A stretch of DNA of 64,000 nucleotides from positions 32,001-96,000 of IMG/VR virus record IMGVR_UViG_3300042291_000666; one strand, written 5' to 3'. Under the pieces are notes generated by a model. It was given only the letters and a program-made list of their open reading frames with translations, searched no databases and was not told the origin of the DNA. Shown here piece by piece: positions 1 to 64,000 of this stretch. A program made the position numbers and the translations under genes. How positions within the stretch are numbered: position 1 is the first letter of the stretch; each line of letters begins with the position of its first letter. The stretch comes from a virus.

Positions 1-1
1 A

Positions 2-601
2 TTCTCCACCTTTATATGCAGCTGATGCTGGGTGTGAACATTTAAGTATTTTACAATCAGGTAGTAAGGTTTCCCACTCTTCAGCTTTTTTACCCATCAA
101 TATAAATACTGTATCTTTTTTGTGTTTGTTGATATTACCAAATATGTAATTTGTAAATGGTTTCCACAAATTATAGTGTGAACCAATCTTATTAACTTCA
201 ACAGTAAATGCTGTATTAATAAGTAATACTCCTTGATTAGCCCAAAATCTTAGATCTGTATGATCTGTACCTATAGCTTTATTAATATACTGCAAAGACT
301 TTTCAGCTTTACCTTTTTTTGAGCAACTAAATGCTAAACCATCTGCTGATCCTAATTGAGGATAAGGATCTTGTCCCACTATGACAACTTTAAGGTTATC
401 ATATGTGCACTCTTTGAATGCATTAAATACATCTTTGAATGGCGGAGTAAATCTTAGACCATTAGTTACAGCTGTTTCTAAAAAGCTGAATACATCATCA
501 AATGACTTGCTATCTACAAAAGGATTAAGTATTGCATCCCATCCAGATATCTCTGAATCAGATTTTATTTGGTTTTTAAATTTATTTATATTTGGTTCCA
601 T
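2..601 (-). CDS. ung: Uracil-DNA glycosylase, family 1 (3' end runs off the window; absent from the ORF track)
   Basis: Manual translation from ATG at 601 gives MEPNINKFK...VVIVGQDPYP...ADGLAFS...WANQGVLLINTAFTV...SHPASAAY, with the UDG-F1 GQDPY and HP motifs. Confidence 0.95.
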   Translation of the reverse strand, partial: MEPNINKFKNQIKSDSEISGWDAILNPFVDSKSFDDVFSFLETAVTNGLRFTPPFKDVFNAFKECTYDNLKVVIVGQDPYPQLGSADGLAFSCSKKGKAEKSLQYINKAIGTDHTDLRFWANQGVLLINTAFTVEVNKIGSHYNLWKPFTNYIFGNINKHKKDTVFILMGKKAEEWETLLPDCKILKCSHPASAAYKGGE

Positions 602-619
602 TTTTATTATTTTATATTG

Positions 620-627
620 TATATTTG
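620..627 (+). promoter_or_regulatory. Bacteroidota-type -7 promoter element (TATATTTG)
   Basis: Matches TAnnTTTG about 20 nt upstream of the lone + strand ORF at 647. Confidence 0.55.
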
Positions 628-646
628 TCAATAAATACATTTTAAT

Positions 647-1069
647 ATGAGTGAAGAACAAAAATTACAAACAGTTGATACATACAACCCTAATGATATT
701 ATTAAAGGTATTGAAGTATCAACAGCCTATATTCAAGGGCTTCAAAGAATGTTAACAGCAATGTTTTTGAATTATTCAGAAGGTACTGAAAAATTACCTG
801 ATTTGTTTAAAACATTTGAACAAAATCTTGGTAAAAAACAAGAAGATAAAACCAGCTTAAATCTTAATGCAGAACAAGCTGATATCTACACTTTGTTTTC
901 ACTTCTTCAGTTATTTAAATACCATGCAAATGCGCAAGGTTTAGCTAAAAAAACTCAAACTTCAGCTACTATTGAAGAATTAAAAGAAATTGCAACAATG
1001 ATGTCTAAACAAGAAGATGTAAGTGAAAAGTTAAAAGAACTTCAATCTAAAATGAAAATTATAGATTAA
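647..1069 (+). CDS. Hypothetical protein, 140 aa, helical
   Basis: Clean ORF with its own promoter-like element. It is the only + strand gene in the left arm. Confidence 0.8.
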   Translation: MSEEQKLQTVDTYNPNDIIKGIEVSTAYIQGLQRMLTAMFLNYSEGTEKLPDLFKTFEQNLGKKQEDKTSLNLNAEQADIYTLFSLLQLFKYHANAQGLAKKTQTSATIEELKEIATMMSKQEDVSEKLKELQSKMKIID

Positions 1070-1453
1070 TTATCTTAATTGCATTCCACTAAAATCTCCA
1101 ATTTCTATACAGGCTTGAATAGCTAAGTTTAGCTCATCTTTGTCACACTGACCAAAAGACTTGCAGTACTCTTCTTTATTTTTTGTAAAGCAGAGTCCTG
1201 CTTTTCTTTTTACTGCTAGTTTAGCTTCTTCAAATGTGTATCCTATTTCTTGAGCTATTTCTCTAATCATTGCATGTAGTCTGGCCAACTGAGGATTACT
1301 TCCTTTATCACCACTCACGCCAATAAATATTTCTAATTTAGCTCCATCAGGTAAATCATTCAAAAACTTTTGAAACTTATTACCTACAGCTTTGATTGGA
1401 AAATCCAATGCACCATCTTTAATAGTGCACTGGACAAATAAACTATCTTTCAT
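1070..1453 (-). CDS. NinB/Orf-like recombination-associated protein (tentative)
   Basis: SNPQLARLHAMIREIAQEIGYTFEEAK resembles the NinB-family helical motif. Confidence 0.5.
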   Translation of the reverse strand: MKDSLFVQCTIKDGALDFPIKAVGNKFQKFLNDLPDGAKLEIFIGVSGDKGSNPQLARLHAMIREIAQEIGYTFEEAKLAVKRKAGLCFTKNKEEYCKSFGQCDKDELNLAIQACIEIGDFSGMQLR

Positions 1454-1524
1454 CTTAATATCATTGTTAATGAATAACCCTCTTGTTCATCTCCAGGGTC
1501 TGATACTATAATTACTGTTTCCAT
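1450..1524 (-). CDS. 24-aa microprotein METVIIVSDPGDEQEGYSLTMILR (not in the track)
   Basis: Start overlaps the upstream stop (TAATG) and stop overlaps the downstream start (ATGA), so it is coupled at both ends. Confidence 0.6.
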   Translation of the reverse strand: METVIIVSDPGDEQEGYSLTMILR

Positions 1525-1757
1525 TACTTAAACCTTAAAGCTGATCCAACATAAATAAACTCTTGTGCGCATGCTTCACAAACAGCTTCTGTTTCATTTC
1601 TGTGAAGTGTTTTGTTAAGACAATTAGGACAAGGTGTATCTTCTAAATAACTAAACTCCTCACATGATTGTTTAGCTAATTCTTGTATATGAGCATCATG
1701 ATCTCCATTGAAATCTTGCTCTATTGTTTCCATATAAACTTCTTTCATTCTTCCCAT
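1524..1757 (-). CDS. Zn-ribbon protein
   Basis: CPNC...CEAC pair. Confidence 0.7.
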   Translation of the reverse strand: MGRMKEVYMETIEQDFNGDHDAHIQELAKQSCEEFSYLEDTPCPNCLNKTLHRNETEAVCEACAQEFIYVGSALRFK

Positions 1758-1769
1758 AATATTATTTTT

Positions 1770-2015
1770 TTAAACGTACATTTCATGTTCATCATGAACC
1801 TCTATAACTTTTTCATCTAATGGTACAAACCTTTCAGCTCTATAACCAATCCAATGTAAACCAAACTGAGTACGGCCTTCATTAACAACACCTTTAATGA
1901 TATAGACTTTTTGTTCCATACCATTAACGTATTGTTGAATTACTTCATACTCTGTACCTTCTTTAACTGATGCTCCTTGAGGAAGCTTTGTATCATCTAT
2001 GCAAACTACTTTCAT
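1770..2015 (-). CDS. Hypothetical protein, SH3-like
   Basis: MKVVCIDD...EGTEYEV...YRAERF pattern; lies within the operon. Confidence 0.65.
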   Translation of the reverse strand: MKVVCIDDTKLPQGASVKEGTEYEVIQQYVNGMEQKVYIIKGVVNEGRTQFGLHWIGYRAERFVPLDEKVIEVHDEHEMYV

Positions 2016-2025
2016 AATAAATTAT

Positions 2026-2211
2026 TTAAAAGCTATTTTCTGTATGTACATCCCAATCCTCATCTTCATCATCTTCTGAATAAACATTGCCGGTGCCCTG
2101 GCAATCATCACACATTATTTCCTTGTAACAACCACCACAACATTCATTGCTATGATCATGACAATTCATTACTGTAATTGTACCGTCTCCATCACAATTT
2201 GAGCATTTCAT
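2026..2211 (-). CDS. DnaJ-type Zn-finger small protein
   Basis: CSNCDGDG and CDDCQGTG repeats (CxxCxGxG) plus an acidic tail. Confidence 0.7.
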   Translation of the reverse strand: MKCSNCDGDGTITVMNCHDHSNECCGGCYKEIMCDDCQGTGNVYSEDDEDEDWDVHTENSF

Positions 2212-3305
2212 TTACTTAAAGGATTATAGTATTTAATTTTTTTAGGATCAAAATCTCTTAAAGCTGTTTGTACCCATAATTCATCTTGAGTATCTTTATA
2301 ACATAAGATATGGCATGTTGCTTTTTCAGTTGGATTAAGACGTAATAGTCTTCCAATTCTTTGAGCACTTTTTCTTTCATTACCATATGCATGCATAATA
2401 ATACCTTGTTTTAAATTAGGTATAGTAACACCTTCACTTAATTGTAATACACATGATAATCTATCAATTCTACCATCTGAGAATAGTTCTAGGTTTTCTT
2501 CATTTTTAGAGTTCCCAGAATGGTAGCTGTGTTTTGATAGTTTATCTGCTTGCTTTTGAGTATTAGCAAAAATAATACATTTAGTTCCCAAATTGGGAAG
2601 TAATGATTTTACATAATCTTCTTTAGTTGTGTATTCCATTAAAGCTCTCATTCTCATGATTGCTGCAAGTTGTTTAGCTTTCATTGATTGAGCTTCTCCA
2701 CATCTTCCAGTAACATAATCATAATCTTTTCTTTCTGAAGTCCACCAAAAACCTCCTTGTTTTTTGGTTTTTTTTAATGTCAATAACTTTGACAGTTCTA
2801 ATTCATGTACTACTATCTGATAATCATTTAGTATTTTTGAGTCAGTTGCTTCATCAATGGTAAAAGTATATTTAATTGGACAGTACTTGCTTACCATTTT
2901 TCCTTTTTCAGAATCATTGTATTTGGGTGGTGTACCAGTTAAACCTAAGATTTTACCTTTAAAGTTTGAAAGAAATTCAGAATGTGTTTCTAATAAATTG
3001 TGACACTCATCTAAGTATACAATATCATAGTCATTAGGATTTTGTTTTCCTATTGAAAGATATGTGGTAAATGATAAATGATCTGCAAGTTTTTCTATAT
3101 CAAGCTTCTTAAGTTCTGCTAACCAAGAATCTTTAATAGATAACTTTGGTATAACTACCAATGCTTTTATAAAAGGGTTGTAATTTTTTTGGAAATGCTG
3201 AATTGCAATTCTGGTTTTACCTACACCCATACTAATGGCCAAGCCACATCTTTTGTGATTTAATGCAATTTTTAATGCATCTTCCTGTACTGACTGTCTA
3301 CTCAT
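2208..3305 (-). CDS. Superfamily 2 DExH helicase (UvsW/ResIII-like)
   Basis: Walker A MGVGKT, DECH, LTGTP, LSEGVTIP and QRIGRLLR motifs. Confidence 0.92.
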   Translation of the reverse strand: MSRQSVQEDALKIALNHKRCGLAISMGVGKTRIAIQHFQKNYNPFIKALVVIPKLSIKDSWLAELKKLDIEKLADHLSFTTYLSIGKQNPNDYDIVYLDECHNLLETHSEFLSNFKGKILGLTGTPPKYNDSEKGKMVSKYCPIKYTFTIDEATDSKILNDYQIVVHELELSKLLTLKKTKKQGGFWWTSERKDYDYVTGRCGEAQSMKAKQLAAIMRMRALMEYTTKEDYVKSLLPNLGTKCIIFANTQKQADKLSKHSYHSGNSKNEENLELFSDGRIDRLSCVLQLSEGVTIPNLKQGIIMHAYGNERKSAQRIGRLLRLNPTEKATCHILCYKDTQDELWVQTALRDFDPKKIKYYNPLSK

Positions 3306-3729
3306 TGGATTGTTTTATATCTGATAATATTGTATCCAGTGAATGCTTTACATTACTTAAGATTTCATCTTCAATACTTTTGAATTTCTTGTATAATTTG
3401 GTATCAAAGTTTTTCTTTAAGTTATAAAACTTTTTACCTGATACATTTACATCATAAGCATATACATGATTAACAAGTTGGATTCTATCTTCTGTAATAA
3501 CTATAAAATAGTCATTGTACTTAATATATCTTTTGTCTGTTATTGGACATAAAGATAATTCTGAATTTGAATTTTTAAGTACATATGTTGCTATAGATAA
3601 TGCTTTCAATTGATTTACTGATAGCTCTATATCTTTCATGTCTGTACTAACAAAATTCTTTTTATACCATAAGTATTTCTTTAACAATAAACGTTTAAGT
3701 TTGTGCTTTGCGGATTTAAATAATTTCAT
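3298..3729 (-). CDS. Hypothetical basic protein
   Basis: ORF overlaps the helicase start. Confidence 0.7.
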   Translation of the reverse strand: MKLFKSAKHKLKRLLLKKYLWYKKNFVSTDMKDIELSVNQLKALSIATYVLKNSNSELSLCPITDKRYIKYNDYFIVITEDRIQLVNHVYAYDVNVSGKKFYNLKKNFDTKLYKKFKSIEDEILSNVKHSLDTILSDIKQSNE

Positions 3730-3752
3730 AAGTTTAAATTTTTGTTATTTGT

Positions 3753-4001
3753 TTAAAGTTTTTGAATAAGCTCAATTAACTTATTAATAATTATACCTCT
3801 ATCAATTTCATCTTCTATGATAGGTACACATTTTTGTTCTTCACTGAACATGCCTGCATCTTTATCATATACATAAGCTTCTAAAACAAGCTTAAGAATT
3901 TCAATCTTTGATATAATTATTTCATTGTCAAGTCTCTTATTTTCTTTTTCTAAGGCTTCTTTTTCAATAGTAGCTTTAGTTTTTTCAGAATGTTTTTCCA
4001 T
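3753..4001 (-). CDS. Hypothetical protein
   Basis: ORF in operon orientation with an A-rich start context. Confidence 0.65.
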   Translation of the reverse strand: MEKHSEKTKATIEKEALEKENKRLDNEIIISKIEILKLVLEAYVYDKDAGMFSEEQKCVPIIEDEIDRGIIINKLIELIQKL

Positions 4002-4042
4002 AATTAAAGTTTTATTGTTGAGGTAAATATACGTGAATCAAA

Positions 4043-4090
4043 CCATTTTTCACAAAAAAGTGTGATTTGCACCCATTTTTCACCAAAAAA
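4043..4090. repeat. Direct repeat CCATTTTTCAC(C)AAAAAA x2, period 30 bp
   Basis: Copies at 4043-4059 and 4073-4090, intergenic. Confidence 0.7.
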
Positions 4091-4092
4091 AC

Positions 4093-4215
4093 CTATTTTT
4101 CCTGAGAATCCTCAATTACTAAGTATTTTGTACCATCTTCTGTTTTTCTAACCTTGCCTACTAGCATAAGTTCTTTTACAGTTTCAGGATCCAATATATC
4201 AAAGGTTTGTTTCAT
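4093..4215 (-). CDS. 40-aa small protein MKQTFDILDPETVKELMLVGKVRKTEDGTKYLVIEDSQEK (not in the track)
   Basis: Manual translation; fills the gap between operon genes. Confidence 0.6.
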   Translation of the reverse strand: MKQTFDILDPETVKELMLVGKVRKTEDGTKYLVIEDSQEK

Positions 4216-4226
4216 ATATATGATTA

Positions 4227-4529
4227 TCATAAATCAAATAGAATTACCAGGCCAGCAGCACCAATACCTGCCAAAAAGTAAACAAAATTGTTTACCCATT
4301 GAGGATACCATACTGTTGTTGGCTCTGTATCAATATGAATAAGAAAGCTAATCTTTTGTTTTACTGTAGGATAAGTTTCAATTAACCATAAAGTTAAAGG
4401 ATCTTGTTCTGAGCTATCAATATGAAACTCAGCATAAGTGTGTAATTTATGACCAACAAATACATCATTCTTTTGTAAGTGTTCAGGTATTTCTGACAAC
4501 TTAATTACTGATCTTGTTATTTTTTTCAT
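4227..4529 (-). CDS. Hypothetical protein with C-terminal transmembrane helix
   Basis: FVYFLAGIGAAGLVILF at the C-terminus. Confidence 0.7.
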   Translation of the reverse strand: MKKITRSVIKLSEIPEHLQKNDVFVGHKLHTYAEFHIDSSEQDPLTLWLIETYPTVKQKISFLIHIDTEPTTVWYPQWVNNFVYFLAGIGAAGLVILFDL

Positions 4530-4532
4530 ATC

Positions 4533-5072
4533 TTATTTGTTTTTAAATTGTTCTAAATCTTCTATACTCAATGGTCTGTAACCAATAAGGTGAGCATCTA
4601 CATTAAAATACTTATGTACTGTACGTGCTAGTTTACTGTCTTTATCAAGATAGCTGTCATGTACAATAACTTCTTCAAGTTTATTTTCATGATGTATATG
4701 CGCGTGTATGTTTCCTCTATAGAAATGTACTTCATTAGGATGAATAGGTACGTGGGTTAAAATATAACCTTTGTAATCTACTGCACCAGCTACACCATCT
4801 ACATACAATAACAATTCTTTTATGTCTTGATGTCTGTCATGGTTTCCTAATACAACAATCTTTCTACCATTTAACTGGTCAAACTTAAAGTAATGTAAGG
4901 ATTTCTCCATAGTAACATCACCAATAATATAGGTTGTATCTCTTTTGCTTACAACTTTGTTCCATTCTTGAATAAGAAAAGCATCATGCTCTTCTTCATC
5001 AGTCCATCCTCTATGAATAGCCATATTTTTATGTCCCATATGGAGACAACCAATAAATCTTACTTTGCTCAT
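4533..5072 (-). CDS. Calcineurin-like metallophosphoesterase
   Basis: GCLHMGH, IGD, LGNHD, THVP and HAHIH motifs. Confidence 0.9.
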   Translation of the reverse strand: MSKVRFIGCLHMGHKNMAIHRGWTDEEEHDAFLIQEWNKVVSKRDTTYIIGDVTMEKSLHYFKFDQLNGRKIVVLGNHDRHQDIKELLLYVDGVAGAVDYKGYILTHVPIHPNEVHFYRGNIHAHIHHENKLEEVIVHDSYLDKDSKLARTVHKYFNVDAHLIGYRPLSIEDLEQFKNK

Positions 5073-5144
5073 GTTTTTGTTTTTAAAAGTGTCACATATG
5101 ATAGTTTATTGCATGAATTTTTAGTAAAGTTTCATGCACTTTTG

Positions 5145-5230
5145 TAGCCGGAGAGGGATTTGAACCCACACGGATATTGCTATCCAAAGGATTTTAAGTC
5201 CTTCATGTCTACCAGTTTCATCATCCGGCC
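5145..5230 (-). tRNA. trnL: tRNA-Leu(UAA), long variable arm, CCA not encoded
   Basis: GGCCGGA/TCCGGCT acceptor stem, AAGGA-CTTAAAA-TCCTT anticodon arm, GGTTCAAATCC T-loop. Confidence 0.93.
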
Positions 5231-5354
5231 AAGTTGGTGTGGATTTGCTGTTGGCACCACACCATTGCAAGTATTACCTTAGCTTGCGCCACCATTCATG
5301 AACTTCAGACATCCCAATGGTTGTTATTGTACTATCTGAGTCAAATAACAGCTG

Positions 5355-5428
5355 TGATTCAATCAGGATTTGAACCTGAAACCTACGTCTTAGAAGGGCG
5401 TTGCTCTATCCAGTTGAGCTATTGAACC
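5355..5428 (-). tRNA. trnR: tRNA-Arg(UCU), CCA not encoded
   Basis: GGTTCAA/TTGAATC acceptor stem, TAGCTCAACTGGATAGAGC D-arm, CTTCTAA loop (one C-A mismatch in the anticodon stem), GGTTCAAATCC T-loop. Confidence 0.9.
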
Positions 5429-5434
5429 ATCATG

Positions 5435-5442
5435 CAAATATA
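5435..5442 (-). promoter_or_regulatory. Bacteroidota-type -7 element (TATATTTG) for the tRNA pair
   Basis: Perfect TAnnTTTG ending 6 nt upstream of tRNA-Arg. Confidence 0.7.
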
Positions 5443-5454
5443 ATACTTAAAACT

Positions 5455-6171
5455 TTAAGAGAATATGTTTTTTCTAATATAGTCTTGAGCATACTTTGGG
5501 TCTCCCATTGCTTTTATAGTAGCTAAATGTTTATCTAACTTTAATAAAGCTTTGGCATGGTCATATTTGCCATACTCACTAGTAAATACAGTTAAGAAGT
5601 TAAATTTAACCCATCTATCTGCAGTACCTATCTTAATAAAAAAGTCAGAAAATGCTTTACACATCTCTGATGTTTTAGAATTTGTAATTACAAACTCACC
5701 TTTTTTAATAAGTGTGGAAGTTCCTGATCTGTTTGGTTGATCCATAGCAATCATTGCAATCATTGAAGGCTCTAAATTATATAAGTTTATATACTTTAAA
5801 AGTGTCATATAATCTGTATTTACATATTTCCATGCATTTACATAATTAATTAAGTTCCAAGATTTACTTGTATTGTTTAAAGCAGCCATTTTTTCAACTA
5901 ATTCATCATCAGTGTCAATTTTCACAACTCTGTATACAATAGGTAATCCTTCTCTTTGACAAGCAGTAAACAAATGTTGTCCATCTATGATATAATTGCG
6001 TGTGATACCATCAATTAAATTTGTTTCAGCAACTATTACATCTCTGATACATCCCATATTTCTAATACTAGTAACCATTTTTTCTACATGCAATGACTGA
6101 ATTTCTCTATTCATTGGTAGAAAGTAAAATTTACTGTAATCCGTTGTTGTTTTTTGTTTTATGTGTTTCAT
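5455..6171 (-). CDS. ParB/Sulfiredoxin-like N-terminal domain protein
   Basis: LPMNREI...YIIDGQHLFTAC...LNNTSKSW motifs. Confidence 0.8.
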   Translation of the reverse strand: MKHIKQKTTTDYSKFYFLPMNREIQSLHVEKMVTSIRNMGCIRDVIVAETNLIDGITRNYIIDGQHLFTACQREGLPIVYRVVKIDTDDELVEKMAALNNTSKSWNLINYVNAWKYVNTDYMTLLKYINLYNLEPSMIAMIAMDQPNRSGTSTLIKKGEFVITNSKTSEMCKAFSDFFIKIGTADRWVKFNFLTVFTSEYGKYDHAKALLKLDKHLATIKAMGDPKYAQDYIRKNIFS

Positions 6172-6361
6172 CTTTAAACTCTTTTAATTTATTAATAATG
6201 TGTTTCTCTGAGCAACCCAATGCTTCAGCAGCTTCTCTTTGTGTTTTATACTTAAGTAAGGCTTTTTTGATGAGTATGTTTTTGTTCTCCTCTAAATTTA
6301 ATGTTTCACTCATTACTTGTGATTTAATGTCTGCTATCTGAAAATCCAAGTTCAATGGCAT
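6131..6361 (-). CDS. Fis-type HTH protein
   Basis: LNLEENKNILIKKAL...TQREAAEALGCS. Confidence 0.75.
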   Translation of the reverse strand: MPLNLDFQIADIKSQVMSETLNLEENKNILIKKALLKYKTQREAAEALGCSEKHIINKLKEFKDETHKTKNNNGLQ

Positions 6362-6593
6362 CAGCAGGATTTGTTTCTATCCAAGTATGACAATTTCTAC
6401 ATACTGGTAACCAGGTAGTTATATCTAAATGATATTTTCCTCTACCTTTTTTGTGATGAACATCTGTTGCATGCAAAGAACACTGATGGATCTTTGCATG
6501 ACAAACTGGATGTTCTGTTAGATAAACTTTGCGTATTTTAGAATACTCAGAGTTAGCCTTTGATAGTTTGGCTGATACTTTTCTGATTGTCAT
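6324..6593 (-). CDS. HNH endonuclease-like protein
   Basis: C...C...DVHHKKGR...WLPVCRNCH. Confidence 0.8.
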   Translation of the reverse strand: MTIRKVSAKLSKANSEYSKIRKVYLTEHPVCHAKIHQCSLHATDVHHKKGRGKYHLDITTWLPVCRNCHTWIETNPADAIELGFSDSRH

Positions 6594-7107
6594 TTTCTTT
6601 TAATGTAAAGAAATTCTTTGGCAATAGGCCTTTAGACATAAATCTTAAGATTACGTCTTCATAAGTAATACCCAAATCTTTTAAGGATAGAGTGTTGTTG
6701 TAGTCTTCCAATATTTCATCTTCTGGTACTGAGATAATATACTCTGCAGTTGGTCCATGAAATGTTCTACGGAAAAAGTCATTAATTCTTTTGTTACAAA
6801 TAGTTTGTTTCCAAGCATTTATCTCTCTTTGAGATCTTCTCCATACTTTGGATATTCTTCTTTTCTTATCCCAGTGTAGAGTTTCAATTTCTTCTTTGGT
6901 ATACACATTAAGGCCGTGTAATACTCTCTTAAACAAGAAGTGTTGATAGGAATTTAACTTGTTGTAACTTAAATTGTTAATGATTGACGGTGGATGCAAT
7001 TGGTATTCTTCCAATAATCCATAATACTGATACCGTGATTCACGGAGACTGATGAGTCTTATAGATTCATCTGTCTGGAGCTGGTTTAATTGTTCTTGAG
7101 ATAGCAT
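6553..7107 (-). CDS. Hypothetical protein (probable start 7107)
   Basis: The track's upstream extension runs through a structured intergenic region. MLSQEQ has the better start context. Confidence 0.7.
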   Translation of the reverse strand: MLSQEQLNQLQTDESIRLISLRESRYQYYGLLEEYQLHPPSIINNLSYNKLNSYQHFLFKRVLHGLNVYTKEEIETLHWDKKRRISKVWRRSQREINAWKQTICNKRINDFFRRTFHGPTAEYIISVPEDEILEDYNNTLSLKDLGITYEDVILRFMSKGLLPKNFFTLKENDNQKSISQTIKG

Positions 7108-7232
7108 ACATGTTTTGTTATGAGGTTTTAAGTGTGTAACGTGATTTATATAAATAGAAAAGGCTAAGGCACATGTAGCCATTATTTAATTTCCTCTGAT
7201 GGAAAACCTTTTATATTATATTGGGAGTTTAA

Positions 7233-7826
7233 TTAAAGTTCAAAAGTATCTTCTTCTACAAGATCTAACTCTTCAACTTCATTAGTAGTTTCAATGTCAT
7301 CAAATGATGGAGCAACTACTTCTTCTTCTTTAACATTGATACCAAATGCTTCTGCAGATGTTGCTTTATCAACTTTAACTGAAGACTTTGCTAAATTGAA
7401 AGATGATCCTCCATTAGCTTCTTTGATATCTTGACCATTAGTATGAGCAACTAACACATCTTCTGCAGTGATATCACTTACATAGAATGTTTTCCTATAG
7501 ATAGGTTGACCATCTTGACAACATACAATACCAGTTTCACCGGCATATTTGTAATCTCTTTCTGGATCTGTGTTGTTAAAAGGCTCTAATGATTCTTTGA
7601 TTACAATTTTACCAGGTAATGATTTAACATTTTCAAGACCTAAGCTTTGTAAATCTTCTAACTTACCATGTAACAATGTACTTAATACGGATTTCTTAAC
7701 CCAACCTGTGTTACCAAAGGTTACTCTTTCTTGTTGTAATCTTACGTGACCAAATTCTGAGTTTGTGCTTGATTGACGGATAACATTACCCATGTCATCA
7801 GCAATGATGTTTACTTTACTTTGCAT
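7233..7826 (-). CDS. Putative single-stranded DNA-binding protein
   Basis: Beta-rich N-terminus and a long acidic tail ending EEDTFEL, as in phage SSBs. Confidence 0.55.
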   Translation of the reverse strand: MQSKVNIIADDMGNVIRQSSTNSEFGHVRLQQERVTFGNTGWVKKSVLSTLLHGKLEDLQSLGLENVKSLPGKIVIKESLEPFNNTDPERDYKYAGETGIVCCQDGQPIYRKTFYVSDITAEDVLVAHTNGQDIKEANGGSSFNLAKSSVKVDKATSAEAFGINVKEEEVVAPSFDDIETTNEVEELDLVEEDTFEL

Positions 7827-7877
7827 TTCTTTTTGATTTTAAATTGTGAATAATAAATGATTTAATGTATCTAAGGA

Positions 7878-8171
7878 TTAGATATCATCTGAGTGGAAAT
7901 CTGAGTCTTCCAATTTTTCATTATCTTCTATCTCATACAATTCCGGTTCATGCTCTATGATTAAATCATCAATTAGTTCTTCTAATGAATCATCATCAAT
8001 GTGTAAGGGAATTGCAACTGGTTTAGAAAATGAATTGTAAAAAGGATCACCCACTTCTTTTGTATAACCTGCACTAAGACCGTTTAAGTCTCTAACCTCA
8101 TCATCTGACAAGGATAGATACTGCTCTACTGAGCATTCAATTATACGACCATTTGGCAACTGTATTATCAT
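7878..8171 (-). CDS. Very acidic hypothetical protein
   Basis: D/E-rich C-terminal half; TACATTTG promoter element at 8201-8208. Confidence 0.7.
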   Translation of the reverse strand: MIIQLPNGRIIECSVEQYLSLSDDEVRDLNGLSAGYTKEVGDPFYNSFSKPVAIPLHIDDDSLEELIDDLIIEHEPELYEIEDNEKLEDSDFHSDDI

Positions 8172-8291
8172 TTATTGTTCATTTACTTAAAGTAGACCAA
8201 CAAATGTATAATAATATAATTGTTATTAATAGCATAATTTTTCTTATTTTTTCTGAGTGCAAAATATAAAGAGCATATATATAGCTAACGT

Positions 8292-8543
8292 TTATTTTAT
8301 TGTTAGCTTTCTACCTACCCGTTTTATGTAATTACATGTTTTAAGTTCCTTAATCAATCTGTTAGTAGATGATTGACTTATATTTAAGTCATCTGATAGT
8401 GTGGAGATTGATGGCCAACATGTTCTTTCTTTGTTTGCATAACAAGCAAGCATTGAATACAGTGCTTTTGCTTGTATAGATAGATTTGGATCTGAAATTA
8501 CTTCATATGCAACTATACCAAATCTAGTTGATTTCTTGGACAT
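8292..8543 (-). CDS. Winged-HTH protein resembling a phage replication-initiator N-terminal domain
   Basis: DPNLSIQAKALYSML...CWPSISTLSDDLNISQSSTNRLIKEL. Confidence 0.8.
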   Translation of the reverse strand: MSKKSTRFGIVAYEVISDPNLSIQAKALYSMLACYANKERTCWPSISTLSDDLNISQSSTNRLIKELKTCNYIKRVGRKLTIK

Positions 8544-8739
8544 GATCTCTCATGATTAATAAGAGTGCTGTGTTATGATCTCCTTCATTAGAAAGAGCTT
8601 CATTTTTAAAAGCATACTTCTCATTCATATATTTACCAAAGTTTTGTATTTTGCCATCTGGTACGGCATCTAATGATTTTTTTAAACCTAACCAAGAATC
8701 TAATTCTATTTTAAGTAAAGGCATTGTGATTTTTGACAT
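8524..8739 (-). CDS. Hypothetical protein
   Basis: ORF overlaps the next gene. Confidence 0.65.
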   Translation of the reverse strand: MSKITMPLLKIELDSWLGLKKSLDAVPDGKIQNFGKYMNEKYAFKNEALSNEGDHNTALLLIMRDHVQEIN

Positions 8740-8741
8740 AA

Positions 8742-9269
8742 TTAAGAGAGTTCTAAAGTTAATTGATTTACGCTTGGTTGTTCTACAACTGATTTATTAA
8801 AATAAGGGATGTCCATTTTGTTTATTTTGGTTAATTCCAATGGACTAATATCCTGATCATATTCTGTAAGCTCCATACTTGTATTGTGATAATACAATTT
8901 AACTTTAAGATATTTATAAAAAGGATTGTATTCTCTAGAGGATGACCATGATCCATCACTAACTACATAACCAAATATGTTACCTTCTCCATCACATAAA
9001 CCCATATCACATAATATGTCTGTCTCATAATGCTTTGATGCATGGTAACTTATAGGTTTCACTTTAAAGTGATCTCCAATAGCTAATGTTTCATATTGTT
9101 GTTCAGTCAAAATCATATGAATGATAGTTTCTACTGAATGTTCTGGTAAATCTTTTAATAGTATATGGCTAATGCAGTCTTTGTTTGCAGAATTTCTAAT
9201 ACTGTCTGAGTTAATAAGGCCAATAAATATTTTATTGAGCAGGTTTTTTGATATGCTATATGTATCCAT
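8742..9269 (-). CDS. Hypothetical protein
   Basis: 175-aa ORF in the operon. Confidence 0.75.
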   Translation of the reverse strand: MDTYSISKNLLNKIFIGLINSDSIRNSANKDCISHILLKDLPEHSVETIIHMILTEQQYETLAIGDHFKVKPISYHASKHYETDILCDMGLCDGEGNIFGYVVSDGSWSSSREYNPFYKYLKVKLYYHNTSMELTEYDQDISPLELTKINKMDIPYFNKSVVEQPSVNQLTLELS

Positions 9270-9430
9270 GATTAATTTTTAAGATGAATAAAGCAACCCA
9301 ACATACAAAACAAGGTATGAACAGAAAAATATGCTGAGTCACTATTATTCAATGGTTTTACAAGGCCTAACTACTAGTATAATAATATATAATATTACTG
9401 GTACTGTTAGTGTGTCACCTGTGATAGTTT

Positions 9431-9799
9431 TTAAAATTTGTTTTCTGGTTTAAAGTGATTACCTTTTGGTTTTTCTTTAGAGAATAACCCTTTGTAATTG
9501 AACTCAATACCAATGCAACCAATTAATATTTGGATGTTACTTGTGTTTTCATACGCCACAAAGAAACCAAATGCGGTTACTATACTAACATGGAACCTAC
9601 TTAAAATTGTAGTCTTACTCATATGATAGGAGTAAAACAAAGCATTGTACAATACAAATAGCAAAGCAATATGCCATAGTATTAAATAGCTTATGTCTAA
9701 ACTGAATAGTTCTTGTATGTTATATACATAAAAGAATACGGCTGTTACTGGTGCAGCAACAACAACTAAGAATTTGATTATTTTTTTGAATGTTTTCAT
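9431..9799 (-). CDS. Multi-pass membrane protein
   Basis: Three to four hydrophobic segments. Confidence 0.7.
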   Translation of the reverse strand: MKTFKKIIKFLVVVAAPVTAVFFYVYNIQELFSLDISYLILWHIALLFVLYNALFYSYHMSKTTILSRFHVSIVTAFGFFVAYENTSNIQILIGCIGIEFNYKGLFSKEKPKGNHFKPENKF

Positions 9800-9863
9800 G
9801 ATTAAATTTTTTAAAGGATTTTTGATTAAAACCTACCGTAATGTAGATTACGATAGGATTAGA

Positions 9864-10148
9864 TTAGTTAAAGTCAGAGTAATACTCCATGTAGTCTTCA
9901 GCTTCTGTATCATGATGGATTTCTACCAGATTATTATCTTCTGCTAGTTCTCTTAGATGATCATCAGCAAGGATAGCATCTTCAATTTGTTCAATTGACG
10001 GTGTTTCTACTTGATTACGATCTAGTTTGAGATGCTTGTGACCAGTAAAGAAATTCACTTGAGGTGAGTTCTCTTCTGTGTAAAGCATGATTCCAATTTG
10101 TGATTTGTACTGTGTGAATACTTCAGGTTTTAAAATGATTGCGTTCAT
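9864..10148 (-). CDS. Acidic hypothetical protein
   Basis: ORF followed by a hairpin at about 9832-9857. Confidence 0.7.
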   Translation of the reverse strand: MNAIILKPEVFTQYKSQIGIMLYTEENSPQVNFFTGHKHLKLDRNQVETPSIEQIEDAILADDHLRELAEDNNLVEIHHDTEAEDYMEYYSDFN

Positions 10149-10149
10149 A

Positions 10150-10401
10150 TTATTTTTTATTAAGGATTTGTTGATCTGAATCTTGATAAGGGTCTGGTAA
10201 ATATAACTTGTCTTGATACCATATACAAAAAGGTTTTCCTAATGTATCAGTAACAACTCTGCAAGTATCTATTCTTACGATGTGATTGTATTCAGGTTGA
10301 CTGACTACAGTTCTGTGATATTGTCCTTTGACCATATCTACAATGATATAGACAAAGAACAATACTACAGCTATTCCGGCTAAGTTAATCCTCATATTCA
10401 T
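10150..10401 (-). CDS. Hypothetical protein with N-terminal transmembrane anchor
   Basis: LAGIAVVLFFVYIIV. Confidence 0.7.
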   Translation of the reverse strand: MNMRINLAGIAVVLFFVYIIVDMVKGQYHRTVVSQPEYNHIVRIDTCRVVTDTLGKPFCIWYQDKLYLPDPYQDSDQQILNKK

Positions 10402-10597
10402 ATTTTTCAGCTAGATCACAACCTACTATAGCAGCAGGTATCCATCCAAAGATCAACATAAACATAAGTGTACCACCATTGGTAGCACAAGTTTTGAAAT
10501 CTGTTACACTAGATAACAGGTAAGCAATTGAGGCTATTAAAAGCCATGTGATTAGGAATGTTGCAATAACTGCAAGCATAATTTTTGTTGTTTTCAT
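10385..10597 (-). CDS. Two-transmembrane small protein
   Basis: Two hydrophobic helices. Confidence 0.7.
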   Translation of the reverse strand: MKTTKIMLAVIATFLITWLLIASIAYLLSSVTDFKTCATNGGTLMFMLIFGWIPAAIVGCDLAEKYEYED

Positions 10598-10615
10598 ACT
10601 GTTTTGATTAAATGA

Positions 10616-10762
10616 TTAATAATGTCTATAATATCTGTTAGCTTTTTTCATTTGTTTTTGATTAAACTTCTGAGCTTTTTGGTAATTACACCCTTTGGAT
10701 GTACCACAAGATGTAAATGATGCTCCAAGAGCAAGAGTAATAATTAAAGCAATTGTTTTCAT
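10616..10762 (-). CDS. 48-aa lipoprotein (true start 10762)
   Basis: MKTIALIITLALGASFTS-C: signal peptide II lipobox followed by a basic mature peptide. Confidence 0.75.
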   Translation of the reverse strand: MKTIALIITLALGASFTSCGTSKGCNYQKAQKFNQKQMKKANRYYRHY

Positions 10763-10930
10763 AACTAATTTTGTTTGGTAAATAAAAAAATGCAGGCTTT
10801 GCACCTGCTTGGGAGCATCTAACCCTCCAGTCTTTGTTTTTACATCTTTCAATGTACCTGTATGTTTGTAGTTAACATATCCCTGCATTGTTTCATCACC
10901 ACTTATGCTATGGTATTATAAGAAGAGATA

Positions 10931-11053
10931 CTAACGTATTCTTCTTAATGAGTCTGGCTTAGATCTGTATGAACTACATGATCTGGTAGCACAACTTTCT
11001 AAGACAACAGTAACTAATAGCAATGCTATGATTGCAATAACTTTTTTGTTCAT
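10931..11053 (-). CDS. 40-aa lipoprotein (not in the track)
   Basis: MNKKVIAIIALLLVTVVLES-CATRSCSSYRSKPDSLRRIR with a lipobox. Confidence 0.7.
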   Translation of the reverse strand: MNKKVIAIIALLLVTVVLESCATRSCSSYRSKPDSLRRIR

Positions 11054-11076
11054 GGTTTTAGTATTTAAGATTAATT

Positions 11077-11100
11077 AAAAAGGGCCCAATTAAGAGCCCA
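11077..11100 (-). terminator. Intrinsic terminator
   Basis: GGGCTC...GGGCCC stem then a U-tract on the minus strand. Confidence 0.6.
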
Positions 11101-11105
11101 TTATT

Positions 11106-11438
11106 TTAACAAGTGGTTATTTCTTCTGGATCATTGGTCCAGGCATATCTTTCATTCAGTTTGTTAAGTTGGATATCTTTTAAAGATTTACCCACTGTTC
11201 TAAAGACTACAAAATCTATTTCCCAATTCATACCAGTGTAACTGATTTCTATTAAGGATTGAACTTTGTTGTTTCTGTAACTATGAACGGGTTGTACTCT
11301 AATATCTTTACTTATCATATGTAAAGGAGCTAATACACTTTCATTATAATCTGAGTGACTTACTCTGATCTTAAAAGTGTTGACAGGTGTACCGTTTACT
11401 AATACGGTTTGCATTCCAAATAAATTGATTGATTTCAT
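11106..11438 (-). CDS. Hypothetical early protein
   Basis: 110-aa ORF followed by a terminator. Confidence 0.7.
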   Translation of the reverse strand: MKSINLFGMQTVLVNGTPVNTFKIRVSHSDYNESVLAPLHMISKDIRVQPVHSYRNNKVQSLIEISYTGMNWEIDFVVFRTVGKSLKDIQLNKLNERYAWTNDPEEITTC

Positions 11439-11696
11439 ACTTTCTGTTTAATTAATGATTATTGATTTTTACAAGATTCCGGATGATAATGCTCTTATCC
11501 TATAGAGAGAGATAACAATTCTATAAGGGAAGAAGACTACCATGTGTAACTACTACTAATACTTTTGTTAGCTATATATATAATAGAAGGTGTAAGTATA
11601 ATTATGAGTGTGATTAAGGTATGTATTTGGCAATATAAGATCACCCATATACATTGTAACACACAAATGAATACAAAATTCTTTTAAATAAATAGC

Positions 11697-11722
11697 AAAA
11701 GGGAAGATTAGTAACCTTCCCT
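11697..11722 (-). terminator. Intrinsic terminator
   Basis: GGGAAGG-loop-TCTTCCC-TTTT on the minus strand after paralog B. Confidence 0.7.
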
Positions 11723-11728
11723 CTCCAA

Positions 11729-12058
11729 TTAGATTGCTTCCACCCAATAGAGTGTAGTTTCTTCCCCTGTTACAAGGTCAACTACTCTATTATCAGATAA
11801 TTTAAAGCCTGGCATCTCATCTCCTGCGTTCAACTTTTTCTGAAGTTGTGCAATTGTAGGATGATTGGCTTTCATTACTGAGTTAGTCTCAGGATCAATA
11901 AGGCTCAATACACCAAATGTAATATTACTTTGGGTTCTTGTTCCAACACTGATGCCGGCTAACGTACCTATCTTAGATTGGATAGGTGCAGATGTAACAA
12001 TAATGGTAGCAGTTCCCGTGCTATCATTCACTCTCAATTTTCTAAAAAATACTGACAT
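11729..12058 (-). CDS. Early protein, paralog B (109 aa; true start 12058)
   Basis: Aligns without gaps to 12289..12618, 84/109 identical. Confidence 0.85.
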   Translation of the reverse strand: MSVFFRKLRVNDSTGTATIIVTSAPIQSKIGTLAGISVGTRTQSNITFGVLSLIDPETNSVMKANHPTIAQLQKKLNAGDEMPGFKLSDNRVVDLVTGEETTLYWVEAI

Positions 12059-12221
12059 AACTAATTTAATTAATTGTTTTATTGCAATAGTGCAACAATT
12101 AGCTGGGGAGCAGAGAGAGGCTGCGCGGAGCGCAGCAGCAGGAGAGCAGAAAGGTATGCGTAATGGCTGTTGGGCAGAAAGATTAATAACAGTAAGAAAG
12201 TATGCGTTGTGGCTCTTAAGT

Positions 12222-12281
12222 AAAAAAAGGGTCAATAGTAACCCTTTAAAAGAAGAGGAGTGCTTTTACACACTCCTCTGT
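12222..12281 (-). terminator. Two tandem intrinsic terminators
   Basis: AGAGGAGTG-loop-CACTCCTCT-TCTTTT, then AAAGGGTTA-loop-TGACCCTTTTTTT. Confidence 0.75.
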
Positions 12282-12288
12282 TCTGATG

Positions 12289-12618
12289 TTACACAGCCTC
12301 AATCCACATTAGTGTTGTTAGCTCACCAGTTTGAATATCAACCACAGGGTTGCTACTCATTTGGAATCCTGGCATTTCATCTCCAGCATTTAGTTTCTTT
12401 TGCAAAGCTGCAATTGTTGGGTGATTAGCCTTCATCACCTGATTGGTTTCAGGGTCAATAAGACTTAGCACTCCAAATACTACACTACCTTGTGTACGTG
12501 TTCCCACGTTCAGTCCTGCAAGTGTAGTTTGCTTGCTTGTGATTGGTTTGTCTGTAGCAATGATAGTTGCTGTTCCAGTAGACTCATTTACTCTTAATTT
12601 TCTGAAGAAAACACTCAT
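12289..12618 (-). CDS. Early protein, paralog A (109 aa); first gene of the leftward arm
   Basis: Paralog of 11729..12058. Confidence 0.85.
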   Translation of the reverse strand: MSVFFRKLRVNESTGTATIIATDKPITSKQTTLAGLNVGTRTQGSVVFGVLSLIDPETNQVMKANHPTIAALQKKLNAGDEMPGFQMSSNPVVDIQTGELTTLMWIEAV

Positions 12619-12803
12619 AATATTATATTTTATTTATTTAGGTACCACAGACGCGGGGGTACCCTCACCGCAAAAATTAGCTGGGGATCAGTTTGGTAGT
12701 AGGTACTCACATTGCAATACACACTATTTTTTTTGGGGACAAAAAATTTTTTTGAGTTACCGTGATTAGGTTGTGTCAAAATTATTTTACCTTTACAAAA
12801 GGA

Positions 12804-12815
12804 TTTTGTATATTA
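12804..12815 (+). promoter_or_regulatory. Putative late promoter motif TTTTGTATATTA
   Basis: The same motif lies upstream of genes at 31786, 41027 and 57790, with variants at 24366, 30167 and 45215. Confidence 0.55.
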
Positions 12816-12847
12816 ATGATATAAACATAACTCAAATAAAAAAACTA

Positions 12848-13519
12848 ATGAATAGTACATTGCAAGATATAATGGGAATGATTGCCAAGCGTAAAGTCAA
12901 AGTCCCAACAGATAAAGACTACATAGTGTCAGCAGCATATAGTGATACTCAAGAGGTACTGAAGCCTCAGCCAAAAATGGAAGCCAGCTTAATTAATATT
13001 GGTGCATTAAAGAAATACCTTATATCAAGTATAGCTAAAACTTCATTAGGTGGTTGGGCAAGATATGATGATACTGAATATACTCAGGCAGCTCCTTTTA
13101 ATATAGTGCACAATGCTGCAGCTGTAGTAATACCAAATAATGCAGGGTTTAAGATTGAAACGCAATTGAACTCAACCAGTAGTTTTTATGATGGAGCTAC
13201 ACAAAGAATTACTCCAAATAAATTAAATGACGCGTATAGTATGGTTGTAACGTTTAAAGCTAAAACAACTAATGCTTCACAAAATCACATGGATATAATC
13301 ATGAGTTCGGCAGGTCCTACTCCATATGATAGGTTAGCTAAAACTATGATCTTTACTAAAACGGCTACTTGGGAAAACTTTAATGAGACGTTTTTATTTT
13401 ATGCTGATAGTGATTTTGTTGCTAATGGTAATCAATGGAAGATATCTGCAACAGGTAACACTGATGTTCAAATTGCAGATGTAATTTATTATATTCAAAA
13501 AACTTATACAGGCAGTTAA
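12848..13519 (+). CDS. Putative virion (head-fibre-like) protein (probable start 12848)
   Basis: First late gene, beta-rich C-terminal domain; the start follows the promoter motif. Confidence 0.55.
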   Translation: MNSTLQDIMGMIAKRKVKVPTDKDYIVSAAYSDTQEVLKPQPKMEASLINIGALKKYLISSIAKTSLGGWARYDDTEYTQAAPFNIVHNAAAVVIPNNAGFKIETQLNSTSSFYDGATQRITPNKLNDAYSMVVTFKAKTTNASQNHMDIIMSSAGPTPYDRLAKTMIFTKTATWENFNETFLFYADSDFVANGNQWKISATGNTDVQIADVIYYIQKTYTGS

Positions 13520-13520
13520 T

Positions 13521-13805
13521 ATGGCAACTAAAAAAGATTCTAGATTAGCAAGTGCTGGAGTTGCTGGTTACAATAAACCAAAACGTACTCCGTCACATCC
13601 AACTAAGTCACACGTAGTTGTGGCCAAAGAAGGAGATACAGTAAAGACCATTAGATTTGGTCAACAAGGCGTAAGTGGTGCCGGGGCAAATCCTAGTACA
13701 CCAAAAGAAAAGGCTAGACAAAAATCATTTAAGGCTAGACACGCATCAAATATTAGTAAAGGTAAAATGAGCGCGGCATACTGGGCTGATAAAGTTAAGT
13801 GGTAA
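13521..13805 (+). CDS. Small basic phage protein
   Basis: HPTKSHVVVAK...IRFGQQG...SFKARH...SAAYWA, recognised as a widespread aquatic-phage family. Confidence 0.8.
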   Translation: MATKKDSRLASAGVAGYNKPKRTPSHPTKSHVVVAKEGDTVKTIRFGQQGVSGAGANPSTPKEKARQKSFKARHASNISKGKMSAAYWADKVKW

Positions 13806-13984
13806 TGGCAAAAGCAAAATCTAAAGTTAACGCTGCTGGTAACTACACCAAACCGGGAATGCGTAAAACTCTCTTTAATAAGATTAAAGCGGGTACAAAG
13901 GGTGGTGATCCTGGAGAGTGGTCTGCACGTAAAGCACAACTACTTGCTGTTCAATATAAAAAAGCAGGAGGAGGCTATAAGTAA
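13805..13984 (+). CDS. DUF5872-like protein, N-terminal half
   Basis: YTKPGMR...GGDPGEWSARKAQLL...YKKAGGGY; TAATG overlap with the previous gene. Confidence 0.7.
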   Translation: MAKAKSKVNAAGNYTKPGMRKTLFNKIKAGTKGGDPGEWSARKAQLLAVQYKKAGGGYK

Positions 13985-14220
13985 TGGCACTAGCAAAATC
14001 ACAAGAGTCTTTAAAGAAATGGACCAAAGAGAAATGGAAGACCTCAGACGGAAAACCGTCTAAAGGTAAGAAAAGGTATTTGCCCTCTGCAGCATGGGAT
14101 GCTTTAAGTCCTTCTGAGAAAGCAGCTACTAATAAAGCTAAAGCTGAAGGCAATGCCAAAGGAAAGCAATTTGTTAAACAACCTAAATCCGTAGCTAAGA
14201 AAGCTGCAAAATATAGATAA
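13984..14220 (+). CDS. DUF5872-like protein, C-terminal half
   Basis: QESLKKWTKEKW...RYLPSAAW...GKQFV; TAATG overlap. Confidence 0.7.
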   Translation: MALAKSQESLKKWTKEKWKTSDGKPSKGKKRYLPSAAWDALSPSEKAATNKAKAEGNAKGKQFVKQPKSVAKKAAKYR

Positions 14221-14237
14221 CTTTAAAAATTAAAATT

Positions 14238-14411
14238 ATGAAAACTGTAAAAAAAATGTCAAAAGGTGGTGCAATGAAAGACGTACCTGCTAGTAAAAAA
14301 GGATTAGCTAAACTTCCTACAGAAGTAAGAAACAAAATGGGATATAAGAAAAATGGTGGTGCTGTTCCTAAAATGAAAATGGGTGGGGCTATGAAAGGTA
14401 AAAAGTGCTAA
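14238..14411 (+). CDS. 57-aa Lys/Met/Gly-rich peptide with three xGG motifs (not in the track)
   Basis: MKTVKKMSKGGAMKDVPASKKGLAKLPTEVRNKMGYKKNGGAVPKMKMGGAMKGKKC; AAAATT-ATG context. Confidence 0.8.
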   Translation: MKTVKKMSKGGAMKDVPASKKGLAKLPTEVRNKMGYKKNGGAVPKMKMGGAMKGKKC

Positions 14412-14413
14412 TC

Positions 14414-14521
14414 ATGAAGAAGACAGACAAAAAAAAGGTAGTTATTCCCAAAGGATATCATAAGATGCCAGATGGTAAGATTATGAAAGATAGTGCCCAC
14501 AAGAAGACTAAAAAGAAGTAA
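14414..14521 (+). CDS. 35-aa basic peptide with HxMPDGxxM motif (not in the track)
   Basis: MKKTDKKKVVIPKGYHKMPDGKIMKDSAHKKTKKK. Confidence 0.7.
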   Translation: MKKTDKKKVVIPKGYHKMPDGKIMKDSAHKKTKKK

Positions 14522-14552
14522 TATCAATTTTCCTATTGAAGGATTATGATTA

Positions 14553-14810
14553 ATGTGTATGAGAGAAATTGATTTAATTAAACTAGGGTTTCAACGTTTT
14601 GATGAAAGCCCTGAATCCAGCGGAAGCCCACAACCTTGGTACTATTATGCTAAGGATGTTGGAAAGGTTGGCTTCTTATCCTGCGATAGTGATTCAGATG
14701 AAGCTAAAGCTGGTAAGTGGAGTGTTGATGTTTTAGACGGAGATATTGTTTTTACAAAAGCGTCAGAACTGAAAACCGTAATTGCTTTATTAGAAAAAAA
14801 TAAAATCTAA
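14553..14810 (+). CDS. Hypothetical protein
   Basis: 85-aa ORF; start may be 14559. Confidence 0.7.
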   Translation: MCMREIDLIKLGFQRFDESPESSGSPQPWYYYAKDVGKVGFLSCDSDSDEAKAGKWSVDVLDGDIVFTKASELKTVIALLEKNKI

Positions 14811-14891
14811 AAAATAAGTCCATTAAACTTTTTTTATTTAAACTATTATTATATATTTGTAATATATTGTTTAACTTAAAAAATAACAAAA

Positions 14892-15200
14892 ATGGCAAAT
14901 GCAAAAACCAACAATCCTTTAGATGAAAAGGAACCAATCCTTACTAAAGAAGAATTGAATGCACGTAGAGAAGAAATCAGTGCATTCTACAAAGACAATA
15001 TTCCACATTTAGAAGTACAAGCAGAGTATGAGATGCTTTTGGCTACTATTGAGAAATCAAGAGCTGAAAGATTGCAGGCTCAAATGTATATGGCACAAGC
15101 CTATGCTTCTCAAAAAGAAGGTGGACAAGTACCTGTTGATTCAGAAGAAGCAAAAGCTTTTAAAGAAGCAATGGAAAATGCTGCATCTCAAATTGACTAA
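14892..15200 (+). CDS. Hypothetical coiled-coil protein
   Basis: ORF preceded by TATATTTG at 14852-14859. Confidence 0.8.
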   Translation: MANAKTNNPLDEKEPILTKEELNARREEISAFYKDNIPHLEVQAEYEMLLATIEKSRAERLQAQMYMAQAYASQKEGGQVPVDSEEAKAFKEAMENAASQID

Positions 15201-15203
15201 ACA

Positions 15204-16127
15204 ATGAAGATGCTAAAAAGGGGGGATTCTGGACCAGATGTCCAGACCCTCCAATCCAAACTCTTATTAAAGCAGGATGCACAGTTTGGACCCGCAACAG
15301 AAAAAGCTGTAATCAGATTCCAACTATCTAATAATCTGCCAGTTACAGGAATAGTAGACTCAGATATGTGGACATTGTTATTTAACAAAGTACCTACATT
15401 ACAAGAAGCTATTGATGAAGACTCGGATGTATCTCAACAGTTATTTAAAACTAATTTTGATCAGACAATTCATAAGTATTATTTATCTCCAAAAGAATAT
15501 ATCAAAGGACCAATTAAAAATGAATATATATTCTTACATCACACTGCAGGAAATAACAATCCTTTTGCTTGTGTTGATATGTGGAATAAAGATGACAGAG
15601 GAGCCATTGGAACTGAATTTGTTTTAGGTGGTAAAAACTGCCACAATGGAGATGCTAAATATGATGGTAGAATGGTTCAAGCTTTTCCAACAGGAAATCA
15701 AGGTTGGCATTTAGGTTTAACTAAATCAGGTTGGATGAATAGACACTCTGTAGGTTTAGAAATCTGCTGTATGGGTCAACTTACTAAAGATTATAAAACC
15801 TATGTAGGAACCAAGGCTCATCCAGATGAAGTAACAACTTTAAAGGAAGTATTCAGAGGATTTTTAAATTGGCATTCTTATTCAGAGAAGCAAATTAAAG
15901 AAACTGAAAAGTGGATTAAGTATGTTGCTGAAAGAGACAGTATTGATGTAAGATTAGGATTGAAACAATTAATACAAAAGTACGGTGCAACTAAAGCATT
16001 TGAATATAATGAAGATGCAGCTACTGGAAAAATTAAAGGATTACTAACCCATACCAATGTAAGAAAGGATAAGTTTGATTGTTATCCACATCCTGACTTA
16101 GTTGATATGATAATGAGTTTAAAATAA
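15204..16127 (+). CDS. Endolysin: peptidoglycan-binding domain plus N-acetylmuramoyl-L-alanine amidase (Amidase_2)
   Basis: LKRGDSGPDVQTLQ...FGPATEKAVIRFQ (PG-binding domain); FLHHTAG, WHLG, SVGLEI and THTNVRKDKFDC (amidase). Confidence 0.9.
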   Translation: MKMLKRGDSGPDVQTLQSKLLLKQDAQFGPATEKAVIRFQLSNNLPVTGIVDSDMWTLLFNKVPTLQEAIDEDSDVSQQLFKTNFDQTIHKYYLSPKEYIKGPIKNEYIFLHHTAGNNNPFACVDMWNKDDRGAIGTEFVLGGKNCHNGDAKYDGRMVQAFPTGNQGWHLGLTKSGWMNRHSVGLEICCMGQLTKDYKTYVGTKAHPDEVTTLKEVFRGFLNWHSYSEKQIKETEKWIKYVAERDSIDVRLGLKQLIQKYGATKAFEYNEDAATGKIKGLLTHTNVRKDKFDCYPHPDLVDMIMSLK

Positions 16128-16498
16128 TGGCTATAGTAAACAAAGTAGATTTAAAATTACAAGTAGATATTAATGAAACCATTAAGTATCAGATACTTAC
16201 ATATTGTTTTTTTGAAAATATTTTAATTAGTAATTCAGATCTTAAATGTTTAATGGAATTATCCAAGCAACCAAAGGTTGAATTAACTAAGTTTTGTATA
16301 TTCTTAACTGAACAAGAAATATTTAAAAGTCCACAATCAGCTAGAAATGCTTTAGCAAAAGCAGAAAAGAAAAAGTTAATAGTTAAAAATGGTGTAAATA
16401 AAAAAACTATTTCAATCAATAAAACTATTAATGTTCAAATAGATGGTTTGGTATTGTTAGACTATAAGATACTAGGCCGTGAATCCAAAGAAGCATAA
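16127..16498 (+). CDS. Hypothetical protein (possible wHTH)
   Basis: Coupled to the endolysin stop. Confidence 0.7.
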   Translation: MAIVNKVDLKLQVDINETIKYQILTYCFFENILISNSDLKCLMELSKQPKVELTKFCIFLTEQEIFKSPQSARNALAKAEKKKLIVKNGVNKKTISINKTINVQIDGLVLLDYKILGRESKEA

Positions 16499-16832
16499 GG
16501 ACTTTAAAGAGGGTATAGCTGAAGAAGTTGGCGTACACCCACAAGTAGTGGATGATTTTATATCTTTTTATTATGGTAAGCTAAGGAAAAAATTATCTGC
16601 ATTAGAATATCCTAGGATAAACGTGGATGGATTGGGTACTTTTTATTTAAGAAAGACTAAATTAGAAAACTCAATTAAAAAGAATAAAAGCATGTTGGGT
16701 AATTTGACTAAAAGAACGTACAATGGTTATGCTCAAAGTGAAAATATTCAAAGTAATATTGAACAAATGTCTAAGGCGTTAGATCAAATGGAAGCTGACA
16801 TACTTAGAAAGAAAGACTTTAAAGCAAAATAA
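16479..16832 (+). CDS. HU/IHF-like DNA-binding protein
   Basis: IAEEVGV...VVDDFI...RINVDGLGTF. Confidence 0.7.
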   Translation: MNPKKHKDFKEGIAEEVGVHPQVVDDFISFYYGKLRKKLSALEYPRINVDGLGTFYLRKTKLENSIKKNKSMLGNLTKRTYNGYAQSENIQSNIEQMSKALDQMEADILRKKDFKAK

Positions 16833-16842
16833 ATTTTACAAT

Positions 16843-17163
16843 ATGGAAGGAAAATGGAAAAAGTATTTAGCAGTATTTAAAAATGCTGACCAAATAGTAG
16901 AGGGCATTAAAAATAACATATTTAAAAAAGAACATATTGAGGCTGTTGCTACAGATAGATTTCAAATATGTGTTAATTGTTCTTTATTTGATGCTACTGG
17001 AGAACATTGTTTAGCTCCAGGTACACAACCTTGTTGTTCAGATTGCGGATGCAGTCTTGCATTTAAGGTAAGATCATTATCAACATCCTGCCCTAAAGGC
17101 TTTTGGGATTCATTAATGACTGAGGAATTAGAAGAGAAAGTAAATCAACAAATTAAAAATTAA
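16843..17163 (+). CDS. Cys-rich, probably Zn-binding protein
   Basis: RFQICVNC...CCSDCGC...SCPKGFW. Confidence 0.75.
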   Translation: MEGKWKKYLAVFKNADQIVEGIKNNIFKKEHIEAVATDRFQICVNCSLFDATGEHCLAPGTQPCCSDCGCSLAFKVRSLSTSCPKGFWDSLMTEELEEKVNQQIKN

Positions 17164-17167
17164 CATT

Positions 17168-17431
17168 ATGACAGTATCACAAATAGTAAGAGATCTTTTA
17201 GAACATAATATGATTACTATGGAAGCAGCAACAGTTCTATTAAATGCAGAAATTAAAGCTGATATGTTGGATAAGAGAAATACTAATCAAGTATTTCAAC
17301 CTTACCATGGAGTACCAAATGGAAGTACAACAAATCCTTATTATGTTTCTACAACCACTAATGATCCTATACTTGGAACTAGTACTTCAGGATTAAGTGC
17401 TGGAGCAAATGAACTTTTAAAAGTAAAGTAA
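17168..17431 (+). CDS. Hypothetical protein
   Basis: ORF coupled to the next gene. Confidence 0.7.
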   Translation: MTVSQIVRDLLEHNMITMEAATVLLNAEIKADMLDKRNTNQVFQPYHGVPNGSTTNPYYVSTTTNDPILGTSTSGLSAGANELLKVK

Positions 17432-18243
17432 TGGCTATTATATTTAAAGAAGATGGACATACTTATGAAAGTATAGAAGAAGATAACATTGAATGGATAA
17501 GTGTTACTTCACTGGTTGGTAAGTTCAAACCTAAGTTTGATAAAGAAGGGCAAGCTAAAAAATCTGCAAAGAATAAAAATTCTAAGTGGTATGGCATGAC
17601 TGTAGAACAAATACTACAGGCTTGGGATAATGAAACAGAAAGAGCTATTAATCTTGGTAACTTCTATCACAATCAAAGAGAATCTGACATGCTTGATTTT
17701 AAAACCATTGAGCGTAATGGAACTGAAGTACCTATTATCAAACCACTTGTGAATGATGAGGGTATAAAATTAGCACCTGAACAAAAGTTATCTGATGGTG
17801 TTTATCCTGAGCATTTAGTTTATTTAAAGTCTGTTGGTCTTTGTGGCCAAGCTGACGTAGTAGAAATTGTAGATGGTTATATTAACATCAATGATTACAA
17901 GACTAATAAGGAGATTAAAGAAAAAGGATATACCAATTGGGAAGGTATTACAAGTAAAATGTTTAAGCCAGTCAATCATTTAGATGATTGCAATTTAAAC
18001 CATTATTCATTACAGCTCAGTATTTATGCGTATATTATTAAGAAGCACAACCCTTCTTTGAAGATTGGTAAACTTACAATTCAACATGTTAAGTTTAAAC
18101 AGATTGGTGAAGATGAAAATGGTTATCCAATAAATGAACATTATAACGGTGAGCCTATCTTAGATGAAATAAAAATGTATGAAGTCCCATATTTAAAGGA
18201 TGAAGTTAATTCATTAATAATGTGGTTAAAAGATAACAAATAA
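17431..18243 (+). CDS. PD-(D/E)XK exonuclease (Cas4/RecB-like)
   Basis: SVTSLV, GQADVV...INDYKTN, HYSLQLSIY. Confidence 0.88.
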   Translation: MAIIFKEDGHTYESIEEDNIEWISVTSLVGKFKPKFDKEGQAKKSAKNKNSKWYGMTVEQILQAWDNETERAINLGNFYHNQRESDMLDFKTIERNGTEVPIIKPLVNDEGIKLAPEQKLSDGVYPEHLVYLKSVGLCGQADVVEIVDGYININDYKTNKEIKEKGYTNWEGITSKMFKPVNHLDDCNLNHYSLQLSIYAYIIKKHNPSLKIGKLTIQHVKFKQIGEDENGYPINEHYNGEPILDEIKMYEVPYLKDEVNSLIMWLKDNK

Positions 18244-18247
18244 AATT

Positions 18248-18514
18248 ATGGCAAGTATAACAATTACGCAAGTACAATTACAAACGGGATATACATCAGG
18301 AGTTCCAACATCTCAATATTGGAGACCAACTACTGAAATAGAAATGAGTATTAATCCAGATAATATTATTGGAGTTGGTCATGTCTATGATATTTTTAAT
18401 AATTCCTATATAGCAGGTATAATACAGGTATATATATTTGGTGTTTTAACACCCATTTATAGTTCAGATTCCTATGAATCAATAGTTGCATATATGAATC
18501 CAACTTTAACTTAA
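18248..18514 (+). CDS. Hypothetical protein
   Basis: 88-aa ORF. Confidence 0.65.
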   Translation: MASITITQVQLQTGYTSGVPTSQYWRPTTEIEMSINPDNIIGVGHVYDIFNNSYIAGIIQVYIFGVLTPIYSSDSYESIVAYMNPTLT

Positions 18515-18516
18515 TT

Positions 18517-19035
18517 ATGTTAGTAAGACTATTTGACATTCAGAACAGCAAAGTAATACCATCAGAACATTGCTATGCTTTACCTTTTTTAAGTTCTATT
18601 ATGGAGAATTATCCTGATAGTTATTTAAAAATCTATCAGTATATATTTTATATGAGTTGTCCTAATCCTGATATGAACCCATTCTTCAATTTACCAGAAC
18701 ATGATAAAGAAGATATCATTATTGAAGAAGTTCAGTTAGAAGATTCTCCTGAAGATCCTAAAATAAGATATGCTTTAGATATGTGTTATAAGTTATATGA
18801 AACACCTACCTTTAGAGCATACAAAGGAATCAAATCAATGCTTGATAGATTAGCTAAGTACATGGAAGTAACTGCTATTGAACATGGTAGAGATGGAAAC
18901 ATAAACTCTATGGTAAATGCAGCATCTAAATTTGAACAAATTAGACAATCATACAAAGGAGCCTTTGTTGATATGAAACAAGAACAAGAAAGTTCTGTAC
19001 GTGGTGGTGCAGGATTAGCATATGACCAAATATAA
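18517..19035 (+). CDS. Conserved crAss-like protein upstream of TerL (possible small terminase subunit)
   Basis: Position and helical character, C-terminal VRGG. Function is inferred. Confidence 0.5.
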   Translation: MLVRLFDIQNSKVIPSEHCYALPFLSSIMENYPDSYLKIYQYIFYMSCPNPDMNPFFNLPEHDKEDIIIEEVQLEDSPEDPKIRYALDMCYKLYETPTFRAYKGIKSMLDRLAKYMEVTAIEHGRDGNINSMVNAASKFEQIRQSYKGAFVDMKQEQESSVRGGAGLAYDQI

Positions 19036-19056
19036 TAAACCATTAAAATTAAAAAG

Positions 19057-19335
19057 ATGATACAACAAGTAATACCAGTAGGAAAAAAGTTATTGATTAA
19101 ACAAAAGAAAGCTGAAGCATTTTTTAAAAACACAAATATTATTATACCTGAAGCTGCCCAAAAAGTGGAAAACAAAGGTACTGTAGTAGCTGTAGGTGAA
19201 GGTGTTACAGAAATTAAAATAGGAGATGTAGTTCAATATAGTGAGCATTGCTTACCAACATCCATGATGCATGATGAAGAAGAACATTTACTGATTCATG
19301 AGGGTGATGTATTTGCAAAATTTAAGTATGTATAG
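19057..19335 (+). CDS. groES: Co-chaperonin GroES (Cpn10)
   Basis: IPVGKKLLI...IIIPEAA...GTVVAVGEG...IKIGDVV...LLIHEGDV. Confidence 0.9.
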   Translation: MIQQVIPVGKKLLIKQKKAEAFFKNTNIIIPEAAQKVENKGTVVAVGEGVTEIKIGDVVQYSEHCLPTSMMHDEEEHLLIHEGDVFAKFKYV

Positions 19336-21514
19336 ATCCATACCTACATATAAAAATGGGTCTTGGACAACCACAGAATTTGAAACTAGACAGGATTTTA
19401 TAGATTATGTTTTAAGTATATTTAATGTCCCTGGTCATTATGAGTTTAATGAACTTTCTTTTAAGTTTAATGAACAAGCTCAGATATTTAATGAACAGGG
19501 ATTTTATTGTAATAAACCATTTAGATCTAAAGATTTTACTGATTACTGGGAAGATCAAAAAAACAAATGTAGAGAAGGAGTTATTTACAGTGATGGAGAC
19601 AAAAGCTGGTACTTAACTAGAGATTATTACATGTGGTTAAACTTTCTTCCAATCTTTGACAAAGAAGAGAAGAAATATGGTTTTGCTAAAGTACGTGATG
19701 CTCAGTATCATATGGCTTTATATGAGCAACTTGCAGAACTACATTACAAGCATTCTGCTATATTAAAGAAACGTCAGATAGCATCTTCATACTTTCACAT
19801 GGGTAAAATTATTAATACCTATTGGTTTGAAGAAGGTAGTATCTGTAAGATTGGTGCATCACTTAAAGATTTTATAAATGATAAAGGATCATGGAAGTTT
19901 TTAGATGAATACAAAACATTCTTAAATGAGCATACTGCTTGGTATAGACCTAGTAATCCAGAAAAGGTTTTATTATGGCAACAACAGATTGAAGTTAAAG
20001 TTGGTAATAGAAAAACAGCAAGAGGTTTAAAATCAAAAATACAAGGGGGTTCATTTGAAAAGAATGCAACTACTGGAGTAGGGGGACCATGTACTATTTT
20101 CTTTCATGAAGAAGCTGGTATTGCTCCAAAGATGTCTGAGACATATGAGTACTTACGTCCTGCAATGTCTTCAGGTATGATTACTACAGGTATGTTTATT
20201 GCTGCCGGATCAGTGGGAGATTTAGAACAATGTAATCCTTTGAAAGAAATGATTACTAATCCAGCAGCAAATGATATCTATGCTGTAGAAACTGATCTTA
20301 TTGATGCAGATGGTACAATAGGTATGGCAGGTTTGTTTATTCCAGAACAATGGTCAATGCCTCCATACATTGATGATTATGGAAACTCATTAGTAAAAGA
20401 AGCTGAAGCAGCAATACATGAGGAAAGAGAAAGATGGAAGAATGAATTAAATGGTGAACAGTTTCAATTAAGGATATCTCAGAAACCTTTAAATATTGCA
20501 GAAGCATTTGCATATAGAAAAGCATCTGTATTTCCACAAGGTATTCTTAGCAGACAACAAAAAAGAATTGAAGAAAAAGAATATCCTTATGAACTCATTG
20601 AACTAGATAGAGATGAGAAAGGTATCTTTGCTAAAAGAACAAACAAACTTCCAATAAGTAGATTCCCTGTAGACAAGAAACAAGTGGATAAGACGGGAAG
20701 TATTGTTGTTTGGGAACGTCCAGTCAAGAGTCCTGAGTTTGGGGCTTATTACGCTTCTATTGACCCCGTATCAGAAGGTAAGACAACTACTTCTGATTCC
20801 TTATGTAGTATCTTTGTTTATAAGAATGCAACAGAGGTTACAAGGACTATGATATCTGGAGATGTAGAACAGTTTTTAGAAAAAGATAAAATTGTTGCAT
20901 CATGGTGTGGTAGATTTGATGATATTAATAAGACGCATGAAAGATTAGAATTAATTATAGAATGGTATAATGCCTGGACTATAGTTGAAAATAACATATC
21001 TTTGTTTATACAACATATGATTTCTAGAAAGAAACAAAGATACTTAGTACCTAAACAACAAATATTATTTCTAAAAGATCTTGGTTCAAACAATACTGTT
21101 TATCAAGAATATGGATGGAAAAATACTGGTACATTATTTAAAAGTCATTTGATATCATATGCAATTGAATTTTTAAGAGAGGTTATAGATGAAGAAACTG
21201 ATGTTGGTGGAATTGTTACAAATCAAACATTAGGTGTTGAAAGAATACCTGATGGAATGCTTATTAAAGAAATGCTTGCATATTATCCGGGACTTAACGT
21301 GGATAGATTGGTAGCATTTGGAGCTTTAGTTGCTTTTGTAAAGATACAGCAATCTAACAGGGGTTTTTCAAAAAGACGTGAATCAGAAGAAAAATCTTTG
21401 GTAAATTCAGAAAATTTGTATAAATTAAAGTATAGTCCGTTTAAAAATATTGGACGTAGTGGAAACAATACTGGAAATACAATTAAAAGATCAGGCTTCA
21501 AAAATTATAAATAA
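19328..21514 (+). CDS. terL: Terminase large subunit (probable start 19328)
   Basis: crAss-type Walker A KKRQIASSY, Walker B FFHEEAG, RNase H-fold ASIDP...DSLCS and DRLVA; lies upstream of the portal. Confidence 0.92.
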   Translation: MYRSIPTYKNGSWTTTEFETRQDFIDYVLSIFNVPGHYEFNELSFKFNEQAQIFNEQGFYCNKPFRSKDFTDYWEDQKNKCREGVIYSDGDKSWYLTRDYYMWLNFLPIFDKEEKKYGFAKVRDAQYHMALYEQLAELHYKHSAILKKRQIASSYFHMGKIINTYWFEEGSICKIGASLKDFINDKGSWKFLDEYKTFLNEHTAWYRPSNPEKVLLWQQQIEVKVGNRKTARGLKSKIQGGSFEKNATTGVGGPCTIFFHEEAGIAPKMSETYEYLRPAMSSGMITTGMFIAAGSVGDLEQCNPLKEMITNPAANDIYAVETDLIDADGTIGMAGLFIPEQWSMPPYIDDYGNSLVKEAEAAIHEERERWKNELNGEQFQLRISQKPLNIAEAFAYRKASVFPQGILSRQQKRIEEKEYPYELIELDRDEKGIFAKRTNKLPISRFPVDKKQVDKTGSIVVWERPVKSPEFGAYYASIDPVSEGKTTTSDSLCSIFVYKNATEVTRTMISGDVEQFLEKDKIVASWCGRFDDINKTHERLELIIEWYNAWTIVENNISLFIQHMISRKKQRYLVPKQQILFLKDLGSNNTVYQEYGWKNTGTLFKSHLISYAIEFLREVIDEETDVGGIVTNQTLGVERIPDGMLIKEMLAYYPGLNVDRLVAFGALVAFVKIQQSNRGFSKRRESEEKSLVNSENLYKLKYSPFKNIGRSGNNTGNTIKRSGFKNYK

Positions 21515-21535
21515 ATTAACTAAATTAAATTTAGA

Positions 21536-24283
21536 ATGAAAGTACTTAATGCAATGCAGTTGAAGGCCGGTGCAAAAAAAACAGAAGGGCCTACCTTTTC
21601 TAGTCTAACGCAACCTATTCAGTTTTTACCTTATTCTGAAAAAACAGATGATTGGGCAGCTTGGAATTTAGATTGGTTAGAACTCCAAGGTATTCAATTT
21701 TTAAAACTTAATGCCAGAAGACTTTTAAAAAATTATAAATTAGCTAAAGGAATCATAGATAAAACAGACTATATAGTTGAACCTGATAATGACTATAAAG
21801 ATTTAATGGATGTTTTAACTAAAGAAAATGATTCAGCTTTAGAACTTAAATTTTATCCTATCATTCCAAATGTAATTAATGTATTGAGTGGAGAGTTTTC
21901 CAAAAGATACAATAAAGTACAGTTCAGAGCAGTTGATGATAGATCTTACAATGAAATGCTTGAGCAAAAGAGAATGCAAGTTGAAGAAGCTTTACTTGCA
22001 GATGCTGAAAGAAAGTTAGTAGAAAAGATGATTCAAATGGGAATGGACCCAGCATCTGATGAAGCTAAACAACAACTTGCTCCAGAAAATATTAAGACAT
22101 TACCTGAAATTGAAGACTATTTCAGTAAATCATATAGAAGTTCTGTTGAAGAGTGGGCAACTCATCAATTAAATGTTGATGAAGAAAGATTCAAAATGCA
22201 AGAACTTGAAGAAAGAGGTTTTAGAGATATGCTTATTGCTGATAGAGAGTTCTGGCATTTCCGTATGTTAGAAGATGATTATGACATTGAATTATGGAAT
22301 CCTGTTTTAACATTCTACCAGAAGTCTCCAGATCAAAGATATATTTCTGATTCAGCATATGTTGGTAAAGTAGATTTGATGACAGTATCTGATGTTGTAG
22401 ATAAATACGGATATTTGATGAGCCAAGAACAATTGGAATCATTACAAAGAATTTATCCGGCAAGATCTGCTCAATATCAAGTTAATGGATATCAAAATGA
22501 TGGTTCTTATTATGATGCAACAAGATCACACGCTTGGAATACTAATGCCCCAGGTTTAGCATATAGACAATATACAAGTAACTACATGGCAGATCCTGCT
22601 AGAGGTGGTGATATATTAAATCAAATTTTAGGAGAGAGTGAAGACTTAGCTTACTTTGGTGATGGTAATTTAATGAGAGTATCTACAATTTATTGGAAGA
22701 CTCAAAGAAAAATTGGACATCTTACTAAAATAGAATTTGATGGTGAAGTAACTCAAGAAATAGTTGATGAAACATTTAAAGTAACAGAAAAACCTGTTTA
22801 TGATACATCAATCTTTAAAAATAAAACAAAAGATACTCTACTACAAGGAGAACATCTTGATTGGATTTGGATTAATGAGATTTGGGGTGGTGTAAAAGTT
22901 GGACCAAATGTACCTGCTATGTGGAAGAGTTCTACAAGTAGTGAAATAAATCCAATATACTTGGGTATTAATAGAACTAAACCAGGTAGATTACCATTCC
23001 AATTTAAAGGAAACAATTCTTTATATGGTTGTAAGTTACCTGTAGAAGGTAGAGTGTTCTCTGATAGAAATACAAGATCTACTTCTTTAGTAGATTTAAT
23101 GAAAGCATATCAGGTTGGATATAACATGGTTAATAACCAGATTGCTGATATCTTAATTGATGAATTAGGTACAGTAATTATGTTTGACCAGAATGCATTA
23201 CCACGTCACTCTATGGGAGAAGATTGGGGTAAAAACAATTATGCTAAAGCATACGTAGCAATGAAGGATTTCCAAATGCTTCCTCTTGATACTTCAATTA
23301 CTAATACAGAAAATGCTGTAAACTTCCAACACTACCAGACTCTAAACATGGAGCAAACTAGCAGGTTAATGAGTAGAATACAATTAGCAAATTACTTTAA
23401 ACAACAATGTTTTGATGCAATTGGAATTAATCCTCAGAGATTAGGTGGTCCGGTAGCAGCAGAAACAGCTACAGGAGTAATGAACGCAATGCAACAATCA
23501 TATGCTCAAACAGAAATTTATTTTGTACAGCACTCTGATCAGTTAATGCCAAGAGTACACCAAATGAGAACAGACTTAGCTCAGTTCTATTATAGTACTA
23601 ATCCAAGTGTAAGATTGAGTTATATATCTACTGAAGCAGAAAAGGTAAACTTTACAATCAATGGTACAGATCTTTTACTAAGAGACTTCAACGTATTTGC
23701 TACAACTAAGACAAATCATAGAGCTATTCTTGAACAGTTAAAGCAAATGGCATTAACTAATAATACAACAGGTGCTAGTATATATGAACTTGGAAACATT
23801 GTTAAAGCAGATTCTATTGGTGAAGTAACAGATATCTTAAAAGATTCTGAAGCAAGAGTAAATGCTCAAAGACAAGAGGAAATGCAACAACAACGTCAAA
23901 TGCAAGAACAACAGTTACAAGCACAGGCGCAAGAGGCTCAAATGAAAGTTCAGATGGAGCAAGAAGAAGCAGAGAAAAACAGACAGAAAGATATTACAGT
24001 GGCTGAAATTAGAGCTGCTGGATATGGAGCTGGTGTAGATGTAAATGAAAATAAAATAAATGATTACCAGGATGCACTAAAAGATATTCAACAAACAACT
24101 CAATATAGAGAGCAAATGAATATGAAACGTGAAGAGATGGTAAGTAAGTCATCTACAGAATCTCAGAAACTTCAAGTTGAAAGAGAAAGAATTGCAGCAC
24201 AAACACAGATAGCAAAGACGCAGTTAGATATAGCAATACAGAATAAAAACAAGTATGATAGCAAAAAACCAAAAGATAAATAA
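21536..24283 (+). CDS. Portal protein
   Basis: FYPIIPNVINVLSGE...GINPQRLG...ETATGV plus a coiled-coil C-terminus; follows TerL. Confidence 0.9.
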   Translation: MKVLNAMQLKAGAKKTEGPTFSSLTQPIQFLPYSEKTDDWAAWNLDWLELQGIQFLKLNARRLLKNYKLAKGIIDKTDYIVEPDNDYKDLMDVLTKENDSALELKFYPIIPNVINVLSGEFSKRYNKVQFRAVDDRSYNEMLEQKRMQVEEALLADAERKLVEKMIQMGMDPASDEAKQQLAPENIKTLPEIEDYFSKSYRSSVEEWATHQLNVDEERFKMQELEERGFRDMLIADREFWHFRMLEDDYDIELWNPVLTFYQKSPDQRYISDSAYVGKVDLMTVSDVVDKYGYLMSQEQLESLQRIYPARSAQYQVNGYQNDGSYYDATRSHAWNTNAPGLAYRQYTSNYMADPARGGDILNQILGESEDLAYFGDGNLMRVSTIYWKTQRKIGHLTKIEFDGEVTQEIVDETFKVTEKPVYDTSIFKNKTKDTLLQGEHLDWIWINEIWGGVKVGPNVPAMWKSSTSSEINPIYLGINRTKPGRLPFQFKGNNSLYGCKLPVEGRVFSDRNTRSTSLVDLMKAYQVGYNMVNNQIADILIDELGTVIMFDQNALPRHSMGEDWGKNNYAKAYVAMKDFQMLPLDTSITNTENAVNFQHYQTLNMEQTSRLMSRIQLANYFKQQCFDAIGINPQRLGGPVAAETATGVMNAMQQSYAQTEIYFVQHSDQLMPRVHQMRTDLAQFYYSTNPSVRLSYISTEAEKVNFTINGTDLLLRDFNVFATTKTNHRAILEQLKQMALTNNTTGASIYELGNIVKADSIGEVTDILKDSEARVNAQRQEEMQQQRQMQEQQLQAQAQEAQMKVQMEQEEAEKNRQKDITVAEIRAAGYGAGVDVNENKINDYQDALKDIQQTTQYREQMNMKREEMVSKSSTESQKLQVERERIAAQTQIAKTQLDIAIQNKNKYDSKKPKDK

Positions 24284-24412
24284 TTAGCGTTAGCTATATA
24301 CTGCAAAAAACTTTGCAATATTATCAAATATAATAAGTTTAGGATAGTGTAAACTAAATAAAGAATTGTTATATTATATATATAAAGTATTAATTATTAA
24401 ACCAACAATAAG

Positions 24413-25714
24413 ATGAGTACCAAAAACAACACAATGAGTAGTAACGTAGAGACTTTAGATATTGACTTAGATACAATATTCAATGCAGCACCAAGCGGTG
24501 ATGACATGACTTTGCCATCTGGAAAGGATACTAAATCTACAAACAACATTTTTTCAGGAATAAATAAGAAAGCAGATTTTTCATTTGCTGATCCAGATGC
24601 AGATGATGCAGATGATTTAACTGATAAAGGTAAAACTCCAACATCAAGTGCAGATCTTCTTGCAGATGATGATAATGAGATTACACCTAAAGCAACTAAA
24701 GAAGATGGTAAAAGCATCCTTGATAGTTTAGGTGATGATGAAGATGAAGAAGAAAGAAAAGAAACTAGAGGTAGAAAACCTATTTCTGGAATTTCTGATG
24801 TCTTCTCTAAAATGATTAAAGAAGATAAATTAGTACCTTTTGATGATGAAAAGTCTTTTGATGAATATACAGCAAAAGATTGGGAAGAATTAATTGAAGC
24901 TAATTTGGAAGAAAAAGCTAATCAAGTAAGACGTGAAACACCTAAACAGTTTTTTGCTAGCTTACCTGAAGAGTTACAAATTGCAGCAAGATATGTGGCA
25001 GATGGTGGTACTGACTTAAAAGGTTTGTTTTCCACTTTAGGTCAAGTAGAAGAAACTAAGGATTTAGATATTAAATCTGAAAGAGATCAGGAGATTATTA
25101 TTAAAGAATATTTAAATGCTACTGGTTACGGTACTTCTGATGAGATTGCTGAGGAAATTGAAATTTGGAAAGATTTAGGAAAGCTTGAACAACAAGCTGC
25201 TAAGTTCAAACCAAAGTTGGATAAGATGGCAGAACAAATTGTTATCAAAAAAGTGCAAGAGCAACAACTAAAACAAAAACAACAAGAGCAAGCTTCTAAA
25301 GCTTATATGCAAAATGTATATGATACTTTAAAAGATGGTAACTTGGGAGATATTAAAGTTGATAGAAAAACTCAAGCAATGTTGTATAATGGTTTAGTTC
25401 AACCTAGTTATCCTTCAGTAAGTGGAAGAAATACTAATTTATTAGGACACCTATTAGAAAAGTATCAGTTTGTAGAACCAAATTATAAATTAATATCAGA
25501 AGCATTATGGTTATTGCAAGATCCGGAAGGATATAAAGCAAAGATCATGGATAAGGGAGCTCAACAAAGTATTGAGCAAACAGTAAGAAAACTAAAAACA
25601 GAACAGGGTAACCATAGTTCAAGTTCTCTTGGGATTCAAGATAAAGATGAAGAAACAAGAAGACAACCAACTAAAAAATTACCTAGAACCAACAACATTT
25701 TCAAACGGATTTAA
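24413..25714 (+). CDS. Acidic scaffold-like protein between portal and MCP
   Basis: Very acidic N-terminal half, helical C-terminal half; crAss synteny. Confidence 0.7.
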   Translation: MSTKNNTMSSNVETLDIDLDTIFNAAPSGDDMTLPSGKDTKSTNNIFSGINKKADFSFADPDADDADDLTDKGKTPTSSADLLADDDNEITPKATKEDGKSILDSLGDDEDEEERKETRGRKPISGISDVFSKMIKEDKLVPFDDEKSFDEYTAKDWEELIEANLEEKANQVRRETPKQFFASLPEELQIAARYVADGGTDLKGLFSTLGQVEETKDLDIKSERDQEIIIKEYLNATGYGTSDEIAEEIEIWKDLGKLEQQAAKFKPKLDKMAEQIVIKKVQEQQLKQKQQEQASKAYMQNVYDTLKDGNLGDIKVDRKTQAMLYNGLVQPSYPSVSGRNTNLLGHLLEKYQFVEPNYKLISEALWLLQDPEGYKAKIMDKGAQQSIEQTVRKLKTEQGNHSSSSLGIQDKDEETRRQPTKKLPRTNNIFKRI

Positions 25715-25759
25715 CAATCAAATATATAAACAATTAATAACTAAAAACAAGTAAAAATT

Positions 25760-27376
25760 ATGGCAACTCCAGTATTAAATAATGGGATTTTCCTAAGAGA
25801 CACTAGCTACAAAGCAAGTTCTCATGTTGATTCTTATCACTTGACTCAGATGCTAGGTTCAGCAGAACCTATGGATATGGGACCAATTGATTTATGGGCA
25901 ATGACTCAAAAAGTTGAAATGCCTCTTTATCAAATGGCATCATTTGGTGGAAAGAATACTATCATGGTAGACAATGCTCGTGGTGAGTACAAATGGCAAA
26001 CTCCTATTGCACAAGATCTTCCATACATTGTGGCAGACATTGAACCAGCTAATGCCGCTAAAGGTGTAGATGGAACAACATTCAAAATTAAAATTTCTAA
26101 AAGAACATTTGGACATGGTGATATCATCACTTATGACAAATACAATGGATTAGAACTTTACATCACAGCTGATGATATCATCCCTGCTGGTGACGGTTTT
26201 ATCTATACTGTTCAATTAGTAAACAACAACAACGTAGCTAGCTTAGACAATAAGTATTTAGCTAAAGGTACTAAGTTCTTCAGAAAAGGTTCTGCAAGAG
26301 GTGAGTACGGAGAAAGATTCTCTGACATTGAAACAGGTTCTGGTTTCCGTGAGTTCTACAACTTTGTAGGAGGAGCTGAAGCACACGTACACTATTCTAT
26401 TTCTAGCCGTGCTGATCTTATGATTAAAGGTGGTTTGAATGCAGATGGTACTGTACCTGTAACTGAAATCTGGAGAAACTTTGGTGCAAACAATGATCCT
26501 GCTGTACCTAGTATTGAAGGATTAATTGCTAACATGGGTAAAGCTGGTGCAAGAGAAGCATTTGAAAATGGTTCATTGACTAGAACATTTATCACTAACA
26601 TGGAAGCTGCGCATTTATCAAAAATTGCTTCTGACATTGAAACTTACTTAATGTGGGGTAAAGGTGGTAGAATCAAACAAGATGGTCCAGATGATATTAG
26701 ATTATCTGTGGGATTATGGGCACAGTTGGATAACTCATTCAAAAGAGTTTACAACAAGTCTTCTTTCACACTTGATATGTTTAAATCTGAATTGTATAAC
26801 TTCTACCAAGGTAAAGTTGAGTTCAAAGGTCCAGATCCACAAAGATCACTTGTTGTTCAAACAGGTATTGGTGGTATGCAATTGATCAACAAAGCTATTG
26901 CTGATGAAGTATATGGTTCTGGTTTAGTACAAAATGCTAGTGATATTGGAGCTGTTAAAGGTTCTGGAATGGATCTAGATTATGGATTTGCTTACACTTC
27001 ATTTACTATTCCTTTCTTAGCTAACGTTAAGTTTGTATTGAACCCTGCGTTTGATAACTTGAATACTAATGATATTGAGAATCCATTAATTGATGGCCGT
27101 CCATTAAGTTCTTATAGCTTCATTATCTTTGACGTAACAGATGAAGGAAATGATAACATCCATTTATTGAAATTATCTTGGGATAATCAATTGAAATGGT
27201 TCTACCAAAATGGAACTATGGATTATATGGGAAGAACTCAAGGTTTTGCATCTACTGGTAACTTCAACGGATACCGTGTAATGATGTCACAAACTATGCC
27301 TGCTATTTGGGTTAAGGATCCAACTAAAGTTTTAAAAATTGTTATGAGAAACCCTATTACTGGTGGTTCATTCTAA
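25760..27376 (+). CDS. mcp: Major capsid protein
   Basis: 538 aa; portal-scaffold-MCP order, high-expression codon bias, ETYLMWGKGG and IWVKDPTK motifs. Confidence 0.9.
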   Translation: MATPVLNNGIFLRDTSYKASSHVDSYHLTQMLGSAEPMDMGPIDLWAMTQKVEMPLYQMASFGGKNTIMVDNARGEYKWQTPIAQDLPYIVADIEPANAAKGVDGTTFKIKISKRTFGHGDIITYDKYNGLELYITADDIIPAGDGFIYTVQLVNNNNVASLDNKYLAKGTKFFRKGSARGEYGERFSDIETGSGFREFYNFVGGAEAHVHYSISSRADLMIKGGLNADGTVPVTEIWRNFGANNDPAVPSIEGLIANMGKAGAREAFENGSLTRTFITNMEAAHLSKIASDIETYLMWGKGGRIKQDGPDDIRLSVGLWAQLDNSFKRVYNKSSFTLDMFKSELYNFYQGKVEFKGPDPQRSLVVQTGIGGMQLINKAIADEVYGSGLVQNASDIGAVKGSGMDLDYGFAYTSFTIPFLANVKFVLNPAFDNLNTNDIENPLIDGRPLSSYSFIIFDVTDEGNDNIHLLKLSWDNQLKWFYQNGTMDYMGRTQGFASTGNFNGYRVMMSQTMPAIWVKDPTKVLKIVMRNPITGGSF

Positions 27377-27384
27377 CAAAAGAA

Positions 27385-27525
27385 ATTGTTAAGCTCCGCA
27401 CCTCAGCTCTGGCCCTTCGGGGTCATCTGGGGGGCGTCTTAGCAATACTGTGATAGGTTGGCCCATATCTCTATTCTGTGTGCATTGACAAGGGATGTCT
27501 AGCATGCTGGGGCCAGCTGATTCAC
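27385..27525 (+). ncRNA. Candidate structured RNA downstream of the MCP gene
   Basis: GC-rich. Long stem capped by a C-UUCG-G loop, then a three-way junction with G-U pairs that favour the + strand. Confidence 0.6.
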
Positions 27526-27560
27526 TTTATTTTTTTTAACAAACTTAATTATAAAATATT

Positions 27561-27761
27561 ATGGCACTAGATATAAAAAAAGCAAACAAAACATATGAGT
27601 TTTCAAACTCAAATGTTTCTCAAATTATTGCTTCAAAAGCTGTAGGTAAAGATATATTAGATAGAAATTATGCTGATAATGTTGCAGCAAAAGCAGCAGG
27701 ATTAGGTAATGGAGATTTATATCATACGGCAGGAGTATTAAAAATTGTTTACGCGGCTTAA
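27561..27761 (+). CDS. Small head-fibre/decoration-like protein
   Basis: YADNVAAKAAGLGNGDLYHTAGVLKIV motif; lies after the MCP gene. Confidence 0.6.
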   Translation: MALDIKKANKTYEFSNSNVSQIIASKAVGKDILDRNYADNVAAKAAGLGNGDLYHTAGVLKIVYAA

Positions 27762-27886
27762 GTCAAATAAACTGGAGTAAGAATAAAAACCTTACTTTAG
27801 AAATATTAATAATAATAAATTGTACATAATTATGTACTTTTGACAATGAGAAAACAATTATTAAATTTTAACACAAAAACCAAATT

Positions 27887-28903
27887 ATGAATGATTACAC
27901 AATTGTAGAAAAGTATCAGCAAACAAAGAATCAAACTATTGCTATACGCCCTTATTTTAACTCTTCAAAAGAGAACATGGGTTTAGAGCATTACGGATTA
28001 GCTTTGCATGATGGAGTATTTCATGAAGAAACATTAGCTTGTTTAGAAATGAATGGGGTTAAACGTTATGTTACAGGATTAAATGAATTTGCTCCTGATG
28101 TAAAAATGTTAGCTCCAAAAGAAAAAGAAGCAAAGATCAAAGAAATTAGAAAAGTTGTTTCTCAATTAGAAGCTGAATTAGCTGCTAATGTTGTTGCTGT
28201 TGATGATAAAGATTTTTGGAACAAGCTTACAGTAATGAAGCCTGATAATTCAAAATTTTGGGATAAGATTAGTTTAAGATGTGGTAATGATCCTGTGTTT
28301 TTAGATCCAGATAAAGATCCTTATGACTTAATTAAATTACATGCTATTCATGCAGGAGGTTTTTCTATTGTAGCAAAATCATTAAGAGAAGCAAGAGAAT
28401 CAGGTAATCCACCTAAATTCTATCTTGATACAATGGAAGAAACATTAAGTACTAGAACAGAACTTAGTAAATTAAAAAATAAAGCATTGGTTGAACTACA
28501 AAAAATGTATGATTCAAATGCTTCAAAATTAATGTATGTTGCTAAAATCTGTGATGCTGATAGTGTACAGTATGTTAAAAATACACCTAATGATATTCTT
28601 TATGAAAACATGGATGAATATATTCATGGTAATGGTGCTGAGTCTTCTAAGAAAAGAGCAGCTTCACAATTTATAGAAGTGTCAGGGTTATCAATGGAAG
28701 AATTAAAAATTAGAGCTTTAATTAAAGACTCTTTATATTATAGATTTATTACTACTAAAGCTGGAGGTTGGATTGAACCAATTGACAGTGGAATTAGATT
28801 GGGTAAGTCACCATCTGAATGTCTGGAATTTTTAAAGAATCCAGAGAATGAAGAAACATTGATGTCATTACTTAATAAAGTAGAGCCATACTGGAACTCC
28901 TAA
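27887..28903 (+). CDS. Conserved crAss capsid-module protein
   Basis: Synteny after MCP; 338 aa. Confidence 0.65.
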   Translation: MNDYTIVEKYQQTKNQTIAIRPYFNSSKENMGLEHYGLALHDGVFHEETLACLEMNGVKRYVTGLNEFAPDVKMLAPKEKEAKIKEIRKVVSQLEAELAANVVAVDDKDFWNKLTVMKPDNSKFWDKISLRCGNDPVFLDPDKDPYDLIKLHAIHAGGFSIVAKSLREARESGNPPKFYLDTMEETLSTRTELSKLKNKALVELQKMYDSNASKLMYVAKICDADSVQYVKNTPNDILYENMDEYIHGNGAESSKKRAASQFIEVSGLSMEELKIRALIKDSLYYRFITTKAGGWIEPIDSGIRLGKSPSECLEFLKNPENEETLMSLLNKVEPYWNS

Positions 28904-28913
28904 AATTTAAAAA

Positions 28914-29621
28914 ATGGATAATAACACACTTTTAATTAAATTAAAACAAAGACTAAACAAACTAGATAGCCAAGACTATGATAACATAGAGTGTTGGCAG
29001 TTTGTTGAAGCTTTTAATAAAGTACAGGTAGACTGGTGTAGAAGAAATTTGCACGGGGGTAATATGTACAAAGAAGGTGATGAATTATCTAAAAGAAGAA
29101 TTGATGATTTACAACCCCTGTTAAGAGAGTTATCTTTAACAGGAGTTGTAACTGATCAGTACTTTGAAACAAATAACTTTCCTATAAATACTTATTTAGA
29201 ATACAAAAGAGTAAGTACGGATGCTACAAGTGAATGTTGTCCAGATCCTAGATCAATGACAGTATATTTAGCTGAAGAGGCTAATGTATCTTTATTACTA
29301 AGAGATCCATTAAAGGATCCAAACTTTGAATGGGGTGAAACATTTTGTACAATGTTGGGTAACAAAATTAGAATATATAGAAAACCAGATTTTAATATTG
29401 TAAACCCTGTATTGACTTACTATCAAAAGCCTGTTTATATACAAATACAAGGTTGTGTTGATCCATATACAGGTGTTGTTAGTACAACTAATATACCTTG
29501 TCAATTTAAAGATGATGTTGTTGAAGTATTATTAGATGATACGGCTTCACTTATTGCAGGAGATATAGAGAACATTTATCAACAACAAAGGGGCCAAGGT
29601 TCTGCTGAAAGAAATAATTAA
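28914..29621 (+). CDS. Head-tail adaptor/ring protein
   Basis: LKQRLNKLDSQ...RIDDL...LTYYQKP; crAss synteny. Confidence 0.65.
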   Translation: MDNNTLLIKLKQRLNKLDSQDYDNIECWQFVEAFNKVQVDWCRRNLHGGNMYKEGDELSKRRIDDLQPLLRELSLTGVVTDQYFETNNFPINTYLEYKRVSTDATSECCPDPRSMTVYLAEEANVSLLLRDPLKDPNFEWGETFCTMLGNKIRIYRKPDFNIVNPVLTYYQKPVYIQIQGCVDPYTGVVSTTNIPCQFKDDVVEVLLDDTASLIAGDIENIYQQQRGQGSAERNN

Positions 29622-29623
29622 TC

Positions 29624-30151
29624 ATGGAAAATAAAATGAGATCTTTAAAGATAAATACTCAAGTAACTAAAACAATTAGCAGACCATCTGCAAAAGTTGA
29701 AGAAAAAGAAGAAAAAGAAGAAGAATCTGTTATAGCTAAACCTGTACCAGATACTGGTGTTGGTGGAAGTTCTTTAGATACTATGACTGCTAATTTAGCA
29801 ACTGAAATGATGAATGCTGCAATCAGTTTTCATAGACTTCATTTAAAAGTTAATGGAGAAGGTTCTTATTCAGCACATATAGCTTTAGGTGGTTTTTATG
29901 AAGGTCTACATGATCACGCTGATACTTTAGTAGAAGGATATCAAGGTGTGTCTGAAAAACTTTTATCATACAAAGATTCACCAATTAGAACATTAGATAC
30001 TGTAGCGGATGCTGTTGGATATTTAAGAGATTTATACAATACTGTTAACAAATTACAGGGTATGATGCCTTATTCAGAAATTGTAAATAATCTTGATCTT
30101 GTAAAAGATTCAATTAATTCAACAAAATATAAATTAATTTTTCTATCATAA
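29624..30151 (+). CDS. Ferritin/Dps-like four-helix protein
   Basis: FHRLHL...SYSAHIALGGFYEGL..HADTLVEGYQG...TKYKL. Confidence 0.8.
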   Translation: MENKMRSLKINTQVTKTISRPSAKVEEKEEKEEESVIAKPVPDTGVGGSSLDTMTANLATEMMNAAISFHRLHLKVNGEGSYSAHIALGGFYEGLHDHADTLVEGYQGVSEKLLSYKDSPIRTLDTVADAVGYLRDLYNTVNKLQGMMPYSEIVNNLDLVKDSINSTKYKLIFLS

Positions 30152-30235
30152 TTGGAAATTAAAAACTTTTGCTTATATTATATGTGTACACGTAGTACAA
30201 ATTTATATATTTATTAATAACAAAAAACAAAAATT

Positions 30236-31699
30236 ATGGCTTATTTTAATCATGCGTTTTACAAAACGTTTGTTGCTACATCAACCCAAGCGTCAGCTGG
30301 AGTAGCAACCTCAGCATTAACTGCTGGTCAGCTTGGTTTAGTTACTGATGCATCATGGCAAACAATTGCTATTGCTGGTGGTACTTTACCTGCTAACTCA
30401 TTAGCTTATCTTGTACAAGGTAGCTACTACACTAAAGATACTATTGGAAACAATCCAGGTAACGGTGGTTACAAGGAATCTGTTAAATCAAAAGGTATCA
30501 ATCCTAAATTCATCTCAAGAGCATGGGTTACTAACTGTTTATTGGCTCAACAATCTACTGCGTCTTTATCATTAGGACCTGATTGTGCTCCATGTGGAAA
30601 AACTCAGTTCATGAGAATTGATGTTAAAGGTTCTCCAACATTACGTTTCTTAAATCACAATGCTTATTCTATTGGTGATAGTGCAAACATTTGTTGTGTA
30701 GGTGATCAAGAATTTTTAGATCCAGCATTAGTTTCGGCTACTATGGCTCAAATGGTTCTTGCTAATCCTTTAATTACTCCATTTGTTGCTGAAGGTGACG
30801 TTGATGGTGTTGCTACTGCTACATTAGCTGGTGGTTCTGGATATTCTGTTGCTTCTGGTGTTGCTACTACTGGTGGTTCTGGATCAGGTTTTAAAGTTAA
30901 TATTTTAACTGTATCTTCTGGTGCTATTGCTACTTATAGTGTTGCTGCACGTGGTGCTGGATATGTTGTAGGTGATGTATTAACAGTTGCTGGTGGTACT
31001 GGTGGAACTTTCACAGTTACTGCTCTTACTGCAGGTGGTGTTGTAATTACTGCAACTACTGGTGCTGTAAGTGTACAGTCTGTTTACACTATTGCTCAAA
31101 CTTTAGGTACAGCTGCTTCTGGAAACTATGTTCCTTCACTTGATCCTAATGGTACAACTAAAGTTAGTGCTACAGTTAATTTTGTAGGAGCTTATGTTGA
31201 TACTAAATTTGGTAACTGTTCATTTGATACTAGAGATCATTTTAACGCTGAACCTGTAGTTATCATTGCTTCTATCCTTGATGAAACTGGAAATCCATGT
31301 AATGATTGTGGTGTTGCTACAAGCACTCCTGGTCAAATGCAACAAACTCAAGGTGAAAATGTAGTTAGAGATTTAATCTTATCTGAAAGATACAGACAAT
31401 CTCCTTTCAATCAAGGAAATGCAGATAGTGCAAGAATTAGAGAGATTGAGATGTCAGATGAAATCTTAGCTGCTGTTGATAGATCTGCTACTTATAAAGC
31501 ATATTATATCCAACATACTGTTCCAAGATTCAACAACCCAAGTGGTGTGTTTGACAATGATCAATATGTTTACCAAGTATATGTTAAATGTTCTGACACT
31601 GCTGCTAACACTGCTGTATTAGCATTGGTTAACAAAGTGGTTGCTTTAGCAAATGCTGCTGGTAATAACATTGCATTAGAAACTAACTCTTACTGGTAA
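30236..31699 (+). CDS. Auxiliary capsid protein-like structural protein
   Basis: MAYFNHAF...YYIQHTVPRFNNPSG, with an internal GGSGY/GAGY beta insert; followed by a terminator. Confidence 0.65.
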   Translation: MAYFNHAFYKTFVATSTQASAGVATSALTAGQLGLVTDASWQTIAIAGGTLPANSLAYLVQGSYYTKDTIGNNPGNGGYKESVKSKGINPKFISRAWVTNCLLAQQSTASLSLGPDCAPCGKTQFMRIDVKGSPTLRFLNHNAYSIGDSANICCVGDQEFLDPALVSATMAQMVLANPLITPFVAEGDVDGVATATLAGGSGYSVASGVATTGGSGSGFKVNILTVSSGAIATYSVAARGAGYVVGDVLTVAGGTGGTFTVTALTAGGVVITATTGAVSVQSVYTIAQTLGTAASGNYVPSLDPNGTTKVSATVNFVGAYVDTKFGNCSFDTRDHFNAEPVVIIASILDETGNPCNDCGVATSTPGQMQQTQGENVVRDLILSERYRQSPFNQGNADSARIREIEMSDEILAAVDRSATYKAYYIQHTVPRFNNPSGVFDNDQYVYQVYVKCSDTAANTAVLALVNKVVALANAAGNNIALETNSYW

Positions 31700-31734
31700 T
31701 CAATATACCTTAAGAGGTTGATTTTTTAAAAATT

Positions 31735-31771
31735 AAGAGTAGGAGTCAAAAACTCCTGCTCTTTTTTTTTT
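31735..31771 (+). terminator. Intrinsic terminator
   Basis: AAGAGTAGGAG-loop-CTCCTGCTCTT plus a T-tract. Confidence 0.85.
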
Positions 31772-31827
31772 CTTTATTCTAATTTTTTTGTATATTGTAT
31801 ATATAGTGTATCAAAATAAATATCAAA

Positions 31828-32400
31828 ATGGCTGACAAACATATATTAAGCTTAGAAATACCAACAGTATCTAACTGTAATCTTTTATGTATTAAAGATA
31901 CTAGTCAGTATTCTTCAGAACTTGCTGTTGATTGTGAAGAATTATTAATCACACTTCCTGGCTTTACCGTACCTGTGTTACTTAAAGTAACAAAAGGTTT
32001 TGACATGTGTTTAACAGCATGTGCACTTGCAATACAAAACCTTAATTGTGGAACTATACAACAAGAAATTCCTGATGGAATTTATGTTATTAGATATAGT
32101 GTATCTCCAAATTCAAAAGTTTATGTTGAATATAATCACTTAAGAGTTACTAGATTATTGACAAAATATTATGAAGTATTATGTGATTTAAATATTCAAG
32201 CATGTCAACCTGAATCATATAAACAACAACTTTTAAATGAGATGAATTATATTAAAATCATGATTGATGCTGCTGTAGCTAATGTTGAATATTGTCAATC
32301 TCCAGCTCAAGGAATGCAATTATATAATTATGCAAAAGATGGATTGAATAGAATAATTTGTCCTTCTGGTAATTGTGGGGGAAGAACATACTTATACTAA
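31828..32400 (+). CDS. Structural protein (IPDGIY motif), Cys-rich
   Basis: IPDGIYVIRYSVSPN; lies in the virion module. Confidence 0.6.
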   Translation: MADKHILSLEIPTVSNCNLLCIKDTSQYSSELAVDCEELLITLPGFTVPVLLKVTKGFDMCLTACALAIQNLNCGTIQQEIPDGIYVIRYSVSPNSKVYVEYNHLRVTRLLTKYYEVLCDLNIQACQPESYKQQLLNEMNYIKIMIDAAVANVEYCQSPAQGMQLYNYAKDGLNRIICPSGNCGGRTYLY

Positions 32401-32458
32401 TAGTATATACTAAAAGTATATGATGATAAAGATTTAAATAAACCAAAAATAAATTGAT

Positions 32459-32662
32459 ATGAACTGTGCAAATTGTAACAAAACATTTACTTGCGGTTGT
32501 CAAAAAGCATTTGATGACCAAGGTACTGCCATATGTAAAACATGTGTGAATGAATGGGCTAATAAAAGATTATCTGGTGAAGCGGTTACACAACCATTAC
32601 CAACAAGAGATTTAAATTTAGAATTAGCAGCTCAACAAATTAGAGATCTGAGAAATAAATAA
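32459..32662 (+). CDS. Small Cys-rich protein
   Basis: CANC...CGC...CKTC. Confidence 0.7.
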   Translation: MNCANCNKTFTCGCQKAFDDQGTAICKTCVNEWANKRLSGEAVTQPLPTRDLNLELAAQQIRDLRNK

Positions 32663-32664
32663 AT

Positions 32665-33165
32665 ATGGAGCAAGCACTTATTAAAAGAATTAGGACTGAA
32701 CAAAATTTTGCAGTACAAGCATATACAAATTTTAAAGAAATTAAATTTGGTATAGAACCATGTTGCTATGTTGATTTTGAGACAGCTGCTTTAAATAAGT
32801 ATTTGTGTGATTGGCAAAACAGTGCTTCTAACAAAATAATTATTGATAGTGGTCAAGTAGGCATCTTTATTGAACCATTAGCAATAGTTAATACAGAAGC
32901 TAGTATGTCTTGCCCAGTTATACCTACTAATGTTTGTACAATAATAGATCTTGAAAATATACTTTGTAATACAGGAACTTATATACATACACAAGATGTG
33001 CCATTAGCTGTTTGGGTTATAACACATAATTTAGGAAGTTTTCCTTCAGTGACAGTTGTTGATAATTTAAATCAAGTTGTTGTTGGTGATATAACTTACA
33101 ATAGTTCAAATACATTAACAATAACATTTACCACTGCTTTTGCGGGGTATGCATATTTAAATTAA
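32665..33165 (+). CDS. Tail hub/fibre adaptor-like protein
   Basis: C-terminal WVITHNLGSFPSVTVVD...GYAYLN domain. Confidence 0.6.
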   Translation: MEQALIKRIRTEQNFAVQAYTNFKEIKFGIEPCCYVDFETAALNKYLCDWQNSASNKIIIDSGQVGIFIEPLAIVNTEASMSCPVIPTNVCTIIDLENILCNTGTYIHTQDVPLAVWVITHNLGSFPSVTVVDNLNQVVVGDITYNSSNTLTITFTTAFAGYAYLN

Positions 33166-33209
33166 AAACAATTAAAACAAATAATAACTAAAAACAAAAA
33201 ACAAAAATC

Positions 33210-35477
33210 ATGGCAATTAAATATTTAAATAGTATTAACCTGAATCAGAATGAATTGCAATTTGCAGTTATTCAAAATTTAGGCACACCTCCTGCAACGG
33301 CAACGGAAGGTCAAATTTATTATGACACAGTAACTGATAAGTTACAGTTAAGAACTGCTAGTGCTTGGGTTCCTATTCTTTCTGGTACAGATACGAATAC
33401 TACTTATACTTTAGCTACAGCTCCAACAGGAACTGCCATTAGATTAACAGGTAGTGATTCTACTACTAATGATGTTACTATAACTGGTGCAGGTACTGTT
33501 GTTGTTACAAGAACAAGTGCTAACACATTAACAATTACAGGAACTGATTCTGCTGCAGGTACGGTAACTTCAGTAGTTGCTGGTACGGGTATTTCTATTA
33601 CCGGAACTGCTACTATAACTCCTACAGTAAACATTCTTTATGCTGGATTATCTAATGCTATTTTAGCTGCTACTGCAGCTACTCCAGTTGGTGCTGATAC
33701 ATTATGGTTTAGTGATGCAACAGATAATACAATTAAGAAAGCTTTACTTTCTACATTCCCTGGATTTGGTGCTGATGGTACTGTAACAAACGTTACTGGT
33801 GCTAACTCTACATTTGTTTCAACAGCAGTTGCTACTGGAACTACAACTCCAGTTATTACAGCTAGTTTAAGTGCAACAGGTACACCAAGTGCTACTACTT
33901 TCTTAAGAGGTGATAATACATGGGCTGCTGCATCAAATTATACTAGTTGGTCATTACAAGGTTCAGCGGGAACTACAGAAGTTATTTCAAGTGGTGAAAC
34001 TGTTAACTTTTTTGCTGGTGCGGGTATAACAACTACTGCTTCTAATTCATTAGGTATTAATTATTTAAGTATTGTAAATACAGGTGTTCTTGCACTTACT
34101 GCAGGTACTAATATTTCTATTACAGGTACTAATACAAATTTAACTATTAATTCAACTGACCAATTCCAAGGTACAGTAACTTCTATTACTTTAGCTGCTG
34201 GATCAGGAACTGGTACTGCAATTACATCAAGTGGTACATTTACATTTGCTGGAGGTACAGGTATTACAACTTCTGTATCAGGAACTACTGTAACTATTAA
34301 TGCTACAACTTTAGGTACTGTAACAAGTATTACTGCAGGAACTGGTTTAACAGGTGGTACAATTACTTCTACCGGTACAATTGCTGTTAAATATACAGGA
34401 GCGGGTAACATTGTAGATGCAGCACCAACTGGAATACCTTTAACAAGTTTTGATTATTTCTTAACACATAATTTTATAACAAATAATGCTGAAAAATCTC
34501 AAGTTGGTGCATTATCAATAAGTGAATTAGATGCACCTTCTGCAGATTTAAGTATTAATACATTTAAATTAACCAATGTTGTTAATCCAACAAATGCTCA
34601 AGATGCTGCAACTAAAAACTATGTAGATACTACATTAGCTGGTTCAGGTGCTTTAATTTACCAAGGTGGATATAACGCATCTACAAACGTACCTAACCTT
34701 GATACAACATCAAATATTCTTATTAATAGAGGATTTACATATACTGTTACAGTAGATGGTTTATTCTTTGGGGAACAAGTTAGAGTTGGTGATTTAATTA
34801 TTGCAAATGTAAATATTCCTGCTAACAGTCCTTCAAATGCTATAACTAACTTTACAATTGTTCAAGATAATGTTGATTTAGCTAGTACAACTACTGTGGG
34901 TATTGCTAGTTTTGCTGCTGCAAGTTTTGCAGTAAGTGCAGCTGGTGAGGTTACAATCAAAAATGGTGGTGTAATTTTAGGTACACAAACTACAGGAACT
35001 TATAACCCTACTGTTGGTTTATCACAAACTATTGATATTGGAAATAATACTACATCTGGTGTTGCAGTATTTAATACTGTTACATTAACAAATGGTGTTA
35101 TTACAGCATTTACCACTGAGAATATTCAAGCATCAAGTACAGCTAATCCTGGGGTAATTTTAATTGCAACAGATGTTGAAGCTACTGCTGGTGTTGTAAC
35201 TACTAAAGCTGTTACTCCAGCACAATTAAAATCTAATGCAACTACAATTGCTAATGCAGCTATAGTAGCTAGAGAATTTAAACAAACTGTTACTTTAGCA
35301 TCAACAGTTATAAATCATGAGTTAGCTTCAAGAGATCTTATAGTTCAATTGTATGATACAGTTACTTTTGAAACTGTTTATGCAGATATTATTAGAACAG
35401 ATGTAAATAACTTAACTGTTATTTTTGGAGCAGTTCCAACTAATGCTATTAGAGTATTAATTACTAAAATAGGATAA
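33210..35477 (+). CDS. Tail fibre, proximal
   Basis: Thr/Gly-rich GTVTS..AGTG repeats and the NPTNAQDAATKNYVD fibre motif. Confidence 0.8.
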   Translation: MAIKYLNSINLNQNELQFAVIQNLGTPPATATEGQIYYDTVTDKLQLRTASAWVPILSGTDTNTTYTLATAPTGTAIRLTGSDSTTNDVTITGAGTVVVTRTSANTLTITGTDSAAGTVTSVVAGTGISITGTATITPTVNILYAGLSNAILAATAATPVGADTLWFSDATDNTIKKALLSTFPGFGADGTVTNVTGANSTFVSTAVATGTTTPVITASLSATGTPSATTFLRGDNTWAAASNYTSWSLQGSAGTTEVISSGETVNFFAGAGITTTASNSLGINYLSIVNTGVLALTAGTNISITGTNTNLTINSTDQFQGTVTSITLAAGSGTGTAITSSGTFTFAGGTGITTSVSGTTVTINATTLGTVTSITAGTGLTGGTITSTGTIAVKYTGAGNIVDAAPTGIPLTSFDYFLTHNFITNNAEKSQVGALSISELDAPSADLSINTFKLTNVVNPTNAQDAATKNYVDTTLAGSGALIYQGGYNASTNVPNLDTTSNILINRGFTYTVTVDGLFFGEQVRVGDLIIANVNIPANSPSNAITNFTIVQDNVDLASTTTVGIASFAAASFAVSAAGEVTIKNGGVILGTQTTGTYNPTVGLSQTIDIGNNTTSGVAVFNTVTLTNGVITAFTTENIQASSTANPGVILIATDVEATAGVVTTKAVTPAQLKSNATTIANAAIVAREFKQTVTLASTVINHELASRDLIVQLYDTVTFETVYADIIRTDVNNLTVIFGAVPTNAIRVLITKIG

Positions 35478-35483
35478 ACATTA

Positions 35484-35537
35484 CTTTTATATGAAGGGGG
35501 GATTTCATAAATTCATGTTTTCCCCCTTTTTTATAAA
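35484..35537 (+). terminator. Stem-loop/terminator
   Basis: GAAGGGGGG...CCCCCTTT plus a T-tract. Confidence 0.65.
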
Positions 35538-35581
35538 TAAAAAAATTGTACTTTTGGTACCAATATTAAATAAAATTATAG

Positions 35582-38500
35582 ATGGCAATAAGATTTTTAA
35601 ACAGTATAAATATCCAAGCAGGTACATTAACTGTATCAACTATAGCTAACTTAGCCACAGCATCTAACGTATTTTTAGTTTCAGATGGTGGTTTAGTTAA
35701 ATATAGAACTGCCGCACAAGTGCGTTCTGATATTGGAGCAGGCACAGGTACAGTAACTAGTGTTGCTGTAACTAATGGTACTGGTATTTCTGCATCAGTT
35801 GCAAATGCATCTACTACACCAAATATTACTATTACAAATACAGACTTGGGTTCTTCTCAAGCTATATTTAAAAACTTTGCAGTTGCTGGTGAAAGTACAG
35901 TAGTTGCAGATAACAATAATGATACATTAACTTTTGTCAATGGAGCTAACGTTGCTATTACTACTAATGCAACAACAGATACAATAACTATATCCGCAGC
36001 AAATACTAATAACTTTCCATCAAGTTTAGCTTGGGATACCGGAACAGGTATTTTAACTTTAGGTAGAAGTGGTTTATCTTCTTTAACTGTAGACTTAGAC
36101 GGTAGATATTTAGAACTAGCAGGTGGAACTTTAACGGGTGGATTATATGGAACATTTGCTAGTTTTGGTGGTACACTTAATTCATATGTTACAATAGATA
36201 ATTTAGCAAGAAGATTTAATTCTCCTGAAGGTGCAACTTATATTACAACTAACTCTTCAATAGTTGGAGCTATTAAAATTAAATTACCTATAGCAAGAAA
36301 TAATTCATCTACAATGATGATGTTTACTGTTAAGATCTATCAATATAGTACAGGTAATTGTCATGAATTACAAATTGCTGGATATAATTATGCTGGAGGA
36401 AGTTGGTATAATACATCTGTTACAAATTTAACAGATAATGGTGGTAATTTAACTGTAAGATTCGGTACTGATGCAACATCTGATTGTGTATGGATTGGGG
36501 AAACTAGTTCTAGTTGGTCATATCCACAAGTATTTGTAACTGACTTTCAAGCAGGATATAGTGGTCAAGCTAATTCTTGGGGAGAAGCTTGGAACATTAC
36601 ATTTGAAACAGCATTTGATACAGTAGAAGATACAAGAATAGCATCACAAGTAATTACAAGTAGAAATATTGGTGTACAAAATGTTCTTACAGCTACTGCA
36701 TTAACTTCAATGAATATATCTCAGTTTACTAATGATAGTGGTTATACTACTGCTACTGCTGTTGCTAATAATTATGCTTCAAAATTTCTTACATTAACTA
36801 TAAATGGTACAGGATATGATCTTAGTGCAAATAGATCTTGGAGCGTTGGTACTGTAACATCTTTTTCTTTTGGATTAGGCACAACAGGAACAGATATAAA
36901 TGCTACCCTTACTAATAATACTACAACACCTGCATTAACTTTAAATGTTCCTGATGCAAGTGCTACTGCAAGAGGTTTAATTACAACGGGTACACAAACT
37001 ATTGCTGGTGCCAAAACATTTTCATCTGGTGTTACTGCATCAAGTTTTGCTTTTGGTACATCATCAATATATAATTATAGTGGTTTAAATGTAATATATC
37101 AAGGTGCTACAGGAACTACACATAATTTTGGCGGTGGCCCTGGTTTTGTACAAAATAATTTATCAGTACCTAATGGTACATTTAATATTGCTTTACAAAC
37201 AGCATCAACTATAGCATCATTTGATGCATCTAAAAATGTAGTAAGTTTACCTACTGCAACATATCCTTCATTAGCAGAACTTGCTTATGTCAAAGGAGTT
37301 ACATCTGCTATTCAAACACAACTTAATGCTAAAGGTACTGTCAATTCAATAACCGCAGGAACTGGATTAAGTGGTGGAACAATCACAAACTCAGGAACTA
37401 TTGCGTTAGCAAATACATCTGTTACTGCAGGATCATATACTGCTGCTAATATTACAGTAGATGCTCAAGGTAGAATTACATCAGCATCAAATGGTTCTGG
37501 TGGTGGTGGTATTACAGGTTCTGGTACTGCTGGAAATATTACTAAATGGAGTACTACAACGGGTGTAACAAACTCTATTATGACAGATAATGGTACTACC
37601 GTTACTATAAATAGTGGTACATTAGCTTCACCAGTAAATAGTTATTTGCCAGTACAAACTTTTGCATTAAATAATGGAAACGGTGAGTATGTTGAATTTG
37701 GTTCTTTAAGAACAGCTACAGGATCAGACTGGACAAATGCTGGATTTAGAATACAAGAAAAAATTGACTCAACTTGGATGGGGTATATGCAGTTCAATGG
37801 AACTGGTAATCTAGGTGGTATTTCATTTGGAACAGGTACAAGTGCTGCAAGTAGACAATCTATTGTAGAAAGAGTAATAATCAATAGTGCTGGTAGCATG
37901 GGTATAGGAATTGCTCCACTTAGTACACTTGATGTAAATGGTACTATTACAACTAGAGGTCAATTATATATAACATCTGGAGGTTCATCTGTACCTAATT
38001 GGTTTTTCCAATTAAATGGTTCTGGAGATTTAGTTGTTGATGAAGCAATAACTTCTAAAAATTTTATATTTAGTAATTCAGGTAATGTATTTTTAAGTAA
38101 TGGTGGTCAAGTAACAATTGGTACAACAGATGTTGGTACACCTAATTATGGACTTCTACCACAATTAACAGTAGCAAATGCTTCTGGTGGTGTTTTAGAT
38201 ATAAGAACTACTAATACAAATGTTGTAGCTGGTACATCATTGGGTAGAATACAATTTACTGGAAAAGATGATTCACTTACAGGATATACTTCTGCAGCAA
38301 TTGAAGCTATTTCAGCAGGTACTATTAGTAGTGGTGCAAACGGAGGTGGTAAGTTAAAACTAATGACTTCTATAGCAGGTTATGGTACACCTCCTTTACC
38401 TAGAATGTGGATTAATCAAAATGGTTATGTTACTGTAGGATCTACAGACTTAGGATATAGTGAATTTGCTGTAAATGGTAGTGTTTATGCAACAAGTGGT

Positions 38501-39046
38501 GTTTATGCTGCTTCTGGTAATGGTTGTGCTATTGGAAGTCCTACTATTATAGGTAATGATGTAGGTTTATATGGTCTTGCTGGTGATGAAGTAATTGCCA
38601 TGTTAAATTATAGTGATGGTTATTATTGGTATGGTGGTGGATCAATAAAAACTACAGGTTCATTTGTTGGTATTAGTGCATTACCTGATTATCCATTACA
38701 TGTAGGATTAGAAAATGGAAATATTTCTATATATGCTGATTATGATATTGTTGCTTTTTCTGATGAATCTGTAAAAGAAAACATTAGACCTATTGAAAAT
38801 GTAATTGAAAGAGTACAAAAATCAAGAGGTGTATTATATGATAGAATTGATAGTGGTCATAAAGACAATATTGGTTTTATTGCACAAGAGTTAGAACTTA
38901 CTTTCCCTGAATTAGTTGTTACTAATGAAGATGGAACTAAAGCTGTTAAATATCAGAATGCTGTAGCTGTTATGTTTGAAGCTATTAAAGAACAGCAAAA
39001 ACAAATAGATGAACTAAAAGAATTAGTAAATAAATTAATCAAATAA
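35582..39046 (+). CDS. Tail fibre, distal, with C-terminal peptidase S74 intramolecular chaperone
   Basis: ITVDAQGRIT and QTIAGAKTF fibre motifs; AFSDESVKENI...GFIAQE...AIKEQQKQI. Confidence 0.88.
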   Translation: MAIRFLNSINIQAGTLTVSTIANLATASNVFLVSDGGLVKYRTAAQVRSDIGAGTGTVTSVAVTNGTGISASVANASTTPNITITNTDLGSSQAIFKNFAVAGESTVVADNNNDTLTFVNGANVAITTNATTDTITISAANTNNFPSSLAWDTGTGILTLGRSGLSSLTVDLDGRYLELAGGTLTGGLYGTFASFGGTLNSYVTIDNLARRFNSPEGATYITTNSSIVGAIKIKLPIARNNSSTMMMFTVKIYQYSTGNCHELQIAGYNYAGGSWYNTSVTNLTDNGGNLTVRFGTDATSDCVWIGETSSSWSYPQVFVTDFQAGYSGQANSWGEAWNITFETAFDTVEDTRIASQVITSRNIGVQNVLTATALTSMNISQFTNDSGYTTATAVANNYASKFLTLTINGTGYDLSANRSWSVGTVTSFSFGLGTTGTDINATLTNNTTTPALTLNVPDASATARGLITTGTQTIAGAKTFSSGVTASSFAFGTSSIYNYSGLNVIYQGATGTTHNFGGGPGFVQNNLSVPNGTFNIALQTASTIASFDASKNVVSLPTATYPSLAELAYVKGVTSAIQTQLNAKGTVNSITAGTGLSGGTITNSGTIALANTSVTAGSYTAANITVDAQGRITSASNGSGGGGITGSGTAGNITKWSTTTGVTNSIMTDNGTTVTINSGTLASPVNSYLPVQTFALNNGNGEYVEFGSLRTATGSDWTNAGFRIQEKIDSTWMGYMQFNGTGNLGGISFGTGTSAASRQSIVERVIINSAGSMGIGIAPLSTLDVNGTITTRGQLYITSGGSSVPNWFFQLNGSGDLVVDEAITSKNFIFSNSGNVFLSNGGQVTIGTTDVGTPNYGLLPQLTVANASGGVLDIRTTNTNVVAGTSLGRIQFTGKDDSLTGYTSAAIEAISAGTISSGANGGGKLKLMTSIAGYGTPPLPRMWINQNGYVTVGSTDLGYSEFAVNGSVYATSGVYAASGNGCAIGSPTIIGNDVGLYGLAGDEVIAMLNYSDGYYWYGGGSIKTTGSFVGISALPDYPLHVGLENGNISIYADYDIVAFSDESVKENIRPIENVIERVQKSRGVLYDRIDSGHKDNIGFIAQELELTFPELVVTNEDGTKAVKYQNAVAVMFEAIKEQQKQIDELKELVNKLIK

Positions 39047-39047
39047 T

Positions 39048-39368
39048 ATGCATACATATACCTGGACTATTGTTGCATTAGATTGCAAAATAAATGAAAA
39101 CAATTTACAAGATGTTGTATACAATGTAAATTGGAGATATACTGCTTCTAATGAAGATGGTGTAAGTGCTGTAAATTTTGGAGCTTTACTTGTACCACCG
39201 CCAAGTCAAGAAGATTTTACACCTTATGAAGACTTAACAAAAGATCAAGTTGTTGGTTGGTTAGACGCTGGTTTAAATGTTCCGGCAATGACTGCTGATT
39301 TGGATAATCAAATTAACTTGATTGTAAATCCTGTAGATATTACATTACCTCCACCATTTGAAAATTAA
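39048..39368 (+). CDS. Fibre-associated small protein, paralog 1
   Basis: TYTWTI...DVV..V.W...FTPYEDLTKDQVVGW. Confidence 0.7.
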   Translation: MHTYTWTIVALDCKINENNLQDVVYNVNWRYTASNEDGVSAVNFGALLVPPPSQEDFTPYEDLTKDQVVGWLDAGLNVPAMTADLDNQINLIVNPVDITLPPPFEN

Positions 39369-39374
39369 TAAGAT

Positions 39375-39794
39375 ATGTCATTACCATTAAGTGGACCTTT
39401 AAGCTTTTCAGAAATAGCTAGTGTAGTAGGTGTTGGTTCACCTTACTCATTAAACACTATGTCAGCTAATGCTGGATTTGGATCACCAGATTCAGTATCT
39501 GAATTTTATGGTTATGGTCCTGGTGGTTTGATATTATTTTATAGAACTTTTGATTATGGATTTAATCCAAATGAACAGTGTTTTAATAATTGTAATACAG
39601 AAGTTTATCATAATGGGGTAAATCCTTTACCTAGTCCGGGTGATACTGTATATGAAGATCCTGGAGGTAATTTTCCAATACAACCGGGTGGTGTATATTG
39701 GGGTATGAGTGAAATACAATATGAACCGGCTTTTATAACTTTTAGCACTATATCAAAAAGTCAAGGTGTAGTAGATACTTTAGGATTATGTTAA
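39375..39794 (+). CDS. Putative fibre-tip adhesin
   Basis: MSLPLSGPLSFSEI...SVSEFYG N-terminal attachment motif, found after an S74-containing fibre. Confidence 0.6.
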   Translation: MSLPLSGPLSFSEIASVVGVGSPYSLNTMSANAGFGSPDSVSEFYGYGPGGLILFYRTFDYGFNPNEQCFNNCNTEVYHNGVNPLPSPGDTVYEDPGGNFPIQPGGVYWGMSEIQYEPAFITFSTISKSQGVVDTLGLC

Positions 39795-39814
39795 TGTAAA
39801 TAAATTAAAAAAAT

Positions 39815-40150
39815 ATGACAAAATATATTTGGGATTGTAGTATGATTGAGGTTTTACCAACCTTAGAAACATATACTAATGTAGTGTGTAAAGTACATTA
39901 TAAAGTAACATGTATTGATGATGAAGATTTATCTGAGTCACCAAAGTCAGTTGATAAACTGGGTATGCAAATATTAAATACAGATAATATAACTGATTTT
40001 GTTAATTTTGAAGAATTAACAAATGATGATGTTACTGTTTGGGTAAAAGCAGGACTTGGTGAAACCCGTGTTTCTGATATAGAATTAAAACTTAAAGCTA
40101 GATATGATAGTATGACTGGCTCATATATTACATCTATTAATAAAGATTAA
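39815..40150 (+). CDS. Fibre-associated small protein, paralog 2
   Basis: KYIWD...NVV.KVHY...FVNFEELTNDDVTVWV. Confidence 0.7.
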   Translation: MTKYIWDCSMIEVLPTLETYTNVVCKVHYKVTCIDDEDLSESPKSVDKLGMQILNTDNITDFVNFEELTNDDVTVWVKAGLGETRVSDIELKLKARYDSMTGSYITSINKD

Positions 40151-40155
40151 TAGTT

Positions 40156-40623
40156 ATGAAAAAACCAATTGCTAAAAAAGTTGCTGCAAAAAAGGAAGTA
40201 GCAAAAAAAGAAGTAGTAGAAAAGAAACCTATTGTTAAAACTCCTGTTAAGAAAGTTAAAACAATAAGTAAAATTGTAAAACCTCTATTTATAGAGGAAC
40301 CAATTATTGAGATTAATTATAGTTGGGATATTGAAAGTATTGAAATCAATAACCTAACTAATGTTATTTCTCAAATAACCTATGAATTTATAGGTATTCT
40401 TATTGATCAAACACATACAATAAGTGGTACAATAGTAGTACCTAAAATCATTGATACTCATAGTAAAGTAGAAACAAGTGACTATAAGACCTTAACAAAA
40501 CAAGAGATTATAGATTACATTATAAGCAAAGTATCTGAAAGACACCTGGATGTGATGAAAGATATGATTATCCAAAACTTCAAGGGAACTAAAATAATTG
40601 ATAAAACTTTTTGGAAATCCTAA
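40156..40623 (+). CDS. Fibre-associated paralog 3 with Lys-rich N-terminal tail
   Basis: KKVAAKKEVAKK tail, then NYSWDI...NVI..ITY...DYKTLTKQEIIDYI. Confidence 0.65.
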   Translation: MKKPIAKKVAAKKEVAKKEVVEKKPIVKTPVKKVKTISKIVKPLFIEEPIIEINYSWDIESIEINNLTNVISQITYEFIGILIDQTHTISGTIVVPKIIDTHSKVETSDYKTLTKQEIIDYIISKVSERHLDVMKDMIIQNFKGTKIIDKTFWKS

Positions 40624-40674
40624 ATAAGTTATATATTTGTAACATAATTTAAAAACAATTTAAAATCAATAAAA

Positions 40675-40959
40675 ATGGCAAAGACAAAGTTACCACAAGA
40701 AGAAGCTGTTGAAGTTAAAAAACTTACAGTAGAAGAACTAGAAAACCTAGTTGATGTTCAACAAAGAATTAACAATATTACCTTAAACTTAGGTAATGCT
40801 GAATTGGCTAAACAATCAATGTTAGCTGAATATTCTAAAGTGAAAGCGGAATGGGATGTAGTTGCAAAAACATTAGAAGACAAGTATGGTCAGGTTAATG
40901 TTAACCTATCTGATGGTTCAATTGCACCAATTGACCCTTCAGCTAACCCATTAGGGTAA
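40675..40959 (+). CDS. Small coiled-coil protein
   Basis: LTVEELE...LEDKYG.V.VNL.DG; TATATTTG at 40632-40639. Confidence 0.75.
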   Translation: MAKTKLPQEEAVEVKKLTVEELENLVDVQQRINNITLNLGNAELAKQSMLAEYSKVKAEWDVVAKTLEDKYGQVNVNLSDGSIAPIDPSANPLG

Positions 40960-41088
40960 ACCCTCTATACATAAATATTTTATAAAAAATTTTATAACTG
41001 AACTTTTCTTGTTTGGTTATAAAATTTTTTGTATATTATAATTGTATAGAGCACAACAAACTATTACATTATAGTAAAAAAAATATTT

Positions 41089-43233
41089 ATGATACCAACA
41101 AATTCAAGTAATACAACAAACGGATGTGATAGTATTTCATCTAATTGTGTCATTTGGCAAGGCCCGGATATTAGTTGTATAAACCTATGTAATGGTGATA
41201 CAATTAGTGATGTAACAGCTAAATTAGCTGAACTAGTATGTTCATTAATTGAAGATGGGGTAGCTGCTAATCCAAACTTAACAGGATTAGACATGTCATG
41301 TCTTAATATACCTGGTACAACACCTACTACTTTAGTACCTGTTTTACAGGAAATGATTAATGCTATATGTGCAGAAAATTCACCAGTAGGACCTACTCCA
41401 GAATACATTAAACAAAACTTACCTATGATGACTTTACCTGCGTGTTTAGTCTACAATGATCCATCAGGTAATCCAGTAACACAATTACGTTTAGATAACT
41501 TTACTCTTTTAATAGCAACTAAAGTTTGTGATATACTTGCAGTAATAATAACTATCAATACAACATTAACCAATTATAATACTAGATTAACAATATTAGA
41601 AGCATGTGTATTACCATGTACAGGAACTACAGCAGAAACGCAAGTTGTTCCTACATGTATAATTAATGTTGGTCAATTAACAGATGTGTCTGTTTTATTA
41701 CTTGCTTTAGAAGTAAGATATTGTGCATTAGAAACAGCAGTAGGTTTACCTGCAGCAATTAATGCAACAATTTCTCAAGCATGTATATTGTCAACTACAA
41801 CTACATTAGCTAATCCAGCAGTATCATATGGTTCAGAAATAGGATGGAATAATACTCCTGTTAATTTAGCACAAACAGTTCAAAACATGTGGATTGTATT
41901 GTGTGATATGTATGAAGCTGTTTCAAGCATTCAAACTAACTGTTGTCCTTCAGGATGTGAAAGTGTAACCTTTGGTTATAACACATCAAATATATTAGCT
42001 AGCAATGGCACAATAACAGGTCTTAATTTTAACTTCCAAAATACATCAGGTAACGGTTCTGTTATACCAGCAACATTTAATGATTGTGCTGGTAGTACAA
42101 TTATTACTGTTAGAGATAGTAATAACGTTACAGTTACAAGTACAGTAAGTGTTGCAGCTTTACAAAATTCTGCAGGTGGTGCTACTATATCATTACCAGG
42201 TTTAAACACATATGGTCCTTTAACTACAAGTGTAGCATTTTGTGTTACAGATGGTAGAGATACATGTAGTGATACAATAATTAAATCAGTTGCAGGAATC
42301 ATTCCATGTGTATTACCAATTATGAGTGCAATTACAGAGACAGGTGCTACTGTTACATTTACCAATTCATTAGGCTTATCAGCTGTTTATGTAATTGATA
42401 TCCTTAATGCTTCAACAAATCTTGTTGTAGCTACATATACACAAAATAACCCTGGACCTACAGTTACTCATGCATTTACAAGTTTAGGTGCAGGAACACA
42501 ATATATAACTAGAGTAACTGTACAAATTGGTGGTGAAACACGAATCTGCCCTAATACAGCAGCATTTGAAACAACAGCAAATATTCCTGTTATTACTACT
42601 ATTACAGAAATAAATATATGGTTTGATAATTCAGGATCTATGGATCAAACATTAGCACCATTAAATACTATGAGAGATACATTGTTAAAAGATTGTATAG
42701 GACCTATTTATGGTTATGATCCATTAGTACCTGGTAGTGATGCATTATATAATACCAGAGTAAAAGTTTTAAATATGTTTGATACTGGTTGGAATTATAA
42801 TGAAAGATTTGTACAATGTCTTGCTACACCAAGAAACTTTGATAGAGCTCCAGATACTACAGTAAATCAAGTACTTAATCTAACGTTTGCAGATGAATCT
42901 GATGATTATGGAGCAACTACAACATTTAGTAATACTGTAATAGCTGCACAATATGCAACTGATATTGCTACATTAAGAACTAATTTTACAGCAAGTCCTT
43001 TTATAAAAGGTGTTGCTTTTCAAGTAAATACAGGACCAGGTAGTTACCCAGGATTTAGATCTTTAACGCAAGCAACTTTTGTGAATACGGGTATTTATAC
43101 ACCTAACGCTAATATTAGTAATTTACCTGCATTTACTTATGAATTAGATGTAACTGCTGCTTCAACTCCAGCATATTACTTAACTAAAGTTGGTGAAGGA
43201 TTAACTACTTTAGGATTTGCTATTTCATGCTAA
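41089..43233 (+). CDS. Cys-rich virion protein with FN3-like and VWA-like domains
   Basis: CVIWQGPDISC N-terminus; TETGATVTF...LGAGTQY (FN3); IWFDNSGSM (MIDAS DxSxS). Confidence 0.7.
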   Translation: MIPTNSSNTTNGCDSISSNCVIWQGPDISCINLCNGDTISDVTAKLAELVCSLIEDGVAANPNLTGLDMSCLNIPGTTPTTLVPVLQEMINAICAENSPVGPTPEYIKQNLPMMTLPACLVYNDPSGNPVTQLRLDNFTLLIATKVCDILAVIITINTTLTNYNTRLTILEACVLPCTGTTAETQVVPTCIINVGQLTDVSVLLLALEVRYCALETAVGLPAAINATISQACILSTTTTLANPAVSYGSEIGWNNTPVNLAQTVQNMWIVLCDMYEAVSSIQTNCCPSGCESVTFGYNTSNILASNGTITGLNFNFQNTSGNGSVIPATFNDCAGSTIITVRDSNNVTVTSTVSVAALQNSAGGATISLPGLNTYGPLTTSVAFCVTDGRDTCSDTIIKSVAGIIPCVLPIMSAITETGATVTFTNSLGLSAVYVIDILNASTNLVVATYTQNNPGPTVTHAFTSLGAGTQYITRVTVQIGGETRICPNTAAFETTANIPVITTITEINIWFDNSGSMDQTLAPLNTMRDTLLKDCIGPIYGYDPLVPGSDALYNTRVKVLNMFDTGWNYNERFVQCLATPRNFDRAPDTTVNQVLNLTFADESDDYGATTTFSNTVIAAQYATDIATLRTNFTASPFIKGVAFQVNTGPGSYPGFRSLTQATFVNTGIYTPNANISNLPAFTYELDVTAASTPAYYLTKVGEGLTTLGFAISC

Positions 43234-43263
43234 CTTTTAACAAATAAAAAAAATATTAAAAAA

Positions 43264-43824
43264 ATGGGATGTAATTGTTCAAAATGTAGTAGTAGATGTG
43301 GTTGTGCTGATACAGCATTAACTAATCCATGTACATATACTGACTGTAGTGTTGGTAGTGAAAGATGTGATGATGTACAATGTGCAGAATGCGTTAGTTA
43401 TTGTGGTACTTCTTTTCAAATAGGAAACCCTGGGACTTTATTACAAATAAATAAAGGTGAAAGACTTGATTCTATTATACAGAAATTTGCTATGATACTA
43501 TCTAATGGTTTAGGCGCATGTACATCTAATGATGTTCAACATGATCCATTCAATGTATATGCTGGTGTTATTACAAGTGGTACAGCATCAATATTGTGGA
43601 ATGGTACTTGGAGTGGAGGCACTGGTGTTAATATTTATTATAATACACAGATTGCTCCTGGAGCATGGGTTTTAGCTAATCCAGCACCAATTGTACCAAC
43701 TATATTTAATTATACAATTACAAACCTTTTAGCTAGTACAGCATATAAAGTAAAAGTAGTAAGTGTTGGTAACTCATCAGCATGTAAACCAATAGAAATA
43801 CTATTCTCTACACTAGCAGTATAA
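43264..43824 (+). CDS. Cys-rich protein with FN3-like domain
   Basis: About ten Cys in the first 50 aa; YTITNLLASTAYKVKV. Confidence 0.7.
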   Translation: MGCNCSKCSSRCGCADTALTNPCTYTDCSVGSERCDDVQCAECVSYCGTSFQIGNPGTLLQINKGERLDSIIQKFAMILSNGLGACTSNDVQHDPFNVYAGVITSGTASILWNGTWSGGTGVNIYYNTQIAPGAWVLANPAPIVPTIFNYTITNLLASTAYKVKVVSVGNSSACKPIEILFSTLAV

Positions 43825-43878
43825 CATTAAAAAAAACAACAATAGTGGCGGTTTGTTGGTTTTCTGTCACAGGCGTTG

Positions 43879-43912
43879 AAAGAGGCTGGGGTAACTCAGT
43901 CTCTTTTTTTTT
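43879..43912 (+). terminator. Intrinsic terminator
   Basis: AAGAGGCTGGG-GTAA-CTCAGTCTCTT plus a T-tract. Confidence 0.85.
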
Positions 43913-43976
43913 AAATAAACCTGTAATATTATAATAAAATTTTTACATTTACATAATTAATTTTAAAAAAGATTCT

Positions 43977-45182
43977 ATGAGTTATTTAAAAAATAAAATA
44001 CTTGAGTCATTAAAATGGAAGAAATCACCGGCTTACTGTGCATCAAGACTAGGAATATCAGAGGAAGAATATATTAAGGTTAAAGAACAAATATCAAATA
44101 AATTTAAAAAATCTTCTTACAGACAAAACCCAGCAATAGCTGAATCTGTAGACTTAGAAAAGGGTCAATCAACAATATCAGGTTCATTTACATATGAACC
44201 AAAATCAGCAGAAGAGATAATCAAACTTTTAAAAATTGATACAAAGGTTTGGAAATTATCACAATATTGGAATAAACAAATGGGTGACCATTGGAGAGTT
44301 TCAGCTTTAATAACTAAAATTAAAGAAAACAGCAAAGAAGATTTATTAGTAAATTTACTAAACAATTGGAAACCAAAGGTTTATAAAACAACTTCTATAA
44401 ATAAATCTTATGACTCTAATAAAACAGATGTTTGTGGAGTAATCTCTTTACAAGATATTCATTTTGGAAAACAAGGAAATGAAACCATTGATAAAGATTT
44501 TGAAGATACAATTAAAAATTTATTGAATAAAGGGGTAGCATCACATAATATAAAAGTATTATATTTTGTTGTTGGTGGAGACTTAATCAATATGGATACT
44601 TTTGCTGGTACAACAACAAGTGGAACTCCTGTTGATAATTGTATGTCTGCAACAGATGCTTATATGCAAGCCTTTGATGCAATGCATTGGGCTGTAAATT
44701 ATATAAAACAATACTGTGAAGAACTTGTAGTAGTGTATGTTCCGGGTAATCATGATAGGTTATCTTCTCACCATTTAGTACATGCCTTATCTAAATCTAT
44801 TTATAATGATGGAGATATAACATGGGATATAAAATATGAAGAAAGAAAGGTTCATGTATGGCACAATAATTTCAATGCCTTTGAGCATGGAGATAAGACA
44901 AGTAAAAACAATCCATTAATATATGCATCAGAATACGCTAAAGAATGGGGTAGCACAACAAACAGAACTCTATATAAGGGTCACATCCATACTGACAGAA
45001 AAGTTGAGTATATGACCTCTAATGAGACAGCAGGTTTTATAGAAAAGACTTTACCTAGTTTAGGCAAGACAGACTATTATCACTATAGCAACAAGTATGT
45101 TGGTAATAGAAGATCAGGAAAATTGGAACTGCAAGATCCAGTTTTAGGAAATATATGTGAATTAACTCATCAATCAATATAA
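43977..45182 (+). CDS. Metallophosphoesterase with N-terminal HTH-like region
   Basis: DIHFGK, GGDLIN, VPGNHD, EHGD and GHIH motifs. Confidence 0.85.
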   Translation: MSYLKNKILESLKWKKSPAYCASRLGISEEEYIKVKEQISNKFKKSSYRQNPAIAESVDLEKGQSTISGSFTYEPKSAEEIIKLLKIDTKVWKLSQYWNKQMGDHWRVSALITKIKENSKEDLLVNLLNNWKPKVYKTTSINKSYDSNKTDVCGVISLQDIHFGKQGNETIDKDFEDTIKNLLNKGVASHNIKVLYFVVGGDLINMDTFAGTTTSGTPVDNCMSATDAYMQAFDAMHWAVNYIKQYCEELVVVYVPGNHDRLSSHHLVHALSKSIYNDGDITWDIKYEERKVHVWHNNFNAFEHGDKTSKNNPLIYASEYAKEWGSTTNRTLYKGHIHTDRKVEYMTSNETAGFIEKTLPSLGKTDYYHYSNKYVGNRRSGKLELQDPVLGNICELTHQSI

Positions 45183-45240
45183 AGAAGCAACTTAAATTTC
45201 ATTAAGTGGTCTTTTTTTTGTAAATTATAAATATACGTGT

Positions 45241-45807
45241 ATGATAAACAATTTTAAAAAACCAGATTTAAAAGCATCAAGATATAGAGAAAAAAGATTA
45301 GGTATATTAAATGAAGAAACAATAAAAGAATTTAAAGAAAAAAAACCTTTATATTCTAGTATAGATAATGATAAATTAAAAAAAATAATAAAGCTTTATA
45401 ATATAAATTTATGGCAAGCAGTAATAAAAAATAGAGATGGTGTTGAATTACCTGATTCATTAGGATACTTGTTTATTGGAACATGTCCTTCTTCTAAGAC
45501 GGTAAATACAAACTATGCACTATCTCAACAATATGGTAAAGTCTTACAAAACAAAAATTGGGAAACTGATGGTAATTTAGGAAAGATATTTTATACTAAC
45601 TGGTCAACTAAATATAGATTTAAAAATAGGGAGTTATGGAGGTTTGTAGCTTGCAGAGAATTTAAAAGAGCGGTAGCTAAAACCTACCCAGAAAGCTGGA
45701 CTAAATATGTTGTGATGAAAAACAAATATAGAGTTGCTCATTTATATGATGTAAATACAGAAGAAACCAAAAAGGAATTAGAGTTTTATAATGAATTTGA
45801 AACATAA
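45241..45807 (+). CDS. IHF-like protein preceding the crAss tail genes
   Basis: GVELPDSLGYLFI...WRFVACREFKR; synteny. Confidence 0.65.
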   Translation: MINNFKKPDLKASRYREKRLGILNEETIKEFKEKKPLYSSIDNDKLKKIIKLYNINLWQAVIKNRDGVELPDSLGYLFIGTCPSSKTVNTNYALSQQYGKVLQNKNWETDGNLGKIFYTNWSTKYRFKNRELWRFVACREFKRAVAKTYPESWTKYVVMKNKYRVAHLYDVNTEETKKELEFYNEFET

Positions 45808-45812
45808 ACAAA

Positions 45813-46490
45813 ATGTCACAGATAATAATAGGAGAAGCAATATCAAGAATAAGAGGTCAGGTAAAAGCTGAGGTTCAAGATTCTTTTGTTACAGATAGAT
45901 ATATTTACAGTTTAATAGAAAAGTTTGCTCAAGTTTTAATGAGGAGACAAGACTCATTAAACAAATTAATGAAATTCAACTCTGTATGGAAGGCTCTTCC
46001 GTATATTGAATTAATTGATGTAGATAAAGTAGAAGCAGGTTGTTCTGGAATAACTAGTGGATGTACAATCAAACGTACAAAATTAAGATTACCTTCTATG
46101 ATTGAAGGTTATTGGGGACCACTTATACGTACTGTGACTTCAATAGATGCTTCACAAGAACTTCAAGCAACATATCCTGGAACATATACATCCATGACTA
46201 AAACAACATCTTTTAAATATAATAGAACAAAATATTTTTGGTGGTTAGATGGATATATTTATTCACCTAATATTGAATGGGATGCTATTAGAGTTGAGGG
46301 AGTATTTAATGATGATATTACTAAATGGAATTGTGATGAAAAAGATGATTGTACGCCTAGATATAAACAACCAATGTATATACCTGAAGCAATGTTTGCA
46401 GAAATTGAATCTCAAATCATAAACATTATGATGAATACAATGAAGGTACCAAGTGAAGATTCTGATAATAAACAAAACATAAATAGATAA
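45813..46490 (+). CDS. Tail ring/tubular protein
   Basis: Synteny before the muzzle; KYFWWLDGYIY...IRVEGVF. Confidence 0.65.
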   Translation: MSQIIIGEAISRIRGQVKAEVQDSFVTDRYIYSLIEKFAQVLMRRQDSLNKLMKFNSVWKALPYIELIDVDKVEAGCSGITSGCTIKRTKLRLPSMIEGYWGPLIRTVTSIDASQELQATYPGTYTSMTKTTSFKYNRTKYFWWLDGYIYSPNIEWDAIRVEGVFNDDITKWNCDEKDDCTPRYKQPMYIPEAMFAEIESQIINIMMNTMKVPSEDSDNKQNINR

Positions 46491-47431
46491 TGAGCGTATC
46501 ACATAAATATAGAACATTCAGTCAGTTATATGAAGATGTTGCAGTTGACTTTACAACTTATTCATTAGAAGGAATGATTGAACCACAGCAATTAATTAAA
46601 GTTGCTACTAGAATTAATTATGAACTTGGTTTAAAAATACACAGAACTAAAGAAACTATAATTGATGTAGAACATGGTAGAGCTCAATTACCTAGAGATT
46701 TTGCATATATCAATTATGCATTTCTTTGTGGTGAATATCACATTAATGCAACAATGCCATCTGGTACTCATGTTGAAACATTTAATGATGTACCATATGT
46801 ACCGGCACCTGGTGAAGTTGCTGCGTGCAGTACAGGAGAAGGATGTGCTGATGTATGTGTAGTTAAAACATGTGAAGATAAAAACAGTTACCAATTAGTT
46901 CAGAGAATTTCTCCAAATCAATTTAGAACTTATAGTACGTGGACTGAATTAAGAATCCAAGATATAAATCAGAAGAGTTGTTTTTGTCCTGATTTGGCAG
47001 CACAAGCTCCAGACATTGCGCAAATAGTTGATGGTTTTTTAATTACTAATTTTACTAGCGGTAGAGTTTATATAAGTTATCAAGGAGCTATGGAATCACC
47101 TGATGGAGATTTATTAGTTCTTGATCAACCTCTTTGTAATGAGTATTATGAATATGCATTGAAACAAAGAATATTAGAAAATATGATTTGGCAAGGTGAA
47201 CAAATGGCTCCTCAATTACAATTAGTTGAATCACGTTTAAGACCTGCAAGAAATAATGCATTATCATTTGTAAATACACCAGATTTTGCTGAAATGCAAA
47301 AAGTCTTTATAATGAATAGAAGAGCTCAATATCATAATTATTATAATATGTTTATGAGTCATGCTCCTTATAATCCAAGACTTCATAGAGGAGTTAATAC
47401 ATCTAGTAGTATTAACAATCCTACACACTAA
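46490..47431 (+). CDS. Tail ring/tubular protein
   Basis: IDVEHGRAQLPRDF...TNFTSGRVYISY. Confidence 0.7.
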   Translation: MSVSHKYRTFSQLYEDVAVDFTTYSLEGMIEPQQLIKVATRINYELGLKIHRTKETIIDVEHGRAQLPRDFAYINYAFLCGEYHINATMPSGTHVETFNDVPYVPAPGEVAACSTGEGCADVCVVKTCEDKNSYQLVQRISPNQFRTYSTWTELRIQDINQKSCFCPDLAAQAPDIAQIVDGFLITNFTSGRVYISYQGAMESPDGDLLVLDQPLCNEYYEYALKQRILENMIWQGEQMAPQLQLVESRLRPARNNALSFVNTPDFAEMQKVFIMNRRAQYHNYYNMFMSHAPYNPRLHRGVNTSSSINNPTH

Positions 47432-47449
47432 TAAAAGAATTAAACTATT

Positions 47450-50400
47450 ATGGCACAGCAAAATGAAAATCCTGGGACATCTTCCGTAAATACTAATTCA
47501 TTCATAAAAGGAATGAATAAAGATATTACGCAAGCAATGGAACCAAAAGAAAGTTGGTGGCATGCACGTAATGCTATGAACAATTCTACTGATGGTGACC
47601 TTGGTGTAATTGGCAATGAACCTTCAAATTTACAATGTGGTGTAATACCATATACAATTATTGGGGCTATACATAGATTTGGTGACCAATGGGTTGTGTA
47701 TTCTACTGATGATGTAAATTCAGAAATTGGAACATTTGATGATAGTCAATGTAAATATGAAGTTATTGTAAATGATCCTTGTTTAAATTTTAATAGAAAG
47801 TATTTAATAACTGGTGCAGCAAAAGAAAATTTTGATTGTACTTGGCAAGTATATTGGGATGATGGAAACAATCCTTCACGTTCATTAAACATTAATAAAG
47901 TACCATGGATCAGAACTATATCATCTGCACCTGGTGATCCATGTATTACATATAATGATACAACACAATTAAATTGTGAAAAAATAAGATTAGCTCCTTT
48001 GGTTGATACACCTTGTGTTACGTTAAGTAAATCAATTGATGGTGGTATGTTACAAAATGGAGCATATCAAGCATTCATTGCTTATATTGAAACTGAACAA
48101 AAGGTAACTGATTATATTGGTATTTCTAATGTTCAAACATTATGGTCACATTCTGGTACAGGAGGTTCATTAAATATTACAGTAAGTAATTTAGATAAAG
48201 ATTATGATTACTATGAGTTAGTATTACTTGTAAGAAATCAAGGTCAAATATATGCTAAACGTATAGGTAGTTATAGTACACAACAACAAGATATTAATAT
48301 TGATTATATTGATGATACATTAGTAGCTGTAAGTTTAAAGACAATTCCTCAAAGAAGTCCTGCTTATGAAAAATCAAATGCAATGTATGTTGTAAATGAT
48401 TGGTTAATTAGACAAGGACCTGTAAGTCAGTTTGATTTTAACTATCAACCAATAGCAAATGATATCAAAGTTAATTGGGTATCAAATCAAATAGATTCTA
48501 GTTATTATCATTTAGGTGGTAATAAGTTGGGATTTTTAAGAGATGAACAATATGCATTCTTTATTAGATGGATTTATAATACAGGAGAGAGATCTTCTTC
48601 ATATCATATTCCAGGAAGAGCACCAAGGCCATTTGCAACCCCTTCAGGGACATTTCTAGAAACAGATGTTATATACGGTAATAATGTTTTAGATTCTGCA
48701 GGAGACCCTTTATTTAAGGTTTATAATACAGGAACAATTACATCATCTAATTTAACAGAAGTTCAACCAGATGGTTCATTAATTATTGCTAGAGGTGATA
48801 TGGCATATTGGGAATCAACAGAAAGATATCCTGCTAATAGACCTGAGATTTGGGGTGACCTTTGTGGAAAACCAATTAGACACCATAAGTTCCCTACTGA
48901 AGAAGTAGGGGGTGCAAATTCACCATTGCATATAAGTACAACAGCAGGAGATTTAATTAATGTTCTAGGTGTTGAGTTTACAAATATTGGAAGACCAAAA
49001 TATAATGACGGAACTTATATAACAAATGTAGTTGGTTATGAAATATTAAGAGGATCTAGAGGTGGTGCTAAATCTATTTTAGCAAAAGGATTATTTAGAA
49101 ATATGCGTAAGTATACTATACCTAATGCAGAAAATCTAATAGGTGGATCTGTTCAAGGTTTATATCCTAACTATCCGTACAATGATTTAAGACCTGATGT
49201 TTATTTTCATGATGGTAATGCTAATAGTATTCATAGAACAGAAGGTTGTGATAACTATAGTCAATCAATGGGTAGTTTTAGACCATTGGGTGCAGCTCCT
49301 GCTATAGCTGGTGATCCGTCTGGATATTCAAAAAAAGTATTTACTTTTTCATCTCCAGATCTAATGTTTACTAAACCATTTCTGAATGCATATGAAACTA
49401 GAATTTATGGATATTTAACTGGTAATCAATCAGGTTATTTTAAAGCATCAGAAGATCATCCTCAATTTAAATTATTAAGAAATGGTGCAGCAATAATGGC
49501 TGCAATTGTAGGTTTAGGTTATGCTGTGGCTCAAGTTCAAGGTGATAGAGGAAGTTCAAGATCATCAGGAACTTCAGGTAATTATATGGCAAATGATTTT
49601 TATTTGGGTTTTGGTACAGGTGGTACAACAGGTCTTGGTGCAAGTGCTGCAGCAAATGCAGTTGGAGCTGGAATTAATGCCGGTTTAATTGCTACACTTT
49701 CAAGTGTATATGAAAATGTTGACAATGGTGTAGCTTTAGCTGATTTATGGGTAGGTGGCTCAGGAATGGAATTTGCAAATCAATTATTTTCTACAGCTGC
49801 CCTTACAGTAGGTATAGCACCTGCGGGTTCAGGTGGTGAATATATAATCAATACTAATAAAAATACACCACTTTCTCAATTGCCTGGTGTGTTTAGAGCT
49901 ATAGTTGCATTGTTTACAACAGCATCTAACATTGCTATTGGTGGAAATGAAATAGTAGAATTAATTTATAACTTGGTTAATAAATCTGATTTTGTATTAA
50001 AATATAATTCAGCAGGTTTCTTTAATGCATTTACAAAAATCAATACAGGATTGTTTAGAATTAAAAATACAGATTCAAATTATCTAGGTCAATCTTTTCA
50101 AAGTTTTGATAATGGAAATTACAAGATAAATAATTTATTTAGACCTACTACGGTAGCAGTTTCTTTAAGTGATCCTATAGCAGAACCAAGTGTAGTTGAT
50201 AGATCAAGATTTACAGTTGGTGGGGATATGAATGCAAATTTAACTGTTAATGTTTATTCTGGTGATTATTTAACTAACCCATCAGAAAAACAAATAAGAC
50301 CTATATCTGCTTATTATGGAGCTCTTAAATTTAATTTTGATAATCAGTATGGTCAACTAGATGGTATTAAACAAGTTCAAATGAGAGGTTGTGTAGAATA

Positions 50401-53400
50401 CTTAGATCCTACTAAACCGGATGCATTTAAATATTCTAGTTCAGCTATATTTGGTGGTGATATATTTATTACTAGATATACTGAAAAAGTTATAATGCCA
50501 ATATTTGCACAATACTTATTAGGACAACCTGATGAATTTACATATGATTATTCTCAACATGTTAATATACCTTATCCAAGATTTTGGTTAAATTCCCAAA
50601 AGTTTGATATGAGTAAATTAAGTAGAGAGATAGCATCTTTTGGTGCAATCAGTGGTAGTGATTTAGATGCATTGTTACCTAATGATTTATTTTACTTAGA
50701 TAGAGGTGGTGATAGTTGTAATAACTTTATCAATAGTATTGTTAACAATAGTGATCCTAATCCAATGTTTGCTATGAGATTTGCATATATGTATTCTCAT
50801 TCAAATGGTATGTTAGATTTCTTTGTAGAATCTGAAGTTAATCTAGCTAATAGAGATTGGGAAGATAGACAAGATGCTAGAATATATGATGTATACAGTT
50901 ATAATGATATTGATGAATTATTTCATGCTCAGATTGAAAAGAAAGATAATTTTTATAAGTATGATGAATCATTAAGCCCATCTAAATTTGTAACACAGTT
51001 GGGTAGCTTTGGTGAGATTCAACCAAGATACTATGATCCATATACTGCAGAAAATTGTTATGTTAGTTATCCAAAAAGATTAATCTATTCATTGCAAGCA
51101 CAAAAAGAATCTAAGAAAGATTTTTGGAGAGTGTTTTTGCCATTTAATTATCAAGACTTTAAAAACAAAGTAAGTGTAATTAAACCTATTAATAAGAATG
51201 GTGCACTTATATTTTTCCCATATCTATCTCCACAAATGTTTCAGGGAATTGATACTTTAAAAACATCTTTAGATACTAAACTTACTATTGGTGATGGAGG
51301 TTTATTTAGCCAACCATTTCAAAATGTTGTTAATTCAGATTTGTCAAATGAGTATGGTTCATGTGAAAGTTTAAGAAGTGTTATGAATACACCAGTAGGT
51401 TTGTTTTTTATATCTCAAGCTCAAGGTAAGATATTCCACTTTACTGGTCAAAATTTAGATCCAATATCTAATGCAGGAATGAAATGGTGGTTTAATAAAT
51501 ATCTACCATCTCAATTGGTTAAACAATATCCTGGATTAGAAGATTCACCATTATCAGATAATCCTGTAGTAGGTGTAGGTTGTCAAACAATCTATGATCC
51601 TAATGATGATATAGTTTACTTTATGAAGAAAGACTATAGAGTTAAAGCTTCATATATTGCTGATGTTACATATACTGAAAAAAGAGGATTTGCTTTATCA
51701 GGAAATCCTATTACATTGGGAGATCCAATATTCTTTGATGATTGTTCTTGGACTGTAAGTTATGATCCTAAATCTAAAGCTTGGATATCATTCCATGATT
51801 GGCATCCAGAATTTGCATTGCCAAGTATTAACCATTTCTTTACTACTAAGACTATAGCTACTACTATTCCACAATGTCCTCCAGGTTATAATTTTAATTC
51901 TACTAATGGGTTATGTGAAAGATCAATAAATATTAATGAGCCGGCTATTGTTACAGTAGATGAAATCAATTCTGTTGTTAATGGTGGACCAGTTAATTGT
52001 TTAATAGATATTGTTATTGCAATGGATACATCTGGATCAACTAATTCAGGAGGACGCAGACAAGCACAATTAGCATGGTTAAATGCATTTTTAAGTGATT
52101 CTAATATAACTGCACCAATGGCAGCAGGAACAATGCAGATAGGTTTTACATCATGGGGTAGTGGTAATATAAATTATAATATACCTAATCCAGCTGGAGG
52201 TACTTGGTCAATGAGCAATACAGTAACTCCAACGCAAGTTGCTGCTTGGTATAATGCTAATTGGACAGGTGGCGGTACTAATGTTTCTTTAGGTATGACT
52301 TCTGGTCAAACATTGTTAAATAATAAAGCAGCTAGTCAATTAGGTAATAGAAGTGCACAACCATTTTTTAGACAAATAATTATATTAGTTACAGATACAA
52401 CAAGTGATCCTGGAAATATTGGTTGTCCATTTCAAGGTACTGGTGTTTCACCAAGTGCAACTGGTCCAGCAAATCAAAGAGTATATGCATTATTTTGTGG
52501 TGCAACTAGTGCTATACCAACTGGTAATGTATTAGGTAATATATCTTGTACACCGGGCCCTGTAAATGTTGATGGATACCAATTTGGAATTAATGCATCT
52601 GTGCCTGCAACTTTTGCTACTGTAGCAACAGCTATTGCTGGGTCTGTTTGTTCAATTCCATTTGTTTGTACTTGTGCTCCAGGTTATACAAAAGTATTTT
52701 TTAATCCAGCAACTAGTGTTTATACATCACCAACAGGTGTATGTGATAATATTACACCACCTGTATGTAGAAAAGTAACTTGTGCATGTCCAACATCTCC
52801 TCCGGGAAGTGTTACAACTACAACTGGTAATTGTGATGATGTTTATTTAATAGGTAATCCAACCTATGTGAATCCAAATCCTCAGATTTGTAATTTCTTT
52901 AAATATGAATCTACACCAGCTAATTATAAAGTTGGTTCATTCTGGAGACATAATGTTAGATGTGATAGTTTTGCTAATTTCTATGGTACTGATTATCCAT
53001 GGGAAGTAGAATTGGTTTCTAATACTGGACAAATGGTTAATACTGTTAGAAGTATGGAGTATCAATTAGAAAGTTATGTGTACAAAGGAGATATGGGATT
53101 TGCTTGTAATGATGACAGATGGGAAGATTTAAACTTTAACTTTGATCAATCAATCATTTATAATAATGAGCAAGTATCTGGGTTACTACAATTAACTCCT
53201 ACACCATATAACAATCCTATATTGGAGTTAAGTTATCCTATTATCACTACAAATAGCATAAATATATTATGTTCTAAAGTAGAACAAAAATATAGATTCA
53301 ATCAATTTTATGACATTACTAATGATAGAGGTGAATTTACAAATGCTGAACAGGCAATCTGGGATACACAGCCTAATGGATATATTAAAGTTTTAAATAC

Positions 53401-53548
53401 TATAAACTTAAATTATAACAAACCTCCATTACAGCATAAGAAGTTTAGACATTATTATAATAATGTTATTTTAAGAAGAGTTAAATCAGAAAATAGAAAG
53501 ATGTTATTGAGATTGAATAACACTAAATTACTTTTATCAATGAGATAA
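47450..53548 (+). CDS. Muzzle/tail stabilisation protein with inserted VWA domain
   Basis: FIKGMNKD start, RDEQYAF, IRHHKFP, FGGDIFI and WISFHDW motifs; insert DIVIAMDTSGS. Confidence 0.8.
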   Translation: MAQQNENPGTSSVNTNSFIKGMNKDITQAMEPKESWWHARNAMNNSTDGDLGVIGNEPSNLQCGVIPYTIIGAIHRFGDQWVVYSTDDVNSEIGTFDDSQCKYEVIVNDPCLNFNRKYLITGAAKENFDCTWQVYWDDGNNPSRSLNINKVPWIRTISSAPGDPCITYNDTTQLNCEKIRLAPLVDTPCVTLSKSIDGGMLQNGAYQAFIAYIETEQKVTDYIGISNVQTLWSHSGTGGSLNITVSNLDKDYDYYELVLLVRNQGQIYAKRIGSYSTQQQDINIDYIDDTLVAVSLKTIPQRSPAYEKSNAMYVVNDWLIRQGPVSQFDFNYQPIANDIKVNWVSNQIDSSYYHLGGNKLGFLRDEQYAFFIRWIYNTGERSSSYHIPGRAPRPFATPSGTFLETDVIYGNNVLDSAGDPLFKVYNTGTITSSNLTEVQPDGSLIIARGDMAYWESTERYPANRPEIWGDLCGKPIRHHKFPTEEVGGANSPLHISTTAGDLINVLGVEFTNIGRPKYNDGTYITNVVGYEILRGSRGGAKSILAKGLFRNMRKYTIPNAENLIGGSVQGLYPNYPYNDLRPDVYFHDGNANSIHRTEGCDNYSQSMGSFRPLGAAPAIAGDPSGYSKKVFTFSSPDLMFTKPFLNAYETRIYGYLTGNQSGYFKASEDHPQFKLLRNGAAIMAAIVGLGYAVAQVQGDRGSSRSSGTSGNYMANDFYLGFGTGGTTGLGASAAANAVGAGINAGLIATLSSVYENVDNGVALADLWVGGSGMEFANQLFSTAALTVGIAPAGSGGEYIINTNKNTPLSQLPGVFRAIVALFTTASNIAIGGNEIVELIYNLVNKSDFVLKYNSAGFFNAFTKINTGLFRIKNTDSNYLGQSFQSFDNGNYKINNLFRPTTVAVSLSDPIAEPSVVDRSRFTVGGDMNANLTVNVYSGDYLTNPSEKQIRPISAYYGALKFNFDNQYGQLDGIKQVQMRGCVEYLDPTKPDAFKYSSSAIFGGDIFITRYTEKVIMPIFAQYLLGQPDEFTYDYSQHVNIPYPRFWLNSQKFDMSKLSREIASFGAISGSDLDALLPNDLFYLDRGGDSCNNFINSIVNNSDPNPMFAMRFAYMYSHSNGMLDFFVESEVNLANRDWEDRQDARIYDVYSYNDIDELFHAQIEKKDNFYKYDESLSPSKFVTQLGSFGEIQPRYYDPYTAENCYVSYPKRLIYSLQAQKESKKDFWRVFLPFNYQDFKNKVSVIKPINKNGALIFFPYLSPQMFQGIDTLKTSLDTKLTIGDGGLFSQPFQNVVNSDLSNEYGSCESLRSVMNTPVGLFFISQAQGKIFHFTGQNLDPISNAGMKWWFNKYLPSQLVKQYPGLEDSPLSDNPVVGVGCQTIYDPNDDIVYFMKKDYRVKASYIADVTYTEKRGFALSGNPITLGDPIFFDDCSWTVSYDPKSKAWISFHDWHPEFALPSINHFFTTKTIATTIPQCPPGYNFNSTNGLCERSININEPAIVTVDEINSVVNGGPVNCLIDIVIAMDTSGSTNSGGRRQAQLAWLNAFLSDSNITAPMAAGTMQIGFTSWGSGNINYNIPNPAGGTWSMSNTVTPTQVAAWYNANWTGGGTNVSLGMTSGQTLLNNKAASQLGNRSAQPFFRQIIILVTDTTSDPGNIGCPFQGTGVSPSATGPANQRVYALFCGATSAIPTGNVLGNISCTPGPVNVDGYQFGINASVPATFATVATAIAGSVCSIPFVCTCAPGYTKVFFNPATSVYTSPTGVCDNITPPVCRKVTCACPTSPPGSVTTTTGNCDDVYLIGNPTYVNPNPQICNFFKYESTPANYKVGSFWRHNVRCDSFANFYGTDYPWEVELVSNTGQMVNTVRSMEYQLESYVYKGDMGFACNDDRWEDLNFNFDQSIIYNNEQVSGLLQLTPTPYNNPILELSYPIITTNSINILCSKVEQKYRFNQFYDITNDRGEFTNAEQAIWDTQPNGYIKVLNTINLNYNKPPLQHKKFRHYYNNVILRRVKSENRKMLLRLNNTKLLLSMR

Positions 53549-56500
53549 TGGAGAAAAAGATACAACAAAAAGAAAGTAGAGGATTACCAGGTGGCCCAAA
53601 TGAGATGTTTACTTATACTACAGGAGTATTCTCTACAGAAGGATTTAGAATGGATAGCCCAGATGTAAATAATTATCAAAATATTATTCCATCTGGTTCT
53701 ATTACCATGAAAGAAAGAGATGGTAGTCCTTTGAGAAAGGGACCAATCCATGGTATAGATAATCTAGGTAATGAGCAAGTTATGTATCCTGGATATAATT
53801 ATGAATTTCCAGGTACAGAAGTAACAGAAACATTGATGGCTAAAATGGGTGGTGCTCTATTAGATAAAACTATTGAGTGCGGTAATTGCGGTTGGGAATG
53901 GAAAGCTGCTGATGGTGGTTCTGATGTTATGGATTGTCACAAGTGTGGTGGTAAAGGTTTGATAAAAGCTCAACAAGGACAGGAAATAAAACCACCATTA
54001 GGTGGAGGTAAATATTATACTACTGATAATAAAGTAGTTGACTGGGGAACTGCTGAATATGAAGATGCTTATAATAGAGGTGAAGTATTATCTGATAAAG
54101 GTGTACGTTCTGAAGTAACCTTAGATGGTGGAAAACTTGATGATGTAGTTATAAAAAATAATTACAAAAGAGGTTTTTGGGGAAAGTATAGAGATAAAAT
54201 TATAGATGAAAATAAAGATGCAGGATTACTAGGAGCTATTGCTGGTGTACCTATTTCAGCTGTAACAAGTCTTCCACAACTTGCAGCAACATATGGTATT
54301 ACAGGAAAAATGGAAAGACCTTCTGAAGCAATGGATATAAAAAATCCTTATTTAGCTATGGGAGTTGATGCTGTGGCTGATCCTACAAATTTAGTTGGTG
54401 CAGGATTATTATCAAAAACAAGTTTGATTGCTCCAGAAATAAAACAAGGAATAAAAGTTTTAGGAAATTATGGTAATGATGTAATTCAAACATCAAAAGC
54501 AGCTGGAAAAATTAAGTTACCTACATATGCAAATGCTTATAGATGGCAAGCTGATGTAGTACCTGAAAGCTTAGTTAATTGGGGTAAAAGTTTAACACCG
54601 GAACAACAATCACTAACAGGTTCTTGGTATACAGAAAATGTTGAGCAATTACCATTTTATATGAGAACAAGACCTGGATCTGGAAATGTTAATGTTTCAA
54701 GACTAAGTAATACAAAAATAGATCACTTAAGGGAAACAATGTCTGATGCAGCAAAAGGTATGTCTGGTAAAGCAGAAAGTGTGGCTGCATCAAATACCAG
54801 TATGCCGGGTGAATTAATTCTTCCTGAAGCTTCAAGAAGTAATCTTAAAAAATTTAAGTTTGATGTTAACCCTAGTGAATATACCATACCTGATGAAAGT
54901 ATTAAAAATCCACAATACCGTAATGCAGTTATAGATGAAAATACTACTGATATAATTAAACCTATGTTGGAAGCACAATATCAACCTATAATGGGTATAC
55001 CTAGAAAATATTTTCCTTTTGCAGAAGGGGGTGAAACTATTCCTCCAACACAATATGTAGTTAAGAAAGGGGATACACTTGGTAAGATTGCTGCAGCAAA
55101 CAATACTTCTATTGCAAGTATTATGAGAAACAATGAAAACATTGCTGATCCAAATGTAATTAGTGTTAATCAAAAAATTAATCTTGCAACTCAAAGTGCT
55201 GACGCACCTAAAGAAGAAGTATATAGAGATTGGGATACAATAAGAAATAAAAAAGATGAGATAAATAAATTATCTGATGAACAAAAGATCATACGCTATT
55301 ACAATGACAAACCAGAAGAAAAGTATCTTATATTAGATAAGAAGAATGCTGTAATGAAACTCTATACGGGTGGTAATTTTACAAAGTCATATGAGGTTGG
55401 TGTTGGTCAAAATCCTGGTGATGCACAAACTGTTACTAAAGTTAAAGATGGTAAAACAGATTGGACAGGTGGAAACAAATCTACTGGTGCAGGTATTTAT
55501 ACTATATCAAATATTGATCCTGCTAGTAAAGAATATTATGGTTTGCCTGCATTTAATTTAAAAAATGAAAATGGTATTGAAGTAGCAACAACAATACATG
55601 GTACTCCAACATCTAGAAGAAGTAAGTTTAGTAATGGTACTGTTGTAGATAACAGAATGAGTAATGGTTGTATTAATGGTAAGTGTGAAGATCTTAAAGA
55701 TTTATATAATGAATTAGAGATGGATGCAAAAGTTTATATTCTGCCTGAAGACACCGGAAATAATTTTCAAATCATAGATGGTAAACCTGCATTAAAAGTA
55801 TCTGCTCAAAACAGACAAAAATATAATAGTTATGTTGATCAAAAAGGTGTTACACAAAAAGGTCAAGGTGCAAATCAAACAACTAAAACATTAGTATATA
55901 AACCAATTAAAGCATTCATTAATGAAAAAAAATTCAAAGAAGATGTATTTCAATGGAATGACTTTAATGATGAAAAAGAATATACTAATACTACAAAACC
56001 ATTTATTGTTGGTTTAACTACAAATAAAAAAGATGTCATGAAAGCTGCAAAGATTTCATCTGATGTTTATAATGAATTAGCTAAAATGGCTTTTGGTATA
56101 TATGGAACTGAAAGTAATTTTGGAGATGAGCACGTAGCTTTTGGAAATTTATTAAGAGCAGGTAATAAGTTTTTAGATCCTGAATCATCAAGTAGTCCTG
56201 ATGTTAAATCAAAAGCAAGTACTTATGGAGCTGATGAAAATTATAGAAGCGTTGGATATACTCAATTAAGATGGAACTATCTTAATAAAGATGAGAAGGC
56301 TGCATTAAAAGAAGTAGGTATTACATCTAATAAAGATTTTCTTGATCCTAAAAAAGCAGCTATAGGTACAGTTACTGTATTAGGTATTAGATATAATCAA
56401 CAACTTACTGATAAACAAAAACAAGAAGTTTGGAAATACTTACCTTCTAAGTGGAATAACCGTGCTAACTACGGTAGCCGTGTTAAAAGCAATTCATCTT

Positions 56501-57759
56501 ATTTATCATTTAAACAATTAGATAAAAAACAGGAAGGTGGTGAATATATTCTAGAAGCTCAGAAAGGAAAAGAAACTGAAGACACTTCATGGACAGCATA
56601 CTTAAATCCAGCAAACTGGGGTACATCTAGATATGATGATGCAGGTACATTTAAAGAAGCCTTTAGAGCAGCACGTGTTGAAGGTGATTCTGATTTCCTA
56701 TGGAAGGGTGATAGATATTCTACTGAATTAAAAAAGAATACAGCACCAGCTAAACCAAAAGGAATAACTCCAGAAATTTTAATAAGACAAGCATATAGAG
56801 AATCTGCATTTAATCCTAAAGCTGTTTCTCCAGCTGGTTATAAAGGTTTAGGACAAATTGGAGATGATGTAATTAAAGATTACAAAAAAGCAAATAACAT
56901 TGCAGGTAATGTTGATCCTTTTAACATGAAACAAAATTCTGAGGTTCAAAAGTATTCAATGAATGAATTGTATAATTCAAGTTTTATTAATAAACCAGGA
57001 CAATCAGAACAAGTAAGATTAGCAAAAACATTAGCTGCATATAATTGGGGTAGAACTAATGTTAGTAATTTACTAAATGATTTAAAAGAAGATGGTGTTG
57101 ACATTTATAATAGTTTAGACTGGATTAGTAAATTACCAGATGAACCAAAAAAATATATAAATGATATATTATTACAAAAAAACACTACCTTTAACACTGA
57201 TTTTTCTAAGGCATTAGGTAATCAAAAAAATATGCCAATAAAAAGATTATATGGTTTTAGAGATGGTGGTGAATCAAAACCAGGTCCATTAATGATAGCA
57301 TATAATAGATTGCCAGCAGAAAAGAAAATGGGTGGTGCTATAGATTACAAACAAGTTGGTGGTGAAAAGAAATATTCAGAACAAGATGGTAGATTGGTTG
57401 TAACTACAAAAAAAGTTGATACAGCAGATGGGCCAAGATACTATCAAGCTAAATCACCTGATTATAATTTTTCAAGAGAATTAGTAGATACAAGATCAAG
57501 AACAAGGGTTGCTGATTCAATACCAAAAGCCAATTTAGATCCACGTATAATTGAATCTTTAAATAAAAAACAATTTGGTGGTCAATTAAATTCTACTAAT
57601 ATTACTATGTATAAAGATTATATAAAAGGTAATATTGGTAATGAAGAACAAGCAGTAAAAAACTATGATAAATTAAATAGGATTTACTATAATAAAGCAA
57701 AAGAGTTAGGAATGACTGCTGCAAATTACATAATGACGTATGTTGTAGACAATTCTTAA
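53548..57759 (+). CDS. Multidomain internal/ejected virion protein: Zn ribbon, ART-like region, LysM, L,D-transpeptidase, lysozyme-like and SLT domains
   Basis: CGNC...CHKC; YVVKKGDTLGKIA (LysM); IHGT...SNGC (YkuD); RESAFNPKAVSPAG.KGLGQI...LAAYNWG (SLT). Confidence 0.85.
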   Translation: MEKKIQQKESRGLPGGPNEMFTYTTGVFSTEGFRMDSPDVNNYQNIIPSGSITMKERDGSPLRKGPIHGIDNLGNEQVMYPGYNYEFPGTEVTETLMAKMGGALLDKTIECGNCGWEWKAADGGSDVMDCHKCGGKGLIKAQQGQEIKPPLGGGKYYTTDNKVVDWGTAEYEDAYNRGEVLSDKGVRSEVTLDGGKLDDVVIKNNYKRGFWGKYRDKIIDENKDAGLLGAIAGVPISAVTSLPQLAATYGITGKMERPSEAMDIKNPYLAMGVDAVADPTNLVGAGLLSKTSLIAPEIKQGIKVLGNYGNDVIQTSKAAGKIKLPTYANAYRWQADVVPESLVNWGKSLTPEQQSLTGSWYTENVEQLPFYMRTRPGSGNVNVSRLSNTKIDHLRETMSDAAKGMSGKAESVAASNTSMPGELILPEASRSNLKKFKFDVNPSEYTIPDESIKNPQYRNAVIDENTTDIIKPMLEAQYQPIMGIPRKYFPFAEGGETIPPTQYVVKKGDTLGKIAAANNTSIASIMRNNENIADPNVISVNQKINLATQSADAPKEEVYRDWDTIRNKKDEINKLSDEQKIIRYYNDKPEEKYLILDKKNAVMKLYTGGNFTKSYEVGVGQNPGDAQTVTKVKDGKTDWTGGNKSTGAGIYTISNIDPASKEYYGLPAFNLKNENGIEVATTIHGTPTSRRSKFSNGTVVDNRMSNGCINGKCEDLKDLYNELEMDAKVYILPEDTGNNFQIIDGKPALKVSAQNRQKYNSYVDQKGVTQKGQGANQTTKTLVYKPIKAFINEKKFKEDVFQWNDFNDEKEYTNTTKPFIVGLTTNKKDVMKAAKISSDVYNELAKMAFGIYGTESNFGDEHVAFGNLLRAGNKFLDPESSSSPDVKSKASTYGADENYRSVGYTQLRWNYLNKDEKAALKEVGITSNKDFLDPKKAAIGTVTVLGIRYNQQLTDKQKQEVWKYLPSKWNNRANYGSRVKSNSSYLSFKQLDKKQEGGEYILEAQKGKETEDTSWTAYLNPANWGTSRYDDAGTFKEAFRAARVEGDSDFLWKGDRYSTELKKNTAPAKPKGITPEILIRQAYRESAFNPKAVSPAGYKGLGQIGDDVIKDYKKANNIAGNVDPFNMKQNSEVQKYSMNELYNSSFINKPGQSEQVRLAKTLAAYNWGRTNVSNLLNDLKEDGVDIYNSLDWISKLPDEPKKYINDILLQKNTTFNTDFSKALGNQKNMPIKRLYGFRDGGESKPGPLMIAYNRLPAEKKMGGAIDYKQVGGEKKYSEQDGRLVVTTKKVDTADGPRYYQAKSPDYNFSRELVDTRSRTRVADSIPKANLDPRIIESLNKKQFGGQLNSTNITMYKDYIKGNIGNEEQAVKNYDKLNRIYYNKAKELGMTAANYIMTYVVDNS

Positions 57760-57819
57760 ACCTTAAAAATTAGTAAATCTATAGATTTATTTGTATATTA
57801 ATAATATAATCTAGACAAC

Positions 57820-59988
57820 GTGAAAGTAAACAAAATAAGTTTAAAGCAACAAGGAGGGGAGAATACTGAACAAGTTGAGGCACAGCCACAACAACAATCA
57901 GTAGATCCTGCTATACAACAAATTTCAGATTTTATTTCTCAAGCAATAAGTCAAGGACAAAATCCTGCTGAAGTTGTTATGTCTTTGGTTGAACAACAAG
58001 TTGACCAACAAACTATTGGTCAAGCTTTGATGATGAATGGTTTTGAAGAAAATGATATCATGTCTTTGTTTGAACAAATGAGTCAAGGTCAACAACCAGA
58101 AGAACAAGTTGGTGGTGAACCAATGCCTGCTGATCAATTAGATCAAACCTCACAACAATTAACTGAAGATGAGAGCATGCATTTTGATGATATGTCAGAA
58201 GAAGAAACACAAGAACCAGGGATGTCTATGGGTAAATCAGGTATAGAAATTAAACCTGAGAATGAAGGTAAGTTTACTAGATGGGCTGAAGCACGCGGTA
58301 TGTCCGTACAAGAAGCTGCAAGTAGAGTTATGTCTAATACAGATGAATATCCTCCAGCTGTAGTTAAGATGGCTAACTTTGCTAAAAATGCTGCTGGTTG
58401 GAACAAAGAATATGGTGGTGAAAATTATCAAATGGGTGGTGTTCCTCAAGGTAAAGTAGCATCAGTTGATAATGTTAATGCTAGAAATAAAGATATGAAT
58501 TGGCAAAGAGCCCCTTTATATTTTAACCCAATGGAACTTGAATATAGCAATGACAACTTTAGTTTAGGTAAAGCTGCGGCTGTTGCTTATGGTGGTTATA
58601 AAGAATTTTTAAGTGGTGATGATAAAAATAAAGATGGTATCAAAGATGGATTCTTTAGAGATGGTGCTAAAAAATCTGCAATAAGGGATGCATCTAAAGG
58701 TAATTATTATAATTATGAAATTACTAAAGATGTTAATGATCCAAATACATATAAGGCGGATAATCTTGATTTATTTAATGCTTCAAAAAATAAAGGTAAT
58801 TTAAGAACATCTGAGCAATTTGATAAAGATGTAATGGATTATTCTAGATTTAATTATAATGTAGATACAAATGGTTATGATGGTATTAAAAGCAGCAGAC
58901 CAATAGATGAAAGAATTTATAATTCAGCAGGTAACAAAAATGCTTTAGCTGGTAAGGACTTTAATTATTTTAAAGAGTTTCTTGGAGATAAAGATACTAG
59001 AGAAATGCTATTAGGTACTCAAGATGATCCTGAAGCTGGTCTATTAAGTATAGATCAATATGGTCAAGATTCATCTGTTAGACCAGGTAGTCCTAATCCT
59101 TATGAATATAATACCTATATGGGTATTAATAAACGTGGTGTTAATCAAAATGCAATGATACCTACTGGAAGCAATGGTCAACCTGCTCCTAGTATGTTTA
59201 ATATTCAACCAGCACCAGTATCAATGATGAATGCAATTCCATCTAATACTTCAACAGATACTCCACAAAAATCATTTCAACAATGGTATGCATCTGGAGA
59301 TGCTGTAAGAAATCAAGGTAAAAATCAAGAACAATTAAAATCTGAGTATGACGCTTATCTTAAACAAGGATTTAAATATGGTGGTGACTTAGATAAAGCT
59401 CAATTTGGAATCCCTCAAGGTTTTGATTTTAGTTCTCTTACTAATTTTGATGATCCTTTTGGTATGAATGATCCAAGGTTTGGACAGACTGCTAATTATG
59501 CTGATACAGCGGGTTATAATCAACAACAAACTTTAGCTGCAAATAATCCAGCAACTAATACTACAGCAGGACCAACTGCACCAACAACACCTACATTTGG
59601 GCCACCAAAAGTAGAAAGGACTAATAAACTTGAAGGTGGATTAAATAGATTTATGGATAGCCCTGGTGTACAAGGTTATGCAAAAGTTTCTGACTTTGCT
59701 GTTAAAGCAGCTAATGTTGCTAATGATTGGTTTAGAGATCAAACAGTTAATCAAGCAAGAGAAGATAACTTTAATAAACTTGGTGCTGATTATCAATACG
59801 CTACTGCAGAAGATCCTTTTAATAAAAGAGGAATGTGGGATGTTAATACCGGAACAGCTGGTAGTGAAGGAGATAGAACGGTTGGTTTATACATGAGCAA
59901 ATATGGTGGTGAAAACAATACTGTAAATGTTGATTCAAATTTATTAGCAAAATTAATTGCAGCGGGAGCTGACATTGAAATATTATAA
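57820..59988 (+). CDS. Internal (cargo) virion protein, low-complexity and modular
   Basis: GTG start after the TTTGTATATTA motif; IEIKPENEGKFT...KMANFAKNA module; many xGG motifs. Confidence 0.75.
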   Translation: MKVNKISLKQQGGENTEQVEAQPQQQSVDPAIQQISDFISQAISQGQNPAEVVMSLVEQQVDQQTIGQALMMNGFEENDIMSLFEQMSQGQQPEEQVGGEPMPADQLDQTSQQLTEDESMHFDDMSEEETQEPGMSMGKSGIEIKPENEGKFTRWAEARGMSVQEAASRVMSNTDEYPPAVVKMANFAKNAAGWNKEYGGENYQMGGVPQGKVASVDNVNARNKDMNWQRAPLYFNPMELEYSNDNFSLGKAAAVAYGGYKEFLSGDDKNKDGIKDGFFRDGAKKSAIRDASKGNYYNYEITKDVNDPNTYKADNLDLFNASKNKGNLRTSEQFDKDVMDYSRFNYNVDTNGYDGIKSSRPIDERIYNSAGNKNALAGKDFNYFKEFLGDKDTREMLLGTQDDPEAGLLSIDQYGQDSSVRPGSPNPYEYNTYMGINKRGVNQNAMIPTGSNGQPAPSMFNIQPAPVSMMNAIPSNTSTDTPQKSFQQWYASGDAVRNQGKNQEQLKSEYDAYLKQGFKYGGDLDKAQFGIPQGFDFSSLTNFDDPFGMNDPRFGQTANYADTAGYNQQQTLAANNPATNTTAGPTAPTTPTFGPPKVERTNKLEGGLNRFMDSPGVQGYAKVSDFAVKAANVANDWFRDQTVNQAREDNFNKLGADYQYATAEDPFNKRGMWDVNTGTAGSEGDRTVGLYMSKYGGENNTVNVDSNLLAKLIAAGADIEIL

Positions 59989-59990
59989 CT

Positions 59991-62567
59991 ATGGCAAAAA
60001 TTAAAATAAATAGTTTACCTGCTGGCTTTAAATTAGTTAATGGTAAAATAGAAGAAGATCAAATGATGAAAGAAGGTGGCTATGTAACTGGTGATCAAGC
60101 CGGCTATGGATTAGTTACCCTACCACAGGAGTATTATAATAATGCTAATATGAATACTACCAGAGATGAATCTGTAAGATATAGTTTATCTGGCGTACCT
60201 AGGGACAAAGCAAACATTGAAGCTGAAGGTGGTGAAACTGTGTTAACTGATTTAAACAATGACAATCAATTTGGTCTATATAATATAACTGGACCAAGAC
60301 ACTCTAAAGGTGGTGTGCCAATGTTTTTACCAGAACAATCTTTTATTTATTCTGATACAGATAAAATGAGATTTAATCAAGAAGAATTAGCTGAGTATGG
60401 TATTGAAACTAAATTAAAAATGACTCCTGCTCAAGTATCTAAAAGATATGATCTTAATAAGTACTATGGTACTATGAAAGATCAATTTGCAGATGAGATA
60501 ACAGCGCGTAGTTCTGAACTTATGTTAAAGAAAAACATGATGGGCTTATCTAAATTAGCATTTGGTCAAGAACTTAAAAAGAAATTTGAAGATGGTGTGC
60601 CTTTAGCGGCTCATCCATATTTAGTTTCTATTGGAGAAGATCCAATTGAGTTTACTGCTAAAGTAGAAAACATTACTAAAAAGCAAGCTCAGATGAAAGC
60701 ATTTGCTGCTTTACCTCCTGATCAACAACAACAGTTATTACAATTGCAAGAAATGATGGCTCAAGTTGATGAACAAGAAGGTCAACAAGAAGAACAATCT
60801 TTTGAAGATCCATCAATGCAAGATCCTGGAATGCAAGAACAACAATTGGCTATGGCTGATGAAGATGTTATGGCTATGGGTATGCCTGAAGATGATATGT
60901 CTGAAGATGGTATGGCAAGATATGGTATGGAAATGGGAATGTATCAAGATGGTAAAGAAACACCTGTTAATCCTCTTCCTAAAGATCATCCAAAATATGC
61001 AGAAGCACAAAAATTAATTGATTCTGGTAAATATAAAGTTGTTAAAGGTGATGTTGTAAATGGTACTCAAATGTATAAGTTTGAATTACTTGAACCTGTT
61101 GATCCAAAATTTGAAGCAGAAAGAAAAGCTCAATTAGATAAGCAAATTGTTACTGCTCAAGATCAAAAAGGTACAGGTTCTGTATCTATATATGATGAAA
61201 ATCTTACTCAACAAGGAAAAGCAATCCAAGAAAATAAATTGGGTGCTTATAAATATGGTATATTATCAAATAAAAATAGACCTACATTACAAAATAAAGC
61301 AGGTGATAAAGCGTATGGTTCAGCAGATATTTCAAAACCAGAAGCAAAAGCGGATTTTTATGATAGATGGGGTGATGTTATAGAAAAAATACCTGGGTTT
61401 GATTATGATAAACCTACAATGGTGGATGCTAACGGTAAGGCAATAGCAGATCCACAATGGACTCAGTTTCAAAAATTAGCTGAAGAAACAAGAAGAAAAG
61501 AACATATTGCTGCATTTGGTAATGATAAAGATTATATACCTTATTTTAGAAGTGATACAAAAGCTAAAGATTATAAACCAGGTTCAGCTTTTGATGGTAA
61601 AATAGGATTGCATACATATAACACTCCGCGTTTTAAACTTGCTCCTGTAGAACCCGTTACAACTTTTGGTGTTAAAGTACCAGATCCAGAAAGACCTGAT
61701 ATAGAAATTCCTCCGGTTAAAGAATATAAAAGACCTCCAGCAGAATGGTGGAGACAAGATAAAAATAACCTAAGAACGTTGGGTTTAATTGAAGATAACT
61801 TATATTTGCCATGGGCACCAGATGCTGCCCCAGCTAAAATAGATTATGTATTAGATGATTGGAGAAGTAATGCTAATGCAAATTTAGCAGCTGCAAACAC
61901 TATGGCTGGAGCATTAGGTGCTGCCGGTGGACCACAGGCTGTAGCTAATTCAAATATTCAAGGTACTGCTTTGCAAGGTATTGCTGAAGGAATCAATAGA
62001 GTTAATAGTAATAATGTTGGTATTATGAATCAGGTTGCACCAATGCAAGCGCAATTGAATATGCAGACTGATGCAATTAATCAGGGTAGAAATATTAAGG
62101 TTTATGATGATACTCAAAAAACATTACAAAATGCGGATAACTTTCAGAATTGGAAGATTGCTAAACAAAATGAATTGTTTAATACTGCACTTACTAATAG
62201 AGCTAATACATATAACTTAAATTCAACATATGATTACTTTGGTATTAGTCCAGAAGATGCTGGAGCTATTGAGTTTACAAATAGTAAAGCTTTGAGAAAA
62301 GTTGGAAAAAGCGCAGACCCAATGAAAAACTTTTATGATCAAGTTGCTGACTATCATAAAGAAACCGGTAAGCCAATGCCTGACGCCCTTATCAAAGCAT
62401 TATATCCAGGTCAAACAGCAAGTGCAGATCCTGATATAACTAATGTACAAGCAGAGTGGGCAAAAAAAGGTCTTCCACCACAATATGTACAACCTCAAAT
62501 GGGTAGATCAGGAAAAGAAATAAAAAGAATGGTAGTACCATTTTACACAGGAAAGATGGGAACATAA
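59991..62567 (+). CDS. Internal (cargo/ejection) virion protein
   Basis: ANIEAEGGE...GPRHSKGGV...FIYSD...TPA motif seen in crAss internal proteins; Q/M-rich linkers. Confidence 0.75.
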   Translation: MAKIKINSLPAGFKLVNGKIEEDQMMKEGGYVTGDQAGYGLVTLPQEYYNNANMNTTRDESVRYSLSGVPRDKANIEAEGGETVLTDLNNDNQFGLYNITGPRHSKGGVPMFLPEQSFIYSDTDKMRFNQEELAEYGIETKLKMTPAQVSKRYDLNKYYGTMKDQFADEITARSSELMLKKNMMGLSKLAFGQELKKKFEDGVPLAAHPYLVSIGEDPIEFTAKVENITKKQAQMKAFAALPPDQQQQLLQLQEMMAQVDEQEGQQEEQSFEDPSMQDPGMQEQQLAMADEDVMAMGMPEDDMSEDGMARYGMEMGMYQDGKETPVNPLPKDHPKYAEAQKLIDSGKYKVVKGDVVNGTQMYKFELLEPVDPKFEAERKAQLDKQIVTAQDQKGTGSVSIYDENLTQQGKAIQENKLGAYKYGILSNKNRPTLQNKAGDKAYGSADISKPEAKADFYDRWGDVIEKIPGFDYDKPTMVDANGKAIADPQWTQFQKLAEETRRKEHIAAFGNDKDYIPYFRSDTKAKDYKPGSAFDGKIGLHTYNTPRFKLAPVEPVTTFGVKVPDPERPDIEIPPVKEYKRPPAEWWRQDKNNLRTLGLIEDNLYLPWAPDAAPAKIDYVLDDWRSNANANLAAANTMAGALGAAGGPQAVANSNIQGTALQGIAEGINRVNSNNVGIMNQVAPMQAQLNMQTDAINQGRNIKVYDDTQKTLQNADNFQNWKIAKQNELFNTALTNRANTYNLNSTYDYFGISPEDAGAIEFTNSKALRKVGKSADPMKNFYDQVADYHKETGKPMPDALIKALYPGQTASADPDITNVQAEWAKKGLPPQYVQPQMGRSGKEIKRMVVPFYTGKMGT

Positions 62568-62626
62568 ACTTTAAAAGTTTTATGATTTATCTTGTTAAAC
62601 TTAATAAATTTTAGTAATTTACAATT

Positions 62627-64000
62627 ATGGCAACATACGTACCAGGAGTAGAAACATACTTACCAGACATTAAACCATTTACACCAGACTATAAATTTTT
62701 GTCTGCTGTACTTGATGTTAGAACAGATAAGTATAACACTAATTGGAAGGCAACTAATGACCTTTACAATAAGGTTGTTTATGCAGATTTGTCTAGAGCA
62801 GATACCAAAGAACAAAGAGATCAATATATAAATCAAATAGCTCCATCTTTAGAGAAGATCTCAGGGATGGATTTATCAATGGTACAAAATGCTGACTCTG
62901 CTAAAGCAGTATTTGCTCCATTCTTTGAAGATGATTTAATAGTAAGTGATATAATGCATACCACTAATTATAGAAAAGAAACAGATTATGCAAATAGACT
63001 TATTGATTCTCCAGATGCAGAACAAAGAAAGAAATATAATTCAGATGGAGTAAGATCATTACAATATCAAATGGAAGACTTTATTACTGCGTCTCCAGAT
63101 AAAGCAATGAAGATGGGATTACCTCAATATGTTGAAGGTGCTGATTTAATGGGTATGGCTGAAAAGATGTTGGGAGAAATGAAACCACCATTAAAAATAA
63201 AAAGAGAAAGCCCACAAGGTGATTGGATTATTACTCAACAAAATGGTACTTTGGTAATTCCTGCTGCAACAGCATATCTTGAAAAAACTTTAATGAGTGA
63301 TCCTAGAATTACAAGATTTTATCAAAACCAAGCTTTTGTAAGAAGTAGAGACCGTGCTGCAGAAGGAATGGCAACAGGTGAATTTGCAAGTGTAGAGCAA
63401 GGTCAAGGAGTTTGGGCTCAAGAAACCATAGATAAAATAACTGCACAGAATGAATATTACAGAAAAGCAGAACTTTCTAAAGCAGCTGAAGGTAAAACTG
63501 TAGAGGAAAAATGGATTAACTATCAAAAAACTAATGGTATTGTTCCAGGTTCTGATGATGAAAAAGCAATGAATCAACAACTTTCTGCTTATGAAAGAAC
63601 TAAAGCTGCTTTAGAAGCTAGAGAAAAGATCAAGGAATTATCTAATGAACCAGTTAAAGATTTCCAAACTACACTAAATAAAGCATACAATCTTTATTCA
63701 CAAGCAACTATTGGAAGAGATATAAATACAGCAGCAGCTGTTTATGCTAGTAGAGATTCTGAAATAACCATAAGAGAAAATGAATTTGTTAAACAAAAAA
63801 AACAATTTCAATATGATATGGCTAAGATTGAAGCACAAGGACAAAATGCAGAAGACTTAGCAAGACTGAAAGGTGCAATTGATTATGATTTAGCAAAAGC
63901 AAAAGGAGAAATTTTATATGGTGCAGATGGTAAACCTCTTAATCCTGTATTACAGGCAGCACAAGAGCAAGCTGCTCTACTAGGTGACATTACAACTACA
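62627..64000 (+). CDS. Large internal virion protein, partial (runs off the window; absent from the track)
   Basis: MATYVPGVETYLPDIKPFTPDYKFL... appears open to the window end; position precedes the expected virion RNA polymerase block. Confidence 0.8.
   Translation, partial: MATYVPGVETYLPDIKPFTPDYKFLSAVLDVRTDKYNTNWKATNDLYNKVVYADLSRADTKEQRDQYINQIAPSLEKISGMDLSMVQNADSAKAVFAPFFEDDLIVSDIMHTTNYRKETDYANRLIDSPDAEQRKKYNSDGVRSLQYQMEDFITASPDKAMKMGLPQYVEGADLMGMAEKMLGEMKPPLKIKRESPQGDWIITQQNGTLVIPAATAYLEKTLMSDPRITRFYQNQAFVRSRDRAAEGMATGEFASVEQGQGVWAQETIDKITAQNEYYRKAELSKAAEGKTVEEKWINYQKTNGIVPGSDDEKAMNQQLSAYERTKAALEAREKIKELSNEPVKDFQTTLNKAYNLYSQATIGRDINTAAAVYASRDSEITIRENEFVKQKKQFQYDMAKIEAQGQNAEDLARLKGAIDYDLAKAKGEILYGADGKPLNPVLQAAQEQAALLGDITTT

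Follow-up and report, generated by a model that had tools for sequence, protein, structure and literature searches.

A short Gly-Gly motif marks module junctions in the presumed ejection proteins of a crAss-like phage

The large cargo proteins and a small basic peptide of a crAss-like phage share a short linear motif, with the consensus hydrophobic-[K/Q]-x-G-G-[E/S/A/D]-hydrophobic and a one-glycine variant x-G-x-E, which is enriched in these proteins, conserved, placed in predicted linkers at domain edges and coincident with the breakpoints between modules. The motif is kept in hundreds of relatives, and in the main texts of the literature searched we found no description of it. An open question about crassviruses is the way in which several megadaltons of cargo protein are loaded, arranged and ejected. 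Our preferred reading, held tentatively and at somewhat less than an even chance, is that the motif is an uncleaved docking or hinge element of ejection proteins built like beads on a string, and we favour it over polyprotein cleavage directed by Gly-Gly, which we consider rather unlikely. We infer both that the motif binds something and that it stays uncut.

The window, the whole 64,000-nucleotide stretch of DNA analysed here, is part of a complete 118-kb genome of a crAss-like phage (completeness rating 100%), and all coordinates below refer to its (+) strand. Pfam matches place muzzle, ring, crAss-type major capsid and portal genes in the order of a Crassvirales-like virion module (CrAss_Ring_1, E=1.1e-8; Crass_capsid, E=6.2e-30; the P22_portal match, E=1.2e-4, is weak and under the family cut-off), and the ORF between portal and capsid, which has no Pfam or PHROG match, looks from its acidic, helical composition like a scaffold rather than a protease. 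The muzzle protein (2032 aa, 47450..53548; crAss_MUZ, E=7e-28) opens the cargo block and contains no [KQ]xGG[EAQD] site, and the three large motif proteins, of 1403, 722 and 858 aa, are encoded after it. Virion delivery of the 1403-aa protein is likely, given this position after the muzzle gene and the detection by mass spectrometry, in the accessible reports, of proteins from orthologous positions in phi14:2, phi4:1 and crAss001.

For counting we used the stricter pattern [KQ].GG[EAQD], which was chosen post hoc, after inspection of the proteins. It has 12 matches in the 3,142 aa of five ORFs (57, 102, 1403, 722 and 858 aa), all of them in the first four and none in the 858-aa protein, against 0.88 on average and at most 6 in residue shuffles of the same ORFs, 0 of 2000 of which reached 12; the remaining 130 ORFs of the genome (34,489 aa) contain 3 matches against a shuffle mean of 3.15, which is the chance level. 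As a partial cross-check, the pattern seen in the 1403-aa protein recurs four times in the 722-aa protein. The excess over shuffled and non-cargo proteins on which an earlier note on this DNA had made its claim depend is thus present, and 24 of the 24 motif strings it listed were found, by translation and GG context, in the genes to which it assigned them. The motif is not a DNA repeat, as the two glycines use the common codons GGT GGT and the codons around them vary from site to site. Among junction sites, 56% have K or Q at position -2, the residue at -3 is aromatic, Met or Lys, and Glu comes directly after the GG, at +1, in 38% of 396 sites.

The first cargo protein (1403 aa, 53548..57759), analysed through Pfam, a family of 258 proteins and an AF2 model of residues 1-154, is laid out as an N-terminal beta domain, a Zn ribbon, a variable cassette region with LysM and YkuD, an SLT block and a C-terminal domain of 59 aa; among the family members listed, lengths range from 781 to 2249 aa. 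The joint between beta domain and Zn ribbon is AKMGGA (aa 98-103, 53839..53856), where pLDDT falls below 50 exactly at 100-102, homology breakpoints cluster at 101, and a 100-aa insert in the homologue L002 has its end point. KAQQGQE (aa 140-146, 53965..53985) joins the Zn ribbon to the variable region, with pLDDT below 50 from residue 143 and a breakpoint cluster at 148, and the variable region begins at this site in 5 of 5 homologues. The Zn ribbon that had been proposed between these two motifs was confirmed by its Cys pattern and the AF2 model. Further along, the 'ART-like' block described at 147-493 found no Pfam match at E<=5; of the LysM-LDT-lysozyme series placed between FAEGGE and KQEGGE, Pfam recovers LysM (503-545) and YkuD (592-731), whereas the 'lysozyme' block (735-995) has no match at E<=5, which leaves the ART-like and lysozyme labels unconfirmed; and the SLT expected between EAQKGKE and FRDGGE is indeed there, at 1068-1176 by Pfam.

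The joints of the second half of this protein follow the same layout. FAEGGE (aa 491-496, 55018..55035; breakpoint cluster at 493) lies ahead of LysM, and KQEGGE...EAQKGKE (aa 994-1009, 56527..56574; cluster at 999) is a double joint that connects the variable region to the SLT block; in the homologues L002 and L004 the first KAQxGKE is fused straight to this site. Three joints, FRDGGE, KKMGGA and KQVGGE (aa 1237-1273, 57256..57366; clusters at 1242 and 1273), come after SLT; FRDGGE and KKMGGA are kept in 5 of 5 homologues, and KQVGGE falls within a 70-aa block, from KKMGGAI to KQFGGQ, that is missing in L002 and L003. KQFGGQ itself (aa 1341-1346, 57568..57585; cluster at 1339) precedes the conserved 59-aa C-terminal domain. 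Of the 10 breakpoints in the 1403-aa protein of the window, 7 coincide with motif sites already listed in the earlier note. The first cargo protein is a rapidly shuffling cassette carrier.

Of 988 homology breakpoints in 121 family members, 26.3% fall no more than 5 aa from a [KQ]xGG, compared with 3.8% of random positions, and indels between close homologues are located at motifs. The suggestion that the motif provides interchangeable module junctions is supported by these results, and nearly all joints between modules bear the motif. Protein ends are marked as well: all 5 motif proteins begin with a leader followed by GG, an arrangement seen in 6 of the 130 other ORFs, and in the 1403-, 722- and 858-aa proteins a motif stands before a conserved C-terminal tail. 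When two families are pooled, 183 of 270 proteins have a conserved tail of 20-29 or 55-64 aa after GG, the last GG lying 55-64 aa from the C-terminus in 91 of the 270.

The second cargo protein (722 aa, 57820..59988, with a GTG start) is, by AF2 and homology, a mosaic of at least five modules; it has 1668 representative matches, and its modules recur separately. Its N-terminal leader runs into KQQGGE (aa 9-14, 57844..57861) within a segment, 1-24, of pLDDT below 50, where Q10 is conserved in 48 of 57, G12 in 54 of 59 and G13 in 58 of 62 sequences. EQVGGE (aa 95-100, 58102..58119), directly after a four-helix domain modelled by AF2 at 25-92, is missing in the homologue L003 and aligns poorly across the wide family. 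A helical module of 65 aa, module B, starts at MGKSGIE (aa 137-143, 58228..58248; 33 HSP starts within 131-150; G141 in 55 of 61 sequences) and is followed by the double joint KEYGGE-NYQMGGV (aa 196-208, 58405..58443; 68 HSP ends within 191-210; G199 in 78 of 79 sequences), the two GG pairs of which are separated by a 93-aa insert in L003. FKYGGD...KAQFGI (aa 518-531, 59371..59412) precedes a hypervariable linker, with pLDDT below 50 for 519-582, and SKYGGE (aa 693-698, 59896..59913) precedes a conserved 24-aa C-terminal tail, with pLDDT below 50 for 690-701, 12 HSP ends within 691-700 and G696 in 79 of 79 sequences. The six GG sites listed in the earlier note all lie in AF2 segments of pLDDT below 50 that adjoin folded domains, and the GG pairs at 258 and 606, outside that list, sit inside folded parts of the model. 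The GG columns of this family are more conserved than their surroundings even though they lie in AF2-disordered linkers, which argues for recognition over a passive spacer.

The third cargo protein (858 aa, 59991..62567) carries MKEGGY at 26-31, an invariant EAEGGE at 77-82 and, preceding a conserved tail of 15 aa, MGRSGKE at 837-843. The 1088-aa cargo protein after it (62627..64000, cut by the window end) has one chance-level site, TIKVGGQN, and a weak Peptidase_M91 match (E=0.065) under the family cut-off. The giant cargo of RNA-polymerase type (1088, 4502 and 1930 aa) is without the motif above chance level, which indicates that the motif is not a general cargo tag. Among small proteins, the basic peptide of 57 aa (14238..14411) has a leader with GG at 10-11, further GG pairs at 40-41 and 49-50, and a conserved core GLAKLPTEVRNKMGY; its 78 homologues, of 40-100 aa, differ in how many K-M-x-GG-x-x-K repeats they carry, all 28 aligned sequences have G40 and G41, and the C-terminal Cys is not conserved in the family. 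A QKEGGQ site (15111..15128) lies within an acidic helical ORF of 102 aa (14892-15200). Judged from the sequences, the tandem sites and the tandem 8-aa repeats of the small peptides would fit multivalent binding better than cutting.

The closest structural comparison is with gp45 of crAss001, whose gene, like the cargo genes of the window, directly follows that of the muzzle. It shares with the 722-aa protein the 65-aa helical module and its flanking GG pairs, has about ten hydrophobic-x-x-GG sites and ends in a basic region that, with its KGG repeats, is similar to the 57-aa peptide. In contrast to the window proteins, gp45 has mostly Ala at position -2 instead of Lys or Gln, is one protein of 842 aa where the window distributes its modules over three, and has no cassettes of wall-degrading enzymes. 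The 722-aa protein aligns over residues 112-211 with gp45 346-440 (E=3e-7), both flanking GG pairs included, the KEYGGE-NYQMGGV pair being matched by NAFGG...TQGG, and sequence similarity to gp45 is confined to this one module; the best E of the 858-aa protein against gp45 is 1.3, which is not significant, and a profile of the 1403-aa N-terminus found nothing in gp45. The gp45 structure is partial (PDB 7QOG, 7QOI, 7QOJ, 7QOL, 8CKB), and according to the accessible text of Bayfield 2023 (PMC10172136) only fragments of one cargo protein were resolved, with gp45 425-552 as an ordered portal-bound domain and 214-245 as an ordered tail-barrel segment; that text makes no mention of the motif and has 0 occurrences of 'cleav', 'proteoly' and 'protease'. 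From this published range of 425-552 and our residue numbering, GG427-428, 434-435 and 447-448 fall within ordered density, and the 214-245 segment begins 4 aa after GG209-210. Sites of the hydrophobic-x-x-GG kind bound the two ordered segments; two of the four segment ends lie within 4 aa of a GG, which is statistically weak as gp45 has 21 GG positions. The address or docking tag that the earlier note had suggested would be compatible with the crAss001 structure.

We read the motif, tentatively, as a short linear element that marks the junctions in those cargo proteins that are ejected first, in a large clade of crAss-like phages. The modules would then be small, independently folding and freely exchangeable units, comprising wall-degrading enzymes, helical modules and docking segments, and a GG hinge at each joint would allow them to be stored and threaded singly. 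The motif might act as a peg that becomes ordered on interior surfaces of the virion, such as the portal wing or the tail barrel, and thereby sets the register of the modules, and the small basic peptides, that of 57 aa and its relatives, might serve as free-standing multivalent pegs around one conserved helix. Encapsulin cargo-loading peptides are also short, stand beside flexible Gly-rich linkers and dock cargo inside an HK97-fold shell, but they are terminal, usually single and shell-binding, whereas the window motif is internal and repeated, and the structural hint would point to portal and tail barrel. The joint motif gives a rule for parsing giant unannotated cargo proteins into modules, defined sites for mutation or for inspection of virion mass spectra, and a testable link from sequence to the ordered cargo segments in cryo-EM.

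The strongest competitor, unlikely in our view and yet far from negligible, is maturation cleavage at or beside the GG, by which leaders and C-terminal anchor tails would be removed and the modules of the 1403- and 722-aa proteins released as effectors, with the small peptides as multi-site substrates. The enzyme could be a putative zincin domain in the giant protein packaged alongside, the DUF2201 metallopeptidase, a phage protease of unrecognised type, or a protease of the host that acts once the cargo has been ejected. A motif that is conserved at domain borders in disordered linkers suits such cleavage; leaders with GG in 5 of 5 motif proteins and motifs before C-terminal tails form the classic layout of removed propeptides, a multi-enzyme chain with the motif at each joint is typically how a polyprotein is built, and the modules also occur as stand-alone ORFs. 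Twelve gp45 chains passing through the portal tunnel, as an intact-chain model requires, would make a tight fit, which we count for cleavage. A zincin-type HExxH, HEAFH, occurs at residue 2053 of the 4502-aa protein, as a pattern match only with nothing from Pfam there, and another HExxH is found in the DUF2201 protein (DUF2201_N, putative metallopeptidase). Cargo processing is also expected in the literature: in its accessible text the Drobysheva preprint calls fused RNAP-block polyproteins 'likely cleaved' and places a zincin-like domain in phi14:2 gp65, and the main text of Iyer 2017 (PMC5512222) proposes processing of polyvalent proteins by zincin-like peptidases. The 1403-aa protein resembles the polyvalent proteins of phages and conjugative elements in that text in combining many unrelated effector domains (LysM, YkuD, SLT) in one multi-domain, peptidoglycan-targeting polypeptide that is probably virion-delivered together with DNA, and some of its homologues carry ART-PolyVal (PF18760), PG_binding_1 or DUF3597; it differs in having no detectable ART, and the main text, with 0 occurrences of 'linker' and 'glycine', has no junction motif.

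Against cleavage, searches of the complete genome gave no match to Peptidase_C5 (PF00770), C48 (PF02902) or C39 (PF03412) at E<=1 and, in six frames, none to S77 (PF03420) or S78 (PF04586) at E<=1, and no protease was found in the head module, though a divergent or unrelated protease may have escaped these searches. The gp45 counterparts of the GG pairs in the 722-aa protein belong to the stretch described as ordered in the accessible crAss001 text; the polyprotein protease site offered as an alternative in the earlier note is possible but gained no support. The giant 1088-, 4502- and 1930-aa proteins, which would need cutting most, are without the motif, Pro follows the GG at some sites (for example, the invariant LPGGPNE), and cutting of the tandem 8-aa repeats would give only octapeptides. 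Gels of crAss001, in the accessible text, have bands that reach beyond 300 kDa and only 'moderate' size discrepancies (PMC6235969).

A more specific version, to which we give slightly less credence, is Gly-Gly-directed maturation without a recognisable protease family, in which the proteins ejected first would be genuine polyproteins, processed into wall-degrading and host-directed effectors that act separately, leaders and tails would be removed after serving as loading anchors, and the small basic multi-site peptides would be co-substrates, timers or DNA-bound cofactors. The adenovirus protease, ASFV S273R and C39 leader peptidases cleave after Gly-Gly in core or polyprotein precursors; such GG-X systems have basic core peptides with several sites and short N-terminal leaders ending in GG, and the adenoviral rule puts M, I or L at P4. 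The repeated x-x-G-G-x sites at module borders are, in position only, what substrates of GG-X maturation require, but the window motif, hydrophobic at -3 with K/Q at -2, is unlike the adenoviral consensus, and the genome has no C5, C48 or C39 domain. If this version were true, bacterial viruses would have their own counterpart to the core maturation of adenovirus and ASFV, and the intact-chain model of gp45 would need revision. The prohead-protease motif is L/I-x-E in T4 and S/A/G-x-E in phiKZ-like phages. These systems resemble the window in the repeated use of a short motif by head proteins that are internal or ejected, but they have a known S77 or assemblin-like protease that cuts after Glu, whereas here none is detectable in the genome, the core is GG, and Glu comes next at only about 38% of junction sites. 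For T4, phiKZ, 201phi2-1 and SPN3US gp245, the accessible text describes N-terminal propeptides, each with multiple processing sites, that help prohead targeting (PMC10052503).

Less probable again, and improbable on the whole, is a passive GG spacer, kept through cassette recombination at a short shared coding sequence without protein recognition. The coincidence of breakpoints with the motif agrees with it, and in this AT-rich genome the near-identical 12-15 bases (AAA/CAA ... GGT GGT GAA) could supply microhomology; however, the flanks are conserved as residues and not as codons (K/Q and Glu at the frequencies given above), the GG columns are near-invariant across representatives at 26-75% identity where nearby linkers vary, and the motif also persists at N-terminal leaders and ahead of C-terminal tails, positions that require no exchange. 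An artefact of chance or composition in glycine-, lysine- and glutamine-rich proteins, for which speak the post hoc definition and the fit of several listed examples to the loose version only, is refuted with near certainty by the shuffles that never reach the count, the background at expectation, the breakpoint enrichment and the conservation of the sites in hundreds of homologues.

The strings with one glycine in the list of the earlier note are KAQQGQE, EAQKGKE, MGKSGIE, MARYGME, MYQDGKE and MGRSGKE. MYQDGKE is missing from the homologue L003, and MGKSGIE and MGRSGKE are well conserved.

Our analysis supports the idea that the short Gly-Gly motif recurring in the cargo proteins of this crAss-like phage is an interchangeable module junction. 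Every motif string listed in the earlier note was found in the translations. The strict pattern, [KQ].GG[EAQD], was picked post hoc, after inspection; it matches 12 times in the 3,142 aa of five ORFs, namely a 57-aa basic peptide (window 14238-14411, + strand), a 102-aa acidic ORF (14892-15200) and the three cargo proteins encoded on the + strand after the muzzle gene, of 1403 aa (53548-57759), 722 aa (57820-59988) and 858 aa (59991-62567). Shuffling the residues of these ORFs gave a mean of 0.88 matches and a maximum of 6, with 12 reached in none of 2000 shuffles, while 3 matches, against 3.15 expected, fall in the genome's other 130 ORFs (34,489 aa); the motif frequency thus stands clear of shuffled sequence and of a background at chance, a comparison that the earlier note had itself proposed. 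The strict-pattern scan gave no match in the 858-aa protein, the muzzle protein, or the 4502-aa and 1930-aa cargo proteins, and the single match in the 1088-aa cargo protein is at chance level. Neither a DNA repeat nor a translation signal accounts for the sites, which use ordinary GGT GGT codons within variable flanks; a DNA-level signal of the Shine-Dalgarno-like GGAGG or internal-start kind was rejected, as no consistent start codon follows. Nothing relevant came up when the literature was searched for an account of the motif or for proteolysis of crassvirus cargo.

The source record (118,325 bp, G+C ~31%), of which the window covers bases 32001-96000, has direct terminal repeats and a completeness rated at 100%. 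Pfam and PHROGs scans, which covered about 55 of the 135 ORFs and were supplemented by five six-frame family searches, placed in the window the large terminase (19298-21514, PHROGs) and, by Pfam, a weakly matched portal (21536-24283), the crAss-type major capsid protein (25760-27376), ring protein 1 (46490-47431) and the crAss-type muzzle protein (47450-53548, E=7e-28). Judged by capsid protein, even the closest cultured phages are remote (Leptolyngbya phage Lbo-JY46, 28.5% identity; Cellulophaga phage phi4:1, 25.6%). Downstream of the muzzle gene the ORFs run 1403, 722 and 858 aa and, past the window end, 1088, 4502 and 1930 aa, in the same position as the crAss001 cargo/ejection proteins gp45-gp50 described in PMC10172136. 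Between the portal and capsid genes lies a 433-aa ORF (24413-25714) without a family match; its N-terminal third is acidic and disordered-looking and the rest helical, and from its sequence it looks like a scaffolding protein.

When five close members of the 1403-aa family were compared (1403, 1167, 1326, 575 and 539 aa), the first motif was found to mark the end of a 100-aa insert, KAQxGxE and the QEGGE/AQKGKE pair to bound the entire variable middle, and KKMGGAI and NKKQFGGQ to flank a 70-aa block; in the family of the 722-aa protein, GG pairs 199 and 206 enclose an insert of 93 aa. When 121 family members of the 1403-aa protein were compared all against all by BLAST, 988 internal homology breakpoints resulted, which were clustered; 26.3% lie within 5 aa of [KQ]xGG versus 3.8% of random positions, and 35.3% within 5 aa of any GG versus 8.4%, the proteins being related and the events not independent. 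Breakpoints in the 1403-aa protein itself stand at 101, 148, 216, 312, 493, 999, 1072, 1242, 1273 and 1339, seven of the ten matching sites listed in the earlier note, whose suggestion of interchangeable module junctions is supported by these indels and breakpoints; in the 722-aa protein, HSP boundaries cluster at 131-150, 191-210, 591-610 and 691-700. The variable cassette of a homologue of the 1403-aa protein on another contig (L003:5960-9937) carries an HExxH motif (SHEFSH), and g070 of phage phi14:2 (L013, record 60360-62141), its first post-muzzle protein, carries two; the exchangeable cassettes therefore include zincin-like modules.

The motif observation reaches well beyond the present genome. 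Its sites are retained in seven related IMG/VR contigs at 63-86% identity, and the cultured Cellulophaga phage phi4:1 has similar sites in two post-muzzle proteins, gp040 and gp041; they are sparser in phi14:2 g069. Querying cultured phages with the 1403-aa protein (tblastn) gave no match at 1e-5. A search from the first 146 aa of this protein recovered 258 proteins, and the 120 of these that were listed range from 781 to 2249 aa and vary in their cassettes (LysM, YkuD, SLT, PG_binding_1, ART-PolyVal, DUF3597). The 722-aa protein has 1668 representative matches at E<=1e-3, and its parts turn up separately in other proteins. In an alignment of 93 divergent sequences, its GG columns are among the best conserved (G12 54/59, G141 55/61, G199 78/79, G696 79/79), with K or Q two residues upstream of GG and usually E next after it. 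Across the 1403-aa family, a tally of 396 different GG sites associated with junctions gave enrichment of K, Y, F and M at position -3, Q (29%) or K (27%) at -2, E (38%) at +1 and L or I at +2; the extended composite GG-[SE]-[LI]-P-K-A-Q-x-G-G is often seen.

Built on the 93-row alignment, the AlphaFold2 model of the 722-aa protein reaches a mean pLDDT of 68.7. Its confident domains span 25-92, 141-196, 231-435, 482-518, 583-689 and 702-720, and its stretches of pLDDT<50 are 1-24, 93-140, 197-230, 436-481, 519-582 and 690-701. The six GG sites listed in the earlier note (12, 98, 199, 206, 521 and 696) all lie in these low-confidence stretches, a few residues from a domain edge; GG pairs 258 and 606, not listed there, are inside folded parts. 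For residues 1-154 of the 1403-aa protein, the modelled chain has its sole internal dip below 50 at 100-102, the MGG of AKMGGA, and disorder resumes from 143, within KAQQGQE. For the regions of the 1403-aa protein earlier labelled ART-like (147-493) and lysozyme (735-995), Pfam finds no such family and does not confirm the labels. Foldseek against the PDB gave no clear fold for the 722-aa model (best E=1.2) or the 1403-aa N-terminal model (best E=0.41, just a Zn-ribbon likeness), a wide VIA-align search with the latter gave at best a generic small beta sandwich (Z 4.2), and the sequences of the 858-aa and 722-aa proteins had no meaningful match in the PDB. A homology, suspected by eye, of the 1403-aa and 858-aa N-termini to the portal-bound domain of gp45 (cargo protein 1 of crAss001) or to M23/IIA-type barrels was unsupported (hmmsearch; BLAST E=1.3), and a catalytic role for the 1403-aa N-terminal beta domain was dropped because His68 varies within the family.

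As to what the motif does at these joints, we lean, tentatively, towards an uncleaved hinge-and-peg element. crAss001 gp45 (PDB 7QOG and four more entries) has about ten hydrophobic-x-x-GG sites, and its residues 346-440 align with residues 112-211 of the 722-aa protein (E=3e-7), a stretch that takes in the site preceding a helical module and the double GG that follows. According to Bayfield et al. (PMC10172136), two pieces of gp45 are ordered, a tail-barrel one (214-245) and a portal-wing one (425-552); by our own numbering the former begins 4 aa past GG209-210, and the latter begins 2 aa before GG427-428 and includes GG434-435 and GG447-448. Since these pairs fall within the reported range, the homologous joint, disordered in isolated prediction, would be ordered in the virion, as reported, as part of one segment. 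With 21 GG positions in gp45, it is no more than suggestive that the segment ends lie near GG pairs. Besides this order, tandem multivalent copies, which make poor sense as cut sites, and the lack of a detectable protease incline us to the hinge-and-peg element. For the N4 ejection proteins, a beads-on-a-string state has been proposed in the literature.

Cleavage at the motif, which we consider rather improbable, stays a serious rival because of the leader, tail and polyprotein layout. The five ORFs of the genome taken here as motif-bearing (57, 54, 1403, 722 and 858 aa) all have GG within the first 31 residues after a short leader, as do only 6 of 130 other ORFs. Of 270 proteins in the two large families, 166 have their first GG at residues 10-14 and 183 their last GG 20-29 or 55-64 aa from the C-terminus, a spacing that reflects conserved tails after a final motif; stand-alone single-module ORFs usually retain leader and motif (2 of 11 inspected are without). 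Processing is expected for crAss cargo fusions in the Drobysheva preprint and, by zincin-like domains, for polyvalent proteins in PMC5512222, where the N4 virion RNA polymerase is described as packaged unprocessed. Pfam and PHROGs gave no protease in the head module, and six-frame searches of the complete genome for Peptidase_C5, C48, C39, S77 and S78 gave nothing at E<=1. Candidates left, by their sequences, are the zincin-like HEAFH at residue 2053 of the 4502-aa ORF, which lies outside the window (genome 97933-111438, L008:3933-17438) after the 1088-aa protein; a replication-block protein, on the - strand and also outside the window (genome 24996-26153, L011:6996-8153), that joins a DUF2201_N putative metallopeptidase to a VWA-like domain (HELLH) and is a possible processing enzyme; and a sub-threshold M91 match in the 1088-aa protein. 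The 4502-aa ORF, with no Pfam match and no junction motif, is presumably a virion RNA polymerase fused to other cargo.

In gp66 of phi14:2 (L012/L013), GG 218-219 (EGLQGGDL, residues 214-221) lies in the cleft-blocking domain, with flanks only loosely resembling the motif; according to the Drobysheva preprint, activation requires that this domain refold or be cleaved, and the catalytic Asp is contacted by G218. Within the window, a 1154-aa glycine-rich protein (35582-39046) carries at its C-terminus the intramolecular-chaperone domain Peptidase_S74 (E=2e-9), typical of tail fibres or spikes that cleave themselves.

Other roles, for instance recognition inside the host once the proteins are ejected, are unlikely, and a passive recombination joint is more doubtful still, as conservation at the residue level disfavours it.

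The 57-aa peptide has 78 homologues of 40-100 aa, with an invariant core, G-L-x-K-L-P-T-x-V-R-N-K-M-G, then an invariant GG; the number of K-M-x-G-G-x-x-K units around it varies, with as many as six 8-aa repeats in tandem. Outside the window, another small basic peptide (54 aa; genome 8836-8997, L010:8836-8997, + strand) starts MKKYQIGG, ends MKKGGQMKKSKC, similar to the 57-aa peptide, and is one of the three background matches to the strict pattern. The larger 722-aa homologues P0300, P0306 and P0313 end ...R-M-G-G-x-T-K-F-x-K-M-C, which is basic, GG-preceded and Cys-terminal like the two peptides; a terminal disulfide partner is conceivable. The C-terminal Cys of the 57-aa peptide is conserved in close relatives only, and its reading as a protease-cofactor mimic was set aside. 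Complex prediction of the peptide with ring protein 1 and putative ring protein 2 gave a score of 0.00 and no verdict, and speaks neither for nor against binding.

The 57-aa ORF is one of several small, highly charged ORFs (78-aa basic, phrog_14910; 57-aa basic; 85-aa acidic; 102-aa acidic) just upstream of an endolysin candidate (15204-16127, PG_binding_1 and Amidase_2). Genes run leftward to ~12.6 kb and rightward from ~12.8 kb, and the GC skew changes sign in the region of this strand switch (about 11000-12800).
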